From a virus, in the UHGV virus genome UHGV-1367859: a DNA stretch of 64,000 nucleotides, one strand, 5' to 3'. The notes beneath the pieces were generated by a model, which worked only from the letters and a program-made list of their open reading frames with translations, made no database searches and had not been told where the DNA came from. Positions within the stretch are counted from its first letter, which is position 1, and every line of letters begins with the position of its first letter. Both the position numbers and the translations under genes were made by a program. Positions 1-64,000 of this stretch are shown here, in pieces.

Positions 1-168
1 TGCCAATCTTCTGATTGGCAGTCACAACCAGGAACTTCTCTTGCTCCAATCCAGGAAACAGCCTTCTAAACCTTGGGAAAGGAAATGGGATGCAATTATA
101 CTTCCCATCAAGAACTCTTTGTCTCCTGTTTCGGAGTCTTTGAATGTCATTTCTTAACTTTCCCATAG

Positions 169-765
169 TCAGATAGTTGTTGATGTCCAGTCATCTTTGA
201 GAACCTCTTCCTTTCCTGCATTCTCCAGATAGTTAAGCAAGTCTGAGGTATATTCTCTTTCACCTGCTATGTCTCTATCTTTGAAAATGAAGTACTTAAG
301 AGTTCTCATGAATTGATAGTTCCCATTGAAGCTCTCAACATACTTCTTTGCAGCATTTACAATTTGCTCATCAGTATAGCCTGTGCCATATTTCTTAAAG
401 AATGCTTTTAGCCTTTTCGCAATAAGAGCCTTACCCTCAGCCCAGTAGTTTGATGTACCATCCTTTCTCCCAGCAGGGAATACTTCTTTGAGTTTCTCTG
501 CCAAAGAGAGAATGTCAGCATCACTTTTTTCACTACTTTCAGAGTCAAGTACAACAGAATCAAGTAGCTCTTGCCCTTTCCTCGTCACTCTCCATCCATT
601 TTGTTGAAACAGGCTATCCCTTTCAGCAGTGATATAACCTTTCTGTATAAGGAGGTCTTGAGCTTTTTTAAGTTCAATTTTATTTTGATGCGCTAGCAGC
701 ATAAGCACTTCCCCTAGAGACACTTGGTTACTGAAACAACCTTCCTTACTTAAAACTATCCTCAT
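169..765 (-). CDS. hypothetical protein
   Basis: 198-aa intact ORF on the minus strand in the early block. No recognisable motif. Confidence 0.45.
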   Translation of the reverse strand: MRIVLSKEGCFSNQVSLGEVLMLLAHQNKIELKKAQDLLIQKGYITAERDSLFQQNGWRVTRKGQELLDSVVLDSESSEKSDADILSLAEKLKEVFPAGRKDGTSNYWAEGKALIAKRLKAFFKKYGTGYTDEQIVNAAKKYVESFNGNYQFMRTLKYFIFKDRDIAGEREYTSDLLNYLENAGKEEVLKDDWTSTTI

Positions 766-1937
766 AATTGTATTTCTTCAACAAAGTTAACAGTCTTGAC
801 AAGGTCTGGGTTATAGTCTTCAAGCATCTTCTCAACAAGTTCTTCTTCCCTCGTTCCTTTATAATAAGGAATGATAATGATAGGATGAGAGTGTCTTAAC
901 AATCTACCAGCTCTTTGTTTAATAATAGTTTCAGAGCTATTCAGGTTTGCATAGATACCAACTCTGCAATCAATAAGATTCATACCCTCATTAAGCATAT
1001 TACAGGCTGTGATATGATGAACTATTCCTTTGTTAAACAGTTCAAGAGCATCACTTGACTTTGAGTTCTGACTGTTGATGCAATATTCACCAAGTCTCTT
1101 TGTCTGTTCTATACTATTGCAGAATGTTAGTGTCCTTTGATAGCCACAATGCTGGAGTATTCTAAGTACAGTAGGTACTTTGCAGTCACTAAGGTACTTG
1201 AGCCTGTCTCCACAAAGTTTGAGCCACCTATTCTTACAGACAATATTTCCTCTCCTGTTCTTGAACCATTCTATCTGACCATTAAGGTCATCAAGGTACT
1301 GTACTTGAGTACAGAAAATGTGGACAGGATTGCTTTTCTGCCTTATATAAGACCATCTCTCAGCCCAAGAACTATAAATAACCCTACCTTTTGCTTTAGG
1401 GTTCTTTATAATTCTCTCATTGGGAAGTCTATTATCAAGAGAGAGAGGAAGTAGGTAGACTGTTGGGTCAGGAAGTACACCATTATCAATAGCTTCCCTT
1501 AGGGCAGTATTGTAATAGTAGAGGTCATCAAAGACCTCTTTAAGTTCTTCCCTCAAATCCTTCTTTACTGTAGCTGAAAGTAGCACAGTATAGTCTGTTG
1601 TAAAGTCACATAGTGCCTCTCTACACCTCTCTGAAAGGTGATGAGCTTCATCAAAGATGATAAAGTCCCAACTACCTTTGTGCTTGGGGAAAGATACATA
1701 TGTTGTGAAAGTAATATTGAGCTTACAATCAGCCCACCACTTTGCAAATTCTGCTGTCCAGCTTACCTTAAGAACATTCCTTGGTATTACTATAAGCAGG
1801 TTCTTATGCTTCCTCTTTGCAAAATGTTTTATCCTCTCTATAGCATTTCTGCTCTTTCCAAACCCAGTTGGTAAGGTCAGCAAGACATTCCTGTTGGGGA
1901 TAGTCTTTACCTCCTCCAAGACTTCTTCTCTTGTCAT
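762..1937 (-). CDS. superfamily-2 DEAD/DEAH-box helicase
   Basis: Walker A motif LPTGFGKS, a DEAH box (IIFDEAHH) and an SAT-like LLSAT motif in the translated ORF. Its start overlaps the end of the upstream ORF by about 130 nt, so the true start is uncertain. Confidence 0.65.
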   Translation of the reverse strand: MTREEVLEEVKTIPNRNVLLTLPTGFGKSRNAIERIKHFAKRKHKNLLIVIPRNVLKVSWTAEFAKWWADCKLNITFTTYVSFPKHKGSWDFIIFDEAHHLSERCREALCDFTTDYTVLLSATVKKDLREELKEVFDDLYYYNTALREAIDNGVLPDPTVYLLPLSLDNRLPNERIIKNPKAKGRVIYSSWAERWSYIRQKSNPVHIFCTQVQYLDDLNGQIEWFKNRRGNIVCKNRWLKLCGDRLKYLSDCKVPTVLRILQHCGYQRTLTFCNSIEQTKRLGEYCINSQNSKSSDALELFNKGIVHHITACNMLNEGMNLIDCRVGIYANLNSSETIIKQRAGRLLRHSHPIIIIPYYKGTREEELVEKMLEDYNPDLVKTVNFVEEIQL

Positions 1938-2418
1938 TACTGTTAACTATCTGTTTAAGTTTGTGAATGTACTTGGGGTCTTTTGCATACCCCATTTTCC
2001 GAAGGAAACTATAGTAGTCCTCCGGAGGTTTGTATCTCTTTTGTATCCACTCCTTGTATGCTATAACACTCTCTGTCCAGTGGTTGAATCTACAATATCT
2101 CTTAGCTTTGTTGTTATATAAGCCAAATAAATTATTATGTCTCAAGCATCCTACTGACTTAAAGTGACCTGTTTCAAGCAATGCTTGAGCATATACTATA
2201 TTAGGATGCTGAATATCATAATACTTGAGGGCATCTTTCAGTCCCTCTTTTGCAGATTTGTTCATGAACACTGGAACTGATGCTACAGTATCAGGAGGGG
2301 TAACATTATGATTAGGAGTAGTGGCTTTTCCTTCAAGTTGATATATGAAGAAAATACCAGCCAAGCATGTCCCTATCATCAATGCTACTTTGATGAAGTT
2401 TTTGATTCTATCTTTCAT
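1804..2418 (-). CDS. membrane-anchored peptidoglycan hydrolase (glucosaminidase-like)
   Basis: N-terminal hydrophobic helix. The segment AQALLETGHF...NLFGL...W resembles the mannosyl-glycoprotein endo-beta-N-acetylglucosaminidase / FlgJ-type motif. Confidence 0.4.
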   Translation of the reverse strand: MKDRIKNFIKVALMIGTCLAGIFFIYQLEGKATTPNHNVTPPDTVASVPVFMNKSAKEGLKDALKYYDIQHPNIVYAQALLETGHFKSVGCLRHNNLFGLYNNKAKRYCRFNHWTESVIAYKEWIQKRYKPPEDYYSFLRKMGYAKDPKYIHKLKQIVNSNDKRRSLGGGKDYPQQECLADLTNWVWKEQKCYREDKTFCKEEA

Positions 2419-2960
2419 CTTAGTTGTTTGATGTTTGATTCAACACTGTCATTGTAGTAGACATGGCCTGGTACATAGATGAGGTTCTCTGTAATCCTCT
2501 TACCTATTTCCTCAACAGCCCATTTTCTGTTCATAGGGCCACAGTGGTGTTCAACACTCTGTTTATCAAGGAAGTCAAAGTAGTAGCCTTCCTTGCTTTG
2601 ACATACATCCATATGTGTAACAACTAAGTTTGTAGAGATGTTGAACCTCTTCACATAGTTGTCTATATGGTGTCTGTCATAAGCTCTGTTAAGAAGGTCT
2701 ATCTCCAATATGCCTGTCTTGAAGTCTCCTTGGAACTCATTGGTCACATTGGATTCATACTTGTCTTCCATAGAATACCTTATAGGACTTCTTGGAATGT
2801 AACCATTACCATGCCTGGTAGTATAAGTTCTAGTGACTAGGTACAACTCTGCATCTTGAAGGATATTCTCTTGAATGCCATTAAGACCTACTTTTGAGGG
2901 AGTAACATTAGGATAGAATCCATTGTCCATTGTAGTCCATGAGATTGATATGATATACAT
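2415..2960 (-). CDS. hypothetical protein
   Basis: 181-aa ORF, translationally coupled to its neighbours by a 4-nt overlap. Confidence 0.4.
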   Translation of the reverse strand: MYIISISWTTMDNGFYPNVTPSKVGLNGIQENILQDAELYLVTRTYTTRHGNGYIPRSPIRYSMEDKYESNVTNEFQGDFKTGILEIDLLNRAYDRHHIDNYVKRFNISTNLVVTHMDVCQSKEGYYFDFLDKQSVEHHCGPMNRKWAVEEIGKRITENLIYVPGHVYYNDSVESNIKQLR

Positions 2961-3597
2961 CCCATGACTCCTGTACCCTATTGAGTAGCTGAGAAGCAGT
3001 CATAGAGTCCACCTCACTTGAGGTACCAAATAGAGTGTTGAACTCTGACTTGGTTATACTTCTGTGAACAGGCTCATCACCAATGGTGATAAGTACACCC
3101 TTCTTACCTCTCTTTTCAATGTGGTCTGCACTAACATGGTTAGCAGCAAACCACCAGGCAAGATTATAAGACTCTCCACCATTACCACCACCATGTCCTT
3201 CGAGCCATATGGTCTTGAGCCACCTGTCAAGAAGCTCATCTGAAGACTCAAACTGGCCTACTTGAATAGGTGCAAGGTCACTATATTGGTCTCCTATTCC
3301 TAAGAAACATACTTGTGGATGTGCAATCCCCTCATCCATGATTTTCTTCATGATTTCAGGGAAGTCACTTGTGATGAGTTTGTGAGGAATCATGCCCATA
3401 GAACCAGTGACATCAAGTGCAATGATAATGGGAAGAGTCTCAGGATGTTCCTCACTATCCTTACACTCTCTTACCTTGTTCTTTATGTCCATGTCAGGAC
3501 TCATGCTCCTCTGCTGGAACACCTCTTCTCTTGACATATGAGAGTTGCTTAGTTTCCTAGCATTATCTCTTATGTATGAATAACATCCACCTCCCAT
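2908..3597 (-). CDS. von Willebrand factor A (vWA) domain protein
   Basis: IIALDVTGSMG is a DxSGS MIDAS-like motif, followed by a Gly-rich region. Confidence 0.5.
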   Translation of the reverse strand: MGGGCYSYIRDNARKLSNSHMSREEVFQQRSMSPDMDIKNKVRECKDSEEHPETLPIIIALDVTGSMGMIPHKLITSDFPEIMKKIMDEGIAHPQVCFLGIGDQYSDLAPIQVGQFESSDELLDRWLKTIWLEGHGGGNGGESYNLAWWFAANHVSADHIEKRGKKGVLITIGDEPVHRSITKSEFNTLFGTSSEVDSMTASQLLNRVQESWDVYHINLMDYNGQWILS

Positions 3598-4001
3598 TAC
3601 TCTTCAACTTTGAATTGATAGTTAGGAAGGACTTTGAGGATGGCACTCTTATCAGTGATAGGACCAAAGAGATATTCATACCTCTCAATTACAATCTCAA
3701 GCTTGATAATAGCATCCCTCTTGTTGAGACCTATCTCTACATCCTTTGCAAGGAAGTCAGCAGGTTTGAAGTCAGAGGGTACTACATTGCCATTGAAGGC
3801 ACTTGAGGGACTGAGGTCAAGGATGAGGTTTTCCCTATCCCTGTCATAGTTCCTTATCTGATGACACAGGTCTTCAATCTGTCTCTTGTAGATAATCTCT
3901 ACATCTTCTGCTACACTCTCAGCTCTTGACTCTTTGAGCTGCTTGAATGTTCTCATGAGGTCTGTCTTGAAGACACCATGTTTGTTTTCCATTTCTGCCA
4001 T
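3597..4001 (-). CDS. hypothetical protein
   Basis: 134-aa ORF. Confidence 0.4.
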   Translation of the reverse strand: MAEMENKHGVFKTDLMRTFKQLKESRAESVAEDVEIIYKRQIEDLCHQIRNYDRDRENLILDLSPSSAFNGNVVPSDFKPADFLAKDVEIGLNKRDAIIKLEIVIERYEYLFGPITDKSAILKVLPNYQFKVEE

Positions 4002-4003
4002 AG

Positions 4004-4345
4004 TTATATTTCTTTGTTTAGAATGTTTATAAGTTTCTTCATTAGCTTACTATGTAACCTCCAGTAGGTGTTATCACCACAGTCATTGTCAGTATCTCTT
4101 CCTGCCTTAAGTCCCCATACTATCCAAAAGATGGGGAAAGTTATAAGACTGACCCATCCTATATTACCAAGAGCTAAGAGGATAACCCACCAAAGTCTTA
4201 CTTTGACAGGTTTCTCCTCTTTACTTCTTTCCCATCTCTTACAACCCCAACCATCTTCTACTTTTTCAAGCCAAAAATAAGTGGTGTTCTTGAGGATGGT
4301 AAGCTCTATGATAAATAGTATAATACCTATTACTATCCAGGTCAT
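4004..4345 (-). CDS. small membrane protein
   Basis: 113 aa with three predicted hydrophobic helices. Confidence 0.35.
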   Translation of the reverse strand: MTWIVIGIILFIIELTILKNTTYFWLEKVEDGWGCKRWERSKEEKPVKVRLWWVILLALGNIGWVSLITFPIFWIVWGLKAGRDTDNDCGDNTYWRLHSKLMKKLINILNKEI

Positions 4346-5133
4346 TTTGTAATATCCTTAAATAGTGTAGGTACCTGACCATACTGAGGGAGTTTTCCAT
4401 CCCACTTCTCAATCCACATCTTCTCAAGAATCTGAGGAGTGAGAGCCTGCTGTTTCAGCCTATTGGCTTCAGCTTCTGCCTGTGCAGCCACAAGTAAGCT
4501 CTTTGCATTTGCCTCAGCTACAGCTACTTCATTCTGAGCTTTCTGAGCCTCTTGAATTGCCTTATTCTTAGCATTTACAGCCTCTACAATAACAGCAGGG
4601 TACTTGAGACCTGAGGTAAGCTGTTCAAGCTGAAAATTCTCTCTGAGCAAGTCAGCAGCAAGATACCTTTCAATGGCTGATTCAATGGAATCCCTGTTAC
4701 TTACAATGTAGTCAGTAGTGAAGTTGTTGAGCTGGATTCTGAAGGCATTCTTTACATAGTTGTAGAGAGTTCCATTGATTACATCCTTCAGTTCTTTCCT
4801 GTACTTCTTAAATACAAGAGGGGACTTACCATCTACAATCTTAAGAGAGATAGTAGGGTCAACTGTGAACTCTGAACCATCCTTTGCATTGATAGTGAAA
4901 GGCTCATAGTCTACTGTCTGCACAAAGGTAGGATACTCATACACACTCTGTGTGAAAGGATTATACCATACCATGCCAGTACACATAGATACATCACCTA
5001 CACCCTTGTCACCACCATAGAGGTTTACAAGGATACCTTCATGTCCTGCATCTACTTTTTCACAGGAACTCATGCCAACCATAGCCATTACAGCTACAAG
5101 CAGCATCAGAATTTTACTTTTCATTGCTTTCAT
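4342..5133 (-). CDS. SPFH/band-7-like lipoprotein
   Basis: Signal peptide with a lipobox (VGMSSC). The C-terminal AEAEANRLKQQ coiled segment is typical of prohibitin/HflC-type proteins. Confidence 0.45.
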   Translation of the reverse strand: MKAMKSKILMLLVAVMAMVGMSSCEKVDAGHEGILVNLYGGDKGVGDVSMCTGMVWYNPFTQSVYEYPTFVQTVDYEPFTINAKDGSEFTVDPTISLKIVDGKSPLVFKKYRKELKDVINGTLYNYVKNAFRIQLNNFTTDYIVSNRDSIESAIERYLAADLLRENFQLEQLTSGLKYPAVIVEAVNAKNKAIQEAQKAQNEVAVAEANAKSLLVAAQAEAEANRLKQQALTPQILEKMWIEKWDGKLPQYGQVPTLFKDITK

Positions 5134-5320
5134 TTTGCTTTTTGTTTATTTTAATTGATGTGAAACACTTAGTCTGTATAGACAATACTATGAATAGTAC
5201 TCCTACAATAAAGCCAATTACATTGACTATATTGCTAGAGTATGTGAGCATATAGCCCACTTCTGTCAGTGCAATCATAAGCACTACTACCCAAATTGAT
5301 AATGCTATGAAATTCTTCAT
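5114..5320 (-). CDS. small membrane protein
   Basis: 68 aa with two hydrophobic helices. Confidence 0.3.
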   Translation of the reverse strand: MKNFIALSIWVVVLMIALTEVGYMLTYSSNIVNVIGFIVGVLFIVLSIQTKCFTSIKINKKQNESNEK

Positions 5321-5811
5321 TTTATTATTAAGTTATAGTATCCTTCAGTATGAGTATTATAGTTATATATGAAGTGCCAAGAACCAAAGTGAATTTTTTC
5401 TCTGTAGTGAAGTTTTTCATCTATGACTTTGCTCATACATATCATACTACCATACCCAACTATGTTCGCTTCTTTGGAAGCAAGGTAGAAAGGAAGAGGG
5501 GATATGAATACACTTTTAAGTTTTACTTGGGTGTAGCCTTCTCTAACATAGAATCTTCCAAGGAATACAGGTTGTCTCCAGTTAGATGCCTTCTTACACA
5601 GCTTGATTATCTCGCTCTGTGAGGGCATATTTTTCTCATTGGTAACTCTATAAAGTGGATTTAGAGTAGGCTGTATATACCTTCTTCTCTTCTTATAGTT
5701 AAGGATTCCATTTGTAATATAGAACCCACCCCCACCTTGAGATGTTTTCTTTCTTTTGTATACTCCTATAAAACTCTCTTTTAAGGTTATACCTACGCAC
5801 AGATTTACCAC
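5317..5811 (-). CDS. hypothetical protein
   Basis: 164-aa ORF. Overlaps the next ORF in a different frame. Confidence 0.3.
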   Translation of the reverse strand: MVNLCVGITLKESFIGVYKRKKTSQGGGGFYITNGILNYKKRRRYIQPTLNPLYRVTNEKNMPSQSEIIKLCKKASNWRQPVFLGRFYVREGYTQVKLKSVFISPLPFYLASKEANIVGYGSMICMSKVIDEKLHYREKIHFGSWHFIYNYNTHTEGYYNLIIK

Positions 5812-6040
5812 ACCTCTTTAAGAACTCAGAGTAAACCTTGTCTATTGGCTTGCCTACATTTGCTAGTAGGAATTTCTCTAAGTATTCAGCGACATGTACA
5901 ATTCCTATCCCTCCATATAACCCTCTCATACGCATGTGAGAACCCTCGAAATTCTTGAACTTCTTTGTTCCTCTTACGAACTTAGGAAATCCTCTACTTC
6001 TCTTGCCATTTCCACACCTTCTAACTTTGAATGTTATCAT
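5699..6040 (-). CDS. hypothetical basic protein
   Basis: 113-aa Lys/Arg-rich ORF. Confidence 0.3.
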   Translation of the reverse strand: MITFKVRRCGNGKRSRGFPKFVRGTKKFKNFEGSHMRMRGLYGGIGIVHVAEYLEKFLLANVGKPIDKVYSEFLKRCGKSVRRYNLKREFYRSIQKKENISRWGWVLYYKWNP

Positions 6041-6264
6041 ATCTCAAACAGGTATTTATATACTCTTCCTTTGTAACATGGACCATCCCAAGCATTGTAC
6101 CACAGATAGACCCTATAGTGGGAGATAAGCACTACCACTTCAATCTTTGGTTCATAATGTCTGAACATGGGCCATATAGTACAAAAGAGAAGTACTGTAA
6201 TTAGTATCATTATATCCATGTTGTTGAACTTTGCAAAAAAAAAGAGGTAAGGGAGTGAATACAC
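6037..6264 (-). CDS. small membrane protein
   Basis: 75-aa hydrophobic ORF. Confidence 0.25.
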   Translation of the reverse strand: MYSLPYLFFFAKFNNMDIMILITVLLFCTIWPMFRHYEPKIEVVVLISHYRVYLWYNAWDGPCYKGRVYKYLFEI

Positions 6265-6307
6265 TCTCTCACCTCTTCTTGTACTTAAAGTACTTTTTTT
6301 TTGCTAC

Positions 6308-6694
6308 TCAGTCATCCAAGACCTCATAGCTGAAGGAAGTTGCACCGAAGTTCTCTGCTATGAGACTGAGGTGATATTCAAGTCTTTGAGCAGTTGTCAT
6401 ATTCCCCCATACTTTGAGCATTCTTGCTGAGGGGATTTCCCTTCCATCAGTCATGTAGCTATATGCCTCCTTGCTGATGGAGATGCACTGCTTTGCGGGC
6501 TTTGACTTCCTTGTATTGATGTGAAGGGTTTCTTTTTCTGTTACCAGTTTCTTTCCCTTCTTTACCTGATGTTCCACTACTATTGTAGTGTGGTCAAAGG
6601 CATCTTTTTTTTTGGACATTTTTTCGCAGTCCTGCGAGCTTAGCATGGTAGCACCTGGTACTTCCATGCTAAGTCTTACTTTGATTTCACTCAT
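6308..6694 (-). CDS. hypothetical protein
   Basis: 128-aa ORF. Confidence 0.4.
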   Translation of the reverse strand: MSEIKVRLSMEVPGATMLSSQDCEKMSKKKDAFDHTTIVVEHQVKKGKKLVTEKETLHINTRKSKPAKQCISISKEAYSYMTDGREIPSARMLKVWGNMTTAQRLEYHLSLIAENFGATSFSYEVLDD

Positions 6695-6870
6695 TCTTCT
6701 GAGGTTGTATCTTCTTTGTCTTTCTCGGCTTCCAGCTTAGCTTTCAACTCTTTCAGAGCTGTCATTCTGAGCAAAGTGTTCTTGTGTAAAGTTTATTTTT
6801 GCCATTGTTTACTTTATTAGCCAGTTGAAGTATAATTTGTCAAGCCATACTCTAAGTAGGATTGAGAGAA

Positions 6871-7251
6871 TTATGACAATGACTGCAACAAATGCAGCTT
6901 GTTAGGAAGATAGAACCTTACCCAGCTATAGTAGATGTCTCCCTTGGTGAGTTTAGGCTCCCAACCTCCATTAAGAGCCTTGCGGATGATGTCCAGTTTG
7001 TAGATGGCTATAAGGTGCTTGCCAAGTCCACACTCTGCCTCTTCTATTCTCTCTATGTCATAGTTTACATTGCCTTCACTAAGACCAAGAGCCTTGCAAG
7101 CATCCTCAAAGGTCTTGATGTCAGTGTAGTGTACTTCCTTGAGTTCATTCTCTGTGAAGGCTTGCAATGCTACCTCTCTGAGAGCATCATTGCCACTGTT
7201 ATAGAACTCTTTAGCCTTGTCAAGAGTCAGTGTTACATTTCTTGTTTCCAT
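6871..7251 (-). CDS. hypothetical protein
   Basis: 126-aa ORF. Confidence 0.4.
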   Translation of the reverse strand: METRNVTLTLDKAKEFYNSGNDALREVALQAFTENELKEVHYTDIKTFEDACKALGLSEGNVNYDIERIEEAECGLGKHLIAIYKLDIIRKALNGGWEPKLTKGDIYYSWVRFYLPNKLHLLQSLS

Positions 7252-7260
7252 TGTTTCTAT

Positions 7261-7581
7261 TTAGAATCTGAGTAATCTTTTAATTCTGTTCCATAAACCA
7301 TTTGTGTTGTGATTAGGAGTGATATGCACTCCTTCTCTGTTGATGGTCCTGTTTCTCATGTTGCTCTCTGTACCTACCATGGTAAAGAGGCACCCTACAT
7401 ACTTGCTATGGTTGGGATTAGATAGTATATTATACCATCTCCATGAAATACTTGATACAGCTCTGTTGAGCTGCTGTGAAACTTCCCTGAAAGCTTGAGC
7501 TTTGTTGTGAGGATTTGCTTTTACAGCTTGGACTAAGACTTGGTCTTCCTCAGCAGTCCATCTTTTTTTTTGTTCTACCAT
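7261..7581 (-). CDS. Myb/SANT-like DNA-binding protein
   Basis: RWTAEEDQVL...W...W spacing resembles a Myb-like helix-turn-helix. Confidence 0.4.
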   Translation of the reverse strand: MVEQKKRWTAEEDQVLVQAVKANPHNKAQAFREVSQQLNRAVSSISWRWYNILSNPNHSKYVGCLFTMVGTESNMRNRTINREGVHITPNHNTNGLWNRIKRLLRF

Positions 7582-7608
7582 TTTGTTTACTTGTAATTTG
7601 TTCAGTTG

Positions 7609-7690
7609 TGGAGCATGAGGGAGTCGAACCCTCGTCTTACAAACTTCACATAAGAGAATTGTACATGCTTTTCAATTTGGAGTGTTTTCT
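7609..7690 (-). other. tRNA-like 3' fragment (T-arm plus acceptor 3' strand, no 5' partner found)
   Basis: The minus strand reads ...gaggg-ttcgact-ccctc-atgctcc-a, a canonical T-arm and acceptor 3' strand. No complementary 5' acceptor strand or canonical anticodon arm could be found nearby. Confidence 0.3.
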
Positions 7691-8196
7691 TCACAGGGTT
7701 GACTAGTTGTCTTTCCACCACTCTGTTTTATTGTCCATAAACAGAGAAAAAGTTGGCTTACCTTCTCCGTGCATATCAGAGCTAATTAAGCACTAGGACC
7801 TCGGACTGCCAGTCTTAGTTTCCTTTCAGACTTTTGCACCTTTCTGTTTCCAAGCAAGTGCTGCTCAGAGTCAAGCTTATGCAGCCATTCTCACAGGAGT
7901 TTCATCAACTTCTGCATCTAAGTTTACTTGCTATTTATAGAGTATGCCCTCTTGCATGTTCTCTTACCTAATAATTTGCAATCAAATACCAGATATGCCC
8001 CAAATGTTGCTTCTTCAAAAAGAAAATCTTAAACAAAACTCCGAAGCAAGTTTTGTATTTAGCCTTATTCTTTACTAACCTTTTGTTTCTCTCCCTTGTA
8101 GTCTTCAATAAAGCGAACTTATCTTTTAGGAGCCTACATTAGAGTATGCAGGATACTGCCTTTTAGAGTCGAGGTCATGACTGTCTAATAAATCAT

Positions 8197-8245
8197 TGGT
8201 GATTCCAGTGAGACTCGAACTCACAACCTACAGATTTATCTGTGA
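8197..8245 (-). tRNA. 3' half of a split Arg-like tRNA gene, with encoded CCA
   Basis: Minus strand: tctgt-aggtt-gtgag-ttcgagt-ctcac-tggaatc-a-cca. The acceptor 3' strand and the anticodon-stem 3' strand pair perfectly with the 5' half at 8800-8838. The stop codon of the HNH ORF lies inside the former anticodon loop. Confidence 0.45.
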
Positions 8246-8652
8246 TGATTATGATGATAAATTCTATCACTATTCTTATTCTTGCTTTTGTATGTGTCTA
8301 ACTGTGAGTCACAATTAGGGCAAACAAGTCTAAGATTAGTTCTAATATTGTTGTTAGCATGACCATCAATGTGGTCAAGTATAAATACTAATGGTTTATT
8401 ATTCCAAGTATCAACACATCCACAAATAGAACATTTATGTTCTTGTTCTTTTAGGATATGTTTCTTTACCCAAAACATATTACTCTGTCCTTCATACTCT
8501 TCGGGATGTTGTAAATATCTTTGGTATTTTTGCTTGGATTGGTATTCCATCTGGCATTTATTTGAACAATACTTTCCAGACATATTATATGCTGGATAAA
8601 ATTCATCACCACAATTTACGCAGATACAATTACTTCTTCTCTTTGGATTCAT
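8236..8652 (-). CDS. HNH homing endonuclease
   Basis: A Cys-rich zinc-binding pair (CICVNCG, CSNKC) and HNH-type motifs (LDHIDGHANNN ... LVCPNC). It is paralogous to the ORF at 15485-15961 and sits between the two halves of a tRNA gene. Confidence 0.75.
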   Translation of the reverse strand: MNPKRRSNCICVNCGDEFYPAYNMSGKYCSNKCQMEYQSKQKYQRYLQHPEEYEGQSNMFWVKKHILKEQEHKCSICGCVDTWNNKPLVFILDHIDGHANNNIRTNLRLVCPNCDSQLDTYKSKNKNSDRIYHHNHHR

Positions 8653-8672
8653 AATATATAAATTTATTTTAG

Positions 8673-8745
8673 TCTCCCCTCCCAGACTCGAACTGGGGTT
8701 TATGGTTTAGAAGACCATTGTTACTATCCGCTGAACTAAGGGGAG
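8673..8745 (-). tRNA. tRNA-Arg (anticodon UCU)
   Basis: Manual cloverleaf: acceptor ctcccct/aggggag, anticodon stem atggt/accat, loop cttctaa, T-arm cccag-ttcgagt-ctggg. It lies within the insertion that splits the neighbouring tRNA. Confidence 0.7.
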
Positions 8746-8750
8746 TTATG

Positions 8751-8790
8751 CAAAGTTAGTAATAAATTTCTATACTATGAAATCCTTAGA
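8751..8790 (-). promoter_or_regulatory. Bacteroidetes-type sigma-A promoter (-7 motif TAnnTTTG), minus strand
   Basis: The minus strand reads tactaactttgcataac immediately upstream of the tRNA-Arg(UCU) gene. Confidence 0.4.
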
Positions 8791-8799
8791 GTTAAAGTA

Positions 8800-8838
8800 T
8801 CTTAAGTCTGTTGCTCTATCCATTTGAGCTATGGAACC
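8800..8838 (-). tRNA. 5' half of a split Arg-like tRNA gene
   Basis: Minus strand: ggttcca-ta-gctc-aaatggata-gagc-a-acaga-ctt... The D-arm is nearly identical to that of tRNA-Arg(CCU) at 9009-9082. The structure stops in the anticodon loop. Confidence 0.45.
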
Positions 8839-9008
8839 ATTTGCATCACTTCTTTACGTATATTGCTAATGCTACTAGATATATGGCATCAAGTGTCATA
8901 CCTATCAAATAGAATAGGCTGGCTACAGTAATTGCTATGCACTGAAAAATCAGTATTGCTTTCTCCATTGTTTCTGTTTTCATTTTCCTTCTTACTTTAA
9001 TTGTTTAG

Positions 9009-9082
9009 TACCCCCAGAAGGACTCGAACCTTCCACCTACAGTTTAGGAAACTGTTGCTCTATCCTGATGAGCTATGAGGGC
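9009..9082 (-). tRNA. tRNA-Arg (anticodon CCU)
   Basis: Acceptor gccctca/tgggggt, D-stem gctc/gagc, anticodon stem acagt/actgt, loop ttcctaa, T-arm gaagg-ttcgagt-ccttc. Confidence 0.75.
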
Positions 9083-9172
9083 AAGTAAAAACTCCACATT
9101 ATCTTCACAGACTATGTGAAGTGTTGCGACGTCATCCTAAAATAATCATCTTTTTACCTTAAAAAACACAAA

Positions 9173-9403
9173 TCACAATTCATCATCAGGCATTCCTCCG
9201 AAGAGTTTATTTCCTGAGAGTATATCAAATTCTTCCTCTGTGATAGTCTTGTAGCATACATATATGAGTAATGCTACAATACCTGTTGCAGGAAAGAAAT
9301 AACCTTGGTCATAGATGCTGTCTACTCCACATATAGAGAACATAGCCATTACCATGGTAGTGTAGAGTAGGAGTCCTTTAAGGACAAGTTTCATTGTCTT
9401 CAT
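9173..9403 (-). CDS. small membrane protein
   Basis: 76 aa with two hydrophobic helices. Confidence 0.3.
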   Translation of the reverse strand: MKTMKLVLKGLLLYTTMVMAMFSICGVDSIYDQGYFFPATGIVALLIYVCYKTITEEEFDILSGNKLFGGMPDDEL

Positions 9404-9440
9404 ATGTCTCTTTCTGGTTTTTCTGTTGTGAGTGCGCCAC

Positions 9441-9767
9441 CTACCATATAGAAGGTAATGCCCTTAAATGATTTCCTTCTCTCTCTCTTGCCTGCTTTAT
9501 TGCTTTGGCTTTGTCATAAGTCTTTTTCACAGCAGTTCTATTAGCTGTGTTATACTCCTCAAGTATTATAGCATAACTGTGTATATCCATATCTACTAGA
9601 GTATATGTCTTTGAGTATTTGACAAGATTGTTCCTTTTGAGAGCAGCCCAGAAATGAGATGACTTTGGACAGCCACATTCTTTCAGGATTATATCCCATT
9701 GCTTCTTGGTGAAGCTTAAGTTATTGAACCAGGATAATCTTTCAACAACTTGTTCTTGCTGTGTCAT
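9441..9767 (-). CDS. hypothetical protein (terminates with TAG)
   Basis: 108-aa ORF. Its stop codon is TAG, so amber still terminates this early-block gene. Confidence 0.4.
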   Translation of the reverse strand: MTQQEQVVERLSWFNNLSFTKKQWDIILKECGCPKSSHFWAALKRNNLVKYSKTYTLVDMDIHSYAIILEEYNTANRTAVKKTYDKAKAIKQAREREGNHLRALPSIW

Positions 9768-9772
9768 TTGAT

Positions 9773-10156
9773 TTATTCATTGATACCTAACTCTTGTTTG
9801 ATTTGGGTCTGTACTTCTTTAGGTAGGTAATACTTATATTCCTTGCCTGTCTTCTTTGATACTCTCTTGACATAACAAGCACCTTTCTTAGTGATAAAGA
9901 TAGGATACTTGTTACCTTGTTTGTCTTCCCAAATATACTTGGTCTGAGTATCATTTGCAGTAGATTTGGTTTGTTCAACCTTGAAGGTGTCACCTTCTCT
10001 TTTGACCTCTGCATATCCTGTTACTGCAAATATTGATAGGAGAATGCAGATTATGAGCTTTTTCATCGTTTGTTTTTGTGTTCTGAGTATTTTATTAGAA
10101 GGAAAAAGATGAAGAATAGTATGATTGTTCCTATTATTAGGTCTAAGTTTTTCCAT
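9773..10156 (-). CDS. secreted hypothetical protein
   Basis: The internal Met MKKLIICILLSIFAVTGYA looks like a signal peptide, so the true start is probably that internal ATG. Confidence 0.4.
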   Translation of the reverse strand: MEKLRPNNRNNHTILHLFPSNKILRTQKQTMKKLIICILLSIFAVTGYAEVKREGDTFKVEQTKSTANDTQTKYIWEDKQGNKYPIFITKKGACYVKRVSKKTGKEYKYYLPKEVQTQIKQELGINE

Positions 10157-10201
10157 TGATTAGTCAGTAAAAACAGTTATACATTATAGATTAAGCCCAA
10201 T

Positions 10202-10468
10202 TTAGATGTCCCCGTCAGAGAGCCATTTACATAGGAGGATTGCCAATGCCCAACAAACGAGCATTGCAGTAAAGAATAGTAAAATATCCATATTATTAAT
10301 ATTCAAGGGATTACAGTAGAAAAGAGGGATAATAGAGAAGGAATGTTTTATCCTATCCCATACTATCCCTCTTGTATAGAGTGTCAAGTAACAGAACATT
10401 CTATATCCACTATCAACATTAATACCTTTCAAGTGTAAGACACATAATAGGATACTATTAATGTTCAA
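10202..10468 (-). CDS. small membrane protein
   Basis: 88-aa ORF with a C-terminal hydrophobic helix. Confidence 0.3.
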   Translation of the reverse strand: MNINSILLCVLHLKGINVDSGYRMFCYLTLYTRGIVWDRIKHSFSIIPLFYCNPLNINNMDILLFFTAMLVCWALAILLCKWLSDGDI

Positions 10469-10492
10469 ACATTATTAATGTTCAGAGGATAA

Positions 10493-10522
10493 AAAGGGGA
10501 GCAGGCTTTCGCCTGCCCTCCA
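10493..10522 (-). terminator. rho-independent terminator (minus strand)
   Basis: Minus strand: ggagggcaggc-gaaa-gcctgctcccc followed by ttttta. It overlaps the stop codon of the ORF at 10523-10837. Confidence 0.6.
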
Positions 10523-10837
10523 TCAGAACTCTGCTACTACAGGTGCACCGCCCTGACCTTCCTCATGGAGGAGGTAGAACTGCTCACCTTCATTGCCTTT
10601 GACAAGGCTAATCATTGGGTGTGCAGGTACACCTTTGGCTGCAACTGCGCCTGTCTTTGCGCCGAAGGTGAAGAAGAGCTTGCCTGTGTTGGGATTCTTC
10701 TTCACTTGGATTTTGTCTACGCGCTTTTCAGCTTTGAACTGTTCGACTGTGAGAGTGTCGAGGAACTCAAGGTTTTTGTTTGCTTCCATTTGATTGTGGA
10801 TTAAACGATTGAACATTTTGCCTACCAGGGGTAACAC
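10523..10837 (-). CDS. hypothetical protein
   Basis: 104-aa ORF followed directly by a strong terminator hairpin. Confidence 0.45.
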   Translation of the reverse strand: MLPLVGKMFNRLIHNQMEANKNLEFLDTLTVEQFKAEKRVDKIQVKKNPNTGKLFFTFGAKTGAVAAKGVPAHPMISLVKGNEGEQFYLLHEEGQGGAPVVAEF

Positions 10838-10889
10838 CCCATTGGGCTAAGTGATGGGGAGGGTGTGGTTGGTGTATCCCCCACTCACG

Positions 10890-10935
10890 ACAATATCCAA
10901 AAAATTTTTTTAAAAAAAAAATTAAAATTTTTCCT
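10890..10935. repeat. AT-only palindromic tract in the divergent intergenic region
   Basis: The sequence aaaaaattttttttaaaaaaaaaattaaaattttt lies between the leftward and rightward gene blocks. Confidence 0.5.
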
Positions 10936-10942
10936 TAGCCTC

Positions 10943-10975
10943 TTGCATATATCAGATATTTTTACTAACTTTGCA
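10943..10975 (+). promoter_or_regulatory. Bacteroidetes-type sigma-A promoter (-33 TTG / -7 TAnnTTTG)
   Basis: TTG at 10943-10945, then a 20-nt spacer, then TAACTTTG at 10966-10973. Confidence 0.5.
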
Positions 10976-11256
10976 CCCACTAGGACATAACAAGTACTAG
11001 GCTACATATCCAACCTACTAAGGTTGAAGAGGTTAAGATAGTTGAGAAGTCTCCAAGCCAACATGGGAAAGTAAAGGATACCATAAGTAGGGCAGAGGTA
11101 ATTGGAGCTTGAGATAAGAAGAGAAGAACTAATAGTATATAAACGCCTTCAATGCTATCTTAATACTATACCAGAGAGCTTAATTGGTGAATTGCTCTAG
11201 GTCTCTTTATATCTTTAAGTGAATAGGTTGATTATGGTAGCTAGGAATTAGAATAA

Positions 11257-12315
11257 TTGTACGAAGATATGTGGGATAATCTTTCAATGGCTGAAAAAGC
11301 TAATATTATAATGTTAGGTATAAAATCGGGTATTGTAGATTTGCCAACCATAAGAAGGGGTTATAATAGTTTTGCTAGAGGGGGATATACTAAGTGGAAA
11401 GAGAAGATTCAAAAGCATAAAGGAATTATTATAGATGGTGATGACACCTATGACTATAGAGGGTTTTATGATAGCAATCCTGATGCTGCTTGGGAGATGC
11501 TGAAAGAGTCTGGTACAAGTCACTTTCCTGATAGATTTAAGACTGCAAGTCACCCATCCTTCTCAGATGAATCTCAATACTCTGGCAGAGTAAGTAGACA
11601 CAATCCTAAAGGTATACAAGGTGGTCATTGGTATAATGACCACATATACCAAATGTCGGAAGACCAGTTCAGCACAGACTGGGATACAGATAGAACTTTA
11701 GATTATTTCAGTCAAGAAAATGAGTCTCCTGTATTATACGGACCAGATGGCTCTACAGTACTAAGAAGTATACAAGTTACGCCTCAGTCTTCTGCACTAA
11801 ATAGAAGTAGAGAGGCAACAAGCCCAAATACTGACTTTAGTAATGCACAGGACATGACAGGAACACAACAGTTTGGGGCTAATTGGTTAGCAGAAATACC
11901 TATTATAGGTACTAATCCTCACACTTGTCTTAATACAGTTACAGGGTTTTATGACCCTAAGAGTACTGTAGCATCTAATGCTAATATGGTAGCTAGACCT
12001 GAAGATTTTGGGTATAGAGAGATACCACAAACTGAGGCAGTCCCTGGAGATATTATTATACTTTCAAATAGTGATAATCATCCTACTCACGCTGTAATGT
12101 TTGACAGTGTATCTGAGGAAGAGGGGATACATAATGGGTATCATATTGAAGTAGGAGATACCTTAGTTAACTATTCTAATGGAGGGAGAAATAAAGGCGA
12201 CTATAGGTTGCAAGGACCATTGCCTAGATTTAATGACCCAGAGAGAGCAGGAGGAGATTTTTCAGGGGTACATAGGTACTATAGATACACTGGAAAAGGA
12301 AGAAAGAAAAAATAA
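11257..12315 (+). CDS. putative CHAP/NlpC-P60-like peptidase (cell-wall hydrolase)
   Basis: The C-terminal region has Cys...His spacing (GTNPHTCLNTVTGFY ... PGDIIIL ... HPTHAVMF) reminiscent of CHAP/NlpC-P60 domains. Confidence 0.35.
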   Translation: MYEDMWDNLSMAEKANIIMLGIKSGIVDLPTIRRGYNSFARGGYTKWKEKIQKHKGIIIDGDDTYDYRGFYDSNPDAAWEMLKESGTSHFPDRFKTASHPSFSDESQYSGRVSRHNPKGIQGGHWYNDHIYQMSEDQFSTDWDTDRTLDYFSQENESPVLYGPDGSTVLRSIQVTPQSSALNRSREATSPNTDFSNAQDMTGTQQFGANWLAEIPIIGTNPHTCLNTVTGFYDPKSTVASNANMVARPEDFGYREIPQTEAVPGDIIILSNSDNHPTHAVMFDSVSEEEGIHNGYHIEVGDTLVNYSNGGRNKGDYRLQGPLPRFNDPERAGGDFSGVHRYYRYTGKGRKKK

Positions 12316-12477
12316 TTCAGTAAAAAAAAAGTTGTATATAAAAAACATAATATGAAACTAGGCACACATAATTCAATGTCTTATCTTAAACCTAAAAGAT
12401 GGTGGATGAGACCTTTTCACTTCATAGCTAAATGTCAAAGTAGACATATAGACCATTAGTACAAGCTAGGTGCTAGA

Positions 12478-12924
12478 ATGTTTGATATAAGAGTCTCTTA
12501 TAATAAGTATGGAGAAGCTGAATTTAGACATGGCTCTATGGCATTTGAAGGAGATGTAGAAGGAGTATTTAAATATTTGAATAGTCGTAATAGAGCTATC
12601 TATGTAAGATTAATTCTAGAAGTGTCAAAGAATACTAAGAACAGGGAAGATAAAGAAAGACTGTTTATTAATGATTGTAAGAGATGGGCTGAGACATATA
12701 CCCATATTAAATTTTTCTGCGGAAGAAGAAAATTTGATTGGGTTCAGTTATATAAGTTTGAACTAGATGATATAGAGCTTGTTCAGAAAATCTCCTCCAT
12801 GACTGGTACAGTACTAGATGATTGGTGGCCTTGGCTATATGCAAGGTTCTTCAATAAGAAGAATCTAGAAAAGCATAGAGATAGTAAGGATTGGATGTTG
12901 ATTGATTTTATTGGAATGGTATAA
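12478..12924 (+). CDS. hypothetical protein
   Basis: 148-aa ORF. Confidence 0.4.
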   Translation: MFDIRVSYNKYGEAEFRHGSMAFEGDVEGVFKYLNSRNRAIYVRLILEVSKNTKNREDKERLFINDCKRWAETYTHIKFFCGRRKFDWVQLYKFELDDIELVQKISSMTGTVLDDWWPWLYARFFNKKNLEKHRDSKDWMLIDFIGMV

Positions 12925-13005
12925 AGTGTGATAATTTATCTATGGTAATATAAAAGCCATAGATAAATTATTTTATTATATAAGCTAAAAAAAACACTTA
13001 GCCTA

Positions 13006-13040
13006 TTGGATATATCATGGCTATTATATAACTTTGCATT
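13006..13040 (+). promoter_or_regulatory. Bacteroidetes-type sigma-A promoter
   Basis: TTG at 13006-13008, a 20-nt spacer, TAACTTTG at 13029-13036, and an ATG at 13055. Confidence 0.45.
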
Positions 13041-13054
13041 ATATATAAGAATAA

Positions 13055-14089
13055 ATGAAAACTAGAAAAGAGACTGTACTAGGTAAGAGATTAGTGTAGG
13101 GAGACCCTAATCTAGTTACCAAAGATGAAATACTTGTAAAAGAAGTTGGGAATGAAGTTAAGTTATATGAGAGAAGTGATAATGGTAAACTTGTGTTATT
13201 AACTCCTGAAAGTAATAAACCTGCACCTAAAGATTATTTAGAGGTTTATTGGGCTAATTTCTCATGTCATATGAACCCAGGAAACATGGTACCTACTGAC
13301 ACTGCGTATACCATAGCTATAGACGCTCTACCATTAAAAAGAAATGGAAAAAATATATAGTATTTTTTATTTTCATTTCCTTTTTAGGGAGACTACTCCC
13401 TCGATGAGGGAGAAGTGACTGTTCTTACGAGATTAAGAACAGTCGACAACTCCCATTTGTTGGAGTTGCAAGAATTAAATAAAATACATAATATACAAGA
13501 CGTCCTTAATATAATAACTAAGGATGCGTTTGTCGAGGACCTACATACAACCAATTATATTCCATCTATAATACGCCAAAAATCTAGAGGAATTCTTGGT
13601 TTAATTAAATTAACTGCTAATACAGACGATTATCATATTCTAGATGCAAACTTAGAATTTCTTCCTGCGTTTACACAGAAAGAGGAACTTGAGGAGTAGA
13701 AATCTTTATTAGATGGGTCATTCAGAGAATGGAGGTGGAAAGCTAACTTTAAAATAAAAAATATAGATAATTAGGTTAGAACCTTCCTAGCTGAAGAAAT
13801 GTGTTATGTAGATGGAACTGTGATAGCAGGTTCTATAGGACCTACTTATCTTCAAAGCATTCGCCAGGCAATTATTAAGAATAAAGAAGTCTATGTTGGA
13901 GAGGTCCCAGCTAATGGAGGCCGTCATAAAGTAGATAATGGGGTAATACAACATGCTAAGTATCTATTTACTAGAAATACCTATGTTGTTAACTAGGCCT
14001 ATAAAAGCAGATAGACTCCTGTCTCTCAGGAGGATCTTCGCAGGTATTTTATAAAAAACATAAGCCAACACAAAATTTTAACAAAATAA
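13055..14089 (+). CDS. hypothetical protein with in-frame TAG codons (amber-recoded)
   Basis: A single frame stays open from ATG 13055 to TAA 14087-14089 with about 7 in-frame TAG and no TAA/TGA. It joins the track ORFs at 13415-13699 and 13799-13996, which are in the same frame. Confidence 0.5.
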
Positions 14090-14168
14090 AAAAAAAAGAG
14101 AAGGAGAACATGCCACCTGTACCCGACGCGTCGAGTGTGGTGATTCTCCTTTTTTTTCTGTCTAAAAA

Positions 14169-14205
14169 TTTGCATATATCAAAAATTTTACCTAACTTTG
14201 CACTG
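14169..14205 (+). promoter_or_regulatory. Bacteroidetes-type sigma-A promoter upstream of the tRNA array
   Basis: TTTG at 14169-14172, a 20-nt spacer, and TAACTTTG at 14193-14200. The first tRNA starts at 14222. Confidence 0.5.
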
Positions 14206-14221
14206 TAATTCAAGAGAACAT

Positions 14222-14293
14222 TGCCACTTGGTGTAATGGTCAGCACATCAGATTTTGGTTCTGAGTGTAAGGGTTCAAGTCCTTTAGTGGCAA
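14222..14293 (+). tRNA. tRNA-Gln (anticodon UUG)
   Basis: Acceptor tgccact/agtggca, D-arm gtg-taatggtcag-cac, anticodon stem tcaga/tctga, loop ttttggt, T-arm aaggg-ttcaagt-ccttt. Confidence 0.75.
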
Positions 14294-14297
14294 CTAT

Positions 14298-14369
14298 GCT
14301 CCCTTAGTTCAATGGAAGAACAAGGGTCTTCTAAGCCCTAAGTTGTAAGTTCGAGTCTTACAGGGAGTA
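14298..14369 (+). tRNA. tRNA-Arg (anticodon UCU)
   Basis: Acceptor gctccct/agggagt, D-stem gttc/gaac, anticodon stem agggt/gccct, loop cttctaa, T-arm gtaag-ttcgagt-cttac. Confidence 0.75.
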
Positions 14370-14454
14370 CAAACTTGTTCGTGAAAAGAATGTAAATGGC
14401 AAAGAAGTGAGAATCATTACCTACCTAGCCTGTGAAGGTGCAAGTAGGGTGCAT

Positions 14455-14527
14455 GGTGCCATCTTCTAAATGGTCAGGAAACTGCCCTTTCAAGGCAGTA
14501 ATCTGGGTTCAAACCCCAGTGGCACTA
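14455..14527 (+). tRNA. tRNA-Glu (anticodon UUC)
   Basis: Acceptor ggtgcca/tggcact, anticodon stem ctgcc/ggcag, loop ctttcaa, T-arm ctggg-ttcaaac-cccag. Confidence 0.75.
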
Positions 14528-14536
14528 CAATATATA

Positions 14537-14609
14537 GCTCATGAAGTGTAATGGTTTTGCATATCACACTGTCAATGTGAGGGATGGGGTTCAATTCCCC
14601 CATGGGCTG
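14537..14609 (+). tRNA. tRNA-Asp (anticodon GUC)
   Basis: Acceptor agctcat/atgggct, anticodon stem tcaca/tgtga, loop ctgtcaa, T-loop ttcaatt. The D-stem is weak. Confidence 0.6.
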
Positions 14610-14643
14610 CTGGCTATGTAACAAAGGCTCAGAGGAGCCAAAT

Positions 14644-14730
14644 GGAAGTCTAATCTATCAGGGATAGAAGCAGTCTTGAAAACTGAATGCTCATGTGAAA
14701 GTGGGTGGGGTTCGAGTCCTCAGGCTTCCT
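14644..14730 (+). tRNA. tRNA-Ser (anticodon UGA), long variable arm
   Basis: Acceptor ggaagtc(t)/(a)ggcttcc, possibly an 8-bp stem. D-stem tcta/taga, anticodon stem cagt/actg with loop cttgaaa, a roughly 20-nt variable region, and T-arm tgggg-ttcgagt-cctca. Confidence 0.5.
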
Positions 14731-14921
14731 CTATGATAACAATATTGAGAAGAGAAGGGTGGGTACTCAACCCTAATGATAAAGTAGTCAACTCAATACT
14801 TAAGAGAGTTGAACAGAACAATGGACTATGTCCCTGTCAGAATGACTCTGAGGATAAGCATTGTCCTTGTTCGAACTATAGAGTACTAGACCACTGTTGC
14901 TGCGGTTTATATAAGAAACTT

Positions 14922-15006
14922 GGAGAGTAATTTATCAAGGTGATAAACCTATCTGCTAAATAGTGTGGTCATTAATTTGGCTTTGGTTCGAGTCCAATGC
15001 TCTCCT
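14922..15006 (+). tRNA. tRNA-Ser (anticodon GCU), long variable arm
   Basis: Acceptor ggagagt/gctctcc, D-stem ttta/taaa, anticodon stem ctat/atag with loop ctgctaa, T-arm tttgg-ttcgagt-ccaat with one mismatch. 85 nt long. Confidence 0.45.
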
Positions 15007-15012
15007 CAACAT

Positions 15013-15087
15013 AGAGTAGTAGGGTAATAGGTAACCCCCTTCATTTGGGATGAAGTGATACTGCAAGTTCGAGTCTTGTCTACTCTA
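15013..15087 (+). tRNA. tRNA-Pro (anticodon UGG)
   Basis: Acceptor agagtag/ctactct, D-stem gggt/accc, anticodon stem cttca/tgaag, loop tttggga, T-arm gcaag-ttcgagt-cttgt. Confidence 0.7.
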
Positions 15088-15093
15088 CTTAAT

Positions 15094-15167
15094 GGGCGTT
15101 GTGGTGTAATTGGCTAACACATCTCCTTTGCAAGGAGAAGTTCAGGGTTCAAGTCCCTCATTGTCCA
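15094..15167 (+). tRNA. tRNA-Ala (anticodon UGC)
   Basis: Acceptor gggcgtt/attgtcc with the G3-U70 wobble that is the Ala identity element. Anticodon stem tctcc/ggaga, loop tttgcaa, T-loop ttcaagt. Confidence 0.7.
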
Positions 15168-15252
15168 CTTTGTTTTTCATGTTTTCATAAAATTGTAGGA
15201 CTGTTGTTAGTCCCTCTTTTCGGCAGTTAGAGGATAAAGAAACTGCCCACTT

Positions 15253-15323
15253 TGGGATATAGCTCGAAGGTCGAGCGTGAGACTGTTAATCTCTTGGTGA
15301 GAGTTCGATTCTCTCTATCCCAG
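15253..15323 (+). tRNA. tRNA-Asn (anticodon GUU)
   Basis: Acceptor tgggata/tatccca, D-stem gctc/gagc, anticodon stem (t)gaga/tctc(t), loop ctgttaa, T-arm gagag-ttcgatt-ctctc. Confidence 0.7.
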
Positions 15324-15442
15324 CCTAATAAAGAGAATAGTACTAGTGTAAGACTCAACGTAACATGTTCAGATATTAGCTCTGTTCTGAGTGTCGTATA
15401 ACTCAACCTAGCTACAGGGGGTGGTTAAAGGTAGCAACTGGT

Positions 15443-15483
15443 AGGTATGGTACTAGTAAAAGTTCGATTCTTTTACCTACCAC
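15443..15483 (+). other. tRNA-like minihelix (acceptor plus T-arm only)
   Basis: ggtaggt ... aaaag-ttcgatt-ctttt-acctacc-a gives a perfect acceptor and T-arm, but there is no room for D or anticodon arms. It lies directly upstream of the HNH ORF start. Confidence 0.25.
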
Positions 15484-15484
15484 T

Positions 15485-15961
15485 ATGAGAAGAAAAGGTA
15501 CAAGTAAAGTATATAGTATCTCTGATAAGGAGTTTATAAATTTAATAAATAGAGTTAATAGTTACTCTGATGCCCTGAGAGCATTAGGACTAACTACTAA
15601 AGGGGGTTCTTCACAAGATGTCTTGAAAAGAAGAATCCAAGAACTAGGATGTTCAACATCTCACTTTGGAGATGTAAGCATAAAATCTCCAACGCAAGTA
15701 TATCCCATTGAGAACATACTAGTAAAGAATAGTAGCTATGCTAATATAGCTTCACTTAAAAGAAGGCTTATAGACAATAAGTTGCTAAAATATGAATGCA
15801 GTAAATGTGGTATATCCTCGTGGAATGGTCAGCCACTATCTCTACATCTAGACCACATAAATGGTATAAATAATGACCATAGATTAGAGAATTTAAGATT
15901 CTTATGCCCTAACTGTCATTCACAGACAAGTACATACGCAGGTAAAAACAAAAGAAAATAA
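15485..15961 (+). CDS. HNH homing endonuclease
   Basis: CSKCG ... LDHINGINNDHRLENLRFLCPNCH is an HNH/Zn-finger motif. It is paralogous to 8236-8652 and embedded in the tRNA array. Confidence 0.75.
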   Translation: MRRKGTSKVYSISDKEFINLINRVNSYSDALRALGLTTKGGSSQDVLKRRIQELGCSTSHFGDVSIKSPTQVYPIENILVKNSSYANIASLKRRLIDNKLLKYECSKCGISSWNGQPLSLHLDHINGINNDHRLENLRFLCPNCHSQTSTYAGKNKRK

Positions 15962-15970
15962 TCATTACTC

Positions 15971-16042
15971 ATTGGTGTAGTGTTAATGGTAGCACAGTGA
16001 ACTCCAAATTCACAAGTGAGGGTTCGATTCCTTCCACCTTTG
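15971..16042 (+). tRNA. tRNA-Trp (anticodon CCA)
   Basis: D-stem gtgt/gcac, anticodon stem gtgaa/ttcac, loop ctccaaa, T-arm gaggg-ttcgatt-ccttc. The acceptor stem has two mismatches. Confidence 0.55.
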
Positions 16043-16048
16043 CCACAT

Positions 16049-16122
16049 TGGGATATAGCTTAGATGGTTAAAGCATCTGACTGATATTCAGAAGACCGTA
16101 GGTTCAAGTCCCACTATCCCAA
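16049..16122 (+). tRNA. tRNA-Ile (anticodon GAU)
   Basis: Acceptor tgggata/tatccca, D-stem gctt/aagc, anticodon stem tctga/tcaga, loop ctgatat, T-loop ttcaagt. Confidence 0.7.
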
Positions 16123-16124
16123 CT

Positions 16125-16206
16125 GTACTAGTAGCTTAATGGTAAAGCACCACACTGTGAATGTGGAAGATGTGAGTTCAATTCTCACCTAGCACCCCAA
16201 CATATG
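16125..16206 (+). tRNA. tRNA-His (anticodon GUG)
   Basis: Acceptor gtactag/ctagcac with one mismatch, D-stem gctt/aagc, anticodon stem ccaca/tgtgg, loop ctgtgaa, T-arm gtgag-ttcaatt-ctcac. Confidence 0.6.
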
Positions 16207-16214
16207 GATGTATC

Positions 16215-16291
16215 CCCTGTGTCTTATACACACTAGAAAGGGTAGTTGGTCACACGCAGGTTCAAGCCCTGCCATCCATACAATACTCATG
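16215..16291 (+). tRNA. atypical tRNA or tRNA pseudogene (isotype undetermined)
   Basis: It has a perfect acceptor (atggatg/catccat) and T-arm (gcagg-ttcaagc-cctgc), but the internal 43 nt does not fold into canonical D and anticodon arms. The only good hairpin is tgtgt-cttat-acaca. Confidence 0.3.
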
Positions 16292-16338
16292 AGTGGCATA
16301 GTAGTCCCTGGGGTGGTTTCAAACTGCTATGTCTGTAT

Positions 16339-16410
16339 CTCTAGGATTCCGAATGGTTAGGAGCTGGTCTGCAAAACCAGTATTTGTGGGTTCAATTCCC
16401 ACCCTAGAGT
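16339..16410 (+). tRNA. tRNA-Cys (anticodon GCA)
   Basis: Acceptor ctctagg/cctagag, anticodon stem ctggt/accag, loop ctgcaaa, T-arm gtggg-ttcaatt-cccac. Confidence 0.7.
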
Positions 16411-16522
16411 CCTTGGAGGAGCAGGTAGTCTATCCATGGAAAAACCTCCGTAAAAACAGCTACAATTGACTACTAAGGAGAAGGAAGGGATAAATAACTC
16501 CTTAACAAATACCCTTCTACCA

Positions 16523-16594
16523 CTTCCTATAGCTCAATGGTAGAGCTACTGACTCTTAATCAGAAGGTTCAAGGTTCAAATCCTTGTAGGAAGA
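16523..16594 (+). tRNA. tRNA-Lys (anticodon CUU)
   Basis: Acceptor cttccta/taggaag, D-stem gctc/gagc, anticodon stem ctga/tcag, loop ctcttaa, T-arm caagg-ttcaaat-ccttg. Confidence 0.75.
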
Positions 16595-16776
16595 CATAAC
16601 ATTTTAATTAAATAACAGTGTTATGAGAGTACTTAGATTTATTAAGAAAGCAGTCAAAGCTTATTTTAGAATGACTGCTGAGAACTATTCTATAAGGTGT
16701 ACAGGTGATGTATTTATACCTGTCCCTTAAGGATAGTTCCTCCTTCCTCTCTGACAAGTTATTTGATAATAAATAT

Positions 16777-16857
16777 GGGAGTATCGCGTAGTGGCAATCG
16801 CAGTTGACTGTAAATCAACCCTCTAAGAGTTCATAGGTTCGAGTCCTTTTGCTCCCA
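16777..16857 (+). tRNA. tRNA-Tyr (anticodon GUA), long variable arm
   Basis: Acceptor gggagta/tgctccc, D-arm gcg-tagtggcaat-cgc, anticodon stem gttga/tcaac, loop ctgtaaa, a 13-nt variable arm, and T-loop ttcgagt. Confidence 0.75.
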
Positions 16858-16922
16858 CTTCAATAGAACTTTGGCTTTTATCTATAAGCCTGACAGGGGT
16901 AGAGACCTGAATAGATAATATT

Positions 16923-16996
16923 GGAACTTTGGTGTAGATGGTTTGTCACATCAGATTGAAGCTCTGAGGGCTGGGGTTCGACTCCCTGAGGTTCCA
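16923..16996 (+). tRNA. tRNA-Phe (anticodon GAA)
   Basis: Acceptor ggaactt/aggttcc, anticodon stem tcaga/tctga, loop ttgaagc, T-arm tgggg-ttcgact-ccctg. Confidence 0.75.
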
Positions 16997-17019
16997 CTAC
17001 ATAGTAAAAAGAGAAAGAT

Positions 17020-17619
17020 ATGGTAATAAAAAGAGGGGATAAAGGTCCTAATGTAAAGCTCCTTCAGAGGAAGCTTAATCTGAAAGATGATGGAATATTT
17101 GGACCTCTCACAGAAGAAGCAGTCAAAGAATTTCAGAAGGCTAATGGTCTTGTTGTAGATGGCATAGTGGGAAATAACACATGGTCTAAGCTGAATGTAA
17201 CTCAGAACAAGAGGAATATAAAGGAAATTATAGTTCATTGTTCTGCTACTCCTGAAGGTGAGGACTTTACTACTGCGCAGATTAAGCAATGGCACCTTCA
17301 AAGAGGTTTCTCTGATATAGGTTATCATTATGTAATCTATAGAGATGGGTCAATACATGCTGGTAGACCAGAGGCTATATCTGGAGCACACTGTACTGGG
17401 CACAATACAATGTCTATTGGAGTATGCTATATCGGAGGATGTGCCAAGGATGGAAAAACTCCAAAAGATACTAGAACTGAAGCTCAAAAAGCTGCTCTAG
17501 TACAGCTTCTTAAACAGCTTAAAGCAAAGTACCCTAATGCTACAATACATGGCCATAGGGAGTTTGCAAATAAAGCATGTCCAAGTTTTGATGCTAAAGC
17601 AGAATATACTTCTCTCTAA
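17020..17619 (+). CDS. endolysin: peptidoglycan-binding domain plus N-acetylmuramoyl-L-alanine amidase (amidase_2/PGRP type)
   Basis: An N-terminal PG_binding_1-like repeat (GDKGPNVKLLQRKLN...DGIFGPLTEEAVKEFQ) followed by an amidase_2 signature (GYHYVIYRDGSIHAGRPEAISGAHCTGHNTMSIGVCYIGG). It is embedded in the tRNA array. Confidence 0.8.
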   Translation: MVIKRGDKGPNVKLLQRKLNLKDDGIFGPLTEEAVKEFQKANGLVVDGIVGNNTWSKLNVTQNKRNIKEIIVHCSATPEGEDFTTAQIKQWHLQRGFSDIGYHYVIYRDGSIHAGRPEAISGAHCTGHNTMSIGVCYIGGCAKDGKTPKDTRTEAQKAALVQLLKQLKAKYPNATIHGHREFANKACPSFDAKAEYTSL

Positions 17620-17630
17620 AAAGAGAGACA
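17609..17630 (+). terminator. hairpin at the endolysin stop codon
   Basis: The hairpin tctctc-taaaaa-gagaga spans the TAA stop codon and is weakly terminator-like. Confidence 0.3.
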
Positions 17631-17634
17631 ATAA

Positions 17635-17716
17635 GCCTCTGTGGTGAAATGGTAAACACAAGGGACTTAAAATCCCTCGGATTTAATCCTTGAGGGTTCA
17701 AATCCCTCCAGAGGTA
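17635..17716 (+). tRNA. tRNA-Leu (anticodon UAA), long variable arm
   Basis: Acceptor gcctctg/cagaggt, anticodon stem aggga/tccct, loop cttaaaa, T-arm gaggg-ttcaaat-ccctc. Confidence 0.75.
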
Positions 17717-17720
17717 CAAT

Positions 17721-17807
17721 GCCCCCTTGGTGGAATGGTAGACACGCTGGTCTTAGGAACCAGTATGAAGTAATAGTAGTGTGAGGGTTCGAGTCTCTCA
17801 GGGGGTA
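17721..17807 (+). tRNA. tRNA-Leu (anticodon UAG), long variable arm
   Basis: Acceptor gccccct/agggggt, anticodon stem ctggt/accag, loop cttagga, T-arm gaggg-ttcgagt-ctctc. Confidence 0.75.
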
Positions 17808-18252
17808 CTGAAATAAGAAATTAAGTATTTATATAACATTGAGTTTTACTGTAAATATTCAGGTGGCGTAATTCATGTTATCATAACCCCTTTACTATTT
17901 GTAAAAGTATGAAATACACAGTTTAGTATAATAAACAGAAATATCAAGTAGACATATCTGATAATAATATAGCTATTTATGATTCCTATAAAATCACTTC
18001 ATTATCTGATATGAGTAGTTTCTCATTCATTTAAAAGCTAGATTTTACCCATACAGTTCTATTAATAACAGAACTATGTTTAGCTTACTTAATGAATGGA
18101 GAACTCACAATTTATTATATTCTCTTGGTGTTCAAAAAGAAAGAACTGCTAGTGTAGACCTGGAGTCTAATCAATCTTGGTATATGACCGTAGCTTATGC
18201 TATATTATCTCCATTTTATTTACACTTTTATTAAAAATTTATTATCAATTTA

Positions 18253-18292
18253 TTTGGTAATTTAAATTATTTTTCATACCTTTGCATTGTTA
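18253..18292 (+). promoter_or_regulatory. Bacteroidetes-type sigma-A promoter dedicated to the suppressor tRNA
   Basis: TTG at 18254-18256, a 20-nt spacer, TACCTTTG at 18277-18284. The tRNA starts about 18 nt downstream. Confidence 0.5.
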
Positions 18293-18301
18293 ATAAAATA
18301 T

Positions 18302-18373
18302 TGCCTCATGGTGTAATGGTTAGCACAGAGGACTCTAAATCCTTTGGTCTCTGTTCGAGCCAGAGTGGGGCGA
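18302..18373 (+). tRNA. amber-suppressor tRNA (anticodon CUA), Gln-like body
   Basis: Acceptor tgcctca/tggggcg, 7 of 7 paired counting GU pairs. D-arm gtg-taatggttag-cac is nearly identical to that of tRNA-Gln(UUG) at 14222. Anticodon stem gagga/tcctt, loop ctctaaa with U33, CTA at 18335-18337, and A37. T-arm ctctg-ttcgagc-cagag. Confidence 0.75.
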
Positions 18374-18706
18374 CTAACTTTAATCACAATGAATAAGGAA
18401 GCTTTAAAATGGTTTATGTCCAATGTAATGCTCTAGCTAGAGCAGATTGACAAAGAGGTAAGTAACTCACTGTTGCAGGATGAACAGTTTGTTCTTGATT
18501 TTTATGATAAATTAAATGAAATAAGTGTTAGAAAATAAAAAAAATATAATTATGGAACAGGTAAAGATACCACACCCTATTGCTAGGATGGTGCTAACAC
18601 AGACTAAAATTATTCTTAATAGCCCCAACAACCAAGACAAAGAGTGGCTCAAAACTTTTAAAGAAGAACTTAATAAACTTATTAATCCTGAGTAATCTTT
18701 AGGAAA

Positions 18707-18779
18707 GCTTCCTTAGTTCAGCTGGTAGAACTACTGTTTTGTACTCAGTATGTCAGGGGTTCGAGTCCTCTAGGAAGCT
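18707..18779 (+). tRNA. tRNA-Thr (anticodon UGU)
   Basis: Acceptor gcttcct/aggaagc, D-stem gttc/gaac, anticodon stem actg(t)/(t)cagt, loop tttgtac, T-loop ttcgagt. Confidence 0.65.
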
Positions 18780-18788
18780 CAAGTAAGT

Positions 18789-18859
18789 GCAGGATTAGTT
18801 TAATGGTAAAATGCCACTCTTCCAAAGTGGATTTGGGGGTTCGATTCTCCTATCCTGCT
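18789..18859 (+). tRNA. tRNA-Gly (anticodon UCC)
   Basis: Acceptor gcaggat/atcctgc, anticodon stem ccact/agtgg, loop cttccaa, T-loop ttcgatt. Confidence 0.7.
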
Positions 18860-18865
18860 CTATAT

Positions 18866-18938
18866 TGTGGGGTGTTAGCAGTGGTAGCTAGTCAGGCTCA
18901 TAACCTGAAGGTCGGAGGTTCGAGTCCTCCTCCCGCAA
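18866..18938 (+). tRNA. tRNA-Met (anticodon CAU); the initiator / elongator / Ile2 distinction is unresolved
   Basis: Acceptor tgtgggg/tcccgca, D-stem tagc/gcta, anticodon stem tcagg/cctga, loop ctcataa, T-arm ggagg-ttcgagt-cctcc. Confidence 0.6.
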
Positions 18939-19111
18939 CTAAATCGAAATATTATGGGAGAAGATATGTATAAGAACGGAAAGATAATGAATGCTGTTGA
19001 AGCTCAGACTATCAGGGAGCTAGCAGATTTTGCCAATGATTATAAGATACCTAGGGAGGATGTGGTTTCAATCCTTCCTTCAAGAGAAGGATATGTAATG
19101 GTTTACTACTA

Positions 19112-19354
19112 TTGAACAACATGGAAGAGAACAAAGAGAATGTAAAGGAACTCACACTACTTAGGTTTGAGGCAGTGTCAAAGTTCAAATCTGTAAAGAG
19201 GGCTTGGAGAAGAGGTCATGTTTCAATTTATGGGTTCATTTACCCAAAGAGACCTTTCAATAACAGGACATCAAGAAAGAACAGCAGGCCCTTTAATGAA
19301 CTTAGAAAGGAGATATATGGGCAACTCAGAGATAAAGGCAGACTTGCAGTCTAA
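19112..19354 (+). CDS. hypothetical protein
   Basis: 80-aa ORF that overlaps the next ORF in another frame. Confidence 0.3.
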   Translation: MNNMEENKENVKELTLLRFEAVSKFKSVKRAWRRGHVSIYGFIYPKRPFNNRTSRKNSRPFNELRKEIYGQLRDKGRLAV

Positions 19355-19541
19355 ATATAATAATGAACCAGTATTCTATTGCAAACATTGCCTATCTCTT
19401 AAAATAAGAGATGCTGGTCTTCCTGACCTACTTTACTGTGATGACTGTGGCTCAGCTGATGTCCTTTCAACAAGTATAGAAGAATGGGAGAAGATGTACA
19501 AAGAGAAATATGGATTTAAGTTTTTAGATAAGGGTTTATAA
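19218..19541 (+). CDS. hypothetical Zn-ribbon protein
   Basis: CKHC ... CDDCG cysteine pairs. Confidence 0.4.
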   Translation: MFQFMGSFTQRDLSITGHQERTAGPLMNLERRYMGNSEIKADLQSKYNNEPVFYCKHCLSLKIRDAGLPDLLYCDDCGSADVLSTSIEEWEKMYKEKYGFKFLDKGL

Positions 19542-19553
19542 TACAAAATAAAA

Positions 19554-19853
19554 ATGGAAGAGAAGAATGAAAAAATGGCTGAACAGCCTACGAGATTTAC
19601 TTATGAACAACTTGAGCAGATTGCAAGTAATCTAAGCACTCAGGTACAACAGCTCGGAGCAAGGCTCCAGGAAGCTAATATGTTCAATATGTTCAAGAGA
19701 CTGGACTACTGCTTCAAGGTACTTGAAGTTGCTCCTACTCTGTCTGCTGCTATGTTTAGCCCTGATTTTGTAGAAAGATGTGCCAAGGAAATTGAGGAAC
19801 TTATGACTCCTCCTACTCCCACACCTACAGAGGAAGAACTTGAAAAGGAGTAA
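19554..19853 (+). CDS. hypothetical protein
   Basis: 99-aa ORF. Confidence 0.4.
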   Translation: MEEKNEKMAEQPTRFTYEQLEQIASNLSTQVQQLGARLQEANMFNMFKRLDYCFKVLEVAPTLSAAMFSPDFVERCAKEIEELMTPPTPTPTEEELEKE

Positions 19854-19858
19854 AAGCT

Positions 19859-20242
19859 ATGATGGGGAAAATGAACAATGTTATTAGAATCCCCACTTCA
19901 TTAAGCACAGGTTTCTTTAGATTTTGGTTTGAGTTCCTTAGACCTTTTCACAATCTTACTGACAGAGAGATGCAGGTAGCTTCCTCCTTACTTAAGAGGA
20001 GATATGAGCTTAGTAAAGTCATCCATGATGAAGACATCCTTGATAAGGTTGTGATGAGTGAAGATACAAAGAAAGTAGTGAGAGAGGGGTGTAACATCTC
20101 TCTCCCCCACTTTCAAGTAATAATGGGGAAACTCAGAAAGAACAAGGTCATCCTTGAGGGCAGAATCAATCCAAAGTTCATTCCAAACCTCACAGAAGAA
20201 CAAGGTTCTTTCAGGTTACTTCTTAATTTTGAACTCAGCTGA
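19859..20242 (+). CDS. hypothetical protein
   Basis: 127-aa ORF. Confidence 0.4.
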   Translation: MMGKMNNVIRIPTSLSTGFFRFWFEFLRPFHNLTDREMQVASSLLKRRYELSKVIHDEDILDKVVMSEDTKKVVREGCNISLPHFQVIMGKLRKNKVILEGRINPKFIPNLTEEQGSFRLLLNFELS

Positions 20243-20514
20243 TGAACTACAATGACCTTGTAACTCAATTATCTAAAGAACTTAACTTACCACCTAGAGT
20301 AGTGGATAAAGTATACAAGTCTTATTGGAAGTTTATAAGGGATTCTATTCAAGGACTACCTCTTAAAGAGGATATTTCTGAAGAGGAGTTTCAGAAACTA
20401 AGGACAAACTTCAATATACCCTCTCTTGGTAAGTTATCATGTACTTATGATAGAGTTAAAAGGGTAAAAGAAAGATATAAATACATAAGAAATTTAAGGG
20501 AGAAGAATGATTAA
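20242..20514 (+). CDS. hypothetical protein
   Basis: 90-aa ORF. Confidence 0.4.
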   Translation: MNYNDLVTQLSKELNLPPRVVDKVYKSYWKFIRDSIQGLPLKEDISEEEFQKLRTNFNIPSLGKLSCTYDRVKRVKERYKYIRNLREKND

Positions 20515-20929
20515 AGTAAAGAAAATAAAGCCAATGTTCACTGCTCTCATTACAACAATGGACTTGTATGAGACAGACTCTCTCACTTCTGGAGGTATCA
20601 TTGACTCTACAAAGCAGAAAGGTACTGTAAAGGAGTATCAGAAGGTAGTTGCAGTTGGTGACTCAGTCAGAGGTATCAAGGCAGGTGACTTGGTTTGCAT
20701 AGATGCTACAAGATTTGCCGTAAAGAAGCATAAAGATAACTCAATAAAGACTGACATTGAAGGAGGCAATCCAATCCTTGAATACAGGTTTGATATTGTA
20801 GAGATGGATGGTAAGAGTTACATGCTTCTTCAAGATAGAGATATTCAATTCATTATTGAAGAGTATGATGAGATTGAGGAACCTAAGAAATCCAATCTGG
20901 TAACAGCTCCTCCTGACATCATAATCTAA
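20507..20929 (+). CDS. GroES-like co-chaperonin candidate
   Basis: The ETDSLTSGGIIDSTKQKGTVKEYQKVVAVGDSV...KAGDLV pattern matches the GroES/Hsp10 mobile-loop and core layout. A strong terminator follows. Confidence 0.4.
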   Translation: MIKVKKIKPMFTALITTMDLYETDSLTSGGIIDSTKQKGTVKEYQKVVAVGDSVRGIKAGDLVCIDATRFAVKKHKDNSIKTDIEGGNPILEYRFDIVEMDGKSYMLLQDRDIQFIIEEYDEIEEPKKSNLVTAPPDIII

Positions 20930-20936
20930 TAATCTA

Positions 20937-20975
20937 AGCCTGTATAGATTAAGTTCTGTACAGGCTATTTTTTTT
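20937..20975 (+). terminator. rho-independent terminator
   Basis: Hairpin gcctgtatagattaagttctgtacaggc followed by tattttttttt. Confidence 0.6.
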
Positions 20976-20979
20976 TGAT

Positions 20980-21645
20980 ATGTACACAGTATATAAACAC
21001 ACCAATAAAGTTAATGGCAAGGTCTACATAGGTCAGACCTCTTTTAATGTGGGAAAGAGATGGAAAGAGGGGAGAGGATACAAAACAGGTATCTTTAAGA
21101 GAGCCATAGAAAAGTATGGGTGGGATAACTTTAAGCATGATATAATAAAAGAAGGACTAACTAAAGAGGAAGCTAATCTGTTAGAGATAACCTTAATTAA
21201 AGAATATAAGGAGCTAGGCATATCTTATAATATAACTGATGGCGGGGAAGGGTCTCTTGGATATAGGCATTCTGAAGAGACTAGAAGAAAAATGAGTGTT
21301 AAAGGCAAAGGTAAAAAGATACCTGAGCATGTTAAGCTCTTAGTAAGTTCCAGATTCAAAGGTGTTCCTCTCACAATAGAGCATAAATTAAAGATAAGTT
21401 TATCCTTACAAGGAAAGCCTAAGTCTGAAGAGGCTAAGCTTAAGATGAGACTTAATCACAGTTATCATGACTTAATTGAAATAGTTAAATGTGATAAAGA
21501 AGGAAATATAATTTGTACATACCCATCAATAGCTGATGCAGCTAGAGATACTGGAGTTTTGGAGACTCACATATCAAGATGTGCTAGAGGTAAAAGACCA
21601 TCAGCTGGAGGTTATAAATGGAAATATAAAAATGAAACTACTTAA
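20980..21645 (+). CDS. GIY-YIG homing endonuclease
   Basis: N-terminal VYKHTNKVNGKVYIGQT (GIY-YIG), the NITDGGEG motif, and C-terminal NUMOD-like basic repeats. Confidence 0.8.
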   Translation: MYTVYKHTNKVNGKVYIGQTSFNVGKRWKEGRGYKTGIFKRAIEKYGWDNFKHDIIKEGLTKEEANLLEITLIKEYKELGISYNITDGGEGSLGYRHSEETRRKMSVKGKGKKIPEHVKLLVSSRFKGVPLTIEHKLKISLSLQGKPKSEEAKLKMRLNHSYHDLIEIVKCDKEGNIICTYPSIADAARDTGVLETHISRCARGKRPSAGGYKWKYKNETT

Positions 21646-22174
21646 ATTTGAAGGTTATAAGGTAATCATATCTCCTGAAGCTTTAGCATTAACTCCTTTT
21701 AAGAAGATATGGAACAGGGACAGGTCTGCAAACAAAAATAGAGCAATAGCCGAGATTTCCTACATATATTTTATGGCTGACCCAAGAAGTGACTATCAGT
21801 ACATTATAGATGAGGAAAGTAGGAAGGCTTCTATTAAGGAAGGTGAAGGCTTACCTAATGACTGGGAGCCTGATAACCTTGTACTTGAGGCAATGGAGTT
21901 CTATAAGACTTTCAAGCCAGCATCTGCATTACTTCTTGAAGATACCAGAGTGGCAGTTGATAAGCTGAGGACTCTATTGAGGGAAATAGACCTTGGTGCC
22001 CTTGATGATAAGGGTAAACCTATCTATACTCTCAATACTATCACTGCAACTATCAAGCAGATTCCTACTCTTGTGAAAGATTTGAATGAAGCTGAAGCAG
22101 CTATTGCCAAGGAAATTGCTCAGAGCAATAAGGTAAGAGGTGCTCAGGAAAAAGCAATGTATGAAGATTTGTAA
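21632..22174 (+). CDS. hypothetical protein (terminase small subunit by position only)
   Basis: The start was taken at the internal ATG 21632 to avoid overlap with the GIY-YIG gene. It lies immediately upstream of the large terminase. Confidence 0.35.
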   Translation: MKLLKFEGYKVIISPEALALTPFKKIWNRDRSANKNRAIAEISYIYFMADPRSDYQYIIDEESRKASIKEGEGLPNDWEPDNLVLEAMEFYKTFKPASALLLEDTRVAVDKLRTLLREIDLGALDDKGKPIYTLNTITATIKQIPTLVKDLNEAEAAIAKEIAQSNKVRGAQEKAMYEDL

Positions 22175-22583
22175 TATGACACTTGAAGATGTAATTGAAT
22201 CACTTAATGTGCATATACTGAATAAAAGAAGAGACTTGCACATCTTGTCAAACAGCCAGGAACACCTTGTTCTACAGAGAGTTATAGAACCTCATCCTAC
22301 ATTTAAGTCATATAAGAGGTATGAGTTTATATTATGGGTGGTTGGTAATGATTCAAAGTATAGATTACTTACTTTGACTAAGCAGGTTAATATGAGTGAT
22401 ATTCCTTCATATGCACAAGAGAGCTTTATTAAAGCTACAGAATCTGAATTTGTTACTGGGCTATTCGGCCTTATTCTAGATGGCAAGTCTTTTAATAAAA
22501 AAGACAGAACAATACTTGAAGATATTATCTATGGAGAATACCTCGGCTATGGAGATGAATGTGTACTAGACCCCCTTGACTGA
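22140..22583 (+). CDS. hypothetical protein
   Basis: 147-aa ORF. Confidence 0.4.
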   Translation: MLRKKQCMKICNMTLEDVIESLNVHILNKRRDLHILSNSQEHLVLQRVIEPHPTFKSYKRYEFILWVVGNDSKYRLLTLTKQVNMSDIPSYAQESFIKATESEFVTGLFGLILDGKSFNKKDRTILEDIIYGEYLGYGDECVLDPLD

Positions 22584-25500
22584 AGAACTCCTTGGGTCTT
22601 TACCTGAGGAAGTCAAGGAGGAGTTATTGGACACTATAAATAGTGTAGAACTTATAAAAAGACTTATCTCTCCTAATAGGGTATATGCTAAGGATAGACC
22701 AAGAGATGAGCAAGGAAGGATTATAGTAGACCTTGCCAATCCTCATATACTTGAGGATATGGATTATTTCAGACAACCAGCCTTACACTTTATGAAGCAT
22801 GGCTGCTATACTTTTCTAAGACCAAATTCTAATCCTAACAGTGAATACAGAAAGCACTGGGATGAGGAGATGAGGAGATGTAGAGAGGGTTATGTAAGGG
22901 AGAGTGATGGAGAATGGGTCACAGGATTCCTTTATTGGTTTCTTAATTACTGTCCCATGATGGTAAATAAGGTAATTTCTGGCACAAGGAAAGCTGTCAG
23001 AGTTGAGTCTTTCCCCTTCTTCTTTGAAGGAATCTATTGGAGATTTCACTATCTTCATCAAGCAAGAGAGGCTGGTAAACATGCCATAGAACTTGCAAAG
23101 AGAGGTTGTGCAAAGTCATATAGTCTTGCAAGTATAATGTCTCACAACCTTATACTTGGTGAATCTACTGAAGTAAAGAGGAGGGTTATTACTGTACTTA
23201 CTGCTTATCAGAAAGAGTATCTTAGTGACAGTAAGGATGGCACACTCTCTAAGTTCAAACCTGGAATTAACTTCTCCTTCAAAAATACTCCATTCCCTAG
23301 GCTCATGTTAAAGAACTCTCCTAATGAGATGGCATGGCAGATGGGCTACAAGGATGAGTTTGGTATTGAAAGTGGGTCATTGAATCAGGTGCTTGCTGTT
23401 TCTGCAAAGGATGACTCAGAGAAGTTAAGAGGTAAGAGAGGTTGGATTCTATTCGAGGAGATGGGTTCTTTTAAGGGACTTCTATCCCTGTATGACATCA
23501 CAAGAAAATCTGTAGAAGATGGTGACTATACATTTGCTACAATGTACCTTGTAGGTTGTGTATGTGCTGGTACTAAGGTATGGACATTAGATGGCAGGAA
23601 TATCAATATAGAGGATTTAAAGAGAGAGGATGGTATCATAGGATTTACAGACTCCTTTGAGTCAGGTACTGAACCTAATATTCGCCTCACAAGAGGGATT
23701 ACCAAAGAACCTATAATGAGTTCTATAAGTATTGCTAAAAAACCATGTGTACTTATTAAACTGAGTAATGGAAATGAACTTAGATGCTCTACAGACCATC
23801 CAATTCTTACTCAGAAACAAAGAATGAATCATAATGGGTCTATAAGGTATTATGAAGAAGTATTCAAAAATGCTGGAGCTTTAAGTGTAGGAGATAGAAT
23901 TATAGAGAGTAGGGAAGTTCCAATATTTGGGACAGATACCATGTTTGACCCTAGATTAGTAGGTATGCTTATTGGAGATGGTTCTTATGGATTAAGGCAA
24001 TCCCCCAAGTATAGTTCTGAGGATAAAGAGCTTTTAGACTATGTAAAGCATAGATATGAATGGTCATTATCTGCTACTCATATTACCAAGAAAGGAAAAA
24101 TATACGAGGATATAAGAATTAAAGGTATTTGTAATAAATTAAGAGAATTAGGTATTTAGGGGCAAGTAAAATCCAATAAAAGGCTTCCTATCAACTATTA
24201 GACTCTTACAAGAGATGATACCTCACTATTGCTATCTGGATTATATGATACTGATGGTAGTATAAGCTTTAATAGAGACGGATATATATCTTTAACTCAA
24301 AGCAATAGGAAAATATTAGAGCAAGTTAAAGTACTGTGGAGAAAATTTGGAGTAGTTGGCACTATTGTGGAGACCAAGCCAAAACTATGTTCTGATAGGA
24401 AAGATAGAAATTCTTGGTTTACTCTATCTATATCAGGGAGACATAATTGTACAAGAGTGTGTGGTGTGCTTCAACTTCTTGTTCCACACAAGAGAGATTG
24501 CCTTAAAAGGATAATGGACTATTATAATAGCAATCCGAGTATGAAGGCTCAAAAATATCCAGAGGATATAATAGTTCACAAAGTTACTTCTGTAGAAGAG
24601 ATAGGTGAACAAGAAGTATATAATTTAACTGCTGGATTAAGTCATACCTACTTGGCTAACAATATAGTAACTCATAATACTGCTGCTGAGGATGAGTCAG
24701 ACTTCAGTTCGGCAAAAACTCTTCTTTACAATCCAGATGGTTACAATATTCTGGCTATTGAGAATGTCTATGACAGACCTAAGCAAGGAAAGCCTACCTT
24801 TGGATTTTTCTTTCCTTCTTATGTAAATAGGGCAGGATGTTACAACAAGGATGGTGTTTCTGATGTAACAAAGGCTCTCATAGAAATTCTGTTGGCAAGA
24901 CACAAAGCTAAATATTCTGCTGACCCTAAGTCAGTATTAAGAGTTATTGCCGAGGACCCAATTACACCAGCTGAAGCTATCATTAAAGTGAAGGCTGCCT
25001 ACTTTCCTACAGTAGCTCTTACTGAGAGATTGGCTCAACTTGACTCAGACCCTCATGCTTTTGATGATGTTTACATAGGTAATCTTGCCCTAGCAAGTGG
25101 TAATAAGGTAGAGTTTAGAATAGGTAATGATGTGCCTATCAGAAAGTATGGAGTTGACAATTCAACAGTAGGTGCTATTGAGATATTTGAAATGCCTGAG
25201 AAACAAGCAAATGGGGATGATTTCAATATGAGATATATTATAGGCCATGACCCTGTGGATAATGATTAGGCAGAGTCTTCTTCTCTTTCTTCAACCTTTG
25301 TACTTGACCTGTTTACTGACAGAATTGTAGCAGAATACACTGGTAGGCAGGCATTTGCAGATGATAACTTTGAGATAGTAAGAATGCTGTGTCTATTCTA
25401 TAATGCCAAGTGCATGTACGAGGCTCATCCATATAGTCAGTCTGTACCAACACCAAATGGTATGAAACTGTGGAAGGATGTTAAAATAGGGGATAAACTG

Positions 25501-26904
25501 TTTTCCCCCACAAAGGGTGAAGTAACAGTAACTAATATACCAGTTGATGAGTACATGCCTATATATAAGGTTAAATTAGCTGATGGCAGAATTGTAGAAG
25601 CTAGTAATAATCATATATGGCTAGTATATAAAGGAACTTCTAGAACTCCTATCGAAATTACTACAGAAGAAATGCTTAGGTCAGGGTTAATAACTAAACA
25701 CAAGCAACATAAGTTTTTTATACCTGAGCATAATGGGGTTGATTATAGTTATAAAGAATTGCTCATAGACCCCTATACTATGGGTTTATTGCTTTCTGAA
25801 GGGAGTCTAACAGGAGGTCATTGTGGCAAAAATTATGTACAGATGTCCTCTTCTAGGGAAGATATGGATTTCTACAAAAAGAATATCCCATATAGAGTTA
25901 ACTATATTGGTAACAAGGGGTACTCTTGGCATATTTATATTCCAGGATGTAGAGATATAATGACTAAATATGGGTTATATGGAGCTACAAGTCACACTAA
26001 GTTCATTCCAAATGAATATCTTTTCAGTAACTATGTTCAGAGAATGGAACTACTGAGGGGAATAATGGATGGAGATGGGTGTGCCAGAACTAGGGGGGCT
26101 AGTGTATTTATTACATGCTCACAGTCACTTGCAAATAATGTATTATCCTTAGCTAGAAGTTTAGGGATGAAAGCATGGCTTCAGACTCCTAAAGAAGGGG
26201 TATATAGAGTGTTGATATCTTCCATATATAAGATATTCAAACTCCCTAGGAAAGTAGTGGAGCAACATACTTATAAGCCTTATAGTAAAGGAAGTAGAGC
26301 CTCAGCTATATTAGGAAAGACTGCGATAGATAGTATTAAATATTCTCACATGGAAATGGGCAAATGTGTCACTGTAGACTCAGATGATGGACTATATATG
26401 ATAGGAGATTATGTAGTAACTCATAATTGTAATAAGAAAGGACTATATGCCTATTTCAATAAAATGAATTGCACACACCTACTGGCAGATACTCCTGAAT
26501 ATTTAAGAGACAAACAGATGATTAAGTATTCTGCCTTTGGCTCAAATGCAAAAGGTATCAATGCGAATGCTACTATCAACAATTATGCTAATAACCTGAT
26601 AAGGGATTGGCTACTTCAGCCAGTTCCAACTATAATAAAGGAGGATGGAGAAGAGAAAGAGGTCAATATTCCAAGGCTCTATTCTCTAAGAAATAGAGCA
26701 TTACTTGAAGAGTTAATTTCCTACACTCCTGAACTTAATGTGGATAGAATCAGGGCATTAGGTATGGTTATGCTGTATAGACAAGAGAAGATTATACTGT
26801 ATAGAGATAATCTTAATGCTAAGGCACAGGAGGAAGTCAGTAGTTCATACTTAGGCAATGATTCTTTCTTCCAAAGGAATTACTCCCAAGGGTATATACA
26901 GTAA
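22576..26904 (+). CDS. terL: terminase large subunit interrupted by two LAGLIDADG inteins; contains 3 in-frame TAG codons
   Basis: The track ORFs at 22576-24159, 24229-25269 and 25384-26904 are all in frame 1, separated only by TAG codons at 24157, 24211 and 25267. Intein hallmarks are C-VCAGTKVWTLDG ... LIGDGSYG ... LYDTDGSI ... VTHN|T, and C... LLSEGSL ... IMDGDGC ... VVTHN|C. The exteins carry a terminase ATPase/nuclease-like sequence. Confidence 0.65.
23557..24678 (+). mobile_element. intein 1 (Hint splicing domain plus LAGLIDADG homing endonuclease)
   Basis: Begins at a Cys (block A CVCAGTKVWTLDG) and ends at ...NIVTHN with +1 Thr. It has two LAGLIDADG-type motifs and contains two in-frame TAG codons. 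Confidence 0.55.
25411..26427 (+). mobile_element. intein 2 (Hint plus LAGLIDADG), N-terminal boundary approximate
   Basis: LLSEGSLTGG and GIMDGDGCA are LAGLIDADG motifs. The C-terminus is DYVVTHN with +1 Cys. The N-terminal Cys could be 25390 or 25411. Confidence 0.45.
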
Positions 26905-26949
26905 ATTTAGCAAAAAAGAGTACTAAGACTTAATATTTTACTTATGGGC

Positions 26950-26990
26950 TTGCACAAGTTAAAGGTTTTGCTTACCTTTGCAGCACATTT
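26950..26990 (+). promoter_or_regulatory. Bacteroidetes-type sigma-A promoter
   Basis: TTG at 26950-26952, a 20-nt spacer, TACCTTTG at 26973-26980. The ATG is at 27005. Confidence 0.5.
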
Positions 26991-27004
26991 AAGTTGAAGA
27001 ATAT

Positions 27005-29400
27005 ATGAGTGATTTCACAAATTTACCCCCACAACAACTGCCATTCTCCAGAAAGAATAAGGCTTGGAGAAAGAAGCACCTTGACTGGGCTGGCTCTAAG
27101 ACATTTTTCAACTATTCTTTGGTAAGGAAGAGTGTGATACATAAGAAAATCAACTATGATTTACTTAATGGTAGGCTTCACATGAGTGACCTTGCAATGG
27201 TATTGAACCCTGATAACATAAAGGCAGGTTACATACCTGAAAGGATTCAACATTACCCTATAATGAATAGTAAGCTGAATGTTCTTAGGGGAGAAGAGTC
27301 CGATAGAGTATTTGACTATAGGGTAGTTGTAACTAATCCAAATGCTATTTCTGAAATAGAGAATAATAAAAAGCAGGAATTACTTGCAAGAGTTCAGCAA
27401 CTATTAGCTGAGGAGACTCAATCAGAGGAAGAGTTCAATGCAGAGCTTGAAAAACTCAATGACTTCTTTACTTTTGAGTGGCAAGACATGAGAGAGGTAA
27501 GAGCCAATGCTCTCCTTAATCACTACTCTAAAGAGCTTAATTTCCCCTTCCTCTTTAACCAAGGTTTTACTGATGCAATGGCAGTAGGTGAAGAGATTTA
27601 CCAATGTGATATTGTAGGTGGTGAACCTATCATAGAAAGACTAAATCCTCTTAAAGTCAGAGTATTCAAGTCAGGATATAGTAACAGGATTGAGGATGCT
27701 GATATGATTGTACTTGAGGACTATTGGAGTCCTGGTAAAATCATAGACACTTATTATGATGTCCTTACCAAAAAGGACATGGAGTACATAGAAAAGATGC
27801 CCAATAACACAGACCAAGTAACTGACTCTATGGATAACATAGATGATAGAATGGGGTTTGTAAATGGGCACATGATAGGGGAAGAATTTACTTCTCAGGA
27901 AGGTTTCTTCTGGGACCCCATAGGAATGACAGATGGTGTAGGCACTTCACTTCTTCCTTTTGATGTTGCAGGAAATATAAGGGTACTTAGAGTTTACTGG
28001 AAATCAAGAAGGAGAATTAAGAAAGTTAAGTCTTACGACCCTCAGACAGGTGAAGAGGTATTTAATCTCTACCCAGAAACTTACGTTATAGATAAGGACA
28101 AAGGTGAGGAGGAAAAGATATTATATATCAATGAAGCCTGGGAAGGGACAAAGATAGGTAATGACATCTATGTCAACATGAGACCTAGAGTAGTTCAGTA
28201 TAACAGACTATCCAATCCTTCAAGGTGCCATTTTGGTATTATAGGTTCTATCTATAACCTTAATGACAACAAGCCTTTCTCTCTTGTTGATATGATGAAG
28301 CCCTATAACTATCTCTATGATACAATTCATGATAGGCTCAACAAGCTAATCTCAAGAAACTGGGGTATGCTTATTAACCTTGACCTTGCTAAGGTTCCTA
28401 AAGGATGGGAGATAGAGAAATGGATGTACTTTGCTAAGACTAATGGTATTGTAGTTACAGATAGTTTTAAGGAAGGCAATATTGGTGCTGCTACAGGTAA
28501 GCTTGCAGGTGCTCTTAACAATGCAAGTTCTGGAGTTGTCAATGCTGAACTTGGTAATACTATACAGCAATATACCAATCTTCTTGAGTTTATCAAGATG
28601 GAAATGTCTGATGTGGCTGGTATTTCTAGGCAAAGAGAAGGTCAGATAAGTAATAGAGAGACTGTTGGTGGTGTCGAAAGAGCTACCTTACAATCTTCTC
28701 ATATAACTGAATGGCTCTTTATCATACATGATGATGTAAAGAAGAGGGTTCTTGAGGCATTCCTTGAAACAGCTAAGATAGCTTTAAGAGGCAGAAGTAA
28801 GAAGTTCCAGTATATTCTTTCTGATAATTCAAGTAAGGTTATGGACATAGATGGAGATGAGTTCTCTGAAAATGATTATGGCCTTGTTGTAGATAATAGT
28901 AATGGACTACAGGAGTTACAGCAGAAGATGGATATGCTTGCTCAGGCAGCTTTGCAGAATCAGACTCTTACCTTCTCCACTATCATGAAGCTCTATAATA
29001 GCTCTTCTCTTGCTGAAAAACAGAGAATGGTTGAGAAGAATGAACAGGAGCTTATGCAAAGACAGCAGGAAGCTCAACAGCAGCAATTACAGGCTCAGCA
29101 ACAATAGGCTCAGATGGAAGCTCAGATAAGGGAAGCTGAAATGCAGCTCAAAGATACAATGAATCAGAGAGATAATGAGACTAAGATACTTATAGCAGGT
29201 ATAGGTTCTCAAAGTCAGGAAGATGGCATCCAAGAGCAGGAGTTTTCTGAAGAGGCAAGAGCTAATCTGTTTGAAAAGATGAGAGAGTTTGATGAGAGGC
29301 TCAAACTTGACAGAGAAAGGTTAGCCTTTGATAAGAAGAAAGCTCAAACTGATGCTGAACTCAAAAGAAAATAGATTAATAAGAAACCAAATACTAGTAA
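27005..29400 (+). CDS. portal protein candidate (reads through 2 TAG codons)
   Basis: A large protein of more than 700 aa directly after the terminase. The frame stays open through TAG at 29105 and 29372 to TAA at 29398-29400, and has a Gln-rich C-terminus. Confidence 0.45.
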
Positions 29401-29403
29401 GTA

Positions 29404-30318
29404 ATGAGAAAATTTGATAATATAATACATTCAAATTCAGCCCCTCCTACCAATAGTCTGTGGCTCCATAATGACAAACTTCAATACCATAACAATGGCA
29501 AATGGACTGATATAATATTAACGATAGGAGAAGACAATCCAGAGGCTAAGTTAAAGTTTGAAGAGAGAGAACTGAGTCCCCTACATGACTATGTACCTGT
29601 TATACTTGTAAATAGAGACCGCGACGCGCCACTCAAAATTTTAGCAACGTTTTATAATGGTCAAGTAACAGCAATTGCCGATGGCAAGGCTATTATTTTC
29701 AATGTAGACTACAATGAGAATTGGCTTGTAAAGGAGACTAGAATTATTGACCTTACTCTACTTCCTACCTATGTTGACCTTGAACTAGGTGACTCTCCTG
29801 AGATTGAAGCATATAATAGAGAACAGCTGTCTAGGGTGGCAGGAACATAGTTCCTTGTTCATGCTGACTATGGCATTGGAGTAGGTTCTTGGTATTATAA
29901 TGCAGGTGGAGAAGCTACCATCACTACAGCATCAGGTAACAGAGTGCATTACATATTAACTGCGGATGGAGCTTGTAGAAGGGATGCTGACCACTTTGAC
30001 CATTCTGAATTATTTTATGATTTAGGGGTTATTAACTTAGCTGAAATAACTCCTACAACTATAATAAATAAAGAGATAACTGACTCTGTAGGGGTGGCTC
30101 AGTTCAAAAAAGCTTCGAATGTAGTTCTGACTGTTCACACTTCAAATGGAGATTTTGAAGTTAATTGCCCTCAGGTTTCAATGGGTCCTATTCAAAAGAC
30201 ATTTAATAGTCCTAGCATTGTAGCTGGTAATGAAGATAGTTGGAATTATCTTAAGATAATAGCTAACATCCAAACTGACCCAAGCAAAGTATTAATCACT
30301 ATTGAGGCAATGCAATGA
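29404..30318 (+). CDS. virion structural protein candidate (1 in-frame TAG)
   Basis: Track ORFs 29404-29850 and 29944-30318 are in the same frame and are joined only by TAG at 29848-29850. The gene ends with TGA. Confidence 0.5.
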
Positions 30319-31109
30319 GAAAGTTTAGAGCAATAGTACAAACTCCAAAAGAACCATAGGACCATGAAGTCTTATGGTATTGGAAGGGTAATCTACTATA
30401 CTGGAATAATGGAGGTTGGGAACCATTTCATACCAATATTAAAGCTTCAGATATAAAATTTGAGTCTATCTTTTTTGATAATAAAGATAATGTAGATGAG
30501 GTACTAAGGGCATTACTTGAGATAGTTATAAGTAACCAATGGAAAATAGAGAATGCTTTTACAGTAATTGAAGCTGACAATATCCTTACTAATTCATTCT
30601 TTATTGATAGTACTAAGTATTGGTTATCTGAGATTCTTCAACCTTTTACAGTAGGGGCTAAATTTATTAAGGTAGGGAAAGGGTTTCTCTCTAAACAGAG
30701 AGCTAAAGCTGCTGTAATCAGAGAAGATGGAGTTCCTGTATTAGCTGTAAAGGGTTCCACTATACCTTGTACCCTTACTTAGCCTTTCTTATTCTTAAAT
30801 CTGGAAGCAATAGACCCTGATTATAAATTCCCATTCTATGTTACTTTAACATTCAAATTTAAAGGAACTTCATTTGGTAATATAGAAATAGCTACCGTAG
30901 ATTAGGATGGTGAGTCTATTGAAATAAAAGATACTTTGAGAATAGAACCTGATAATAAATGGCACATATATAAAACTACTTTTTTACTTGATAGGTATAA
31001 AGGAATAAGGTTTAATTTAAATGCTGATGTAAGGATAAAGGGGTTAAATATGAGAATGAATGAGGCTAGGACCCTTCATCTCAAGCCAGAAAGTTTAATT
31101 AATAAATAA
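30315..31109 (+). CDS. amber-recoded structural protein
   Basis: Manual translation gives 264 codons with 3 in-frame TAG and a TAA stop. The ATG overlaps the previous TGA (ATGA). Confidence 0.5.
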
Positions 31110-31152
31110 TGTAGATATGACTAAATAGGAAAAGGATGAACTATTTAATGAG

Positions 31153-32214
31153 TTGCTAGCTTTTCTCTCTAGGTCTTCAGTAAGTGTTGAAGACCTTCCA
31201 GAGGCTGGCAGCTTAGATGATGTGAATAGTTTTCCTGCATATAAGAAAGACTCTAAGGAGCTGGTAACCATTCCTTCTAGTGCTCTTAAAGAAGCTTCAA
31301 ATAAAGCTGATGCAGCTGCTCAGTCTGCACTTAGTGCATCTTAGCAATGTATGATTGCTGGAGCTAATGCTAACAATGCTGTATAGAGAGTCAACTAGAC
31401 CTTGAATTCTTTGCCTGGTTAGGTAGAAACACTGGTTAATAATTCTACTAGTGCACAGTCTAATGTAAATTCTAGAATTATTAATTTCTATACAAGTAGA
31501 CCTTCTTCTAATGCACTTGAATTAGAAATAACTGTATCAGAAAATGATTATAGAACTTTTGAATAGCTTCTGGAAGAAGAGTATGACTATGCTGATAGTT
31601 ATGACCATAGACCAATAATATTTACAGTTCTACAGAATAATGGTGTACCTAAGTATAGGAAGATTGTTTATGACAATAACCTTAGGGATAGTTAGAACTA
31701 TATTGACTATGACTTAAGTGGACTTCATGAGAGAATAGATACTCTTGACAGTAGGGTTCCTTATGATGCAGGAATAATAGAACTAGATTTAGTAAGTCAA
31801 GGAGAAACAACTTCCAAACAGGAAACTTTATTGCCTTCTAATAAAAATTATTTCAAATTTATAGAGATACTAGAATAGAGGGATAATAGGACTGTGCTAT
31901 GTACTATTGTCCCATCTAAAACTTAGGTAGGAAGTCCTTATACTGGTTTCAGATTCTTATGTTCTCTTCATAAGGATGGCTATGACTGGTCTATTCTTAC
32001 AGGTAAATATATTGATGTTGGTGAGGATGCAATAAACATTTATTATCTTTGTATTAAATGTTATAAGCCAACTTTTGGAGTAGGTGATGGGATGAGTATA
32101 TTAAAGTATCCTATTAAACAAGTAACTATTAGGCTTACTGAAGGTGAAGGAGATGGTCATTGTACAGAATTGTAGGAGATTAAAGCAACTGAAATAGTTG
32201 AAAAAATGATATAA
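31153..32214 (+). CDS. amber-recoded structural (tail-fibre-like) protein
   Basis: 353 codons with about 10 in-frame TAG and no TAA/TGA until 32212-32214. Confidence 0.5.
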
Positions 32215-32237
32215 TAAATGATAAATGAATTTTAAGT

Positions 32238-33295
32238 ATGGAAATTGAATATTTAGGAAAAAGCTCTTTTAATAAAATATAGAACTAGCTTCAGCTTCTT
32301 AATTCCTATAGTGAATGGAAAGACATCACTGAAGAGTGTGTTCATATTGGATATAAAGTTAATCCACAGATAGTTCCTTAGGATTTGCAAGAAGGTAATG
32401 ACATTTTTGTGGAAGATGAAAATAGTATTGCAATAAATGCTGTAAGCCTCTTATCAGAGGATGCTACTTGGTGTGGTGACTTGAACGTTGCGTATAACTT
32501 TAAAATATTAATTTAGCCTAAAGCTTCTTCTAGCTCTGACATGGGTTTAATTGCTCAAACTATCTTAAGTAAGGATTTTGTTGGAAAAACCCTCGTAGTA
32601 AAAGCTGCTAATATTGGAGAGGAAGTGGAAGAGGATTACTCCATATAGGACATAACAGTTAGTGAAGTTTTAGAAAATGGACTTACATATAAATAGAGGG
32701 AGAGCAGGTTTTTCAATGAGAAGGAGCAATTTGTGGCAAGCCTAATGGTAAGTTAGGCAGTAGTATCTTTCCATTATAACCAGGAATATAAATACAAGGT
32801 AGTTTACAAAGACTCTGTCTTTACAACGCCAGCCGACTTTGTAAATAAAATGGTATATGGAGACGCTCCTTTTAGTATGATTGGTTAGAAGCTCTCCTCC
32901 GCAACTTTCAGTGATGATACCGATTAGATAAGGACCCTCTGGCCATAGGGTTGGGCCTCTTTTATAGTTGTTCCAGTATATGAAGGCGAGCCGAATGGTA
33001 ATGTTAAGTCAGGTCTAAGAGTTGAATATTATAGTGGTGATAACACTAAACATGAAACTATAGTGGACAATACATCATACCAGTCTATATATGGTTAGAC
33101 TGATTATCTTATTATACCAAAAGTAAAAGGAGCTACCTAGTCAGACTACCTAGTTATAGGTAGGATTGACTCAGCTTTTAAACCAGTGGGAGTTGAAATC
33201 TATGAGATGACTGCTCCTTATAGATAGATTGTCGATAGGGTAAGTGATGTAGACTATAGAATCAGAGAATTAGAAAAGTAGCTGAATGCTACATA
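32238..33295 (+). CDS. amber-recoded structural (tail-fibre-like) protein
   Basis: About 352 codons with about 15 in-frame TAG, terminating at TAA. Confidence 0.45.
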
Positions 33296-33317
33296 AATAT
33301 AATATTTTTTTTTCTAA

Positions 33318-33360
33318 TCACAATAAATCTACTTATTCTATCGTGTAAGTAGATTTATTG
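33318..33360 (+). repeat. long perfect inverted repeat (hairpin)
   Basis: acaataaatctact ... agtagatttattgt, a 14-bp stem, directly upstream of a -7-like TAACTTTG at 33364-33371 and the ATG at 33374. Confidence 0.5.
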
Positions 33361-33373
33361 TTTTAACTTTGTG

Positions 33374-33801
33374 CGATGAAAAAATATATAATTTGTTGGA
33401 TAATAGTAATAGCAAGTATACTTTCATCAAGCTTAATATCCTGCACAACTACAAGAGAGGTTGAAGTTCCTGTTTACATCGAGACTACAAAGACTGAATA
33501 TATCAACTAGCTTTATAAAGATAGCATATTTATACATGATAGTATTGATAGATATATTTCAGGAGATACTGTGTATCAGTATAAATACAAGTACATATAT
33601 AAGTATCTGAACAGAACAGACACTATAGTTAAGACTGATAGTATAGAAGTCCCTGTTGAAGTAAAGACAACTGAAATAAAGGAAGTCAATAAGTTAAAGG
33701 GCTATCAATCATTTCTTATGTGCTTTGGATTTGGCTTTATCCTTATCCTGCTTTATAAGGCTATTAACTTTGGGAGAACCATTTTTAATAAGAGCAACTA
33801 A
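33374..33801 (+). CDS. lipoprotein with C-terminal TM helix (unimolecular-spanin-like); 1 in-frame TAG
   Basis: MKKYIICWIIVIASILSSSLISC is a signal peptide with a lipobox Cys. The C-terminal segment FLMCFGFGFILILLY is a TM helix. There is a TAG at codon 45. Confidence 0.4.
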
Positions 33802-33980
33802 CTAGTTGTTAGCCTAAATAAACCTTCTAGTTAGCAGTTATGATAACTACAGGTACTACGATAGTCTCAGTAACTTCAACTCTAGGTATGAGTACAGTAA
33901 CTCGAATGCTAATTTAGGCTTGCTCAAATCTTTCAAGTGATAATGCTTAAAAGAGCAAAACTCAACTTGAAAATCAATAT

Positions 33981-34340
33981 ATGGAAATGATTGGGATGGA
34001 AACACTCATTACTGGAGGTATAGGGTTACTTACTACTATTGTTAGTGCTTGGGCTTCCTGGGTATTTGCCAGGAAGAAATATAACAGTGAGGTAGATAAT
34101 AACTTAATACAAAACATGCAAGAATCTTTGGACTTTTACAAGAAGTTGTCCGATGATAATAGGGCAAGGCTGGAAGAGGTTCTGAAGAGAAATGAAGACT
34201 TGGAAGATGAGGTTAGAGAACTAAGGGCACAGCTATTCAGCCTTATGAGTTCTATCTGTACTGACCTCTCTTGTCAAATAAGAAGAAGGGAACTTACAAA
34301 CTTAGATACATTCAAACATGAAGAAAGTAAATCTGAATAA
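33981..34340 (+). CDS. TM plus coiled-coil protein (lysis-associated candidate)
   Basis: An N-terminal TM helix followed by charged heptad-like repeats (EEVLKRNEDLEDEVRELRAQL). Confidence 0.4.
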   Translation: MEMIGMETLITGGIGLLTTIVSAWASWVFARKKYNSEVDNNLIQNMQESLDFYKKLSDDNRARLEEVLKRNEDLEDEVRELRAQLFSLMSSICTDLSCQIRRRELTNLDTFKHEESKSE

Positions 34341-34572
34341 CCTATATGAGTCCCCTTATTCCCCTACAGACATCAAGATTTTATGGGTAGATAGGGATGA
34401 ATCAACTGGGGACATTAGGGCAATCCACAGGTACAATGTTAAGACCAAGACTTGGGAACCTTATCTAGTATCAGTGGATTATATGCAACCTACTCCTCCT
34501 GAATCTGAGACCACTCAAGTAATCAGTGAGGAACCCAAGAAAGAAGAAGTAACTAACTCTAAAGAAGAATAA
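34318..34572 (+). CDS. hypothetical protein
   Basis: 84-aa ORF. Confidence 0.3.
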   Translation: MKKVNLNNLYESPYSPTDIKILWVDRDESTGDIRAIHRYNVKTKTWEPYLVSVDYMQPTPPESETTQVISEEPKKEEVTNSKEE

Positions 34573-34629
34573 CTATGGCTAGAAGAGCAAAACCTATGTC
34601 CCCTAAAGCTGGACTTAAAAAGAAAAGAT

Positions 34630-35037
34630 ATGGCAAAGGAGGATGTCTTAAGAAGTGAAGTCCTGTATAAGGTACTTTTAGGCTCCTTAAAGATTATACC
34701 AATGCTGATAGCAATGTGCTATATGTTAAACACAGCACTTGCATATATAGATATTGACATTCCAGTGTTGAGTAACCTCGCTGGGATGTCTTTGTTTACA
34801 TGGGTATTCATTTACTTAGCCTCTATAGTATTCAGATTTTGTGCATATCATAGAATGTTTCTGTACTATATACTTGTCATAGACATACTGAATATAGTTG
34901 ATTATTATGTAGGAATACCTATATCAGACTTTAATTTAATGATGATTCACAGTGTCATAACAGGACTGACATTATTCACAATATTATATCTATATGTTAA
35001 ACATAATAAGCAATCTATTAAGACGTATAGCCGATAG
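34630..35037 (+). CDS. multi-pass membrane protein (holin candidate)
   Basis: Three to four hydrophobic helices in 135 aa. It is adjacent to the spanin-like genes. Confidence 0.35.
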   Translation: MAKEDVLRSEVLYKVLLGSLKIIPMLIAMCYMLNTALAYIDIDIPVLSNLAGMSLFTWVFIYLASIVFRFCAYHRMFLYYILVIDILNIVDYYVGIPISDFNLMMIHSVITGLTLFTILYLYVKHNKQSIKTYSR

Positions 35038-35290
35038 AATTGATGAAGGTTCCATTAGTTCTAACCATGAAGAGACTATGCAGGTTGTGGAGGCTATTCA
35101 AGGATTTGTTGATAAGGAACAGAGACTCAGTAAGTATGAAGCCTGTAGATACCTTAATATAAGTAGAGCTACATTTGATAATTATGTCAGAGCAGGCAGA
35201 TTGCCTAGAGGTAAACATCAGGCAGGTTTCAAAGAATTATCATGGTCTAAGAAAGAACTTGATTCTATTATAAGGGAGAATAGAAAATAA
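34994..35290 (+). CDS. HTH DNA-binding protein (AlpA/excisionase-like)
   Basis: ACRYLNISRATFDNYVRAGRLP is a helix-turn-helix signature. Confidence 0.35.
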   Translation: MLNIISNLLRRIADRIDEGSISSNHEETMQVVEAIQGFVDKEQRLSKYEACRYLNISRATFDNYVRAGRLPRGKHQAGFKELSWSKKELDSIIRENRK

Positions 35291-35519
35291 TTGGGTATTG
35301 TAGGGGAAGACTAGATAAAAGTGGTAAATTCTCCTACTAGTAGAATATATGATGGATTTATTTGGATATACTTAGCATAATAATGCTAAAGATGTTGGCT
35401 GGTTTTCAGTAAATTATGTGAGTGGTAGCACTGTTAGGTGTACCACTTTTTATTTATAATTTTATCCTCTGTAAGCTTACAATAACAACAAAGTTAACCA
35501 ATCAAATAATCTAACAATT

Positions 35520-36419
35520 ATGGAAAAAACTTATGTTTTTGACACTGCCGACAGAGGTGGATTTGATTCTACTGCACTCTTAGCAAGTCTAATGGGTAAC
35601 AGAGGTGTAGACCCTAATCTAATGGCTATGCTCACTAATGGCTCCAAGAACCAAGATGCTTGGGGAGGTGGAGGAATGTGGTGGATTTGGGTAATCATTA
35701 TGTTCTGGCTATGGGGTGGAAATGGTAGAAATGGTATGTTTGGTAATGGTGCTGCTGATGGTATTCCTAATCAGCTTAATAATGATTGGGGTAGAGAAGT
35801 ACTTCTTCAAGCTATCAATGGTAATGGTCAGGCAGTTTCACAACTTGCCACAACTCTTAATTGTGATGTTAATGCCCTACAAGGTGCTATAGGCAATGTA
35901 CAGAACTCTGTACAATCTGTAGCTAGTCAGCTTGGTATGACAGGTCAGCAAGTTATCAACTCTATTCAGCAAGGTAACTGTCAGTTAGGTAATCAAATGG
36001 CCCAGTGCTGCTGCAATATTCAAGATGCCATCACTAGGACTAACTATGAGAGCCAACTTTCTAATGTAAATCAAACCAACACTCTACAGAATGCTATTAA
36101 CTTTGTTAATAGTTCAGTGGAGAGAGGGTTCTCATCTACAGCCTATGCTACTGCACAGCAGACTTGTGACCTAAAGAATGCTATTGCACAACAGACCACA
36201 CTTATTAATGATAAGTTCTGTCAGCTAGAAATGAGAGAAATGCAGAATAAGATTGATGCTCTAAGACAGGAGAACAGCCAATTAGCTCTAGCTGCTTCTC
36301 AGCAAGCACAAACTGCTAATATCATTAGTCAAGTAAGACCTACCCCAACTCCTGCTTATGTAGTTGCAAATCCTTATTGTAACTGTGGTAGCCCTTATAC
36401 TAATGGATGCAATTGTTAA
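35520..36419 (+). CDS. Gly/Asn/Gln-rich, Cys-containing structural protein
   Basis: Low-complexity GGGMWWIW...GGNGRNG and CCCN / CNCGSPYTNGCNC cysteine clusters. Confidence 0.45.
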   Translation: MEKTYVFDTADRGGFDSTALLASLMGNRGVDPNLMAMLTNGSKNQDAWGGGGMWWIWVIIMFWLWGGNGRNGMFGNGAADGIPNQLNNDWGREVLLQAINGNGQAVSQLATTLNCDVNALQGAIGNVQNSVQSVASQLGMTGQQVINSIQQGNCQLGNQMAQCCCNIQDAITRTNYESQLSNVNQTNTLQNAINFVNSSVERGFSSTAYATAQQTCDLKNAIAQQTTLINDKFCQLEMREMQNKIDALRQENSQLALAASQQAQTANIISQVRPTPTPAYVVANPYCNCGSPYTNGCNC

Positions 36420-36437
36420 TTTCTAAAGTATACAATT

Positions 36438-36869
36438 ATGGCAGTAACAGTTTCACCAGTAGGATTAGCCACTGCTCCAGTGGCTAATGAGTTAGCCTTC
36501 ATGGCTACTTACAAGGAAAAGCTATGCCGTCCGTTCTGTGTAGATTCAACTATACAACCTCAGGTATCTGTAGTTTATACTACAGGTACCCCAAGGTTGG
36601 TTGAGACAACTGTCTTTATCCCTGTCAAGGCAGTGATAACAGTTGTAACTCAGAATAGTCAGTGTGGTTGCAATGCACATACTCAGCTATTTACTGAAAA
36701 CTTTGTAGTTGCATTCCAGGGTCAGACTGCTCTACCTACAACAGTAACACTTACCAATGTGGGAAGAGACCAGTTTGGGTCTAATATAAATTGTGGATGT
36801 GCTTTCTCATACACAATAAATGACTCTCTGACTCTTGCTATAACACCACCTGCTGCACCAGCGGCATAA
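36438..36869 (+). CDS. hypothetical structural protein
   Basis: 143-aa ORF. Confidence 0.4.
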   Translation: MAVTVSPVGLATAPVANELAFMATYKEKLCRPFCVDSTIQPQVSVVYTTGTPRLVETTVFIPVKAVITVVTQNSQCGCNAHTQLFTENFVVAFQGQTALPTTVTLTNVGRDQFGSNINCGCAFSYTINDSLTLAITPPAAPAA

Positions 36870-36895
36870 ATTTAACCAACTAAATTATCAACAAT

Positions 36896-37408
36896 ATGTT
36901 TTCCAACTTAAGAACTAACAGTCAGATATACATACTGCACAAAGAATCTACCCCCTATGTTGAAGTGGGTCAGGTACTGAGTGTTTCACAACCTCAGCCT
37001 AGATTCCCAGTGGCTAACTTCATGAACCCTCAGGAACTCGTAGTAGATGTTGTAGTGAGGATAAATGGTAATGATGTTACATTGCAGAAGCTTCCTGCAA
37101 ACCTTGATGTTGCAGACCAAGGAACTTCTAACGGAGCTTTGGTTATAACTACATCAAGAGAAGCTATGAATGCAGAGGTAGATTCACTCAGACAGAAGAG
37201 TCTTGGCATCCTTAATAGTGTAGATTATCATAAGAAAATAGTTCAAGATTGTGAAGTATTACTTCAAAGATTAAATCCAGAGTTTGCAGAACAGAAACAA
37301 CAAAAGCAAGAGATAGATATGCTGAAGTCTCAGATGTCTGAAATGATGACAGATATGAAAGAATTAATGGCTCAGCTTAAGTCAAAGGAAAGCACAACTA
37401 AATCATAA
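36896..37408 (+). CDS. hypothetical protein (coiled-coil C-terminus)
   Basis: 170-aa ORF. Confidence 0.45.
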   Translation: MFSNLRTNSQIYILHKESTPYVEVGQVLSVSQPQPRFPVANFMNPQELVVDVVVRINGNDVTLQKLPANLDVADQGTSNGALVITTSREAMNAEVDSLRQKSLGILNSVDYHKKIVQDCEVLLQRLNPEFAEQKQQKQEIDMLKSQMSEMMTDMKELMAQLKSKESTTKS

Positions 37409-37413
37409 AAACT

Positions 37414-37644
37414 ATGGGAAGAATTTATCAAATAATGGATGAAGATGAAAGAGGTGGCAGAGGCTCTAGGAGAGAGGATGAAGACTATATGCTTGAAAAG
37501 GCTTTCAAGGAAGGTTGTGAACATGGCTATAAGAAAGCTATGAGAGAAGCAGGCTTTGATGAAAGGAGAGGTGGTCTTTATAGAGGAAGCTATAGAGAAG
37601 GCTTTGAGGAAAAGATTGAAAAACTCAAAGAAAAATATAGATGA
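37414..37644 (+). CDS. small charged protein
   Basis: 76 aa, rich in Arg/Glu/Gly. Confidence 0.35.
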   Translation: MGRIYQIMDEDERGGRGSRREDEDYMLEKAFKEGCEHGYKKAMREAGFDERRGGLYRGSYREGFEEKIEKLKEKYR

Positions 37645-37795
37645 TATGGGTCTCAGGCAGCAGTTCAAGATAAGGAAGTATGACTGGGATGTAGTAATAT
37701 ATTACACTGTAGATGAGAAATAGAAGACTGAGATAGTCACTGAACTTAAAGAGCTTCAGCCTGACAAAGAAACCTTTGAGAAACTGGAAAGGAAC

Positions 37796-38047
37796 TTGAT
37801 GAACTCGGAACTTGATACAGGTTTCATATACTCAAGCTTCTATAAGAAGTTCTCACTTATAGTCATACATAAGGCTTCAAGTATAGGAGAATTTGTTAAC
37901 ACCTTTGAGCATGAAAAGAATCATCTTGAAATGCACATATGTGAGGCTCTTGACATCAATCCTTACTCTGAGGAAGCTGCAATACTTAGTGGTGAAACAG
38001 CTATGCAGATACTCAATGAAGCACTCTATAATATAGCTGAGCTATAA
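37796..38047 (+). CDS. hypothetical protein
   Basis: 83-aa ORF followed by a terminator. Confidence 0.35.
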   Translation: MMNSELDTGFIYSSFYKKFSLIVIHKASSIGEFVNTFEHEKNHLEMHICEALDINPYSEEAAILSGETAMQILNEALYNIAEL

Positions 38048-38090
38048 TACGAAGGGAGACAGTAGTGTCTCCCTTTATTTTTACATTTTT
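38048..38090 (+). terminator. rho-independent terminator
   Basis: Hairpin gggagacagtagtgtctccc followed by tttattttt. Confidence 0.6.
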
Positions 38091-38123
38091 ATTTACACTT
38101 CCTATAATATTTCATTTAGGCTA

Positions 38124-38160
38124 TTGTACAGTACAGAAACTTTTTCTACCTTTGCAGCGA
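38124..38160 (+). promoter_or_regulatory. Bacteroidetes-type sigma-A promoter
   Basis: TTG at 38124-38126, a 20-nt spacer, TACCTTTG at 38147-38154. The ATG is at 38183. Confidence 0.5.
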
Positions 38161-38182
38161 AGTTTAATAATGAGAAGTTAAT

Positions 38183-39331
38183 ATGGAAGAACTATCACTA
38201 GATAACATTCTGACAGGCTCTGAGGTAGAGAACCTGTTCATAGATGATGACACATCACAGGAGCCTGCACCTGATGATACAGGCAAAGAAAAGAAGGATG
38301 ATAAACCCGATGAGGGTAAAGAAAAAGAAACTACTGAGGTTAATGTAGACTCCTTGTTTACAGACAAACCAGAGAGCGTAGGTAGTGGAGATACAGAGGA
38401 AAAGGAAGATACTGACCCCGACAAAGGCAGTACTTCTCCCAAAATTTACTCTTCCATTGCCAAAGCCTTTGCAGAGGAAGGTATCTTCCCAGACCTTGAT
38501 GAAGAAGCTATTTCTAAAGTAGAAACTCCTGAAGACTTAAGAGAGCTTGTAGAGCAACAGATTAAAGCTGGTCTTGATGAAAGACAGAAGAGGATTGATG
38601 AGGCTCTCAATGTTGGAGTGGAACCTGATACTATCAGGCAGTATGAAGGTGCCATCAACTATCTTGACAGTATCAAGGATGACTCTATTGCAGCTGAGAC
38701 TGATGAAGGAGAAAAGCTTAGGAAACAGCTAATATATCAGGACTTCATCAACAGAGGTTACAGTAAGGAAAGGGCTTCAAGAGAAGTTCAGAAATCCCTT
38801 AATGGAGGTACTGATGTAGATGATGCAAGAGAGGCTTTGAAAAGCAACAAGGAATACTTCAAGTCCAAATATGAGGAAGTAATTGAAGATGCCAAGAAAG
38901 AGGAAGAGGCAGAAGTAGCAAAGAGGAAGGAACAGGCTGAGAAGCTGAGAACATCTATCCTCACTGAGAAGAAAGTCTTTGGTGATATAGAAGTTGACAA
39001 GACAACAAGGCAAAGAATATATGACAATATTGCCAAGCCTATATATAAAGACCCTGAGACAGGGGAAATGCTCACTGCCATTCAAAGATATGAAATGGAA
39101 CATAGGACAGAGTTCTTAAAGAATCTTGGTCTTATATTCACACTTACAGATGGCTTCAAGAACCTTGATGGGCTTGTAAAAGGTAAGGTAAGAAAAGAAG
39201 TAAAGAGAGGGTTCAGAGAACTGGAAAATACTCTAAACAATACTGCTAGAACCTCAGATGGTAATCTTAACTATGCAAGTGGAGTTGATTCAGAATCCTT
39301 CATAGGTAAGGGCTGGACCATTGATGCTTAA
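38183..39331 (+). CDS. acidic scaffold-like protein
   Basis: 382 aa, very Glu/Asp/Lys-rich. It lies immediately upstream of the capsid-candidate gene and behind its own promoter. Confidence 0.4.
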   Translation: MEELSLDNILTGSEVENLFIDDDTSQEPAPDDTGKEKKDDKPDEGKEKETTEVNVDSLFTDKPESVGSGDTEEKEDTDPDKGSTSPKIYSSIAKAFAEEGIFPDLDEEAISKVETPEDLRELVEQQIKAGLDERQKRIDEALNVGVEPDTIRQYEGAINYLDSIKDDSIAAETDEGEKLRKQLIYQDFINRGYSKERASREVQKSLNGGTDVDDAREALKSNKEYFKSKYEEVIEDAKKEEEAEVAKRKEQAEKLRTSILTEKKVFGDIEVDKTTRQRIYDNIAKPIYKDPETGEMLTAIQRYEMEHRTEFLKNLGLIFTLTDGFKNLDGLVKGKVRKEVKRGFRELENTLNNTARTSDGNLNYASGVDSESFIGKGWTIDA

Positions 39332-39359
39332 TAAAATATAACCAATAATCAATTTATTT

Positions 39360-40874
39360 ATGGCTGGAAAACTGAATAAGTTCCAAATGATTGGCTTTTC
39401 TCACTGGAAAGGTCTGACAAAGGACAACCACCTTGGTCAAATCTTCCAGCTTGCTCCACAGAAGGCAACTAACCTAATGGTACAGCTATTAGCTTGGTAT
39501 AGAGGTAAGACTCTTGATACCTTCCTAAGCCAGTTCCCTACAAAAGAGTTTGAAGATGACTCAGAATATTACTGGGATGTAATTGGCTCTACCAGAAGGA
39601 ACATTCCTCTGCTTGAAGCAAGAGATGAGAATGGCAATGTAGTAACCGCAACAACTGTTGCCAATGTGGGTGTTGGTACAGCTGTATTTGAGCTTGTCTT
39701 CCCTGAAGACTGGTTTGCTGATGGTGAAGTAATTGTAGGTAATCTGAATGAAGTATATCCCATGAGGATTCTTGGTAATCCGAGAATGGAAGGTACTAAT
39801 GCAGTTTACAAGGTAGAGCTAATGGGTGGAATAACCCAAGGTATTCCTGCTGAGAGACTCCTTCCAGGAGAAAGATTCAGCTATGAATATGCTCCTGTAG
39901 AAAGAGCACTTTCAAGGAAAGTTGGTGATGTTAGATTCACTTCTCCCGTATCTATGAGAAATGAATGGTCTACCATCAGAATCCAACATAAGGTACCTGG
40001 CAATATGCTCAACAAGAAACTTGCATGTGGTATTCCTGTAACAAAGGAAACTCCTACAGGTTACACTAAGTCTGTGGTTAACATGTGGATGCACTATGTT
40101 GACTGGGAAGTTGAACAGACATTCTCTGAATACAAGAATAACATTCTTGCTTTTGGTAGAAGCAATAGAAACAACAATGGAGAGTATCTGAACTTTGGTA
40201 AGTCAGGTGAAGTTATCAAGATGGGTGCTGGTCTGTTTGAACAAATGGAAGTAGCAAATACCCAATACTACAACAAGTTCAGTCTGAAACTTCTTGAAGA
40301 TGCTCTGTATGAACTGTCTGCATCCAAGCTTGACTTTGGTGACAGGTACTTCGTCATTAAGACAGGTGAAAGAGGTGCTATACAATTCCATAAGGCTGTA
40401 CTTCAGACTGTAAGTGGATGGACTCAGTTCACACTTAATGGTGATGCTCTGAATGTTGTTGAGAAGACACAAAGTACTCTTCATACTAATGCTCTTGCAG
40501 CTGGCTTCCAGTTTGTAGAGTACAGGGCACCTAATGGTGTAAGAGTGAAGCTTGATGTTGACCCATACTATGATGACCCAATAAGAAACAAGGTACAACA
40601 CCCTGATGGTGGACCTGCCTTCTCTTACAGGTATGACATCATGTACATTGGTACTATGGACCAGCCCAATATCTTCAAGTGTAAGATTAAGGGACAAGAT
40701 GAGTTCAGAGGTTATCAATGGGGATTGAGAAATCCTTTCACAGGTCAGCTTGGTAATCAATTCATGTCATATGATGAAGATTCAGCTACCTTCCATAGGA
40801 TGGCTACTCTTGGTATTTGTGTTCTTGACCCAACTAGAACAATGTCACTTATCCCTGCTATACTACAGGGCTAA
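39360..40874 (+). CDS. major capsid protein candidate
   Basis: 504 aa with no TAG. It follows the scaffold-like gene and is followed by a very strong terminator. The assignment is by context only. Confidence 0.45.
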   Translation: MAGKLNKFQMIGFSHWKGLTKDNHLGQIFQLAPQKATNLMVQLLAWYRGKTLDTFLSQFPTKEFEDDSEYYWDVIGSTRRNIPLLEARDENGNVVTATTVANVGVGTAVFELVFPEDWFADGEVIVGNLNEVYPMRILGNPRMEGTNAVYKVELMGGITQGIPAERLLPGERFSYEYAPVERALSRKVGDVRFTSPVSMRNEWSTIRIQHKVPGNMLNKKLACGIPVTKETPTGYTKSVVNMWMHYVDWEVEQTFSEYKNNILAFGRSNRNNNGEYLNFGKSGEVIKMGAGLFEQMEVANTQYYNKFSLKLLEDALYELSASKLDFGDRYFVIKTGERGAIQFHKAVLQTVSGWTQFTLNGDALNVVEKTQSTLHTNALAAGFQFVEYRAPNGVRVKLDVDPYYDDPIRNKVQHPDGGPAFSYRYDIMYIGTMDQPNIFKCKIKGQDEFRGYQWGLRNPFTGQLGNQFMSYDEDSATFHRMATLGICVLDPTRTMSLIPAILQG

Positions 40875-40875
40875 A

Positions 40876-40920
40876 CAAAATAAGGGGGAGAGAGCAATTC
40901 TCTCTTCCCCTTTCTTTAAC
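40876..40920 (+). terminator. rho-independent terminator
   Basis: Hairpin gggggagagag-caat-tctctcttcccc followed by tttcttt. Confidence 0.65.
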
Positions 40921-40936
40921 TTCATAAGGAGAAGAT

Positions 40937-41464
40937 ATGGCAAAGAAAAATATGGAAGAAATAGATGTAGCTCAGATTGACCTATCTGATGAGTTGCCTC
41001 TACAAGAGGTGCCAAAAGTTGTTCCTATAGTTGAGGAACAGCCCGCAAGAAGAGCACCAAAGCAGCTAATAAACTGCTTAAGAAATGAAAGAATCATTGT
41101 GAGACATATACCCAAGCTTGGTGGTATGATTACTAATCCCAAACATATACTCTATGGAGGTATGGCCGAGAATGCTACCAAGACATTTACAGTACCTAGG
41201 TTAAGCTCAGGTATGTACGTGAATGTACTGACAGATGATGAAAAGGCTTTCCTTGAACATATCATGAGACTTGAGGTAAATGCTCTATCTATCTATAGAA
41301 AAACAGATAACTTCTGGGATGACACAAATGATAAGGGTATCTCAAGGGTAAGACTTACCAAGCAAGATAATTATTTTAATCTGGCAGACCCAGAAGATTA
41401 TATCAGATATAAGATTCTTCTAGCTAATAAGAACTATATTGCTCCCTCACTTGAGGCACTATAG
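40937..41464 (+). CDS. hypothetical structural protein
   Basis: 175-aa ORF. Confidence 0.45.
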   Translation: MAKKNMEEIDVAQIDLSDELPLQEVPKVVPIVEEQPARRAPKQLINCLRNERIIVRHIPKLGGMITNPKHILYGGMAENATKTFTVPRLSSGMYVNVLTDDEKAFLEHIMRLEVNALSIYRKTDNFWDDTNDKGISRVRLTKQDNYFNLADPEDYIRYKILLANKNYIAPSLEAL

Positions 41465-41536
41465 GATGCTCCCAAGGCAAGCTATCAGTTTGTAATCATT
41501 TCTGAAGGTGATGAAACTAAGAATGCTAAGGTTAAC

Positions 41537-41932
41537 ATGAGTACTACAATGAAGTGCTATAAGGAGTTTGGTAAGATAGAGGAAGATGCAGATACACTGA
41601 GAGTCATCATTGAAACTATTGATGGTAGACCCCTTGCTTCTACATCTAAGCTTGAGTTCTTACAGACCAAGGCTAATGACCTTATCCAAGCAGATAGTAA
41701 AATCTTCCTTAGAGCTATTACAGACCCAATGCTTCCTACCAAAGTCCTTATTAGGAAAGCTATTGAAGCAGGTCTTATCTCTAATAGAGGAAATTATCTA
41801 TATCTAAGGAGTGATAATGCCCCATTATGTGAAGCTAATGAAGAACCTACACTCAACATAGCAGCTAAGTATCTTAATAATCCCAAGCATCAAGAAATTA
41901 AATTTTCTCTTGAGGCTAAGTTAAGGCAGTAA
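41537..41932 (+). CDS. hypothetical structural protein
   Basis: 131-aa ORF. Confidence 0.45.
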   Translation: MSTTMKCYKEFGKIEEDADTLRVIIETIDGRPLASTSKLEFLQTKANDLIQADSKIFLRAITDPMLPTKVLIRKAIEAGLISNRGNYLYLRSDNAPLCEANEEPTLNIAAKYLNNPKHQEIKFSLEAKLRQ

Positions 41933-41950
41933 CTTTAATCTTTAAGTTAC

Positions 41951-42745
41951 ATGTCGCAAATTGAAAACCTTATGACTGCGGAAGAAAGAAGAATAAGAAA
42001 TTAGGAATTTAGTAATGAGTTTGATATAATTTACAACAGCATTACAAGTAATCAGGCTCCTGGTTTGGATGAATATGAGAAGTCTGTATTTCTAACTAAG
42101 GCTCAAGATGAAGTAGTAAAAGCTTATTTTAGTCCAAAAACTAATAAGTCTCAAGAAGGTTTTGACGGAAGTGAGATAAGGTAGATTGATTTCTCTATGC
42201 TCGTGGGAGACCGTACAATAGCAGATGCAGACTCTTTTTTAGATGCACACTTTGGCAATAGAAAAAGCAGTAAAAGTATCATCCTTCAAGATGATATATT
42301 CATGTTTATCAACGAGTATGTTACAGTTTAGAGAGGTAATAACGAAACTAGATTAACTGTTATCCCTATTAGTTACTTGGAGTATAATAGACTCACTAGC
42401 AAACCTTACAAATATCCTCTAAAAAACCAAGCTTGGAGATTGCTTATTTCTGACAGTAATAGAAAGAAAGTTGAATTAATTTTAGGATATTAGGATTCCT
42501 TAATTAGTTATACCTATAGATTTGTTAGACGTCCTAAAGCTATTAGACTAAGTACATTTGACGGTCTTACTATAGGAGGTGAGAGTAGTGAGGAATGTTG
42601 TGAGCTTGACCCAATACTATTTCCAGAGATTATTCAAAGAGCTTGTGAGCTAGCTAAGGCTGCTTATATTGGAGACCTTACTTCACAGGTTGCTCTTGGT
42701 CAGACATCACAGACTAATATGGGTATTGTAACTCAAAGTAGATAA
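41951..42745 (+). CDS. amber-recoded paralogue of the downstream gene (4 in-frame TAG)
   Basis: 264 codons. The N-terminal EFSNEFD...DEYEKSVFLTKAQDEVV aligns with EEFSNEFD...DEYEKSMFLTKAQESIV of the ORF at 42748-43443. It ends with TAA. Confidence 0.5.
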
Positions 42746-42747
42746 TT

Positions 42748-43443
42748 ATGACAAATGAAGAGTTCTCAAATGAATTTGACAGCTTAGTCAACAGCAACTC
42801 TATCATCAAGCCATTTGGTGTAGACTCTATGCCATTGGAATTTGATGAATATGAAAAGTCAATGTTCCTTACAAAGGCACAGGAGAGTATAGTGATAGCA
42901 CTCTACAATGGAAACCTTATAGGAGATTCATTTGAGAAAACAGAGGAACTTAGAAGGTACTTAAGTGGCCTAGTAAAGGATTACCCTGCTACTGAATATG
43001 TAAGAGGTAATAGCCTGACAGGTGACTCTTATATCTTTAACCTTCCTGAGGATGTTTGGTTTATAACCTATGAAGCTGTAACATCAGATGATGAGAAACT
43101 AGGTTGTGCTAAAGGTTCCATTATGGAAGTAGTTCCTGTATCTCAAGATGAACTTCATAAAACAAGAAGCAATCCATTTAGAATGCCTAACAAGAGGAGG
43201 GTATTAAGGCTTGATGTGGAAGACAATAAGGTAGAACTTATCTCTGCATTTACTATAAGTAAATATCAAATTAGATACTTATCAAAGCCAGACCCCATAA
43301 TCCTTGTAGACCTGCCTGATGGACTGACAATAAATAAATTATCAAAAGCAACTAAATGCAAATTAAACCCTGCAATACACAGAGTAATACTAGAAATGGC
43401 AGTTAGCCTTGCCTTGAAGAGTAGAACCAGTGCAGGTAAGTAA
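42748..43443 (+). CDS. structural protein; standard-code paralogue of 41951-42745
   Basis: 231-aa intact ORF without TAG. Confidence 0.5.
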   Translation: MTNEEFSNEFDSLVNSNSIIKPFGVDSMPLEFDEYEKSMFLTKAQESIVIALYNGNLIGDSFEKTEELRRYLSGLVKDYPATEYVRGNSLTGDSYIFNLPEDVWFITYEAVTSDDEKLGCAKGSIMEVVPVSQDELHKTRSNPFRMPNKRRVLRLDVEDNKVELISAFTISKYQIRYLSKPDPIILVDLPDGLTINKLSKATKCKLNPAIHRVILEMAVSLALKSRTSAGK

Positions 43444-43461
43444 AACTTAATAAAATAAATT

Positions 43462-44505
43462 ATGGTATTTTCAACTAACCAAGTAAGACAACTTTATGTA
43501 GTCACAGCAGTACAGGGTGCTGCAAAGGGGACAGATGGTAAGGTGAGTGAATCAGATGCTGCTGGTACCATTGCTCTCAAGGCTGATGCTGAAGGTAAGA
43601 ACCTGTTCTTCCAGTATAAGGGGGCTGATAACCTTATGAGGAGTGACCTCATCAACATAGACAATATTCTCTATGCCAAGGCTGTAAGTGCAGAGGCTGC
43701 TACTCAGAAGTATGCACTCAAGCAGGCTGTAGTTAAACTTGATGCTACTGTAAATGGTGGTGCTCCTATTGGAGGTCAGGATTACATCCTTAGAATCTGC
43801 ATCAATCCTTATATAGGCATGTCTGATGAGGGACCCTATTATAAGTATGGTGCTGTACATGCTACAAGAAACATGACTGCTGCTCAGTTCTATACTAAGC
43901 TTGCAGCTTCTCTCTACAAGAACTTCAGCAGAGAACTTAGCAAGATGCTTGAGTTCACTATAGCTGGAAAGGTTGTAGGAAGGGTAAAGACAGATGTCAA
44001 TGGGGAAGAAACTCTGATTGATACTACTGGAGCAGCTATTACTGTAGCTGAGGACTATGAGGATGGTGTTACTATCACAGAGGTAGAACAGGAATGGACT
44101 CGTGGTATCAAGGAGCAGTCTGAGGTTAATTTCACAGTTACTCCTACTACAGTAACCTTTGATGGTGAAGAAGTTAAGTGGGGTACAGTGACAGTAAGTG
44201 ACTCTGCTAAGGTAAGAAACAATGGCAGAATGATTGCAGACCTTGAGTACTTCTGCATGGGTGAAAGAGGTGACCAATACAGAGATATTGGATGGCCTAA
44301 TAGCATTCCAACCAAGTATCTTATTGACAACCCTGATACTGCATACAATGTCCTTGAAATCCACTATGCTTATGTAGGTTCTAATGAAGGACCACAAAGG
44401 TCAGAGAAGGATATCACTATTGTATGTGCTGACAAGGCACAGCTAAACAAGCTCATTGGTCAGTTTGCTGAAGCCTCTAAGGTACAGGTTGCAGAACTAG
44501 CCTAA
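43462..44505 (+). CDS. abundant virion structural protein candidate
   Basis: 347 aa, followed by a strong terminator. No TAG. Confidence 0.45.
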   Translation: MVFSTNQVRQLYVVTAVQGAAKGTDGKVSESDAAGTIALKADAEGKNLFFQYKGADNLMRSDLINIDNILYAKAVSAEAATQKYALKQAVVKLDATVNGGAPIGGQDYILRICINPYIGMSDEGPYYKYGAVHATRNMTAAQFYTKLAASLYKNFSRELSKMLEFTIAGKVVGRVKTDVNGEETLIDTTGAAITVAEDYEDGVTITEVEQEWTRGIKEQSEVNFTVTPTTVTFDGEEVKWGTVTVSDSAKVRNNGRMIADLEYFCMGERGDQYRDIGWPNSIPTKYLIDNPDTAYNVLEIHYAYVGSNEGPQRSEKDITIVCADKAQLNKLIGQFAEASKVQVAELA

Positions 44506-44507
44506 TC

Positions 44508-44546
44508 ATAAGGGAGGTCAAAAGCCTCCCTTTTTTATTTTATACA
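44508..44546 (+). terminator. rho-independent terminator
   Basis: Hairpin gggaggtcaaaagcctccc followed by ttttttatttt. Confidence 0.65.
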
Positions 44547-44548
44547 CT

Positions 44549-45064
44549 ATGATAAAGTATAATAAGCTACAGATAGATGGTAACAAGCTCATAATAGACT
44601 TTGAGATAGAAGACAAGCCCTATTATGACAGTTTAAGTATAGAGGGTGTAAGAGTTGATACCCCTCTTACTTATGGAACTGACACTCCATACTTTCTTTA
44701 CGATGAAGATGATGTAACCCAATATACTACAGAAATCTTCATTCCAGATGCCAAGAAAGAACTTCTTATCATCACTCCTATAGTCTATATCTCTCTCCCC
44801 CCTGATACTCCTTGTGGAGCTGATGTTATTGATATGGCTGCCATTTATGATAGAAATATCTTGATAGATAAGGGGCTTGGATACCTTAAAGAGCTTGGGG
44901 ATACCTGTGAAATATCAAGGGGCTTTGTTGATTTCATACTTAACAGATATGCTCTTGATATGGCTATAGCTACTTGCAACTATAGTACTGCTATTAAGTA
45001 CTGGAAGATGCTCACAATGGTAAAAGGAACAACTCTAAAAGGATGTGGATGCAATGGAAGATAA
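44549..45064 (+). CDS. hypothetical protein
   Basis: 171-aa ORF. Confidence 0.4.
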   Translation: MIKYNKLQIDGNKLIIDFEIEDKPYYDSLSIEGVRVDTPLTYGTDTPYFLYDEDDVTQYTTEIFIPDAKKELLIITPIVYISLPPDTPCGADVIDMAAIYDRNILIDKGLGYLKELGDTCEISRGFVDFILNRYALDMAIATCNYSTAIKYWKMLTMVKGTTLKGCGCNGR

Positions 45065-45290
45065 TAAGCTATATGAAACACTCAACAGATACTTCAAGAG
45101 GTTATCTCAGGTGGGTTATATTGCTGATAGTGACACATTCTCTGTTCTAGTACTGACTTACATTACAGAGTTGAAGAAAGAACCCTCACTAACTACTGAA
45201 CAGAAGTATATTATAGAGAGAGCACTTTCTTGTCTACAAGGAAGCTGCCTCATTCCTTATGATTCATGTAAAGGAACTTGTATACAGTAA
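45045..45290 (+). CDS. hypothetical protein
   Basis: 81-aa ORF. Confidence 0.3.
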   Translation: MDAMEDNKLYETLNRYFKRLSQVGYIADSDTFSVLVLTYITELKKEPSLTTEQKYIIERALSCLQGSCLIPYDSCKGTCIQ

Positions 45291-45311
45291 AAAATAAAAA
45301 TTATTATGCTC

Positions 45312-45345
45312 TTGCAGGATAAGTAAATTTTGCTTACCTTTGTAC
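45312..45345 (+). promoter_or_regulatory. Bacteroidetes-type sigma-A promoter
   Basis: TTG at 45312-45314, a 20-nt spacer, TACCTTTG at 45335-45342. Confidence 0.5.
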
Positions 45346-46035
45346 CTAAATATAATCTTAGTGCAAAGGTAAGCATTTTTAGTATGGTTAGAGGAATTAT
45401 ATACAGATATTTATCTCCTAGTGGGAAGTCTTATATTGGACAAACTACTAATGAGAAACTAAGACGAAGAAGTTGGATGTCTGATAAATACCACTATGCT
45501 GGAGCTAAAATAGATAGAGCCAGAGCCAAGTATGGTAGTAGCTCATTCTTATATGAAGTATTATATATCTAAGAAGCTCGCAATAGAGGACCTAAATAGA
45601 TTAGAAATATACTACATAGGGCTTTATGATTCATATAGGAATGGTTATAATTGTACTATAGGTGGGGATGGAGTCCAAGGATTCAATATGAGTGTTTCTC
45701 AAAAAGAGCATCTCAGGGAATGTAATCTAGGAAAGAAATTATCTGCATCTACGAAGAGAAAGATAGGAATTGCTTCTAGAAGATGGCAAAATACTCCAAT
45801 TAATAGAGGAAGGATGTCCTCTATAAGAAAAGGCAGAAAAAATCCGAATGCAATAGCAGCAATGACCTTAGCTAAAGAGAGACCTATATTGCAGTTCACA
45901 ATGTCTGGTGAGTTTATTAGAGAGTTCCCCAGTATTAAGGCAGCTTATGAGTTTCTTGGTAAAGAAGGTAACATAACAAGTGTGTGTAAAGGTAGAAGAG
46001 CCTCTGCCTTTGGCTATGTATGGAAGTATAAATAA
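45330..46035 (+). pseudogene. GIY-YIG homing endonuclease split by a frameshift
   Basis: ORF 45330-45572 carries IYRYLSPSGKSYIGQT (GIY-YIG). ORF 45532-46035, in another frame, carries YNCTIGGDG plus NUMOD-like repeats. Together they make one GIY-YIG protein interrupted by a +1/-1 shift. Confidence 0.5.
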
Positions 46036-46786
46036 ATCAAAAAAAAGAAAAATAAATATGACATATAGAGAAATTGCTTACATGTGTCTAGATTCTTTGA
46101 AAGTAGTATCTGATGACTCATACATAACATTGGAGCATGTCCTATTTCTAATATCAAAGTTAAGAGCTTTAATACTGAAGCAAAGATATTCTGATATAAA
46201 GAAAGAGATACCCCAAAGTAACTACCAAACTATCTGTTTAGACCTTATACAAGTACCTGCTATTGCAGGAGAACCTTGTGAGGGTGGTACATATCTTAGG
46301 AGTGAAAAGAAAGTGCCTTCAACTATGTCTATAGGTACAAACACAGTGTATCCTGTAGACTTCTATCAAGGTACCCATATTACTTATGTAAGTAGGGAAA
46401 GAATGAGATATGTGGGTGAAAATAAATGGCTTAAGAATATTATCTATGTATCGAAAGGCCCAGATGATTACCTATATTTCAAGTCAAGTAACCCCCAGTT
46501 CCTATACCTTGAAAAGGTAAGAATGACAGGCATCTTTGAAGACCCTGACAAAGCAGCAGAACTTGAGTGTGACTCAGGTGATAAGAAATGTGATGTACTA
46601 GACAGGGAGTTCCCTCTTGAAGAAGGACTTGCATCTACACTGATTGAACTTGTAGTCAAGTATCTCTCTGGTGCAGTGTATAGGGGAAAAGATACTGCCA
46701 ACAATGCTTCAGATGATTTGTCGGATATAGCAACATTTATTAGAAGAAATATGAAGGGTAATTTTCAAAAGCAATTAGAGGAGTAA
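45980..46786 (+). CDS. hypothetical protein
   Basis: 268-aa ORF. Confidence 0.4.
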   Translation: MCVKVEEPLPLAMYGSINKSKKRKINMTYREIAYMCLDSLKVVSDDSYITLEHVLFLISKLRALILKQRYSDIKKEIPQSNYQTICLDLIQVPAIAGEPCEGGTYLRSEKKVPSTMSIGTNTVYPVDFYQGTHITYVSRERMRYVGENKWLKNIIYVSKGPDDYLYFKSSNPQFLYLEKVRMTGIFEDPDKAAELECDSGDKKCDVLDREFPLEEGLASTLIELVVKYLSGAVYRGKDTANNASDDLSDIATFIRRNMKGNFQKQLEE

Positions 46787-46787
46787 G

Positions 46788-47495
46788 ATGAAAGAATATT
46801 GTTTATATAAACATACCACCCCATCAGGCAAAGTATACATAGGTATAACCAGCCAAGACCCACTTCACAGATGGAACAATGGTAAGGGTTACTTTAACTG
46901 CAAGAACTCTCCCTTCAAAAATAGTATAATAAAGTATGGATGGGACAATATAACGCATGAAATACTTTATACTGGAATGACAGAACAAGAAGCTATAAGT
47001 AAGGAGAAACAATATATAGCCTATTATAAAAACTTAGGGGTCAGTCTTAATATAACAGATGGGGGAGAAGGATGCACAGGGGTTACTCCTTGGAACAAGG
47101 GTATTAAAGTTCCTTATGAAAAATCCAATAAGAGAAGGGGATGTACTCTTACAGAATCTCATAAGAAGAAGTTGAGTATAGCCCATAGAGGAAAATCATC
47201 TAGAGGTTCTGGATGGAAAATGAGTGAGAAACAAAAGGAATGTCTTAGACAAGTAAATCTTGGTAGGAAAAGACCTATGTGTGAAAGGTTGAAAATATCT
47301 GAGAACTCACCAATGTCTAAGATTGTACAAATGCTTGATAGGGAGGGAGAAGTACTAGCTGTGTACAAATCAGCTACAGAAGCAGCCTTAGCTCTAGGAG
47401 TAGATAAATCATGGTTAAGTAAGTGTTGCAGGACTGGTAAGCTTTGCAGAGGATACAAGTTCAAATATGGAGGAGTTCAGAAAGAAGGTACTTAA
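46788..47495 (+). CDS. GIY-YIG homing endonuclease
   Basis: LYKHTTPSGKVYIGIT ... NITDGGEG with C-terminal NUMOD-like repeats. Confidence 0.75.
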   Translation: MKEYCLYKHTTPSGKVYIGITSQDPLHRWNNGKGYFNCKNSPFKNSIIKYGWDNITHEILYTGMTEQEAISKEKQYIAYYKNLGVSLNITDGGEGCTGVTPWNKGIKVPYEKSNKRRGCTLTESHKKKLSIAHRGKSSRGSGWKMSEKQKECLRQVNLGRKRPMCERLKISENSPMSKIVQMLDREGEVLAVYKSATEAALALGVDKSWLSKCCRTGKLCRGYKFKYGGVQKEGT

Positions 47496-47991
47496 AGTAA
47501 GTGAGTCAAGAGTCTATAGAGTGAATAACTCATATGGAGTATATGATGCCTACAAGTATATCAGAAAGAACAAGTGGTTTGATATAGGACAACCTGTCAC
47601 AGAGCATCAGTTCTACTCCATTATAAGAAGAATGAATAACCTCCTTGCTGATACACTCATACATGGACATGACATAGAACTGCCATGCAGGATGGGTACC
47701 ATAGAGGTAAGGAAGTATGATGCAAGAGTCTCAATTGAAGATGGCAAGGTTAAGACAAACCTTCCTATAGATTGGGACAGAACACTTAAACTATGGTCAG
47801 AAGATGAGGAAGCCTATAAGGAAAGAACACTCATTAAAATGGAGGAAAAAGAAATCTTCAAGGTCTACTATAACAGGATTGATGCAGACTACAACAATAA
47901 ATCCCTCTATGAATTTGTAGTGAACAGAGACCTTAAAAGGAGATTGAAGCAAAGAATTAAAAGTGGTAACTTTGATGCTTTTAAGATATGA
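47467..47991 (+). CDS. hypothetical protein
   Basis: 174-aa ORF. Confidence 0.4.
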   Translation: MEEFRKKVLKVSESRVYRVNNSYGVYDAYKYIRKNKWFDIGQPVTEHQFYSIIRRMNNLLADTLIHGHDIELPCRMGTIEVRKYDARVSIEDGKVKTNLPIDWDRTLKLWSEDEEAYKERTLIKMEEKEIFKVYYNRIDADYNNKSLYEFVVNRDLKRRLKQRIKSGNFDAFKI

Positions 47992-48686
47992 CAAAATATA
48001 TAAGCATAAGACAAGTTCTTGATAACCTGATGGATAATCCCTTGCTACAAGATTTATCTTTAGAAAGGGCAGTCAATTATGCTGTCAGGTTCATACAGAA
48101 GGTAGGTATGCCCTCAATATTCCTTGAGAAAACAGAGAAGGTTGAGATAGAGAATTATAGAGGTAAGCTACCTTGCGACTTCTATGAAATGATACAGGTA
48201 AGAGCAGTTGGTCATAACTGTAATGGAGTACTTCATGAAGTATTCAGATACTCTACTGATTCATTTCATATGAGTCCTGATAAGACAAGAGATAATGACC
48301 TTACCTATAAACTACAGGGAAGTTGTATTTTTACTTCTATGAAGGAAGGAACTATAGAAGTAGCTTATAGAGCTTTCTCGACAGATGAAGAAGGATTCCC
48401 TCTCATACCAGAGAATGGTTCTTTTGAGGAAGCACTTGAGCTATTTATAAAGGTAAAACATTTTACAGTTCAGTTTGAGCTTGGTAGGATAACTCAACAG
48501 GTTCTGCAACACGCAGAACAACAATATGCTTGGGCAGTGGGTCAAGCTCAGTCTGACCTTGTTAGGCCCTCTATTGACCAACTCCAATCTTTCACTAATT
48601 CTTGGAATACTTTAATCTCCAGGACTAATGAGCATAGCAAAGGGTTTAAAACTCTTGGTTCTAAGGAGTATATCAAACTTCATTAA
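47988..48686 (+). CDS. hypothetical structural protein
   Basis: 232-aa ORF. Confidence 0.45.
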   Translation: MTKYISIRQVLDNLMDNPLLQDLSLERAVNYAVRFIQKVGMPSIFLEKTEKVEIENYRGKLPCDFYEMIQVRAVGHNCNGVLHEVFRYSTDSFHMSPDKTRDNDLTYKLQGSCIFTSMKEGTIEVAYRAFSTDEEGFPLIPENGSFEEALELFIKVKHFTVQFELGRITQQVLQHAEQQYAWAVGQAQSDLVRPSIDQLQSFTNSWNTLISRTNEHSKGFKTLGSKEYIKLH

Positions 48687-48696
48687 TTATATTAAC

Positions 48697-51600
48697 ATGA
48701 TGTATTCAGATAATCATATATTTAAAGGCCTAAGGAGAGATGTTCACCCATCAAGACAAGATGAGTCTTTTTTATGGGATGCTTTAAATGTGAGACTTAC
48801 TAATAGGGATAGTGATACTGGGTTTTCTATCACTAATGAGAAGGGAAATACGGACACTGGTGTTGTTTTTGATGGGTAGTACGTAGGACATTGTGTGCTT
48901 AATAGATACTTAGTAGTATTTACTGTAAGTTAGAATGACACTCAGGAAGTATCTAGAATATATAGACTCCATGAAGATAAAGGGGAGTGGATTAAAGTTA
49001 CTCTATTTGAAGGAGTGCTAGGTCTTGATGCTAATCACCCTCTAGAAATATTAGGGGATAGTGAGTCAGTTCTTGTGAATAAGTTGTATTGGACAGATGG
49101 AATTAACCAGCCTAGAGTTATTAATATAACTGCCCCAGAGTTGAAACTTCCTGAAGATATAGCTAGTAAAGTTATAGTAGACGGAGTTAATTTCTCAAAT
49201 CCATAGAAAAGTGAGGGAGTTTCCTAGGAAGTTATAGAAAATCTAGAAAAGTGGTATGAAAAAGGAAATTGGATATACAGAGCTGAGTCTCCATTTGATT
49301 TTGTATAGAACCTATAGTTAAAAGAAAGAGTACTGGTAGGTAGAAGTTCCAGTCATGGAGAATTTTCTCCTGGAGTAATTCAATATGCTCTTACATACTT
49401 TAATAAGTATGGGCAAGAAAGTAACATATTCTATGTATCTCCCATATAGTATATAAGGAATTATGATAGAGCTGGTAATCCAGAAGAGAAGGTTATAACT
49501 TCTTTCACAATTAAAGTAGAAAATGTTGATAACTTTGATTATATAAGGGTTTATTCTATACATAGAACTTCACTAGACGCATAGCCTACAGTTAAGATTG
49601 TAGCTGACTTAGACTTAAAAGATTGCTAGGAGGAAAGTGCTGAAGGAGAATACTGGTATGATGTGTTTGGTTCTGAGGATTAGCTGGTAAAAACAATTGA
49701 ATATACAGATACTGGTCTTACTGGTTCAATAGAAGACCCTGCTAAACTATTATATACTGGGGGACAAACAATATTAGCTGGAACTATCACTAGCAAAGAA
49801 GGAGTGATGTTTTATGGAAACATTACTGTTCAGAAAAATACTAAAGAACTAACTACATTACTTCAATAGGAAGAGGCTGAAAATGGGGACTCTTTAGGGT
49901 TAACAGATTGTTTTTTAGCCGAAGATACTTATGATAATTAGGGTATAAATAAATACTATCCTTATCTACCATAGTTTAAGCCTGGTCATTTTAAGGCAGG
50001 AGAAACATATAGATTAGGAGTTCAATTTTAGTTTAAGACTGGAGAATGGTCAGAACCTATTCCATTAAACAAAGTCATAAGGAATAGTGATGGTGATGGT
50101 GATGGTTTTCTTGATGTAGAGTTAAATAATTCATATTCTTGGGGCACTATTGACGGGGTGGATACTAAGGAACTTTAGTTATTCCCTAATGCAACTGCCT
50201 CATTATTAAAAGCTGGAGTAAGAAGGGCTAGAACTTGTGTTGTTTTCCCTAAGCCAGCGGAGAGAAATATTATATGTTAGGGAGTTTTAAATCCTACTGT
50301 CTACAGTGTGAGAGGAAGGCACATGAATAACCCATATGCAATGTCATCTTGGTTCTTTAGGCCATCTCCTGTATATGTAGATGGAAAGCCAAAAGAAACC
50401 TCTACCTCGATAGATTAGGGGTCGACTATTTAGTATAAACATAATTATACACTTTTCAGTGGAGGTAATAGAAGTGCTGAAATATAGTCATCTCTGCCAG
50501 GAGATTCCAATAAGTCAATATAGGAAATTATTTCTCCCTCTGATGGTATAAAGTCTCATTATTCAACTTTTGCTGTTGATAGTAACTTAGTTACTTTACA
50601 TTCCCCAGAAATTGAGTATGGGTCCTATATAAATACTACTCAATTAGAAGGAGCAAGGCTAAATATTGTTGGAGCCGCTAGCCTACATGGATTGTATGGA
50701 GATATAGATTTAGCAGTGACCTCTAAAGCTAGTTCTCAGGCTGGAGGATTTATACATCATCCTGTAGGATTTCCAGTGAACTGTACTACTCCTAATACTA
50801 CTGTTAATGGAGGATTTGTATCATCATGTTGTTTTGAAGATAAAATACTAAGAGGGGATTTTTTAGATGAGGATAGGACAGGTATTGTTAAATATTTAGT
50901 TTATCCTTGGCATAGAACAGGCTCACTAAATAATGATATTGTCAGGTCTCCTGAGATTATAGAGAAATCCGGAAGTGATAGAACAGCTATACTAAAATGG
51001 AAGATTATTTCCAATTTAAAGTATTTTGAAAGTAAGTCAACTTTTTTTAACTCTAATAACCACAATATTAAAATTACAACTCCTAAGTTATTCTCTTCTA
51101 AAGAGGTTACAGGCTTAACTGTTCGTGTTCCACATTTAGACTAGGATGTACTATACTTTGGAAATGTAGATGATATTGTATCAGCCACATCAGATTATCC
51201 TATTTATGCTGGTACTGATGATAGTATTTCACAAGTATCCCCTACTAATGTATCTACTTCTGGGGAGTCAGTAAGAATGAAGTATAAATCATCTCCTCAC
51301 TTAGTATTCTCTTTATATGATGAGGATAACCCTAAGGTTATTCCAGTACTACCATACACTTCTGTTACTGGTGAGACTATAACTTCATAGTATACCCCCT
51401 CTGGATGGGAGAATAATACTTCTACCAGTACTTCATATCCTATCCTTTCATTTATAGGCTCAAAAACCTTTTATGGGACTTATAACAAAGAGGGGAACTT
51501 AGTACTAGATGTTGACGATACAAGTGTGACTGCTCTAGGAACCTATCAGATTGTAATGGCTTACATTGGATCCATAGCTAAGCGTGTATTGGTTAAAAGG

Positions 51601-53466
51601 GTAAAGATAGGAGAAGCAGGGTATTGGCAGGTACAAAACTCAGGAACTAAAGTGACTGTTTTAGTGAAGAAAGGATGTATAATCTATCATCACTATGTAA
51701 ATGGTGAGTGGGTAGGAGTTCTTCAGAATGCGGGGCCAATAAAATGGGGTCCTTTTGAAAACTTACAGGATGGTCATGATAACTTTTAGTATCTTGGGGA
51801 TTAGGTATTATTAAACTTAAAGGTATCTCTCGGAAATATAGTTGGTATTACATCTTATAAAATGTATTCAGAGCCATCTACAGATAATACAGATAATACA
51901 GATAATACAGATAATACGTTTACCATCCAGAATAGCACTCTGTAGTTACTTGAAGAGGATAAAGATTATTCCCCCACATTACCTATAGCTGAATTAACAT
52001 AGTGGGTTGACCCAGACACTAGGTTTGGAGGTAAATCGGATGAAGCTATCAAAAATAACTTATGGGTTCCAAGTAGTGAGTCAGTTCCTCTTGTATCAAC
52101 TCCACATAAGATAATTACGATTCCTTATGCCTATGGGGATACATGGTGTACAAGATATGATTGTGTAAAGACTTATCCTTTTGCAGATGATGATACTAAT
52201 TAGATAGTAGAAATAGGTTCATTTATGCTTGAGTCACATATTAATCTTGATGGAAGATACGATACTAAAAGAGGGCAGCTATCCAACTTCGACATTACTC
52301 CTGACTCTTATAAGATAAATGAAGTATACTCTTAGTTAGATAACTTCTTTAACTACAGAACACTAGACAAGGACTATTATAAAATAGATACATTTCCTTA
52401 CTAGGTAGCATGGTCCTTAAAGAAAAATCCCTAGTCTATAATTGACCCATGGACTAATGTCACTTTAGCTAGTACCTTAGACCTTCCTGCTGATAAAGGG
52501 TCTGTAACATGTCTAACCTCCATCAATGATACTCTTATTGGCTTCTAGGAAAAATCTATTAGCTAGATTATGTTTAATTCTAGAGTATAGCTCAATCCTA
52601 CAGACGGAGTACCTATTGAGATAGGAAATTCAAACAGAGTAGATGGGTTCAGGATTCTATCCTCTACTATTGGATGTGCTAATAAATGGTCTATTATTCC
52701 TACCTCAACAGGTCTATTCTTCATAGATAACGAGTCCAAAAGTATTTATAGATATGGTTAGGAATTAGTAAATGTAAGTGAGCTTTCAGGAATGAGTTAG
52801 TGGGTTAAGAATGATGTTGACTTATCAGAGTGGACTCCTACAGGAATGGGAGTAAGAAGCTTTGTTGATAATATGAATGGGGATGTATATTTCTCTCCAG
52901 CTCATGGCGAAGAAGCTTTATGTTTCTCAACTAAGCTTAACTAGTTCACTTCCTTTTTAAGTTATGGTGAAACTGAAGGTATGTTTGACTTTGAAGGTGG
53001 TTTTTACTCTATAAAATAGGAATAGGATAAAGTTAGGCTATGGGAGAACTTCACTGGGGTATATAATGAGTTCTATGGTAACTTTAAACCATTTAGTTTC
53101 ACTTATATATCTAATGGTAATTCTCCTTACACAAAAATTTTTGACACAGTGGAAGTTAATGCTGAAGTACGGAACTTTGGCCAAAAGGATAATTCTGATA
53201 AGCCATTTGATTTTATCCAAGCAGAGAATGACTATTAGAAAGCTTATACTGACCTCACTAATAGTAGAGATATAAGGAAGAAGTTTAATATATGGAGGAT
53301 TAATATTCCTAGGTCTCCTTATGTAGCACAAGATGGTAAAGATGTTATAAGGCACTATGGTAGGGCAAGGATTAGAAATCCATGGAGTGAAATAACTCTA
53401 GGGAGTGCCTCACATAAAAACTAGAGAGTGACAATATATAATGTATCTACTAAGTACTCTATGTAA
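48697..53466 (+). CDS. giant tail-fibre/tailspike-like protein, about 1,590 codons with about 50 in-frame TAG codons
   Basis: Frame 1 stays open from ATGATG at 48697 to TAA at 53464-53466 with no TAA/TGA. It absorbs the track ORFs 48628-48879, 49015-49206, 50692-51144 and 51526-51789, which are all in this frame. It carries DNT and DG repeats and is followed by a terminator. Confidence 0.6.
51888..51923 (+). repeat. 4 tandem copies of a 9-bp repeat (gataataca) inside the tail-fibre gene
   Basis: gataatacagataatacagataatacagataatacg encodes (DNT)4. Confidence 0.6.
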
Positions 53467-53467
53467 T

Positions 53468-53512
53468 TAAAAAGGTGTAAGAAAAACCTTACACCTTTTT
53501 AATTAATTGTAT
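53468..53512 (+). terminator. rho-independent terminator
   Basis: Hairpin aaaaggtgtaag-aaaaac-cttacaccttttt. Confidence 0.55.
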
Positions 53513-53516
53513 TATA

Positions 53517-53555
53517 CTATTGTATTAGTGGGATATTTTTGCTACATTTGCATAC
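53517..53555 (+). promoter_or_regulatory. Bacteroidetes-type promoter (-7 TACATTTG; spacing to -33 about 23)
   Basis: TACATTTG at 53543-53550 upstream of the ATG at 53569. Confidence 0.35.
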
Positions 53556-53568
53556 AAAATTCATTTAG

Positions 53569-56043
53569 ATGGCAAAGAAACTTATTAAAAAAAGAACAAA
53601 TAAACTCCTTTTTGGGAGGAATAATTATTTTGCATGGGGAGGTACTCCTGATTATCTAGCTGGAATACCAGGTATGGATGATGCTTTTTCTATGCCTGGT
53701 ATTAGAGAAACTATGCCTGGAGAAGCTATATCAACAGGGCTGCAAGCTCTTACTAAAACTACTCAACCAACTGCTGCTTCAGCAACCCTTCCTCTTCCAC
53801 CATCTGGAACTACTAATCCATCCTTAGGACTTACTCAATTGGGCAAACAGGGTATAGGACTAGGAAGTGCCTTAACTGGTTCAATTGTAGGTAATGTAAT
53901 TGGAGGAAAAAGGTCTAGTGCAGTAGGAAATGGAATTAGTAGTATAGGCTCAACTGTAGGTGGAGCCTTAATGTCTGTAAACCCAATGGTTGGGGGTATA
54001 GTAATGGGAGCAAGTTAGCTACTTGGAGGAGTTACTAATAACTTATTTGGTTCTGAAAGAAATGAAAAACTTATAAGTTCTTTAAATAATCAAATATCCC
54101 AGGCTGGACAGTTTAAATCAAGTGCTACTGATTATGATGCTTTAGCTTAGGAGATGGCTACTGCTCCAACAGTTGGATACTTTAATCATGATGATTTAGG
54201 CAGTTAGGGTGCATTTAGTCATGATATAGATGATTTATATTAGGATATGAGCAAAAGAGCTGATACTGCTAGGCAATATGTTAGTTCTTCTTTAGAAAAT
54301 GCACAGTATAATATAGGATAGACTAGGAAGAGGGATATACTTAGAAACATAGCCTCATATGGAGGTCCATTGTACTTTGCAGAAGGTGGAGGAATACATA
54401 TTAACCCAGAGAATAGAGGTAAGTTCAATGCTACTAAGAAGAGAACAGGAAAGACTACAGAGGAATTAACCCATAGTAAAAATCCTTTAACTAGAAAGAG
54501 AGCTATATTTGCTTAGAACGCTGCTAAGTGGCATCATGCCTTTGGAGGAGACCTTATGACACATGGAGCTGACTTTGATACAGGACTTGTTCTTGTGGGT
54601 AATGGAGGTACACATGAAGAAAACCCTAATGAAGGAGTTCCTATGGGAATGGATGCTGAAGGCATTCCTAACCTTGTAGAAGAGGGAGAAGTTATCTTCA
54701 ATGATTATGTATTTAGTAACAGACTAAGAGTTCCAAAAGCAGTAAGAAAGAAATATAAACTAAGAGGAACAAAACCTCTCACCTTTGCAGATGCTGCTAT
54801 TCAAATGAGCAAAGAATCTGAAGAGAGGCCTAATGACCCTATAAGTCAAGCAGGTCTTGTAGATAGTATGGCTAAGTTGATGTCAGTACAAGAGCAAGTA
54901 AGAACCAAAGGTGATAAGAACAAGTTTGCAAAAGGTGGTAAGATGGGAAGAGTCTATGCTGGTGAGCAAGGAGACCCTTATTCTAACCTACTAGCTTTAG
55001 GTTTAGGTCCCATAAATCCTTCCTTTACTACATTCGGTTTTGATAGTCCTACCCCACAAGATACCCCAGCACCAAGAAATAAAATGGGCATTGTACTTGG
55101 AGGATACACTTCAAATCCTACTGTAATAAAGCCAGGTGAATCTACTATACCAGGAATAATTAGAACTAACAATACTAAATATCCATCTCCTCCTCTTATA
55201 AATAAAAAAGATTCTATTGGAGATAGCACATCAACTGAACTGGCTCCTACTTGGATGAGATATGTACCTGCATTTGCTTCTGGTGTAATGTCTATCACAG
55301 ATGCACTAGGTTTGACCAATAAACCTGACTATGGAGAAGCAGAAGCTGCACTTGAAGCATCAAGAGGAGCAGGCAACTATACTCCTGTAAAATTTAGTCC
55401 TGTTAGTAACTATTTAACCTACAGACCTTTTGATAGGGATTTCTATATTAACAAACTCAATGCTCAAGCTGGAGCTACTAGGAGGAGTATCCTTGATACT
55501 TCAGGAGGTAACAGAGCAACTGCAATGGCAGGGCTTCTTGCAGCTGATTATAATGCACAAGGAAGGATGGGAGACCTTTTCAGGCAAGCTGAAGAGTATA
55601 ACCTTGCACAGAGACAAAAAGTTGAAGAATTTAATAGAGCAACTAATATGTTCAACTCTGAAGGAATATTCAAAGCTGACCAAGCTAACCAAGCAGCACA
55701 GCTTCAGGCAAGGTCTGCATCTCTTAAGGGAGCACTTACTGCTGCTGAACTCAGACAAAGAGAGAGACAGCAAGCTGCTGCTGCTAGGAGTGCTAATCTA
55801 TCAAACTTTATCAACTCTATTGGTGATATTGGCAGGGAGAACTTTTCAAGAAATATGATTATAAGCGACCCATCTAAGTACTATAGCATCGGGGATAATG
55901 GAGAAATTTCCTATAAAGACCCCTTCTATGATTTATCCGAAGCAGAGCAGGATTATGTAACTGGCCATGCTAGTAGAAAGAGTAAAAGCAAAGGTAGTAC
56001 TAAGAAAGCAAAAGGTGGTTATTTAACTATAAATAGAAAATAA
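53569..56043 (+). CDS. large virion protein with a Gly-rich N-terminus (tail-associated candidate); about 6 in-frame TAG in the first third
   Basis: Track ORFs 53569-54018 and 54556-56043 are in the same frame. The intervening 540 nt is open apart from TAG codons. It ends with TAA. Confidence 0.5.
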
Positions 56044-56044
56044 T

Positions 56045-57823
56045 ATGGCAAGCTACGGTTTAATACTTAATACTAAATTCAAGCCATTCTCCTATGCAGA
56101 GATGCTTGCACCTGTAGCTGCTGCTACTCAAGCACATCAAGCTCTAGAAGAGGAATATGGCAAACTATCTGCTAAGGCTAATGTATGGGAAGAAATGGCT
56201 AATGAACAAACAGACCCTTACGCATATAAGATGTATAAGACCTATTCTGATGACCTTGAGACTAGAGCTGAACAGTTAATGAGGTATGGTCTTAATCCAG
56301 CAAGTAGGAAGAGTATGCTTGATATGAGAGCAAGATATAGCAAGGAAATAGTCCCTATTGAAACTGCTTATAAGAGAAGAGAGGCACTGGCACAGGAACA
56401 GAGACAAGCTATGGCTAAAGACCCTACTCTAAGGTATCAAAGATATGCTAGAGATATGAGCTTAGACGATTTTATAAAATCTCCTTCATTAGATTATGGC
56501 AGTAGTTATTCAGGAGAGCTGCTTAGAAAGCAGGTAAGTCAAATAGTAGCTAATTATCAGAGAGAATTGACTGACCCAGGCAAGCTGGAGAAACTAGGAC
56601 TACCTTATCAGTATAAGATTAAGAAACAGCAAGGAGCTACTTCTGCTGATATATGGGCTACCATAAACAGAGATGCTAGTATGGGAAATCCTGAAGCAGT
56701 GGCCTTTCTTACAAGAATGAGGGATTCAGCTTTACAAGCATCTGGAGTATATGACTGGGCCAGTAAAGAGGACTTGGTGCACTTCCAGAACTTTGCTAAT
56801 CTTGGATTGGCTGATGCTATTGGTAAATCTGACATAAGTACAGTTAAAGATGACTATAGTATAGCTATGGCTAAAGCTGCTTATAGTGGTCTTGGAAGGT
56901 CTAGAAGGACTAGAAGGGGAGGTGATTCAAATGATAATGACAGATTGCCCTACAGAAGAATATCTACTATTTCTGACACTGATAAGAAATCAATGAGTAA
57001 AGGGAAATCAGTACTAGAATTTGTAAATGGGATGATGGGTCATTACGGAGAATTAGCTAATGCCAACAAGGCAGTAACCCTTTCTAGAAAAGACTCTAAG
57101 AAGTTGCTAGAGACTCCCGCAGATGCCACAAGAACGCAGGTTAATATCGGGGCAAGGACTAATGGGCAAGAAATAGATACAAGCCTTACTTCTGCAAATG
57201 CTGGTAGACGGAGGAAATCTCTTGATGAATATGCTTCCAAATATGGTACTTCTATAGACTACTCTAGTGAAGCAGCATATGAAGCTAGTATAAAAAAACT
57301 GCAAGGAGCTGTACAACAAGATATACAGAAGTCAATGTCACTTAGCTCTGTATGGTATCCTAATTCTACAAATCTTGAATATGTAACGGAGCCAATTGTC
57401 CAAGCAGTTCAGACTTTAAGTACTACAGCTGCATTAAGAGGTGAAAGAACAGGCATAGTTGATAAAAAGGGCAAAGCAGTTTCTTCAAAAGACTTAGACA
57501 AAATAGTCTCAAGTAGAGCCAAAATTCAGTTTAATTTTAATAGAGGAGGTGACATAGAGGCATGGTTGAGCTATAAAGAAAAGGAGAATGGGGAAAATAA
57601 ATATATTAAAATACCTGTTGATGCTCTTGATATGGGGGATGGAACACTTATAGGCCTATATAGTAAAGCCTCCTCAGCTCAAAAATCTGGGGACTTTATA
57701 AGAGCAGCAGAGTATATGGATGATATACAATCATATCTAGATGCAGCTGCAAATTCTAGAGCAGAGGTACAATCAAAATCAAGTTCAAATTTAGAATTTT
57801 CATTCCCATGGCTAGAGGATTAA
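56045..57823 (+). CDS. large virion protein
   Basis: 592-aa intact ORF with a TAA stop. Confidence 0.5.
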   Translation: MASYGLILNTKFKPFSYAEMLAPVAAATQAHQALEEEYGKLSAKANVWEEMANEQTDPYAYKMYKTYSDDLETRAEQLMRYGLNPASRKSMLDMRARYSKEIVPIETAYKRREALAQEQRQAMAKDPTLRYQRYARDMSLDDFIKSPSLDYGSSYSGELLRKQVSQIVANYQRELTDPGKLEKLGLPYQYKIKKQQGATSADIWATINRDASMGNPEAVAFLTRMRDSALQASGVYDWASKEDLVHFQNFANLGLADAIGKSDISTVKDDYSIAMAKAAYSGLGRSRRTRRGGDSNDNDRLPYRRISTISDTDKKSMSKGKSVLEFVNGMMGHYGELANANKAVTLSRKDSKKLLETPADATRTQVNIGARTNGQEIDTSLTSANAGRRRKSLDEYASKYGTSIDYSSEAAYEASIKKLQGAVQQDIQKSMSLSSVWYPNSTNLEYVTEPIVQAVQTLSTTAALRGERTGIVDKKGKAVSSKDLDKIVSSRAKIQFNFNRGGDIEAWLSYKEKENGENKYIKIPVDALDMGDGTLIGLYSKASSAQKSGDFIRAAEYMDDIQSYLDAAANSRAEVQSKSSSNLEFSFPWLED

Positions 57824-60800
57824 CAGGTATAAATACAAAAGAAGGGGCGGCTAGAGAAGCAGACAGGATGGGTCAAGCTCCCACAAGTTTTAAATCAGCA
57901 GTAAGGCAGAGACTAAGAGAAACTCCCTCAACTCAGTATATAGGAGATACTGTACCAGAAACATTTGGTGACTCATCATATGATTATAATGCTGTGCTTC
58001 CTAGTGAACTTGAAGACCTTCAGGAGCTGAGAGCTTCTGAACAATCAGGTGTGAACCAACTAGCAGCAGGTATAGCCAAGGGGGCTATACTTGCTGGCGC
58101 TACATTTTTAGATGGTACTGTCGGACTGCTCCTAGGAGCTGGAGCTGCTATAAATGAGGGGAGATGGTCAGCTATTTGGGATAATGACTTCTCAAAAGCT
58201 ATGCAAGCTGTAAATGAGTGGTCAGAAGAAGCTCTTCCTAATTACTATTCCAAAGAAGAGCAAGAAGGGCCATGGTATGACAACATATTTACAGCTAACT
58301 TTATTGGTGATAAGTTCATTAAGAACTTAGGGTTCTCAGTAGGAGCCTTATATTCAGGAGGTGTAACCTCAGCTGGGCTTAAAGCTACAAAGCTGCCTCA
58401 ATTGATAGGAGCTATAACTAACAGTGCTAAAGCTCCTGCAATGGTATCTACAGCTGTTGGGGCTGTTACTTCGGCAGTAAATGAGGGAAGAATTGAGGCT
58501 TTGAACAATTCTAAGGACTGGCAAAACCTTAAAGTACAGGAGCTGGATGATATATGGAAGCAGAAATTAAACGAAAAGTATCAGCCTGAGCTAGATGCCT
58601 TAAAAGCAGAATATGATGCTGCTCTCGCAGAATATGAATCAACCAAAGGAACTCTTCAAAGAGCAGGTTCAGGGGATAGTACAGCTTTGGCAGACCCAGC
58701 TTATTAGAAGTACAGAGCCAAACTTGATAGTCTTGACAAAAAGATGGAGGCCCTACAAAACACTATGAGTGCTATGTGGGACAACAGGTCAGCTGATAAG
58801 ACATATAGGGAAGCCTTAGGTAGAATCTCAGAGGATAGACTTAAGATGGGAAATACAGACTTGCTTCTCAATCTTCCTATACTCATGGCCTCTAATATTG
58901 TTCAATTTACTAAGTTTTATTCTAGGGGATTTAACACTGGCAGGAGAGCCAGTGTGGGATTGGCTGAAGGGGCAACTAGAAATGCACCAAGATACATTGG
59001 AAAGGAATTTTCGCCTATAAAGGCAGCTGGAAAAGTTATAAAGGGCGCAGCAGCAGAAGGTACAGAAGAAATATCTCAGAGTGGCGCCAGTGCAATATCA
59101 GGGGATTATTATTCTACCGATGTTAACAACTTCATCAAATCAAAGATAGACCCAGATGCAGAGCAAGAGACCTTAAGTTGGACTAAATCTTTTGCTAAGG
59201 GTATCAATGAGACTATTAATGATAGTTCAGCTTGGGAGGAGTTTTTCATTGGTGCACTTACTGGTGCTTTGGGGATTCCCACATTTAGAAGTATGAAGAA
59301 CTCAGAGGGGGGATTTAGACTTCCTATAGAAATACAAGGTGGTGCTTGGAATGAAATAAAAGAGTATCAAAGAGAGGTTGCAAGGTCCCAAGAAGTTGCG
59401 AATTATCTTAACCAAAGGGTGCAATCTCCTGAGTTTCTCAATTATTATCAGGGTCTCATCAGACATAATAAGTACCAAAGAGACATGAATCAGGCTGTTG
59501 AGGATGATGATGAGTTTAACTTCAAAAATGCAGAACATGCTCAGTTTGTATCTGATATTATAATGTTTGATAATGCAGGAAGATTGGAAGACCTTAGAAC
59601 TCTTATAGATTCTTCCTTTGATATGTCAGATGAAAACTTGCAGTCTATAGTAGAGAATACTACTTCTACTGATGAAAATGGTAAAAGGATTGGCCCGTTT
59701 GTAGATAATAATGGGAATCCTATGTATGCTACTGAAGAGGGCAAGAAGTAGATGACTGCTAAGCTTACTGCTTCCAGGGATAATATGATTGCTACTTTAG
59801 ACAATTATGTAAAAACTAAAGAGAACATTGATATAAGAACAGGTGGAAATCTCACAGATGAGCAACTGTCAGAACTCACTTGGATGAAAACTCAGGTAGA
59901 TGACTGGACTAAGAGAGCCAATGAAATGACTCCCCTAGTCAAAAAGACTCTTGCTGATTTAAGCAACAATTTGGAACTCAGACTTGCATCTACTCTTAAT
60001 AATGTAAGTAGTGAAGGAAATGCCAGTGATATAGAAGCAGTAGGAGAACTTGCTAATAAACTTGGCATAGGGAGTAAAAGAATTAAGCAACTTATGGAAC
60101 TATCTCACATGGAAGATAGTAGGTTGGCTGCAATTTTGACATCCCCTAAAAATGAGAAATTTGTAGAGGGTCTCATAGAAGATATTAACAGCTTTGGTAG
60201 TGATATTATAGCATCGTTAGATAAACAAAATGTGGTGAGGCTCCTACAAGACTTACCAAAAATAGGTAAGGGGGTACAGACCTATAATAAGAAGTTAGAA
60301 GAGTACCTTACAGACCCTGCTAAAATTCAGGGGGATATTGAAGCTGCTACCCAACAGGTAGCTACTCAACAAGCTGAGAAGAAAGCTGCTGATTTAAAAA
60401 GCAGACTATCAGCTGCAAATAGTGTATCTGAACTAAGGTCTATCATTACTGAAGAGAACATGGATTCTGCTGTAGAGGGTGTTTTAGGGGAACTTGAAGC
60501 AGAAGGCAACCAAGTTGCAAAGAATTATAGAGAAACTGCCCAATACAATAGAGAACTGAATAAGGCTCTTTCAGAAACTGGGGAGGATGAATAGGTACTT
60601 CAAGATGCCATGTCCTTGTGGTAGGAACACTCTAATGCTGCTGAGAATCTTGAACAACTTGCTAATCCTAACTCCATCTTTATCAATAATGAAGAAGCCT
60701 TTATGGAAGACTCAGGTGGTGATGTAGATGTTGCTGGTAATAGGTTCCAAAATGCAAGATATGCTCTTCAGAGAGCCATGTCAAAGGTTAATAATGACAT

Positions 60801-63800
60801 AAAGTTTAAGAACAGGTTCTCTGAGGAATATAAGAGACCTATAAATGAGCCTGTAAATGACAAAGGTATTGATAAGGATGAAACTGGAGACAGTGGCACT
60901 TCTACTGTACCTCATGTGAACCCAAATGCAACTCCTATTGAAACAACCCCTGCTCCTGTTGGCAATGTAACTGCTGAGATGGTTGCATCTGAGAATAGTG
61001 ATTCTAATAGGAGAGTGGAGACTCAGAGAGACCTTGACAGGGGTCAACAAGGTCAAAGGAAGTACTATAGACCTGCTATTCCTGAACTTCATATAGAAGC
61101 AAGTAAGGAAGGGGACTTTAGACCTTTCGACACTGTAGTATCTGAAAGAGAGTCAGGTGTAGACTTCTCAGGTATCTATAGTTACCTCAGAGACAATGGA
61201 GCATTCAACTATGTTAATGCAGCTAAGTTGAAACCTGGAGATACTCTTGGTTTCATGATTGACCCTGAGTTTAATGACCATACTATCTTCTTAGTAGATA
61301 CTAGAAACAATCAGATTGTCGGTAGTATTGATGAATCAGATGCTTCAGTTGCTAGATATGAAGGTCTTGAAAACATCATAAGAAAAGTAAGAGATGAGTT
61401 CCAAAAAAGAGGGGAGGAGGCTACTGGCAAGTTTTTTGCTACCCCTCAAACAAGAGTGTCAAAAATGATGGTAGGTAGAATCCCTTATAGTACAGAAGAG
61501 AGAAGCCTTGCTGATATTCCTGGTGTACTTGATGGAGAAACTAAGCCTATCTTTGGTATTATCAAAAATGGTGTGCTCACTACTAACGAGAAGATTGATG
61601 ACAGGCTTATAATCAAGCCTGTTGATATGTCTCAGAAAGAAGGTAGACTCTACTTACTTGTACCTAATGGAGCTGGTACTTATAGTCTTGCTGCTGTGAG
61701 AGTTAGGCACTTTAATACACAAGAGTTCAACCTTGCTGATGCTACAGTTGCAAATACTCCTATAGGTAAAGGTATCAATGAATCTCTTGATAGGCTTGCA
61801 GATGCAACATCACAGGATGACGTATCTATAGCAATGAAGGAACTTGCCCAGGACATCTATATGCAGGATGTTATGGTAACTTGGTTTGATGCTAAAGCTG
61901 GTAGTGGTATTGTAGTAAGTAAGAAGGTGAGGAAGCCTGATGGCACTTATGAAATGGTTACTATCAATGGGCAGGAGCAAATTAAGGAAGAGAAAACTAC
62001 TATCTATTATCAGAGTAGCAAGAAGGCTATTGAAGTAAATGGTCTTGAGTATACCTTTGAGGCAGCTAAAGATGCTGGTATAGATATGTCTCTCTTTGGT
62101 CAACCAAGAGACCCCTCTGAAATAAGAAGAGACATACTTGATACTATACTTAGGTATAATCTTCCTCTTCAAGTAAGTGCTTCAAAGATAAATGAGTCAA
62201 GTTACAATAATAGGGTAATTAAGTCTAACATACTTACTTCAAACCTTAGAGAAGCTAAGGTTATAGGGAGCTGGTTTACTACTGACTACTTTGACAATCA
62301 AGGCAATCTTCAAAGAGCTATAAGTCCTTCCTCAGTTAAGCCTACACCAAGTAGAAGAACATCTTCTCCTGTAGGAGGAACTGAAGGAGTAGTACAAGGC
62401 ACAAGAGTAGTAATTGGTAATACTCCTTATGTAGTTGACCTTAAGCATAGTATAGCTGTCAATGAGAAGACTGGTGAAAGAAGAGCCTTCTCTACTTTCA
62501 ATTCTCAGGGACTTATTGACATGGCTTGGGCACAGGAAACCTTTGGGGACTCTACTGAATCCTCAAGGATGACTGAGAATAAAATTATTACACCTAGGGG
62601 AGAAGTTCTTAATAGAAATACTGGTAAATATATAACTGGTACAGAGGCACAAAGAATAAAGGACAAGATAGCTGGAAGGAATCAGGTTGATGAAGTGAGA
62701 ATTGCTCAATCCAAGAGAGTTATTGCTGACATCTATGAGAACCAAAAGAGAGTAGATAAGACAAGAACTGATAGTGACTACTATTATATTCTTGAGGATG
62801 ATGGTCAGTACCATCAATATTCTAGAGTTCATAGTAGACTAGGAGATAACTGGCTTGGGGAGAGAACTGCTAACAATAATTCAGAAAGAGCACTTAAGGC
62901 AGGCACTGCTGTTGATAAGGTAATTAGAGATTTCTTCACATCTAAAGAAACCCCTGTAAAGCCTGATACTCTCTCAGAGTCTGCATTTATAGACTTGATT
63001 TCAAAACTTACGGAAATCAAATCTAGGATGGAACAAATGGGAGAAACCTTCATGGCAGATAATATTGTTCTATTCCAGAAATATGCTGATGGTTCAAGAG
63101 TGGCAGGAGAGGTTGATATTCTATCAGTTGATAAGAATGGCAACTTCAAAATCTACGATGTGAAGACTAGCAGGTATAGTTTCAGTGATAGATATTTTAC
63201 TGAGAAGTCTTCTAAGCAAAGGATGAGCACTAAAGACTACTATACCCTACAACTCTCCGCCTATCAGAACCTCTTTGAATCTCAGTATGGTGTAAGACCC
63301 ACAAGGTTAGCTATTCTTCCTTTTGTACTTACATATGAGAATATATCCTCATCCAAGACAACTTTACCTAATGGTAAAAGAATAAGTTTAGCAGTACCAT
63401 CTCAAACTTCTACTGGAGGCTATTTTAGAACTGATAAGACTGTATCTGAGGATGAAGCTAGATTTGAAATGGTGGAGACTTCTAATGAAGAAGTTGAATT
63501 TGCTCCTATTTTAAGTTCTCAAGCTCATAAGACTTCTATGAAAGCTACTGATGCAAATAAGGCAGCTATAGAATTTGTAGGTGGAGACCCTAAAGAAGCT
63601 GTAGACCTTATATTAGTTGAAACAGGTAAAGGAACTAAAGGAGATAAAGGAAGGGTGACTATTACTAAGAAAGCAAAGATATTTGCTGTTACTCCAGGTA
63701 CTCCTTACGTGCCTCAAACTGAATCTAGAGTAGCTTCAATAGAAGGACAAAAAGGTATACCTATTACCTATAATCCTGCTGTTAATGTACCTCTTGCTAG

Positions 63801-64000
63801 CTCAGTGAGAGCACCTCAGCAACAGAACTCTCTACCTATCTTTGACTCTACAATGGAAACACTGATTACTGACAAAGAGCAGAATAGGGTTCTTCCTGAG
63901 AATGCTTTTGAAGAGGGAGGTGAGATAGGCTACTATGAGAAAGATGGTAAAGTCTACACTGGTTATCTTAAGAAGATAGGTGAGATAGAAATTACACATC
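57808..64000 (+). CDS. giant ORF (over 2,060 codons, 3' end beyond the window) with 4 in-frame TAG
   Basis: Frame 1 is open from 57808 to the window end. TAG at 58705, 59749, 60592 and about 60619 are the only interruptions. Track ORFs 57808-58707, 58744-59751 and 59752-60594 are consecutive pieces of this frame. Confidence 0.45.

Follow-up and report, generated by a model that had tools for sequence, protein, structure and literature searches.

What kind of event leaves a tRNA gene in two matching pieces on either side of a second tRNA gene and an endonuclease? The question is raised by positions 8197–8838 of a 64,000-nucleotide stretch of the virus genome UHGV-1367859 (the window), from a crAss-like gut phage of the Crassvirales, whose known hosts are Bacteroidota. 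A first-pass annotation had proposed that a tRNA gene here was invaded by a homing-endonuclease cassette, with an unusual intron or a split tRNA as the alternative. The features on which the argument turns are listed below; contigs that carry related loci are designated by L numbers.

7606–8001, minus strand: tmRNA gene, conserved downstream neighbour (Rfam RF00023, 69.5 bits)
8197–8199, minus strand: CCA following A73 (L161 also has CCA; L004 and L009 have CTA)
8200–8238, minus strand: 3′ remnant of the invaded ("old") tRNA-Arg(UCU), read from the sequence; identical to the 3′ part in L161 and aligned to the intact genes of L029, L034 and L162
8236–8652, minus strand: HNH endonuclease ORF of 138 aa with stop codon TAA at 8238–8236 (ORF list and PHROGs)
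8673–8745, minus strand: complete cargo ("new") tRNA-Arg(UCU) (ARAGORN; Rfam tRNA, 56 bits)
8746–8803, minus strand: left arm of the insert, an upstream region native to the cargo tRNA (alignment to L160)
8804–8838, minus strand: 5′ remnant of the invaded tRNA-Arg(UCU), read from the sequence and aligned to the intact genes of L029, L034 and L162
9009–9082, minus strand: tRNA-Arg(CCU), conserved upstream neighbour (ARAGORN and Rfam)

Layout and identity of the split tRNA

The 5′ remnant contains the 5′ strand of the acceptor stem, the D-arm and the 5′ strand of the anticodon stem (8838–8807, reading GGTTCCA-TA-GCTC-AAATGGATA-GAGC-A-ACAGA), followed by the loop bases C32, U33 and U34 (CTT, 8806–8804). 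The 3′ remnant begins with the loop bases TAA(A) at 8238–8235 and continues through the 3′ strand of the anticodon stem, the variable loop, the T-arm, the 3′ strand of the acceptor stem and A73 (TCTGT-AGGTT-GTGAG-TTCGAGT-CTCAC-TGGAATC-A, 8234–8200), with CCA after it (8199–8197). Its start, placed at 8245 in the first-pass annotation, is corrected to about 8238 or 8234, positions 8245–8239 being the final codons of the HNH ORF. The remnant loop bases overlap the stop codon of that ORF, which does lie in the old anticodon loop as described earlier: TAA at 8238–8236 stands in the place of U36-A37-A38. Direct reading also bears out the perfect pairing of the halves, with 7 of 7 pairs in the acceptor stem (one of them G-U) and 5 of 5 in the anticodon stem, and the intervening DNA, first put at about 560 bp, measures 565 nt and holds a complete tRNA-Arg(UCU) and an intact HNH ORF. 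The outer split tRNA received no ARAGORN or Rfam call in the window and is recognized as a tRNA only once the halves are joined in silico, when ARAGORN returns a full cloverleaf. The encoded CCA reported earlier is present in the window but is not conserved; CTA takes its place in L004, whose first mismatch with the window falls at 8198, and in L009, which rules it out as a meaningful feature.

The order of tRNA-Arg(CCU) followed by tRNA-Arg(UCU) is kept in L019, L029, L034, L051 and others, and the tmRNA of the window is homologous to the annotated tmRNA of cr106_1. Every record in the GenBank phage collection covers 20% of the locus or less. A blastn-short search for further tRNA fragments in the rest of the window, including beside a second HNH gene at 15485–15961, detected none. 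Besides the cargo gene, the window carries another tRNA-Arg(UCU) at 14298–14370.

A search of related phages for the uninterrupted tRNA located the empty site and defined the point of insertion, and the halves are not derived from unrelated sequences. An intact tRNA-Arg(UCU) follows tRNA-Arg(CCU) at the same locus in L029, L034 and L051, and the halves align to it base for base. The 5′ remnant matches the intact genes of L029, L034 and L162 through ...ACAGACTT and is divergent beyond. L029 differs from the window halves solely in the acceptor stem and at one D-loop base, and the intact gene of L162 has the same acceptor pair as the window (GGTTCCA/TGGAATC) and differs in the anticodon stem. 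L164 likewise has an intact gene of the old type. L161 carries an identical 3′ half with a full CTTCTAA loop, adjoining a different HNH gene. When the stem context was searched blind to the anticodon, 113 of the 120 matches had TCT. Given the cloverleaf formed on joining, the base-for-base alignment to the uninterrupted genes of relatives and the predominance of TCT, the match between the halves is evidently not due to chance. These alignments identify the halves as those of a tRNA-Arg(UCU) whose loop was originally CUUCUAA and is interrupted between U34 and U36, C35 having been lost. The loops suggested by the first-pass annotation, cttaaaa (UAA, Leu-like) or ctttaaa (UUA, ochre), are junction artefacts, since the identical 3′ half in L161 keeps the intact CTTCTAA loop; with CTTCTAA in all intact relatives as well, a Leu or ochre-suppressor identity is ruled out. 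Searches of IMG/VR and the JGI metagenomes found no uninterrupted copy of the exact window allele, the closest intact genes being those of L029 and L162, because its exact 5′ half occurs only in L004 and L009 in IMG/VR and has no match in the JGI metagenomes.

If the insert were an intron, of group I or another self-spliced or protein-assisted type, the halves would be exons of a functional tRNA, perhaps with a UAA, UUA or UUU anticodon. Group I introns of bacterial tRNAs classically lie in the anticodon loop, and the halves are conserved in the manner of functional tRNAs. However, cmscan with all Rfam families (E ≤ 10, both strands) over 7900–9300 of the window and 1250–2100 of L150 returned no intron family match, neither Intron_gpI nor group II. 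The insert consists almost wholly of tRNA and ORF and so leaves no room for a ribozyme core, and because C35 is missing the halves cannot rebuild the original tRNA or restore an Arg anticodon. The 3′ junction also varies by a 1-nt indel, with ...CTT / TAAATCTGT in the window and ...CTT / TAATCTGT in L009, and the loops that joining could yield are not the same in the window, L009, L148 and L150. A canonical 7-nt anticodon loop is not conserved among the carriers after joining; the products vary between UAA, UUA and a 6-nt loop. At loci of the L013 type, part of the anticodon stem is itself missing from the 5′ piece. An intron would more readily accommodate two features of a sister clade (L149–L158), namely that its element carries no replacement tRNA and that the TTTTTAA loop shown by three of its empty-site contigs, L182, L183 and L190, can also be read as a product of intron loss. 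On balance we regard an intron as very improbable, and the split tRNA proposed with it is not supported either.

The endonuclease and the cargo tRNA

The translated ORF matches three PHROGs families of HNH endonucleases (phrog_10822, E = 3.6e-21; phrog_14736, E = 9.7e-18; phrog_1271, E = 5.8e-15), family profile matches that place it in the HNH endonuclease superfamily, and HNH endonuclease is also the GenBank annotation of its homologues in cr53_1 and cr116_1. The translation shows the motif CSICG...LDHIDGHANNN...NLRLVCPNC, also CSICG...LDHIDGHANNNIRTNLRLVCPNC, a candidate for the catalytic beta-beta-alpha-metal motif with flanking Cys pairs. It gives a weak alignment with the DH...NLR segment of I-HmuI (1u3e, E = 0.36) and another with the HNH domain of Cas9 (E = 0.2). 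A PDB sequence search with the protein gave marginal matches only, and Pfam HNH models gave none at E ≤ 1. The dN/dS ratio is 0.08 relative to L009 (dS = 0.77) and 0.11 relative to L148, values that point to strong purifying selection on what is most likely a working gene.

The cargo tRNA differs from that of L009 at 1 of 74 positions, and its acceptor stem is variable among the window, L160 and L159 and always fully complementary. Over nearly its full length the left arm aligns to the DNA that precedes this type of tRNA in L160, with a score that 0 of 2000 shuffles reached; L160 has neither an HNH gene nor a tRNA fragment at the aligned region. The promoter motif described in the first-pass annotation is present as TAACTTTG at 8758–8751, a Bacteroidota-type −7-like motif that lies in the roughly 55 nt of native cargo upstream region homologous to L160, and its part as a promoter is suggested by the known Bacteroidota promoter consensus. 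A scan for sigma-70 promoters and terminators gave fewer sites than shuffles, and a pattern count of the spacer motif showed no enrichment. A leader common to the window and the tRNA-less element of the L150 type was considered and rejected; the local alignment is non-significant (p = 0.37), and the spacer matches L160 instead. The inner tRNA is an add-on to the element, whose simplest relatives carry none.

Occupied sites, empty sites and the fate of the halves

At this locus tRNA-Arg(UCU) is intact in L019, L029, L034 and L051 and split in the window, L004 and L009. The same HNH family is found in the anticodon of two further tRNA-Arg(UCU) allele groups, those of L148 and L149–L158 (70% and 66% amino acid identity), which brings to three the allele groups in which it holds this anticodon position, the window's included. 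In the L149–L158 sister clade 10 contigs are occupied and 32 empty, the empty ones with flanks that are mostly 93–99.8% identical. Both the HNH family and this locus therefore display the presence/absence polymorphism at one precise site by which homing endonucleases are recognized. A second hallmark, an insert more alike than its flanks, is seen on comparing L150 with L151: the inserts differ at 0 of 487 positions, the flanks at 25 of 800 and the tRNA halves at 6 of 67. All four combinations of junction variant and tRNA allele are present in this clade, and the occupied halves have exact counterparts among intact alpha and beta alleles. The HNH copies of L157–L159 are truncated, and the halves of L148 are mismatched (acceptor stem 5 of 7).

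Two other HNH families sit beside or within tRNA-Arg genes of the same locus together with leftover fragments, one in L013, L016, L017 and L161 and the other in L011 and L025, the copy in L011 being frameshifted. L020, whose flanks are 99.5–100% identical to those of L013, has no HNH gene and carries a chimeric tRNA joined at CTTCTAAGC; the tRNA of L023 is likewise chimeric, with the join in the T loop. In these decayed and HNH-less derivatives a homing cycle seems to be visible at the locus.

These distributions bear on whether the arrangement is a static scar, the product of a single illegitimate recombination or duplication event that put a second tRNA-Arg into the old tRNA along with an unrelated HNH gene, and now immobile and decaying. 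Such an origin would account for the non-homologous DNA at the left junction and the loss of C35, and the window and L009 have diverged to a similar degree in the HNH gene and across their genomes. It fits poorly with fragments that are not in decay, with the strong purifying selection on the ORF, with the recurrence of one HNH family at one anticodon position in three allele groups, and with an identical insert in diverged alleles alongside 32 empty sites. We consider a static scar unlikely.

Comparison of the window with L009 shows that the halves differ at 1 of 70 positions (1 of 35 in the 5′ remnant, with all 35 of the 3′ remnant identical), whereas synonymous sites in the ORF differ by about 48% and the spacers are 63–88% identical. 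Conservation is thus much stronger in the halves than at neutral sites. This contrast with the adjacent ORF (dS = 0.77), the perfect pairing (7 of 7 and 5 of 5) and the compensatory differences across the halves relative to other alleles would all be expected if the halves were kept for work as unjoined RNA, either as a T-arm/acceptor minihelix that signals processing, stability or termination of the HNH mRNA or as a tRNA-like particle paired in trans. However, halves that were part of intact functional alleles until recent homing would show just such conservation and covariation, and intact alpha and beta alleles with exactly the sequence of occupied halves do occur. The fragments are also truncated, mismatched (as in the L148 acceptor stem) or recombined away in other lineages, and we know of no split-tRNA splicing machinery in Bacteroidota phages. 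A function of this kind is, in our judgement, quite unlikely. The conservation of the halves fits repeated homing; a difference of 1 in 70 is what arms renewed again and again from functional alleles should show. In this pair of genomes the insert is not more similar than the flanks, and HNH nucleotide identity (86.6%) is close to the genome-wide level (74–86%), so the cassette may be as old as the window phage and L009 themselves; near-perfect halves would then need selection rather than recent homing.

A probable homing cassette with a replacement tRNA

We think it probable that a site-specific HNH homing-endonuclease element destroyed a crAss-like phage tRNA-Arg(UCU) and brought a replacement tRNA with it. 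The cassette proposed at the outset is upheld by empty and occupied sites, three allele groups, an identical insert in diverged alleles, and decayed or deleted derivatives. The element would have inserted in anticodon-coding DNA between U34 and U36 with the loss of C35, and in this lineage it would have picked up a complete, divergent tRNA-Arg(UCU) along with the region upstream of that tRNA, so that the phage keeps a working tRNA-Arg(UCU) at the locus. The HNH enzyme would cut or nick the uninterrupted old gene of co-infecting relatives near the anticodon-coding bases, and the break would be repaired from the occupied copy with the two tRNA halves serving as homology arms. The carrier would presumably be immune to cutting because its target is disrupted by the insert and the stems of the cargo tRNA are different. 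The cargo tRNA would act as the rescue copy, and the halves, dead but well preserved, would yield no functional tRNA. Homing normally proceeds without deletion of target bases, and for that reason the missing C35 counts against it. The first insertion, in which the non-homologous upstream DNA of the cargo tRNA became joined to CTT, needs an illegitimate event.

More tentatively, and with somewhat less than even confidence, the locus may be a natural "cleave-and-rescue" element that combines an HNH enzyme directed at the anticodon-coding DNA of resident tRNA-Arg(UCU) alleles, halves that act as homology arms in the manner of the exons of a mobile intron but with no splicing, and a cut-resistant tRNA-Arg(UCU) as the rescue. 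Successive cassettes would leapfrog one another, the rescue allele of the L013-type cassette being the invaded allele of L148. If so, tRNA-Arg alleles of crAss-like phages would be turned over by endonuclease drive and not by translational need.

Several known systems share parts of this arrangement. SegB of phage T4 is a free-standing GIY-YIG homing endonuclease encoded in a tRNA gene cluster that recognizes tRNA-gene DNA and spreads itself and neighbouring tRNA genes into relatives without them (PMC2330249). As in the window, the endonuclease gene lies among phage tRNA genes and its recognition site in tRNA-coding DNA, which for the window enzyme is our supposition. SegB differs in recognizing a T-psi-C-coding motif, where the window's HNH enzyme would recognize the anticodon region, and it lies between intact genes with no split target, whereas the window cassette is nested in its target, of which both halves remain. 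In bacteria, group I introns that bear homing-endonuclease ORFs occupy the anticodon loops of tRNAs, including cyanobacterial tRNA-Leu(UAA), proteobacterial tRNA-Arg(CCU) and tRNA-Ile, and tRNAs of Patescibacteria (PMC13011429; bioRxiv 10.1101/2020.01.27.920355). These share with the window an anticodon-loop insertion, an endonuclease ORF and the coexistence of occupied and empty alleles. Unlike them, the window insert has no detectable ribozyme core, lacks one anticodon base of the target and includes an entire tRNA gene; the spare gene presumably maintains function, where the introns rely on splicing.

Friedrich et al. (PNAS, 2007) reportedly described "genes in pieces" in Aeromonas phage Aeh1, where insertion of mobE splits nrdA. 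There too a free-standing HNH-type gene lies inside its target gene and is neither intron nor intein. The two protein halves of Aeh1 reassemble and are functional, whereas in the window no anticodon can be restored from the RNA halves and the endonuclease is accompanied by a replacement gene. Integrase-driven islands and prophages insert into tRNA genes while carrying a replacement 3′ tRNA segment in attP, and they leave the displaced tRNA fragment as a direct repeat. Like the element in the window, they are inserted into a tRNA gene, with the anticodon and T loops as frequent sites, leave a displaced tRNA fragment and bring sequence that preserves tRNA function, as the cargo tRNA presumably does; the arrangement of L011 and L025 at tRNA-Arg(CCU) much resembles such islands. 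The window differs from them in having no integrase, a complete tRNA with its own upstream region, and fragments on both sides. Archaeal split and permuted tRNA genes, for example in Nanoarchaeum, are joined by a splicing endonuclease at a bulge-helix-bulge motif (PMC3218864, PMC4390854). They resemble the window in their separate 5′ and 3′ halves, the break in the anticodon loop and the perfect pairing. Unlike these genes, the window has one nucleotide missing and junctions that vary between relatives, and its host group, the Bacteroidota, to our knowledge lacks an archaeal-type tRNA splicing endonuclease.

A homing cassette with a replacement tRNA would account for a puzzling tRNA "pseudogene pair" in a phage group abundant in the human gut, and it carries a warning for annotation, that such halves are probably neither introns nor suppressor tRNAs. 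It also suggests that a free-standing homing endonuclease can inhabit a non-coding RNA gene without an intron, and in two ways: the L150 type gives the gene up, and the window, L148 and L013 types bring a spare one. Should its specificity be confirmed, the enzyme could serve as a tool, a naturally occurring nuclease aimed at the anticodon-coding sequence of a tRNA. The tRNA-Arg(CCU)/tRNA-Arg(UCU)/tmRNA locus emerges as a hotspot with at least three competing HNH families, a competition that would lead to allele replacement, chimeric tRNAs and possibly anticodon-changing scars. Part of the phage tRNA repertoire may therefore reflect selfish DNA and not codon usage.

Identity of the interrupted tRNA gene

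The locus lies on the minus strand of a crAss-like phage whose best GenBank matches (cr53_1, cr116_1 and cr106_1) each cover no more than 20% of it. The first-pass annotation described two tRNA halves flanking an insert, and this is borne out by their pairing at 7 of 7 acceptor-stem positions (one G-U) and 5 of 5 anticodon-stem positions and by ARAGORN, which calls a full tRNA once the halves are joined in silico. The 3′ piece exists as proposed, and its start is corrected from 8245 to ~8238/8234.

Features of the locus and of two other regions of the window
9082-9009, minus: tRNA-Arg(CCU)
8983-8846, minus: 45-aa ORF
8838-8807, then 8806-8804, minus: 5′ tRNA piece (GGTTCCA, D-arm, ACAGA), then CTT
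8803-8746, minus: 58-nt spacer
8745-8673, minus: complete tRNA-Arg(UCU), the cargo tRNA
8652-8236, minus: 138-aa HNH ORF
8234-8200, minus: 3′ tRNA piece (TCTGT, variable loop, T-arm, TGGAATC, A), then CCA
8002-8196, minus: spacer of ~195 nt between the 3′ piece and tmRNA
8001-7606, minus: tmRNA gene (Rfam RF00023, 69.5 bits)
7261-7581, minus: 106-aa ORF with a Myb-like DNA-binding domain (Pfam PF00249, E=1e-7), just downstream of tmRNA
15485-15961, plus: second HNH ORF, 158 aa, wedged between tRNA-Asn and tRNA-Trp
18302-18374, plus: CUA-anticodon tRNA ("Pyl" per ARAGORN), amber-suppressor type

Related contigs (L-numbers) were drawn from IMG/VR with a conserved tmRNA stretch and an anticodon-blind pattern across the anticodon stem-loop. 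The anticodon is TCT in 113 of 120 matches to this pattern. The best matches, L029, L034 and L051, are uninterrupted tRNA-Arg(UCU) genes that lie directly downstream of tRNA-Arg(CCU), the same order as in the window; apart from the acceptor stem and one D-loop base they match the joined window halves. The metagenome contig L162 carries the window's own acceptor pair, GGTTCCA/TGGAATC, in an intact tRNA-Arg(UCU), and in L161 a 3′ part identical to the window's, ACCA included, retains the complete loop A-CTTCTAA-TCTGT behind a different, reverse-oriented HNH gene. These intact genes and the full L161 loop show that the split gene is a former tRNA-Arg(UCU). The insert sits in the anticodon between U34 and U36, with C35 missing, and the UAA (Leu-like) and UUA (ochre) loops reconstructed earlier are junction artefacts, since the identical 3′ part in L161 has CTTCTAA.

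An intron or split tRNA had been raised as an alternative. A search of all 4227 Rfam families (E<=10, both strands, 7900-9300), which includes the group I intron models, returned two tRNAs only, and Rfam shows nothing intron-like in L150, a simpler relative. The insert is tRNA gene plus ORF for nearly its entire length. The window (GATAAA, then TCTGT) and L009 (GATAA, then TCTGT) are one base apart at the 3′ junction, the 5′ piece ends within the anticodon stem in L013-type loci, where a different HNH family occupies the neighbourhood, and no joined product is conserved among carriers. Both alternatives are rejected on these grounds.

The order tRNA-Arg(CCU), tRNA-Arg(UCU), tmRNA is kept across many related contigs. 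The window tmRNA is detected by Rfam and not called by ARAGORN; tag peptides in relatives include AEVDYTPVRMAA and DNTYRVAA. Within the spacer upstream of tmRNA, a conserved block (GTCATGACC...AAAAGGCAGTA, 8133-8152, minus) is followed by a 7-bp hairpin, CCTGCAT/ATGTAGG, whose pairing is preserved in L009 by a two-sided change. L160 and L161 have a gene similar to the Myb-like ORF after their tRNA-Arg pair. Downstream of their tRNA-Arg genes, L003 (cr106_1; 2581-2668), L017 (5983-6068) and L029 (7938-8023) have an unusually long tRNA-like gene (86-88 nt) that is absent from the window and that stands directly upstream of tmRNA in the first two; by ARAGORN it is Ile(GAU) in L003 and Trp(CCA) in the other two, and the L029 copy scores 49.6 bits as an Rfam tRNA. 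Elsewhere, the window's array of 21 tRNA genes (14222-18939) contains the CUA tRNA, which suggests that TAG is recoded in some of the phage's genes.

Mobility and decay of the element

The 138-aa ORF matches PHROG HNH-endonuclease families (best E=3.6e-21) and carries the motif CSICG...LDHIDGHANNN...NLRLVCPNC; Pfam HNH models gave zero matches to it at E<=1. Comparison with L009 (dS 0.77, dN/dS 0.08) and L148 (dN/dS 0.11) indicates purifying selection, as for a maintained and presumably active gene. The second HNH ORF has a similar C-terminus (LDHI.G..N...NLR..CPNC.SQ..TY..KNK), and blastn-short finds no tRNA fragments beside it.

Homologues of the protein occur in three settings. The window, L004 and L009 share the order 5′ half, cargo tRNA-Arg(UCU), HNH, 3′ half. 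In L148 (70% amino acid identity) the HNH gene directly follows a complete but different tRNA-Arg(UCU), and on either side of these two genes lie the 5′ and 3′ remnants of a further tRNA-Arg(UCU) allele; the right junction is the window's, AGATAAA abutting the stem. In L149-L158 (66% identity) the HNH gene and a 61-nt leader stand alone in the tRNA-Arg(UCU) anticodon (CTT, insert, TAA) without cargo tRNA. A free-standing homologue in cr116_1 directly precedes an intact tRNA-Arg(UCU).

The empty site of the L149-L158 clade is present in 32 contigs, with flanks mostly 93-99.8% identical to L150 and the loop CTTCTAA in 29 of the 32. Two tRNA alleles of this clade, alpha and beta, have compensatory differences, and each is seen empty and occupied. 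L150 (alpha) and L151 (beta) share a 487-nt insert without a single difference; their flanks differ at 25/800 positions and their tRNA halves at 6/67, and each of the four pairings of junction variant with tRNA allele is seen. Together the identical insert and the four pairings are the classical signature of recent homing. In L182, L183 and L190 the uninterrupted tRNA at the L150-type empty site has the loop TTTTTAA (anticodon UUU) rather than CTTCTAA; the T-runs at the HNH insert ends (ACACATTTTTT..., ...ATATTTTAA) could yield this loop by deletion, and it may be an anticodon-changing excision scar.

The tRNA-Arg locus is a hotspot, with two further endonuclease families in the same neighbourhood. 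One, a reverse-oriented 121-aa HNH (phrog_2255), is present in L013, L016, L017 and L161, where a complete new tRNA-Arg(UCU) precedes it and old 5′ and 3′ pieces lie on either side. The other, an HNH_3/NUMOD4 protein in L025 and L011, is encoded after a complete tRNA-Arg(CCU) and before a leftover T-arm/acceptor piece. Every stage of a homing cycle is represented. The HNH_3/NUMOD4 gene is intact in L025 and frameshifted in L011, and HNH copies are truncated in L157, L158 and L159. L020 lacks the HNH gene and has flanks 99.5-100% identical to L013, its chimeric tRNA joined at a repeated CTTCTAAGC; in L023, with the HNH deleted, the tRNA is joined in the T loop. The chimeric tRNA-Arg(UCU) of the HNH-less L012, L020 and L023 consists of a new 5′ part and an old 3′ part, switching from one to the other in the anticodon or T loop, and is still tRNA-Arg by ARAGORN; pairing by hand gives mismatched acceptor and anticodon stems in L020. 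The allele invaded in L148 is essentially the one that the L013-type cassette carries for rescue (GGCTCCTTAGCTTAATGGATAAAGCAACTGC...), and tRNA alleles thus appear to leapfrog between cassettes. The earlier proposal of a homing-endonuclease cassette in a tRNA gene is supported by the empty and occupied sites, by the same insert in diverged alleles, and by these decay and deletion products.

Conservation of the halves and origin of the cargo tRNA

Between the window and L009, the halves show 1 difference in 70 nt and the cargo tRNA 1 in 74 nt, while the ORF is 86.6% identical with ~48% of synonymous sites changed, the spacers are 63-88% identical, and the DNA upstream of the 5′ half is unrelated. 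The halves are unlikely to be neutral relics predating the window/L009 split because such relics would have diverged. We favour repeated homing, in which homology arms would be copied from or recombined with functional alleles and continued spread would be restricted to cassettes with good arms; this fits both the alpha/beta alleles and L161, where another HNH independently invaded the same allele as the window's. It is not clear that the cassette is more recent than the window and L009 genomes, which are 74-86% identical elsewhere, and the halves may therefore be under selection for some RNA-level role. The window and L004 share a perfectly identical 927-nt tract (9125-8199) whose end coincides with the final base of the 3′ half; ~25% divergent DNA flanks the tract, and the tmRNA (7608-8002) is again 100% identical. 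This pattern is a recombination mosaic and shows that the tRNA end is one of its boundaries, the exchanged side being ambiguous.

The 58-nt spacer aligns significantly over nearly its full length with the L160 sequence that precedes this tRNA type (0/2000 shuffles reach the score); the L160 tRNA has a normal context, with neither HNH gene nor tRNA fragments. The spacer bears no resemblance to the leader found in L150-type elements (p=0.37). The L160 alignment therefore shows that the cargo tRNA arrived with its own upstream region, which contains a putative promoter, the TAACTTTG motif resembling a Bacteroidota -7 box. The cargo tRNA is an addition; the simplest form of the element lacks one. 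Its acceptor stem varies among the window, L160 and L159 with complete complementarity in each, consistent with a functional tRNA.

Precedents and proposed mechanism

Full-text literature searches turned up no account of such an arrangement in crAss-like phages. What the insert shares with tRNA group I introns is its position alone. Integrase islands restore the tRNA function that they disrupt, and in Aeh1 nrdA is split by mobE without an intron; the cassette is like the former in restoring function and like the latter in splitting a gene without an intron. The closest precedent is T4 SegB, a homing endonuclease within a tRNA cluster whose recognition site includes the T-psi-C-coding motif and which spreads neighbouring tRNA genes (PMC2330249); a 2026 paper links it to amplification of a tRNA-segB unit (PMC13096335). 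The window cassette differs in enzyme family and target position, and chiefly in lying within its target, of which both halves persist, and in carrying a spare gene.

A homing cassette is in our judgement a likely explanation of the locus. From the comparisons we infer that the HNH enzyme would cut or nick intact tRNA-Arg(UCU) DNA near the anticodon-coding bases and that break repair would take the halves as homology arms. The loss of C35 and the illegitimate left junction of the initial insertion do not follow from this scheme. The cargo tRNA, with its different stems, would resist the HNH and would compensate for the gene that the insertion destroyed.

Follow-up and report, generated by a model that had tools for sequence, protein, structure and literature searches.

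The closest described promoters are those of phi14:2, in which the "middle" promoters P070, P075, P108 and P110 of rifampicin-sensitive genes were mapped by primer extension (Drobysheva et al., bioRxiv 10.1101/2020.03.07.982082, Nature 2021). The preprint also reports that E. coli sigma70 holoenzyme by itself starts transcription correctly from P070 and P075 in vitro, that genomes of the crAss001 clade (candidate genus VI) hold 126 sites of the motif, which lie upstream of RNAP and tRNA genes, of the portal gene and of the gene just ahead of that for the major capsid protein, and that the motif is "tripartite", with one block beyond the -35/-10-like blocks; according to the same source, the early, rifampicin-resistant transcripts of the phi14:2 virion RNAP have no detectable common upstream motif (bioRxiv 10.1101/2020.03.07.982082). 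For crAss001, statements in the literature describe the dependence of initiation on the host-RNAP holoenzyme as "likely". On the host side, the consensus of the Bacteroidetes primary sigma factor (sigma-ABfr) is quoted as -7 TAnnTTTG and -33 TT(T)G (Bayley et al. 2000, via PMC7366714 and PMC2483708). Our literature search found no paper pairing crAss with "TAnnTTTG" as a promoter description.

The window studied here, a 64-kb stretch of DNA, comes from a gut crAss-like phage of the Steigviridae (Asinivirinae-like) in which TAG is read as sense in late genes. Its best DNA matches lie in the Steigviridae/Asinivirinae (cr116_1 of Pamirivirus, Kolpuevirus, Kehishuvirus and DAC15), and its nearest relatives are Bacteroides phages of the Steigviridae. 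When the phi14:2 sequence is read at the named genes, rather than from the published logo, all four mapped promoters are TTG-N20-TAnnTTTG. The window holds a new instance of this published promoter class, previously mapped experimentally in the related phage, with sites at the published types of location: the portal (26950), the scaffold-like and major capsid genes (38124), tRNAs (14170 and 18254) and the gp45-like/RNAP-subunit block (53520).

A two-part motif in the intergenic DNA

A search of the window for TTG-N20-TAMCTTTG returned 8 matches, all on the plus strand, against 0.16 expected, and none of 100 shuffles reached 8. A position weight matrix (PWM) built from the seven sites of an earlier note on this DNA gave two further hits above the random maximum of 12.9 bits, at 53520-53550(+) and 8781-8751(-), and scores within the family range from 17 to 49 bits (Table 1). 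The seven sites that the note had listed are all exact matches, one of them starting at 14170 and not 14169, and the minus-strand copy that it had placed at about 8751-8790 is recovered by the PWM, with one mismatch, TTC for TTG. The site at 53520 explains the end coordinate that the note had given.

The two boxes are separated by exactly 20 nt, as the earlier note had claimed for its sites, and this holds for each of the nine; other spacer lengths from 15 to 25 occur in the window at background level. The -7 element TAnnTTTG is present in 9/9 sites, as TA(A/C)(C/A)TTTG, and is followed by CA in 8/9, while the -33 element is TTG in 8/9, the exception being 8781. All nine sites are intergenic and lie on the same strand as the genes downstream. 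The next gene or tRNA begins 17-41 nt away at seven sites, much as the proposed 15-40 nt, but 283 nt away at 10943 and 5 nt away at 8781(-). The motif is not equally frequent inside genes: the 5.4 kb of intergenic DNA contain 8 exact matches, where a composition-matched model predicts 0.12 (0 of 2000 runs reached 8), and coding plus RNA-gene DNA holds 1 in 58 kb. This last match, at 47944, was set aside as a chance occurrence outside the promoter family, being within a CDS, absent from the PWM top list and scoring -10.1, that is, background, on the free positions of a host-derived matrix. The remaining TAnnTTTGYA hits lack a -33 box or lie on the wrong strand, and a degenerate TCG-N20-TAACTTTGTG at 33341 stays below the random maximum, with 6.5 bits. 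A search of the window for weaker copies, with another spacer length or consisting of a -7 box only, found none beyond the nine. The analysis confirms that the two-part motif is real and, as judged from the sequence, that it marks about nine putative transcription start points.

Table 1. Predicted promoters, terminator-like hairpins and one rejected match in the window
Feature	Coordinates	Strand	Detection	Context
Predicted promoter, weak/uncertain copy	8751..8781	-	PWM, 16.7 bits; -33 box degenerate	TTC-N20-TAACTTTGCA; intergenic
Predicted promoter	10943..10973	+	exact match, PWM	divergent junction; extended -33 block TTGCATATATCA
Hairpin with T-run	about 12935-12975			directly upstream of 13006
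Predicted promoter	13006..13036	+	exact match, PWM	TAG-recoded ORF 13055-14089
Predicted terminator, hairpin with T8	about 14103-14157			directly upstream of 14170
Predicted promoter	14170..14200	+	exact match	tRNA array; tRNA-Gln start 14222
Predicted promoter, internal	18254..18284	+	exact match, PWM	first gene amber-suppressor tRNA(CTA) 18302-18374
Predicted promoter	26950..26980	+	exact match	portal operon; portal ATG 27005
Predicted terminator hairpin	about 38052-38082			directly upstream of 38124
Predicted promoter	38124..38154	+	exact match	operon of scaffold-like gene (38183) and major head protein (39360)
Predicted promoter	45312..45342	+	exact match	ahead of split GIY-YIG homing endonuclease (45384-45572 and 45532-46035)
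Terminator-like hairpin with AUUUUU	45331..45380	+		5' arm is the -7 box of 45312
Rejected match	47944..47974	+	exact match	inside CDS 47467-47991
Predicted terminator hairpin	about 53470-53500			directly upstream of 53520
Predicted promoter	53520..53550	+	PWM, 25.0 bits	TTG-N20-TACATTTGCA

Transcription units and conservation among relatives

The tRNA array, suppressor tRNA, portal gene and scaffold-like and major head protein genes lie behind the sites where the earlier note had placed them; a GIY-YIG gene likewise follows 45312, as a split homing-endonuclease ORF instead of the proposed pseudogene. Its view that the motif marks transcription units agrees with the intergenic, gene-strand placement of the sites, several of which directly follow terminator hairpins. 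Five sites abut or overlap such hairpins, indicating that the motif sites mark transcription-unit boundaries. The hairpin overlapping 45312 (-23.4 kcal/mol, z = -4.0, an equally good fold in 0 of 200 shuffles) probably terminates the upstream capsid operon. Behind the suppressor tRNA come tRNA-Thr, tRNA-Gly and tRNA-Met and then genes as far as terminase, and the site at 53520 precedes a recoded gp45-like gene (53569-56043) followed by virion RNAP-subunit-like genes. At 10943, a 283-nt leader without an ORF separates the site from ORF 11257-12315; a non-coding RNA in this leader was considered and rejected, as it matches no Rfam family, folds with z = -1.1 and shows no conservation in crAss001 beyond the promoter. 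The site at 8781(-) faces tRNA-Arg(tct) (8745-8672). The leftward gene block carries no motif at its divergent start; the motif marks the rightward (tRNA and structural) units, and the leftward block must use another promoter type.

The complete crAss001 genome, whose tRNA-terminase-portal-capsid module is syntenic with the window, provided a genome-wide view: it holds 12 N20 sites on one strand and 7 on the other, where 1.3 would be expected on each, and these sites occupy orthologous positions. Its counterpart of 10943 lies at 628-658 in an alignment that spans the promoter only, that of 14170 at 1626, that of 38124 at 27040, ahead of gp31-gp32, and that of 53520 at 41938, there with N19; a further motif site, at 64785, is associated with the gp50 RNAP gene. 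Upstream of its minus-strand tRNA-Arg, the counterpart of the window's other tRNA-Arg, there is no motif, so that 8781(-) is not conserved there. Besides a near-identical strain (L001), orthologues are found in the closest relative (L207, for 53520 at position 1308) and in a non-recoded one (L002), in which 14170 corresponds to position 313 and the counterpart of 18254, a site kept in relatives, directly precedes tRNA-Thr. Across 17 diverse relatives, the gene strand carries 55 hits of the N20 pattern (2.3 expected) and the opposite strand a single one.

Of 80 related loci, in which the portal is 71-100% identical, 79 have TTG-N20-TAnnTTT[GA] upstream of the portal gene, with a spacer that is invariant in length (N20) but divergent in sequence. 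Such retention of boxes and spacing while the spacer diverges is a signature of selection on the boxes. It argues against the idea that the sites are functionless repeats, which duplication or mobile elements such as homing endonucleases have spread and which resemble promoters by chance, as do the strict strand and intergenic bias and the persistence of orthologous positions across genera. In favour of such repeats, three copies share a long identical block, TTG[C/G]ATATATCA, and one copy precedes a homing endonuclease; in loci with a homing-endonuclease-like ORF inserted, the motif remains upstream of that ORF. We hold this origin to be extremely improbable.

Reading of the sites by RNA polymerase

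To compare the sites with host promoters, we used 120 Bacteroidales genome blocks, which are anchored on 16S and thus biased to rRNA-operon neighbourhoods. The same bipartite pattern peaks in this set at N20 (128 against 8.4 expected), followed by N19 (65 against 10), and E. coli DNA used as a control shows no N20 peak. At unconstrained positions the host preference is TAccTTTGCA, which is the extended box of the phage, and TA(cc)TTTGCA recurs in the promoters of host rRNA operons and at 45 independent host sites. On the free positions of the host-derived PWM, the phage sites score from -2.5 to +15.2, against a background of -13.1 +/- 7.1. The N20 peak, the shared box and these scores uphold the match to the Bacteroidetes primary sigma factor proposed in the earlier note; with the affiliation to Bacteroides phages, the promoter match also favours the host group to which it had pointed, and it supports, from sequence alone, assignment to a Bacteroidales host.

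We consider it very probable that the nine sites are promoters read by the host RNAP with its primary, sigma-A-type factor. In this model, TTG would be the -33/-35 element and TAnnTTTG(CA) the -7/-10 element, the rigid 20-nt gap corresponding to the canonical 17-bp hexamer spacing, TTGnnn-N17-TAnnTT. Transcription would start about 5-7 nt past the final G, giving leaders of 12-20 nt. The sites would drive rightward middle and late units, predicted to consist of the leader with ORF 11257; the recoded ORF; the tRNA array; the suppressor tRNA together with the tRNAs and the terminase block behind it; the portal/tail block; the scaffold/capsid block; the homing endonuclease and the tail-associated block; and the gp45-like gene and the virion-RNAP block. 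Several of the promoters have a predicted intrinsic terminator overlapping them or just ahead of them, and these terminators would separate the units. Two sites fit the model less well: 8781(-), with its degenerate -33 box, its gap of 5 nt to the tRNA and no counterpart bearing the motif in crAss001, and 10943, behind which no gene is recognisable for 283 nt. The statistics, position, strand and conservation of the motif and its match to host promoters in geometry and sequence were observed directly in this analysis; by analogy, we infer that the mapped 5' ends, rifampicin sensitivity and sigma70-type in vitro use of the phi14:2 homologues would hold here too.

CrAss-like phages also carry a giant virion-packaged RNA polymerase, and alignments to crAss001 gp47 reveal homologous genes at the window's right end. 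This enzyme could in principle recognise the motif in place of the host enzyme, and a crAss001 copy precedes the TROVE gene, reported as early. However, in phi14:2 it is reportedly the rifampicin-sensitive genes that have motif promoters, the early resistant transcripts having no detectable common motif; host rRNA promoters show this motif too, at identical spacing; and the motif-free leftward block is syntenic with the right end of crAss001, which holds early genes and the minus-strand tRNA-Arg. Recognition by the virion polymerase therefore appears highly implausible to us.

The phage sites nonetheless have an extended -33 block and a T-run that differ from the host, and something beyond plain sigma-A recognition may contribute. 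The block TTG[C/G/T]ATA..TCA, at a threshold of at least 10/12 matches, occurs in 16 of 61 phage sites and in 2 of 126 host sites. One explanation is that host RNAP depends at these promoters on an additional factor encoded by the phage, be it a sigma-appropriator, an activator or a repressor. Such a factor would bind the upstream TTA elements, the extended -33 block (TTGCATATNTCA) or both, and would decide between middle and late timing. Beyond the excess over host sites, this would fit the strength of the block at promoters of the tRNA array and of small genes and at the "middle" promoters of phi14:2, the form TTG[C/G]ATA..TCA at the same threshold being present in 3 of 4 phi14:2 promoters and at window sites 10943, 13006 and 14170; the "tripartite" motif described by Drobysheva et al.; and the putative transcription regulators gp11, gp13 and gp104 of crAss001. 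Against it, classes do not separate by position in 16 relatives, with mean block matches of 8.2, 8.1 and 8.0 far upstream, just upstream and downstream of the portal gene; sigma70 holoenzyme alone reportedly suffices at P070 and P075; and common descent or duplication of promoters could also explain a shared block. A middle versus late sub-class defined by the block was suggestive in a hand-made list and is unsupported by the position-based comparison of these 16 relatives. We regard the need for such a factor as quite unlikely.

The suppressor tRNA is the first gene behind one such promoter, so that the putative factor or promoter would set the moment of the TAG=Gln switch. The specific proposal that a phage factor binds a site made up of the TTG[C/G]ATATNTCA block, the T-run and the upstream TTA elements, redirecting or timing the host RNAP, and would thereby time this switch, is in our view unlikely; if true, the same switch would set when the late TAG-containing genes become translatable.

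Comparison with known promoters

These results leave current understanding in place, and the finding is a correct but ordinary one. It yields a map of predicted promoters and terminators for an uncultured crAss-like phage with a recoded stop codon, covering the rightward 53 kb, and identifies the published middle/late promoter of crAss-like phages as the host's strong, rRNA-like sigma-A promoter, its hexamers at the canonical 17-bp spacing. The TTG-N20-TAnnTTTGCA signature could serve transcription-unit annotation and host prediction in Steigviridae metagenomic contigs, and the sites could supply strong Bacteroides expression parts. A suppressor tRNA directly behind a conserved host-type promoter has a modest bearing on models of transcription-timed code switching.

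With sigma-ABfr promoters the phage sites share both boxes, the N20 spacing optimum and the extended -7 box TAccTTTGCA. They differ in that the phage -33 element is usually TTG and not TTTG (an extra T in 2/9), that spacing is rigid in the phage, that the phage adds a TTGCATA..TCA block and upstream TTA elements, and that a T-run takes the place, at about -15, of the A-run preferred by the host. The Bacteroidales rRNA-operon promoters, the strongest host class, located 170-520 nt upstream of the 16S anchor, are TTG-N20-TACCTTTGCA, with the same -7 box as 18254, 26950 and 38124; the phage sites lack their TTTGG, the G-rich stretch that follows their -33 box and their conserved downstream CCGCTTT.

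The geometry is identical to that of E. coli sigma70 promoters (TTGnnn-17 bp-TAnnTT), but the phage -10 hexamers TAACTT, TACCTT and TACATT match TATAAT poorly, and the TTTG extension is Bacteroidetes-specific. A scan for E. coli-type -35/-10 elements does not single out the phage sites and was uninformative (86 sites against 68 +/- 7 expected, without strand or gene association). The contrast with E. coli -35/-10 drawn in the earlier note is overstated, given the shared 17-bp geometry and the in vitro use of phi14:2 homologues by sigma70. Other Bacteroides phages, such as Bf12P1, have predicted -7/-33 promoters (PMC13139388); these are likewise lytic phages with intergenic, host-type, TTTG-containing promoters before co-expressed blocks, but belong to unrelated lineages, with no shared extended motif reported.

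The nearest counterpart is phi14:2, of the same family (Steigviridae, Asinivirinae-like), with the same promoter architecture at the same locations (portal, pre-MCP gene and tRNAs). The present genome differs in being uncultured and TAG-recoded, and its -7 box is followed by GCA, as in Bacteroidales hosts, against GTA/GTG in phi14:2, which has a Cellulophaga host. The likeness is closest between phi14:2 P108, TTGCATATGTCAAATATTTTACGTAGTTTTG, and the window site at 14170, TTGCATATATCAAAAATTTTACCTAACTTTG, which are near-identical.

Distribution of the motif in the window

The pattern TTG-N20-TA(A/C)CTTTG, in which 20 nt separate a -33 from a -7 element, has eight exact matches in the 64-kb window, all on the plus strand, against 0.16 expected. 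Seven of them (10943, 13006, 14170, 18254, 26950, 38124, and 45312) are the seven sites listed in an earlier note, where 14170 was correctly recognized but given the start 14169; these are cleanly set apart by the position weight matrix (PWM) built from them, with scores of 33-49 bits. The eighth, at 47944, is a chance match inside an ORF, scoring -10.1 at the free positions of a host PWM. The phage matrix adds two matches above the randomized-sequence maximum of 12.9 bits, one at 53520 (plus strand, 25.0 bits) and one at 8781-8751 (minus strand, 16.7 bits); the latter is the previously proposed minus-strand copy, present there with TTC in place of TTG. The exact spacing also stood, N20 alone being enriched among spacer lengths 15 to 25, with no enrichment of any other length in the window. 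The real motif extends beyond the two parts first described, which themselves hold, yielding the full consensus tTA-N5-TTGcA.at.tcA.a.aTTTT.c.TA(A/C)CTTTGCA and an extended -33 block, TTGCATATATCA. Scanned alone, the extended -7 box gave no further gene-strand candidates in the window.

By its sequence, the window is a crAss-like phage, with best DNA matches (74-77% identity) to cr116_1, Kolpuevirus, DAC15/17, and crAss001-like Bacteroides phages; cr116_1, crAss001, and phi14:2 have the subfamily Asinivirinae of the Steigviridae in common. Gene orientation is leftward over 1-10.8 kb and rightward in the remainder, from 10.9 kb; an amber suppressor tRNA(CTA) is among the 23 tRNAs. In a recoding-aware gene map, intergenic gaps make up 9.0% of the window and hold all nine sites (the seven and the two added by the PWM), each on the strand of the downstream genes. 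Intergenic DNA has 8 exact matches in 5.4 kb (0.12 expected under an intergenic-composition model) vs. 1 in 58 kb of coding and RNA-gene DNA, which speaks decisively against an equal frequency in coding regions, the outcome that the earlier note had named as counterevidence. Hairpin and T-run terminators lie directly upstream of 13006, 14170, 38124, and 53520, and the 45312 site contributes its own -7 box as the 5′ arm of a hairpin of -23.4 kcal/mol (z = -4.0) with AUUUUU after it. Because terminators abut or overlap these five sites, they mark terminator-promoter junctions, that is, transcription-unit boundaries, as had been claimed.

In the hairpin at 45331-45380, TACCTTTGCA occurs a second time in inverted orientation (minus strand, 45371) and makes up the 3′ arm; a split homing endonuclease gene lies directly downstream. 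Further intrinsic-terminator-like hairpins with T-runs, none with a motif copy after it, are found at 20937-20975 (following ORF 20507-20929), at 40880-40915 (following the major capsid gene), and, in the leftward block, at 6225-6300 and 10499-10518 on the minus strand.

Positions of annotated genes and TAG-recoded stretches
Feature	Position	Source
Suppressor tRNA(CTA)	18302-18374	
Terminase	25384-26904 (segment)	PHROGs
Portal	27005	PHROGs
Major head protein	39360	PHROGs
Split GIY-YIG homing endonuclease	45384/45532	PHROGs
TAG-recoded stretches	13055-14089, 29404-33296, 41951-42745, 48628-53466, 53569-56043, 57808-63999	

The leftward block and the flanks of 10943 and 8781

No motif copy was found at the divergent start of the leftward block, which probably depends on another kind of promoter. 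The block shares synteny, including a minus-strand tRNA-Arg, with the right end of crAss001, the location of the early genes. The divergent region upstream of it (10817-10942) lacks a TAnnTTTG box on the minus strand and is a candidate site of a different (early, virion-RNAP) promoter class. This region comprises a G+C-rich, possibly structured segment and then long A/T runs. The block also carries a full-length tmRNA gene at 7606-8001 on the minus strand (Rfam RF00023, 69.5 bits, E = 5.7e-25); ARAGORN reported none.

Rightward, 10943 is followed by 283 nt (10974-11256) devoid of ORFs in any frame, even with TAG as sense, and this leader neither matches an Rfam family nor folds significantly; sequence conservation with crAss001 is confined to the promoter itself. 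The analogous crAss001 promoter, at 628, stands ~340 nt before gp3. The minus-strand site at 8781 is not conserved in crAss001. Just upstream of it, at 8790-8850 on the minus strand, GGTTCCATAGCTCAAATGGATAGAGCAACAGACTTAAGA is similar to a 5′ tRNA half that comprises the acceptor, the D-arm, and some of the anticodon arm; since none of the tools predicts a tRNA there, the segment may be a tRNA remnant.

TAG recoding and the terminase

Many rightward (late) genes read TAG as sense, the highest count in one ORF being 40 in frame (48628-53466); in the leftward block such use is all but absent, and the annotated coding ranges of the portal, scaffold-like, and major capsid genes contain no such codon. 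Set against crAss001 homologues, window TAG positions correspond most often to Gln (12/47). The promoter at 18254, which is conserved in relatives, has the suppressor tRNA as its first downstream gene. In L002 (IMGVR_UViG_3300045988_042591), the nearest relative whose sequence differs from that of the window (97% portal identity), the orthologous promoter directly precedes tRNA-Thr, and the orthologous array is without tRNA(CTA). At 0.2 in-frame TAGs per 1000 codons, L002 shows no recoding; the window (7.5), its near-identical strain L001 (6.9), and the tRNA-CTA-bearing contig L064 (9.9) are recoded. With so close a relative not recoded, the code has changed very recently in this lineage.

With TAG as sense, the large terminase (22576-26904) is one frame of 1442 codons, vs. 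762 aa in crAss001, with 80% identity over 725 aligned residues; at this identity, the difference in length implies intein-like insertions (Hint/homing endonuclease) totalling about 680 aa. Consistent with an intein, the central part of the 25384-26904 segment matches primase and helicase-loader families in PHROGs.

Conservation and comparison with phage and host promoters

Among 80 related contigs fetched by portal protein (71-100% identity), 79 carry TTG-N20-TAnnTTT[G/A] upstream of the portal gene; at the one other locus, the sequence upstream is just 93 nt long. The spacer, allowed to span 19-21 nt in the search, is always 20 nt and varies in sequence between clades; a set of 17 non-redundant versions shows no variation in TTG and TA..TTTG, and a TT at about -15 and the upstream TTA are also conserved. 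In about 20 relatives (L007, L013, L015, L032, L033, L040, L042-L044, L051, L053-L059, L063, L071), an ORF of 650-700 nt with a homing-endonuclease-like C terminus is inserted before the portal gene while the motif stays upstream; lying between promoter and portal start codon, the insert therefore shares the portal promoter. Across 17 diverse relatives (295 kb), matches with N20 number 55 on the gene strand, where 2.3 are expected, and a single one on the other strand. The two strands of the complete ΦcrAss001 genome hold 12 and 7 N20 sites (1.3 expected per strand), which precede the tRNA array, gp7, portal, gp23, gp27, and gp31-MCP, with further sites before gp40, gp45 (N19), the gp50-gp49 RNAP operon, gp84, and the TROVE gene. 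Sites in this genome include those at 1626, 4500, 11587, 16913, 25038, 27040, 35084, and 41938 and, on the minus strand, at 64785, 89207, and 98348.

Promoters of this class have already been described in the phage family, and a Bacteroidales phage is expected to have them. For phi14:2, Drobysheva et al. (bioRxiv 10.1101/2020.03.07.982082; Nature 2021) reported that the virion RNAP transcribes the early genes, which share no upstream motif. [quoted passage not shown] The same study found 126 similar sites in candidate genus VI crAss-like genomes, upstream of portal, gp092, RNAP, IHF, and tRNA genes (bioRxiv 10.1101/2020.03.07.982082). As its text does not give the motif sequence, we read it directly from the phi14:2 genome, where all four promoters contain TTG-N20-TAnnTTTG. 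Middle and late genes of crAss001 are likely host-RNAP-dependent (Shkoporov et al., PMC8375218), and -7/-33 promoters were predicted in an unrelated B. fragilis phage in a 2026 study (PMC13139388).

The Bacteroidetes primary-sigma consensus is TAnnTTTG at -7 and TTTG at -33 (PMC7366714, PMC2483708). In 120 Bacteroidales genome blocks, matches peak at N20 (128 vs. 8.4 expected), with N19 at 65 vs. 10 and other spacers at background; fifty kilobases of E. coli K-12 with rrnB and ribosomal-protein operons show no N20 peak. The blocks were anchored on a Bacteroidales 16S primer site, which we take to be Bac32F. Eighty-two host N20 sites are rRNA-operon promoters, 170-520 nt upstream of the anchor, with the consensus TTTGG...TACcTTTGCA; the extended -7 box of the phage is therefore that of the host’s strongest promoters. 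The other 45 are independent (tTTGg...TA..TTTGCa), and on a PWM built from them and scored only at positions that the pattern leaves unfixed, the nine phage sites reach -2.5 to +15.2 (background, -13.1 +/- 7.1). The N20 peak, the shared -7 box, and these scores together support the Bacteroidetes-type interpretation.

It follows directly from the sequence that TTG-N20-TAnnTT has the geometry TTGnnn-17 bp-TAnnTT, the optimal spacing for a primary-sigma holoenzyme. On the strength of phi14:2 homology and the match to host promoters, the sites are most likely recognized by the host sigma-A holoenzyme. Initiation is predicted about 5-7 nt past the final G of the -7 box, so that leaders would measure 12-20 nt for mRNAs and tRNAs, and essentially nothing for the uncertain minus-strand site at 8781.

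The richer -33 block probably corresponds to the “third block” of the tripartite motif of Drobysheva et al. A hand-made list suggested that tRNA, small-gene, and “middle” promoters have it in its strongest form; when sites in relatives were compared by position, no promoter classes separated. Compared with Bacteroidales host sites, the phage -33 block is richer (TTG[C/G/T]ATA..TCA; at least 10/12 positions matched in 16/61 phage vs. 2/126 host sites), and the phage carries a run of T at the place where host sites favor a run of A. In phi14:2, P108 (TTGCATATGTCAAATATTTTACGTAGTTTTG) is almost the same as the tRNA-array promoter of the window (TTGCATATATCAAAAATTTTACCTAACTTTG).

Follow-up and report, generated by a model that had tools for sequence, protein, structure and literature searches.

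A putative non-cloverleaf tRNA-Ile(UAU) gene in the tRNA array of a TAG-recoded crAss-like phage

The viral genome UHGV-1367859 was analysed as a stretch of 64,000 nucleotides (the window), in which a tRNA array is interrupted by protein genes and contains two elements initially annotated as perfect acceptor and T arms lacking both D and anticodon arms. The question raised by this locus is whether these elements are degraded tRNAs or deliberate minihelices, as was proposed, or something else. Judged from sequence comparison, the array is probably a supply module of a known type, in which element 1 is most likely a remnant and element 2 a probable non-cloverleaf tRNA-Ile(UAU) and putative decoder of AUA.

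The tRNA array, its codon demand and its cargo genes

The window derives from a crAss-like phage of the Steigviridae that reads TAG as Gln. Its major capsid protein shares 78-80% identity with the crAss001 and cr85_1 counterparts. Reading through TAG raised the stop-to-stop ORF coverage of the window from 58% to 77%, a single ORF of 1617 aa held 40 TAGs, and in-frame TAGs of the window ORFs were chiefly found opposite Q in crAss001 (Q at 15 of 45 aligned positions, the runner-up residues at 4 each). The early minus-strand genes are free of TAG. ATA makes up 48% of the Ile codons (420 ATA; 13,102 codons counted), and AGA and AGG together account for 98% of the Arg codons, which fits the presence of two Arg(UCU) and one Arg(CCU) tRNAs.

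With default settings ARAGORN detected 21 canonical plus-strand tRNAs at 14222-18939 and two Arg tRNAs on the minus strand, Arg(UCU) at 8672-8745 and Arg(CCU) at 9008-9082. These calls scored 42.7-71.3 bits with RF00005, whose gathering score is 29 bits, except for Ser(UGA), which was matched by the related tRNA-Sec model of Rfam. On the plus strand the array opens with Gln(UUG) (14222-14294; RF00005 62.2 bits), Arg(UCU) (14298-14370; 67.7 bits), Glu(UUC) (14455-14528; 60 bits), Asp(GUC) (14536-14610; 50.7 bits) and the class II Ser(UGA) (14644-14731; Rfam clan match, 41.2 bits). It continues with Pro(UGG) (15013-15088), Ala(UGC) (15094-15168), Asn(GUU) (15253-15325), Trp(CCA) (15971-16045), a canonical Ile(GAU) (16049-16123; 71.1 bits), His(GUG) (16125-16199), Cys(GCA) (16339-16412), Lys(CUU) (16523-16595), Tyr(GUA) (16777-16858) and Phe(GAA) (16923-16997), and then Leu(UAA) (17635-17717), Leu(UAG) (17721-17808), an amber suppressor tRNA(CUA) (18302-18374; 55 bits), Thr(UGU) (18707-18780), Gly(UCC) (18789-18860) and lastly Met(CAU) (18866-18939; 42.7 bits). 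Ser(GCU) at 14922-15007 (+) was found at relaxed thresholds only (ARAGORN -ps80 or -mt) and by the tRNA-Sec model at 36.6 bits; its fold is more stable than shuffles (z = -3.0) and it occupies the same slot in the relatives L004 and L086 and in crAss001. All 22 isotypes named in the initial annotation are thus present, and its figure of about 25 tRNAs becomes 23 tRNA-type genes and one minihelix on the plus strand. As had been claimed, most amino acids are covered when the minus-strand Arg tRNAs are included, namely 19 of 20, Val being without a tRNA.

The suppressor, correctly recognised from the start, resembles tRNA-Gln, and its nearest tRNA within the window is Gln(UUG); the 'Pyl' label given by ARAGORN merely reflects the anticodon. 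The array lies at the head of the late plus-strand genes and would act as the translation-supply module of this TAG-recoded phage, its tRNAs being apparently suited to A/U-rich codon use and its Gln-derived suppressor presumably permitting the reading of late genes that contain TAG.

Three cargo genes, all on the plus strand, are lodged among the tRNAs. The first is a Cys-rich ORF of 65 aa (CPC..CPC..CCC; 14733-14930), which is 95-98% identical in L084-L087 and by tblastn 67% identical to crAss001 Gp5, annotated as 'putative ferredoxin-thioredoxin reductase'; a Pfam search with it gave no match. Its last 9 nt lie within the downstream tRNA, an arrangement that crAss001 shares. The second is a free-standing and probably mobile HNH endonuclease of 158 aa (15485-15961; PF01844, phrog_10822 E=8e-54), whose homologs have tRNAs within 1.5 kb at 71 of 80 loci. 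The third, at 17020-17619, was rightly taken for an amidase endolysin, with PG_binding_1 and Amidase_2 (N-acetylmuramoyl-L-alanine amidase) domains by Pfam and a match to phrog_822 (E=4e-62); it contains no in-frame TAG. In L083-L087 its homologs have Phe on one side and Leu(UAA)/Leu(UAG) on the other, and that in L004 is flanked by the two Leu genes. The tRNA order of the window is also that of crAss001 and cr85_1, whose arrays likewise have embedded ORFs including an HNH gene, but at a different slot. Arrays with embedded lysis and homing-endonuclease genes are already known, and usual, in crAss-like gut phages.

Element 1 and the HNH insertion

Element 1 is, as first described, a minihelix without D and anticodon arms at the HNH start, although its coordinates are 15440-15482 (+) and not 15443-15483. 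Its layout is GGTAGGT-11 nt-AAAAG TTCGATT CTTTT-ACCTACC-A, that is a 7-bp acceptor stem, 11 nt and a T stem of 5 bp capped by the loop TTCGATT, and in its RF00005 alignment, at 20.7 bits, both the D arm and the anticodon arm are deleted. Two nucleotides separate its 3′ end from the HNH ATG. Alignment and blastn against the closest relatives L084-L087 placed minihelix and HNH gene together in an insertion of about 530 nt (15437-15969, +), in the absence of which ...GGTAGCA joins tRNA-Trp directly. By blastn element 1 was found in the window's own contig only, and an 18-nt stretch across its T arm recurs unchanged in the T-arm region of the cr85_1 tRNA-Asn. Element 1 is most likely a tRNA remnant, which may have arrived with the HNH insertion or been produced by the insertion event; the earlier suggestion of a degraded tRNA suits its occurrence in a single genome within the HNH cassette.

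A less likely explanation is that the minihelix has been retained as a signal for RNase P or RNase Z (and the CCA-adding enzyme) that frees the HNH mRNA from a polycistronic tRNA precursor, the cut falling 2 nt upstream of the start codon. Acceptor/T-arm minihelices suffice as minimal substrates for RNase P and the CCA-adding enzyme, and the perfect acceptor and T stems and canonical T loop of element 1 agree with such a use. Moreover, a tRNA lies within 200 nt upstream of 43 of the 80 HNH homologs, with a full one often ending 7-35 nt short of the HNH gene (L321, L332, L393, L328, L357). Against this, a minihelix confined to one genome provides no comparative sign of selection, the HNH protein reaches only 56% identity with its closest homolog, no second minihelix was found, and shuffles do not fold significantly worse (z = -1.85).

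Architecture and covariation of element 2

Element 2 lies at 16204-16280 (+) and not at 16215-16291 as initially annotated. The D arm is indeed absent from its normal place, but an anticodon arm, which had been described as missing, is present. The acceptor stem is formed by 16204-10/16274-80 with discriminator A, the T arm by 16256-60/16268-72 and the anticodon arm by 16219-22/16230-33 (GUGU/ACAC), whose loop CUUAUAC (16223-29) is shared without change by canonical phage tRNA-Ile(UAU). A 3-bp helix, CCC 16214-16 with GGG 16240-42, wraps the anticodon arm, and the D-loop-like strand AGUUGGUCA is found 3′ of that arm at 16244-52. On this layout only the D region would depart from the standard tRNA form, the acceptor stem and the T and anticodon arms being of the usual kind: the strand that in ordinary tRNAs makes up the 5′ side of the D stem is predicted to form 3 bp with sequence lying 3′ of the anticodon arm, so that this arm would come to lie inside the helix as one continuous stacked arm, and the D-loop-like A-R-Y-U-G-G-U-Y-A would run as a single strand to the T arm. 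RF00005 independently selected the same acceptor, anticodon and T arms, at 23.3 bits against the gathering score of 29. A model of this scaffold, R1, gave element 2 94.3 bits (E=1e-27) and canonical tRNAs at most 21 bits. Folded thermodynamically on its own, the sequence of element 2 does no better than shuffles (z = -1.2).

The 77-nt scaffold was found in at least 150 viral contigs. Pattern scanning yielded at least 119 viral contigs with 64 unique sequences (at least 6 of 7 acceptor pairs required; two were later dropped on length or core-motif checks); the scans were seeded with an Ile-type core, from which scaffold relatives with diverged cores for other amino acids would escape. In 64 distinct sequences all four helices covary, with 97.2% of cells paired and compensatory changes in 18 of 20 tested pairs. 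The covariation score was 0.891, whereas shuffles gave 0.211 (0 of 500 reached 0.891) and slid controls about 0.1. Pairing is complete (100%) in the enclosing helix, where pair 12-38 occurs as CG40/GC13/UA5/UG4/AU2, and columns 42-53 covary in the manner of the Levitt pair R15-Y48 (AU46, GC9, GU1, GG8). The stems vary freely around a near-invariant core, and the discriminator is A throughout the aligned sequences.

Among cultured phages, Kehishuvirus 'tikkala' and 77 records of Streptomyces phages contain the scaffold; in the phage records listed no annotated feature lies under the match, the sole exception being Streptomyces phage EGole. In 596 Gb of bacterial genomes just three real copies were found, all on MAG contigs of 0.8-2.6 kb, and none in a proper bacterial chromosome. 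About 98% of scaffold copies are missed by ARAGORN. Element 2 thus belongs, by sequence and covariation, to a widespread phage-only family of predicted tRNAs of the isoleucine type, whose rearranged fold escapes standard tRNA finders. The anticodons are UAU, GAU or CAU only; matches above 80 bits with the scaffold model each carry UAU or GAU, and a scan for anything but A at anticodon position 35 gave 0 matches across all viral contigs.

Slot replacement and the role of element 2

In about 30 relatives the scaffold of element 2 stands 4 nt after tRNA-His, where other relatives hold a canonical Ile(UAU). In 42 crAss-like arrays the GAU slot was canonical in 31 and non-canonical in 11, with both forms in 0 and neither in 0, and the UAU slot was canonical in 15 and non-canonical in 24, with both in 0 and neither in 3. 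The scaffold thus substitutes canonical tRNA-Ile one-for-one in these arrays and never stands alongside it, and in 7 of the 42 the Ile tRNAs are exclusively non-canonical. This mutual exclusivity is limited to crAss-like arrays, because Streptomyces phage Jay2Jay carries a non-canonical GAU form together with canonical Ile(GAU) and Ile(UAU).

We favour the reading that AUA is decoded in this array by element 2, a tRNA-Ile(UAU) with a conserved non-cloverleaf scaffold specific to phages. The RNA of element 2 would fold into an L shape, be processed and CCA-tailed, be charged by the host IleRS and decode AUA on the ribosome. Two points count against a tRNA-Ile. The identity elements of E. coli IleRS include the D-stem pair U12-A23, which has no counterpart in the scaffold, and the acceptor pair 4-69 is not conserved. 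Nor is a missing canonical Ile gene proof of decoding, since phage arrays are often incomplete, that of the window itself lacking Val.

It is possible, though we consider it improbable, that the family consists of tRNA-like RNAs that do not decode, such as a sponge or decoy against a host defence nuclease that attacks tRNAs, a mimic acting on IleRS, TilS or an ileS T-box by titration or regulation, or an RNA on which a phage enzyme works. The decoy option gains from phage tRNA loci serving as anti-defence assets: Septu cuts tRNA-Tyr and T-even phages resist through their own tRNA locus (PMC13096335). In Jay2Jay the canonical Ile tRNAs are kept beside the non-canonical gene, which adjoins a nucleotidyltransferase gene, and the absence of a normal D arm could hinder use by EF-Tu or the ribosome. 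A decoy, however, has no need for slot-wise anticodon identity, and in crAss-like arrays the GAU and UAU forms each keep to the slot of their own anticodon. The lack of coexistence with a canonical gene there, and the seven arrays otherwise devoid of Ile tRNAs, argue in the same direction, as do the decoding features that are kept: a 7-nt loop with U33 and A37, A73, the T loop, the D-loop-like GG and the Levitt-like pair. The T-box option is weakened in that T-box use is not known in Bacteroidota.

That element 2 is a decaying pseudogene, a former tRNA-Ile(UAU) drifting after loss of its D arm, is very improbable. In favour of this reading, neither ARAGORN with default settings nor Rfam at the gathering score calls element 2, and its slot is unstable among the closest relatives, being empty in L085 and holding an apparently decayed canonical Ile(UAU) in L086 and L087. 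Drift would disrupt pairs, yet every helix shows compensatory changes, and the architecture recurs in cultured phages of unrelated families; covariation thus effectively refutes the degraded tRNA proposed for element 2, and the complete, covarying anticodon stem-loop speaks against the proposed minihelix. Least credible of all is a tRNA-Leu(CAA), the label given by ARAGORN to one scaffold copy (L183) and by GenBank to the 77-nt element of EGole (tRNA-Leu), which covariation refutes: the 'CAA' falls in columns 16-19, which pair with 27-30 (four or five pair types each) as the 5′ side of the anticodon stem, and the triplet varies among copies (CUG, GAC, GUG and others), whereas the UAU/GAU/CAU loop is constant.

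A scan with the CAU anticodon matched 27 contigs, and this class of the scaffold could be Met instead of a lysidine-type Ile.

A probable tRNA-Ile gene with a rearranged core

Element 2 is a 77-nt tRNA-like gene at 16204-16280, which matched R1, the covariance model built from the family it belongs to (hereafter the scaffold), with 94.3 bits (E = 1e-27). The initial annotation had taken it for an acceptor and T-arm element devoid of D and anticodon arms; its boundaries were corrected, the lack of a D arm at the usual place was borne out, and an anticodon arm proved to be present. The structure was tested on 64 distinct sequences and comprises five parts, namely the acceptor, a 3-bp helix, the anticodon stem, the T arm and a tertiary-type pair. 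As a whole it was 97.2% paired, with a covariation score of 0.891 relative to 0.211 for shuffles (0 of 500 reached the observed value) and about 0.1 for slid controls. The acceptor stem (alignment columns 1-7/71-77) was 98.7% paired with compensatory changes in all seven pairs, and the discriminator was A in 64/64 sequences. The T stem (columns 54-58/66-70) was 93.8% paired, four of its five pairs covaried, and the T loop in the window reads TTCAAGC. The anticodon stem (columns 16-19/27-30) was 99.2% paired with covariation in 4/4 pairs, and closes in every copy a 7-nt loop, C-U-NAU-A-(A/C), in which U33 and purine 37 are present. A canonical D arm is absent from element 2, where 7-8 nt lie between the acceptor and anticodon stems and a CCC pairs with a GGG located 3' of the anticodon arm. 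The resulting 3-bp helix (columns 11-13/37-39) encloses the anticodon arm, was 100% paired, and occurs as CCC/GGG, CGC/GCG, CTC/GAG, CAC/GTG and ACC/GGT. U8 is invariant, and the strand following the helix, a 14-nt D-loop-like stretch, reads A-R-Y-U-G-G-U-Y-A. The R of this strand (column 42) and the base just before the T stem (column 53) covary, being A-U in 46, G-C in 9, G-U in 1 and G-G in 8 sequences. The D-loop-like strand would resemble A14, R15, G18, G19 and A21, and the 42-53 pair would resemble the Levitt pair R15-Y48.

Folded in this way, element 2 would be a tRNA with altered connectivity in its D region, the anticodon arm being nested inside a D-stem-like helix. In three dimensions the nesting may give one continuous stacked arm of about normal length, and the D-loop nucleotides, moved 3', would still be able to reach the T loop. 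The register 8-41 to 12-37 given by RNAalifold for the enclosing helix breaks in the GAU and CAU classes, and the accepted register (11-39/12-38/13-37) pairs in every sequence, with four Watson-Crick pair types and a G-U wobble. Neither sequence nor covariation supported a canonical cloverleaf reached through alternative pairings, a long class-II variable arm, an intron, a permuted gene, or pairing of U8-A9-U10 with A51-U52-G53.

Element 2 starts 4 nt past tRNA-His, at the place where the relatives crAss001 and cr85_1 and many others carry a canonical tRNA-Ile(UAU), likewise 4 nt after His. The same slot holds the odd element in about 30 relatives, often filling the 85-nt gap before tRNA-Cys as 4 + 77 + 4 nt. 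Among 42 crAss-like arrays spanning the Ile slots, the GAU slot was canonical in 31 and non-canonical in 11, with both or neither in none, and the UAU slot was canonical in 15, non-canonical in 24, both in none and neither in 3. Canonical and non-canonical forms never occurred together in these arrays, the anticodon of the non-canonical form always matched the slot, and non-canonical Ile forms alone were found in 7/42. ATA is the commonest Ile codon of the window phage (48%, late genes), and element 2 is the sole candidate AUA decoder that it encodes. On this sequence evidence, element 2 is most likely a functional tRNA-Ile(UAU).

The slot after tRNA-His turns over fast in the clade, since it differs among loci on viral contigs of close relatives: it is empty in L085, holds an intact canonical gene in L084, and in L086/L087 (about 4880-4960) contains what looks like a decayed canonical tRNA-Ile(UAU), which has a loop CTTATAA and a degenerate T loop and escapes ARAGORN. 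A conserved spacer of about 50 nt between the non-canonical Ile gene and tRNA-Cys (16281-16338, + strand) recurs in L085-L087 and is kept also in relatives without the non-canonical gene; judged by eye, a 10-bp hairpin is possible in it (GGCATAGTAG / CTGCTATGTC).

The thresholds of ARAGORN and Rfam miss the scaffold. ARAGORN with default settings called 3/126 UAU/GAU copies, including one misassigned to Leu, and 0/28 CAU copies, and its -mt mode did not call element 2. RF00005, the Rfam model of canonical tRNA, gave no match to element 2 at E<=1 in a 13-kb search, and on a 139-nt slice containing it scored 23.3 bits, below the gathering score of 29. In that fit the D arm was deleted and 18 nt were inserted in the variable region, and the model independently arrived at acceptor, anticodon (UAU) and T arms identical to those described above. 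No other Rfam family matched element 2, and inversely none of the canonical tRNAs of the window scored above 21 bits with R1. Deposited genomes almost never annotate the scaffold, and analyses of phage codon usage and tRNA complements are therefore biased.

Distribution and predicted decoding of the scaffold

A pattern taken from the core of element 2 (CTTATAC N5 AGAAAGGGTA) matched at least 119 viral contigs, including crAss-like contigs of about 100 kb, contigs of 150-370 kb and environmental samples. Among the matches listed there were 64 unique sequences, almost all of 77 nt, with acceptor and T stems varied yet complementary. Across bacterial and archaeal genomes totalling 596 Gb, the pattern gave 30 matches, about the chance expectation, and the three real scaffold copies among them all lay on MAG contigs of 0.8-2.6 kb. 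When cultured phages were searched by BLAST, 77 records of Streptomyces phages (Stanwilliamsviridae, e.g. Jay2Jay) and Kehishuvirus 'tikkala' proved to contain the scaffold; the loop of these cultured carriers is CUGAUAA, giving the anticodon GAU. Among the matches listed, no annotation lay under the scaffold except in EGole, where it was labelled tRNA-Leu. Jay2Jay also encodes canonical Ile(GAU) and Ile(UAU), and many of its tRNAs are duplicated.

The family has the anticodons UAU, GAU and CAU only, the window copy being UAU. A UAU or GAU loop was present in every match above 80 bits to the scaffold model, in 185 loci. An anticodon-agnostic pattern run on viral contigs found the CAU scaffold in 27 contigs (28 copies), every one in a large tRNA array. 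No scaffold with a base other than A at anticodon position 35 was matched in all viral contigs by pattern scans, which were seeded from the Ile-type core. Element 2 is hence placed in a widespread, phage-specific family of predicted non-cloverleaf tRNAs with AUN-box anticodons only. The CAU form is probably a lysidine-type Ile2, because many of its arrays hold canonical Met(CAU) and Ile(GAU) and no other AUA decoder; that it is a Met tRNA is a lesser possibility.

Two non-canonical genes are present together in some contigs. Two different CAU forms occur in L404 (4089-4165 and 4761-4837), possibly Met plus Ile2, and GAU and UAU non-canonical genes are adjacent in L168 (9881-10047) and L223. 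In Jay2Jay (L312, 74702-75341) and EGole (74730-75341) a 'nucleotidyltransferase' gene is followed, after about 15-20 nt, by the non-canonical Ile(GAU) gene. These Streptomyces phage genomes also encode Ro, RNA ligase, PNK and tmRNA, and this neighbourhood may be an RNA repair and maturation context.

We consider it reasonably probable that crAss-like, Streptomyces Stanwilliamsviridae, jumbo and marine phages encode a non-cloverleaf tRNA, with nested anticodon arm and the D-loop placed 3', that would be charged by the host IleRS (in the CAU form after lysidine formation) and would read AUA/AUY on bacterial ribosomes. If so, it would be the first class of elongator tRNAs outside organelles to be built on a fold other than the cloverleaf, and the AUA-decoding capacity of phages would have been systematically under-counted because the scaffold is invisible to standard annotation. 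To our knowledge, no exception to the use of cloverleaf tRNAs is recognised in bacterial-type translation, and the rewired scaffold would mean that another topology is acceptable to IleRS, EF-Tu, RNase P/Z, the CCA enzyme and the ribosome if the L-shape contacts are kept. AUA is the codon with the most elaborate bacterial decoding solutions (lysidine), and the restriction to the AUN box, mostly for AUA decoding, would point to a specific selective reason, e.g. that the phage can do without a host factor or evade one. The cultured carriers ('tikkala' and the approximately 77 Streptomyces phages) make the question directly testable, and a scaffold that looks naturally orthogonal could serve engineering. 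No description of the scaffold was found in the full-text literature, although absence is not proven by this search as subscription journals were mostly outside its coverage.

The YrlA (Y RNA-like) RNAs of bacteria and phages have a tRNA-mimicking domain and share with the scaffold a phage-encoded tRNA-like acceptor/T-arm module, and Jay2Jay also encodes a Ro protein. A link to YrlA or Y RNA was however rejected, as the 77-nt scaffold matches no Rfam family apart from the sub-threshold tRNA model, lacks a Ro-binding helix and has a true anticodon loop; in the regions examined, no Ro gene was found in crAss-like carriers. A structural precedent is found in D-arm-lacking mitochondrial tRNAs, i.e. 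metazoan mt-tRNA-Ser(AGY) and the truncated tRNAs of nematodes and arachnids (bioRxiv 10.64898/2026.06.12.731814), which likewise have normal acceptor, anticodon and T arms, lack a D hairpin at 10-25, and are missed by ARAGORN and cloverleaf covariance models. The scaffold differs from these in being full length (77 nt) and not miniaturised, in having a D-stem-like 3-bp helix, a GG strand and a Levitt-like pair in place of a short unpaired replacement loop, in being confined to NAU anticodons, and in occurring in phages of bacteria with normal translation. With the known AUA decoders, tRNA-Ile(UAU) of Mycoplasma mobile and some phages and the lysidine-type tRNA-Ile2(CAU) (PMC3919564), it shares the loops CUUAUAC / CUCAUAA, U33, A37 and A73, and it occupies the place of the canonical phage tRNA-Ile(UAU), whereas its core architecture is different. 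The metagenome tRNAs with 8/4 and 9/3 acceptor/T-stems (PMC5389517) are, like the scaffold, natural and conserved departures from the 7/5 cloverleaf in bacteria and phages, found by sequence mining. These are non-standard cloverleaves that keep four arms and change in stem lengths alone, whereas the scaffold alters the chain connectivity of the D region.

The tRNA array and its embedded genes

ARAGORN with default settings found 21 tRNAs on the + strand (14222-18939) and two Arg tRNAs on the - strand, where Arg tRNAs had been noticed. All 22 isotypes named in the initial annotation were recovered by ARAGORN and Rfam, one Ser only at relaxed thresholds: this tRNA-Ser(GCU), at 14922-15007, has the same slot in the related loci L004 and L086 and in crAss001. 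RF00005 scored the tRNAs found with default settings at 42.7-71.3 bits, above its gathering score of 29, with the exception of Ser(UGA), for which the related tRNA-Sec model of Rfam gave 41.2 bits. The set covers 19 amino acids, Val being absent, plus the CUA suppressor. The anticodons fit the codon use of the phage, a comparison that had been suggested with the array: 98% of Arg codons are AGA or AGG, and the A/U-ending codons favoured in the case of Leu, Ser, Thr, Ala, Pro and Glu have anticodons to match. A T-loop motif search of 7000-20000 revealed no further hidden tRNA-like elements within the array beyond those described here.

The 22-23 tRNAs of crAss001 and cr85_1 have the position and order seen in the window and are likewise interspersed with protein genes, among them an HNH gene in both phages. 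Both arrays open the late operon and precede the Zn-finger/VpsT-like/HU genes and TerL, and their gene order is Gln-Arg-Glu-Asp-(Ser)-small Cys-rich ORF-Ser-Pro-Ala-...-Trp-Ile-...-His-Ile(UAU)-...-Phe-Leu-...-Thr-Gly-Met. The window array differs in lacking Val, Lys(UUU), Gly(GCC) and an internal Met, in having extra Cys, Tyr and amber suppressor tRNAs, and in the non-canonical gene that stands in for the canonical Ile(UAU). The genes between tRNAs in crAss001 are Gp5, Gp6, DpsA and an HNH endonuclease between its two Gly genes. The HNH gene lies at Asn/Trp in the window and not at Gly/Gly, and the window amidase endolysin lies between Phe and Leu(UAA), whereas crAss001 has DpsA between two Leu genes. 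The array backbone was retained, with gains and losses, in 80 related loci. The array, suppressor, endolysin and HNH gene are known in kind, and the array is one more example of a crAss-like family trait. The spacer separating Ala from Asn contains a 37-nt motif (TCCCTCTTTTCGGCAGTTAGAGGATAAAGAAACTGCC; 15212-15248, + strand). Dozens of related arrays share this motif with 90-95% conservation, in most cases immediately before tRNA-Val, and the window genome keeps it without tRNA-Val; a role in processing or as a promoter is possible.

The endolysin expected inside the array was found at 17020-17619 (+ strand), as an N-acetylmuramoyl-L-alanine amidase with a cell-wall-binding domain (PG_binding_1, PF01471, 62.2 bits; Amidase_2, PF01510, 63.8 bits; phrog_822 'amidase', E=4e-62). 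Homologs with 71-79% amino acid identity follow Phe and precede Leu(UAA)/Leu(UAG) in L083-L087, and the one in L004 is flanked by the two Leu genes. An endolysin-anchored search for loci returned mostly unrelated phages, L003 and L004 being the sole useful loci. The amidase is probably the endolysin of the phage, because a homolog of the crAss001 holin Gp28 is kept (33987-34286) and no homolog of the crAss001 L,D-carboxypeptidase was found in the window. A third embedded ORF, Cys-rich and homologous to crAss001 Gp5, lies at 14733-14930.

The HNH gene was likewise present as described, at 15485-15961, with the domain above the Pfam threshold (PF01844, 23.4 bits, cutoff 21.4; phrog_10822, E=7.6e-54). 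Its slot differs among relatives (Asn/Trp, Leu/Leu, Leu/Thr, Arg/Glu), and among 80 homologs in viral contigs, 71 had tRNAs within 1.5 kb and 43 had a tRNA within 200 nt upstream. The HNH enzymes of T5 are free-standing homing endonucleases in tRNA clusters. T4 SegB (GIY-YIG) is another such enzyme in a phage tRNA cluster (PMC2330249, PMC13096335). The window family matches their behaviour in the endonuclease gene between tRNAs, the variable slot and the strong association with tRNAs, and differs from SegB in being HNH and not GIY-YIG; the window gene is a putative homing endonuclease. In some loci HNH homologs have same-isotype tRNAs on both sides (Trp in L371, Gln in L357/L361) or tandem same-isotype tRNAs just upstream (L368, L376 for Gln, L389 for Tyr), which suggests homing-associated tRNA duplication, cf. 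SegB-driven amplification.

Unlike the SegB and T5 systems, the HNH insertion in the window brings a tRNA minihelix, element 1 (15440-15482), with the HNH ATG beginning 2 nt past it. Element 1 has a perfect 7-bp acceptor, 11 nt, a 5-bp T stem, the loop TTCGATT and discriminator A, and RF00005 aligned it at 20.7 bits with both D and anticodon arms deleted, in agreement with the original description. Alignment with the closest relatives showed element 1 and the HNH gene to be one insertion of about 530 nt between ...GGTAGCA and tRNA-Trp. An 18-nt stretch over its T arm is identical to the tRNA-Asn T-arm region in cr85_1-type arrays, and element 1 was absent from L084-L087 and all other loci, occurring on the window's own contig only. 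Both odd elements had been proposed to be degraded tRNAs or deliberate minihelices; the remnant reading fits element 1, and element 2, conserved and with an anticodon arm, is neither. Element 1 is read as a putative one-off tRNA remnant tied to the HNH insertion. It might instead act as a signal for RNase P/Z processing of the HNH mRNA, a role to which occurrence in a single genome gives no support from conservation.

On the - strand the two Arg tRNAs cluster with a phage tmRNA at 7608-8001 (RF00023, 69.5 bits, gathering score 47, E = 1e-25), which ARAGORN found only at -ps90 and whose tag peptide is AEVDETPVRMAA*. At approximately 8197-8235 (- strand), between an ORF and the tmRNA, lies an isolated 3' tRNA fragment with the T arm GTGAG-TTCGAGT-CTCAC followed by TGGAATC and an encoded ACCA, without a matching 5' acceptor strand.

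Phage kinship and TAG recoding

Megablast of the tRNA array against 50,697 phage records gave no near relatives, and kinship was therefore set by protein comparison. The major capsid protein (39360-40874) has 78-81% identity to those of Bacteroides phage crAss001 (Kehishuvirus) and uncultured phage cr85_1 (Kahnovirus), both Crassvirales, Steigviridae, Asinivirinae. PHROGs matched the portal and capsid proteins of the window and its large terminase, which was split, and IMG/VR contig 3300045988_037736 (101 kb) is a near-identical genome. The window being from a Bacteroidota phage, a sigma-70 promoter/terminator scan was uninformative.

The window phage uses TAG as a sense codon, genetic code 15 (TAG to Gln). 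Reading through TAG increased stop-to-stop ORF coverage from 58% to 77%, one example being a 1617-aa ORF with 40 in-frame TAGs. When structural genes were compared to crAss001 proteins, 15 of 45 aligned TAG positions corresponded to Q and the next commonest residues to 4 each; ORF 13055-14089 is not conserved and hence was of no use here. All 94 in-frame TAGs were in + strand genes, with 0 in the sampled - strand genes, and the CUA suppressor is closest to tRNA-Gln(UUG) among the window tRNAs. Code-15 crAss-like and other gut phages with suppressor tRNAs are known (bioRxiv 10.1101/2021.08.26.457843; PMC9523058), and the window phage shows no essential difference from them: the tRNA(CUA) is Gln-related, late/structural genes alone contain in-frame TAGs, and TAG aligns with Gln in standard-code homologs. 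Among 84 related loci the CUA tRNA was found on the window contig and in L124 only, and recoding is therefore sporadic within the clade. The suppressor may own a regulatory region apart from the rest of the array, because it is preceded by an AT-rich stretch of about 490 nt between Leu(UAG) and itself (17809-18301, + strand) without convincing coding sequence.

TerL (22576-26904, + strand) is a single reading frame of 1442 aa, with internal TAGs that align to Q, compared to about 760 aa in crAss001. Its Pfam domains include an intein splicing domain, two LAGLIDADG_3 stretches and Hom_end, two '...THN|T/C' junctions are visible, and it appears to carry two inteins.
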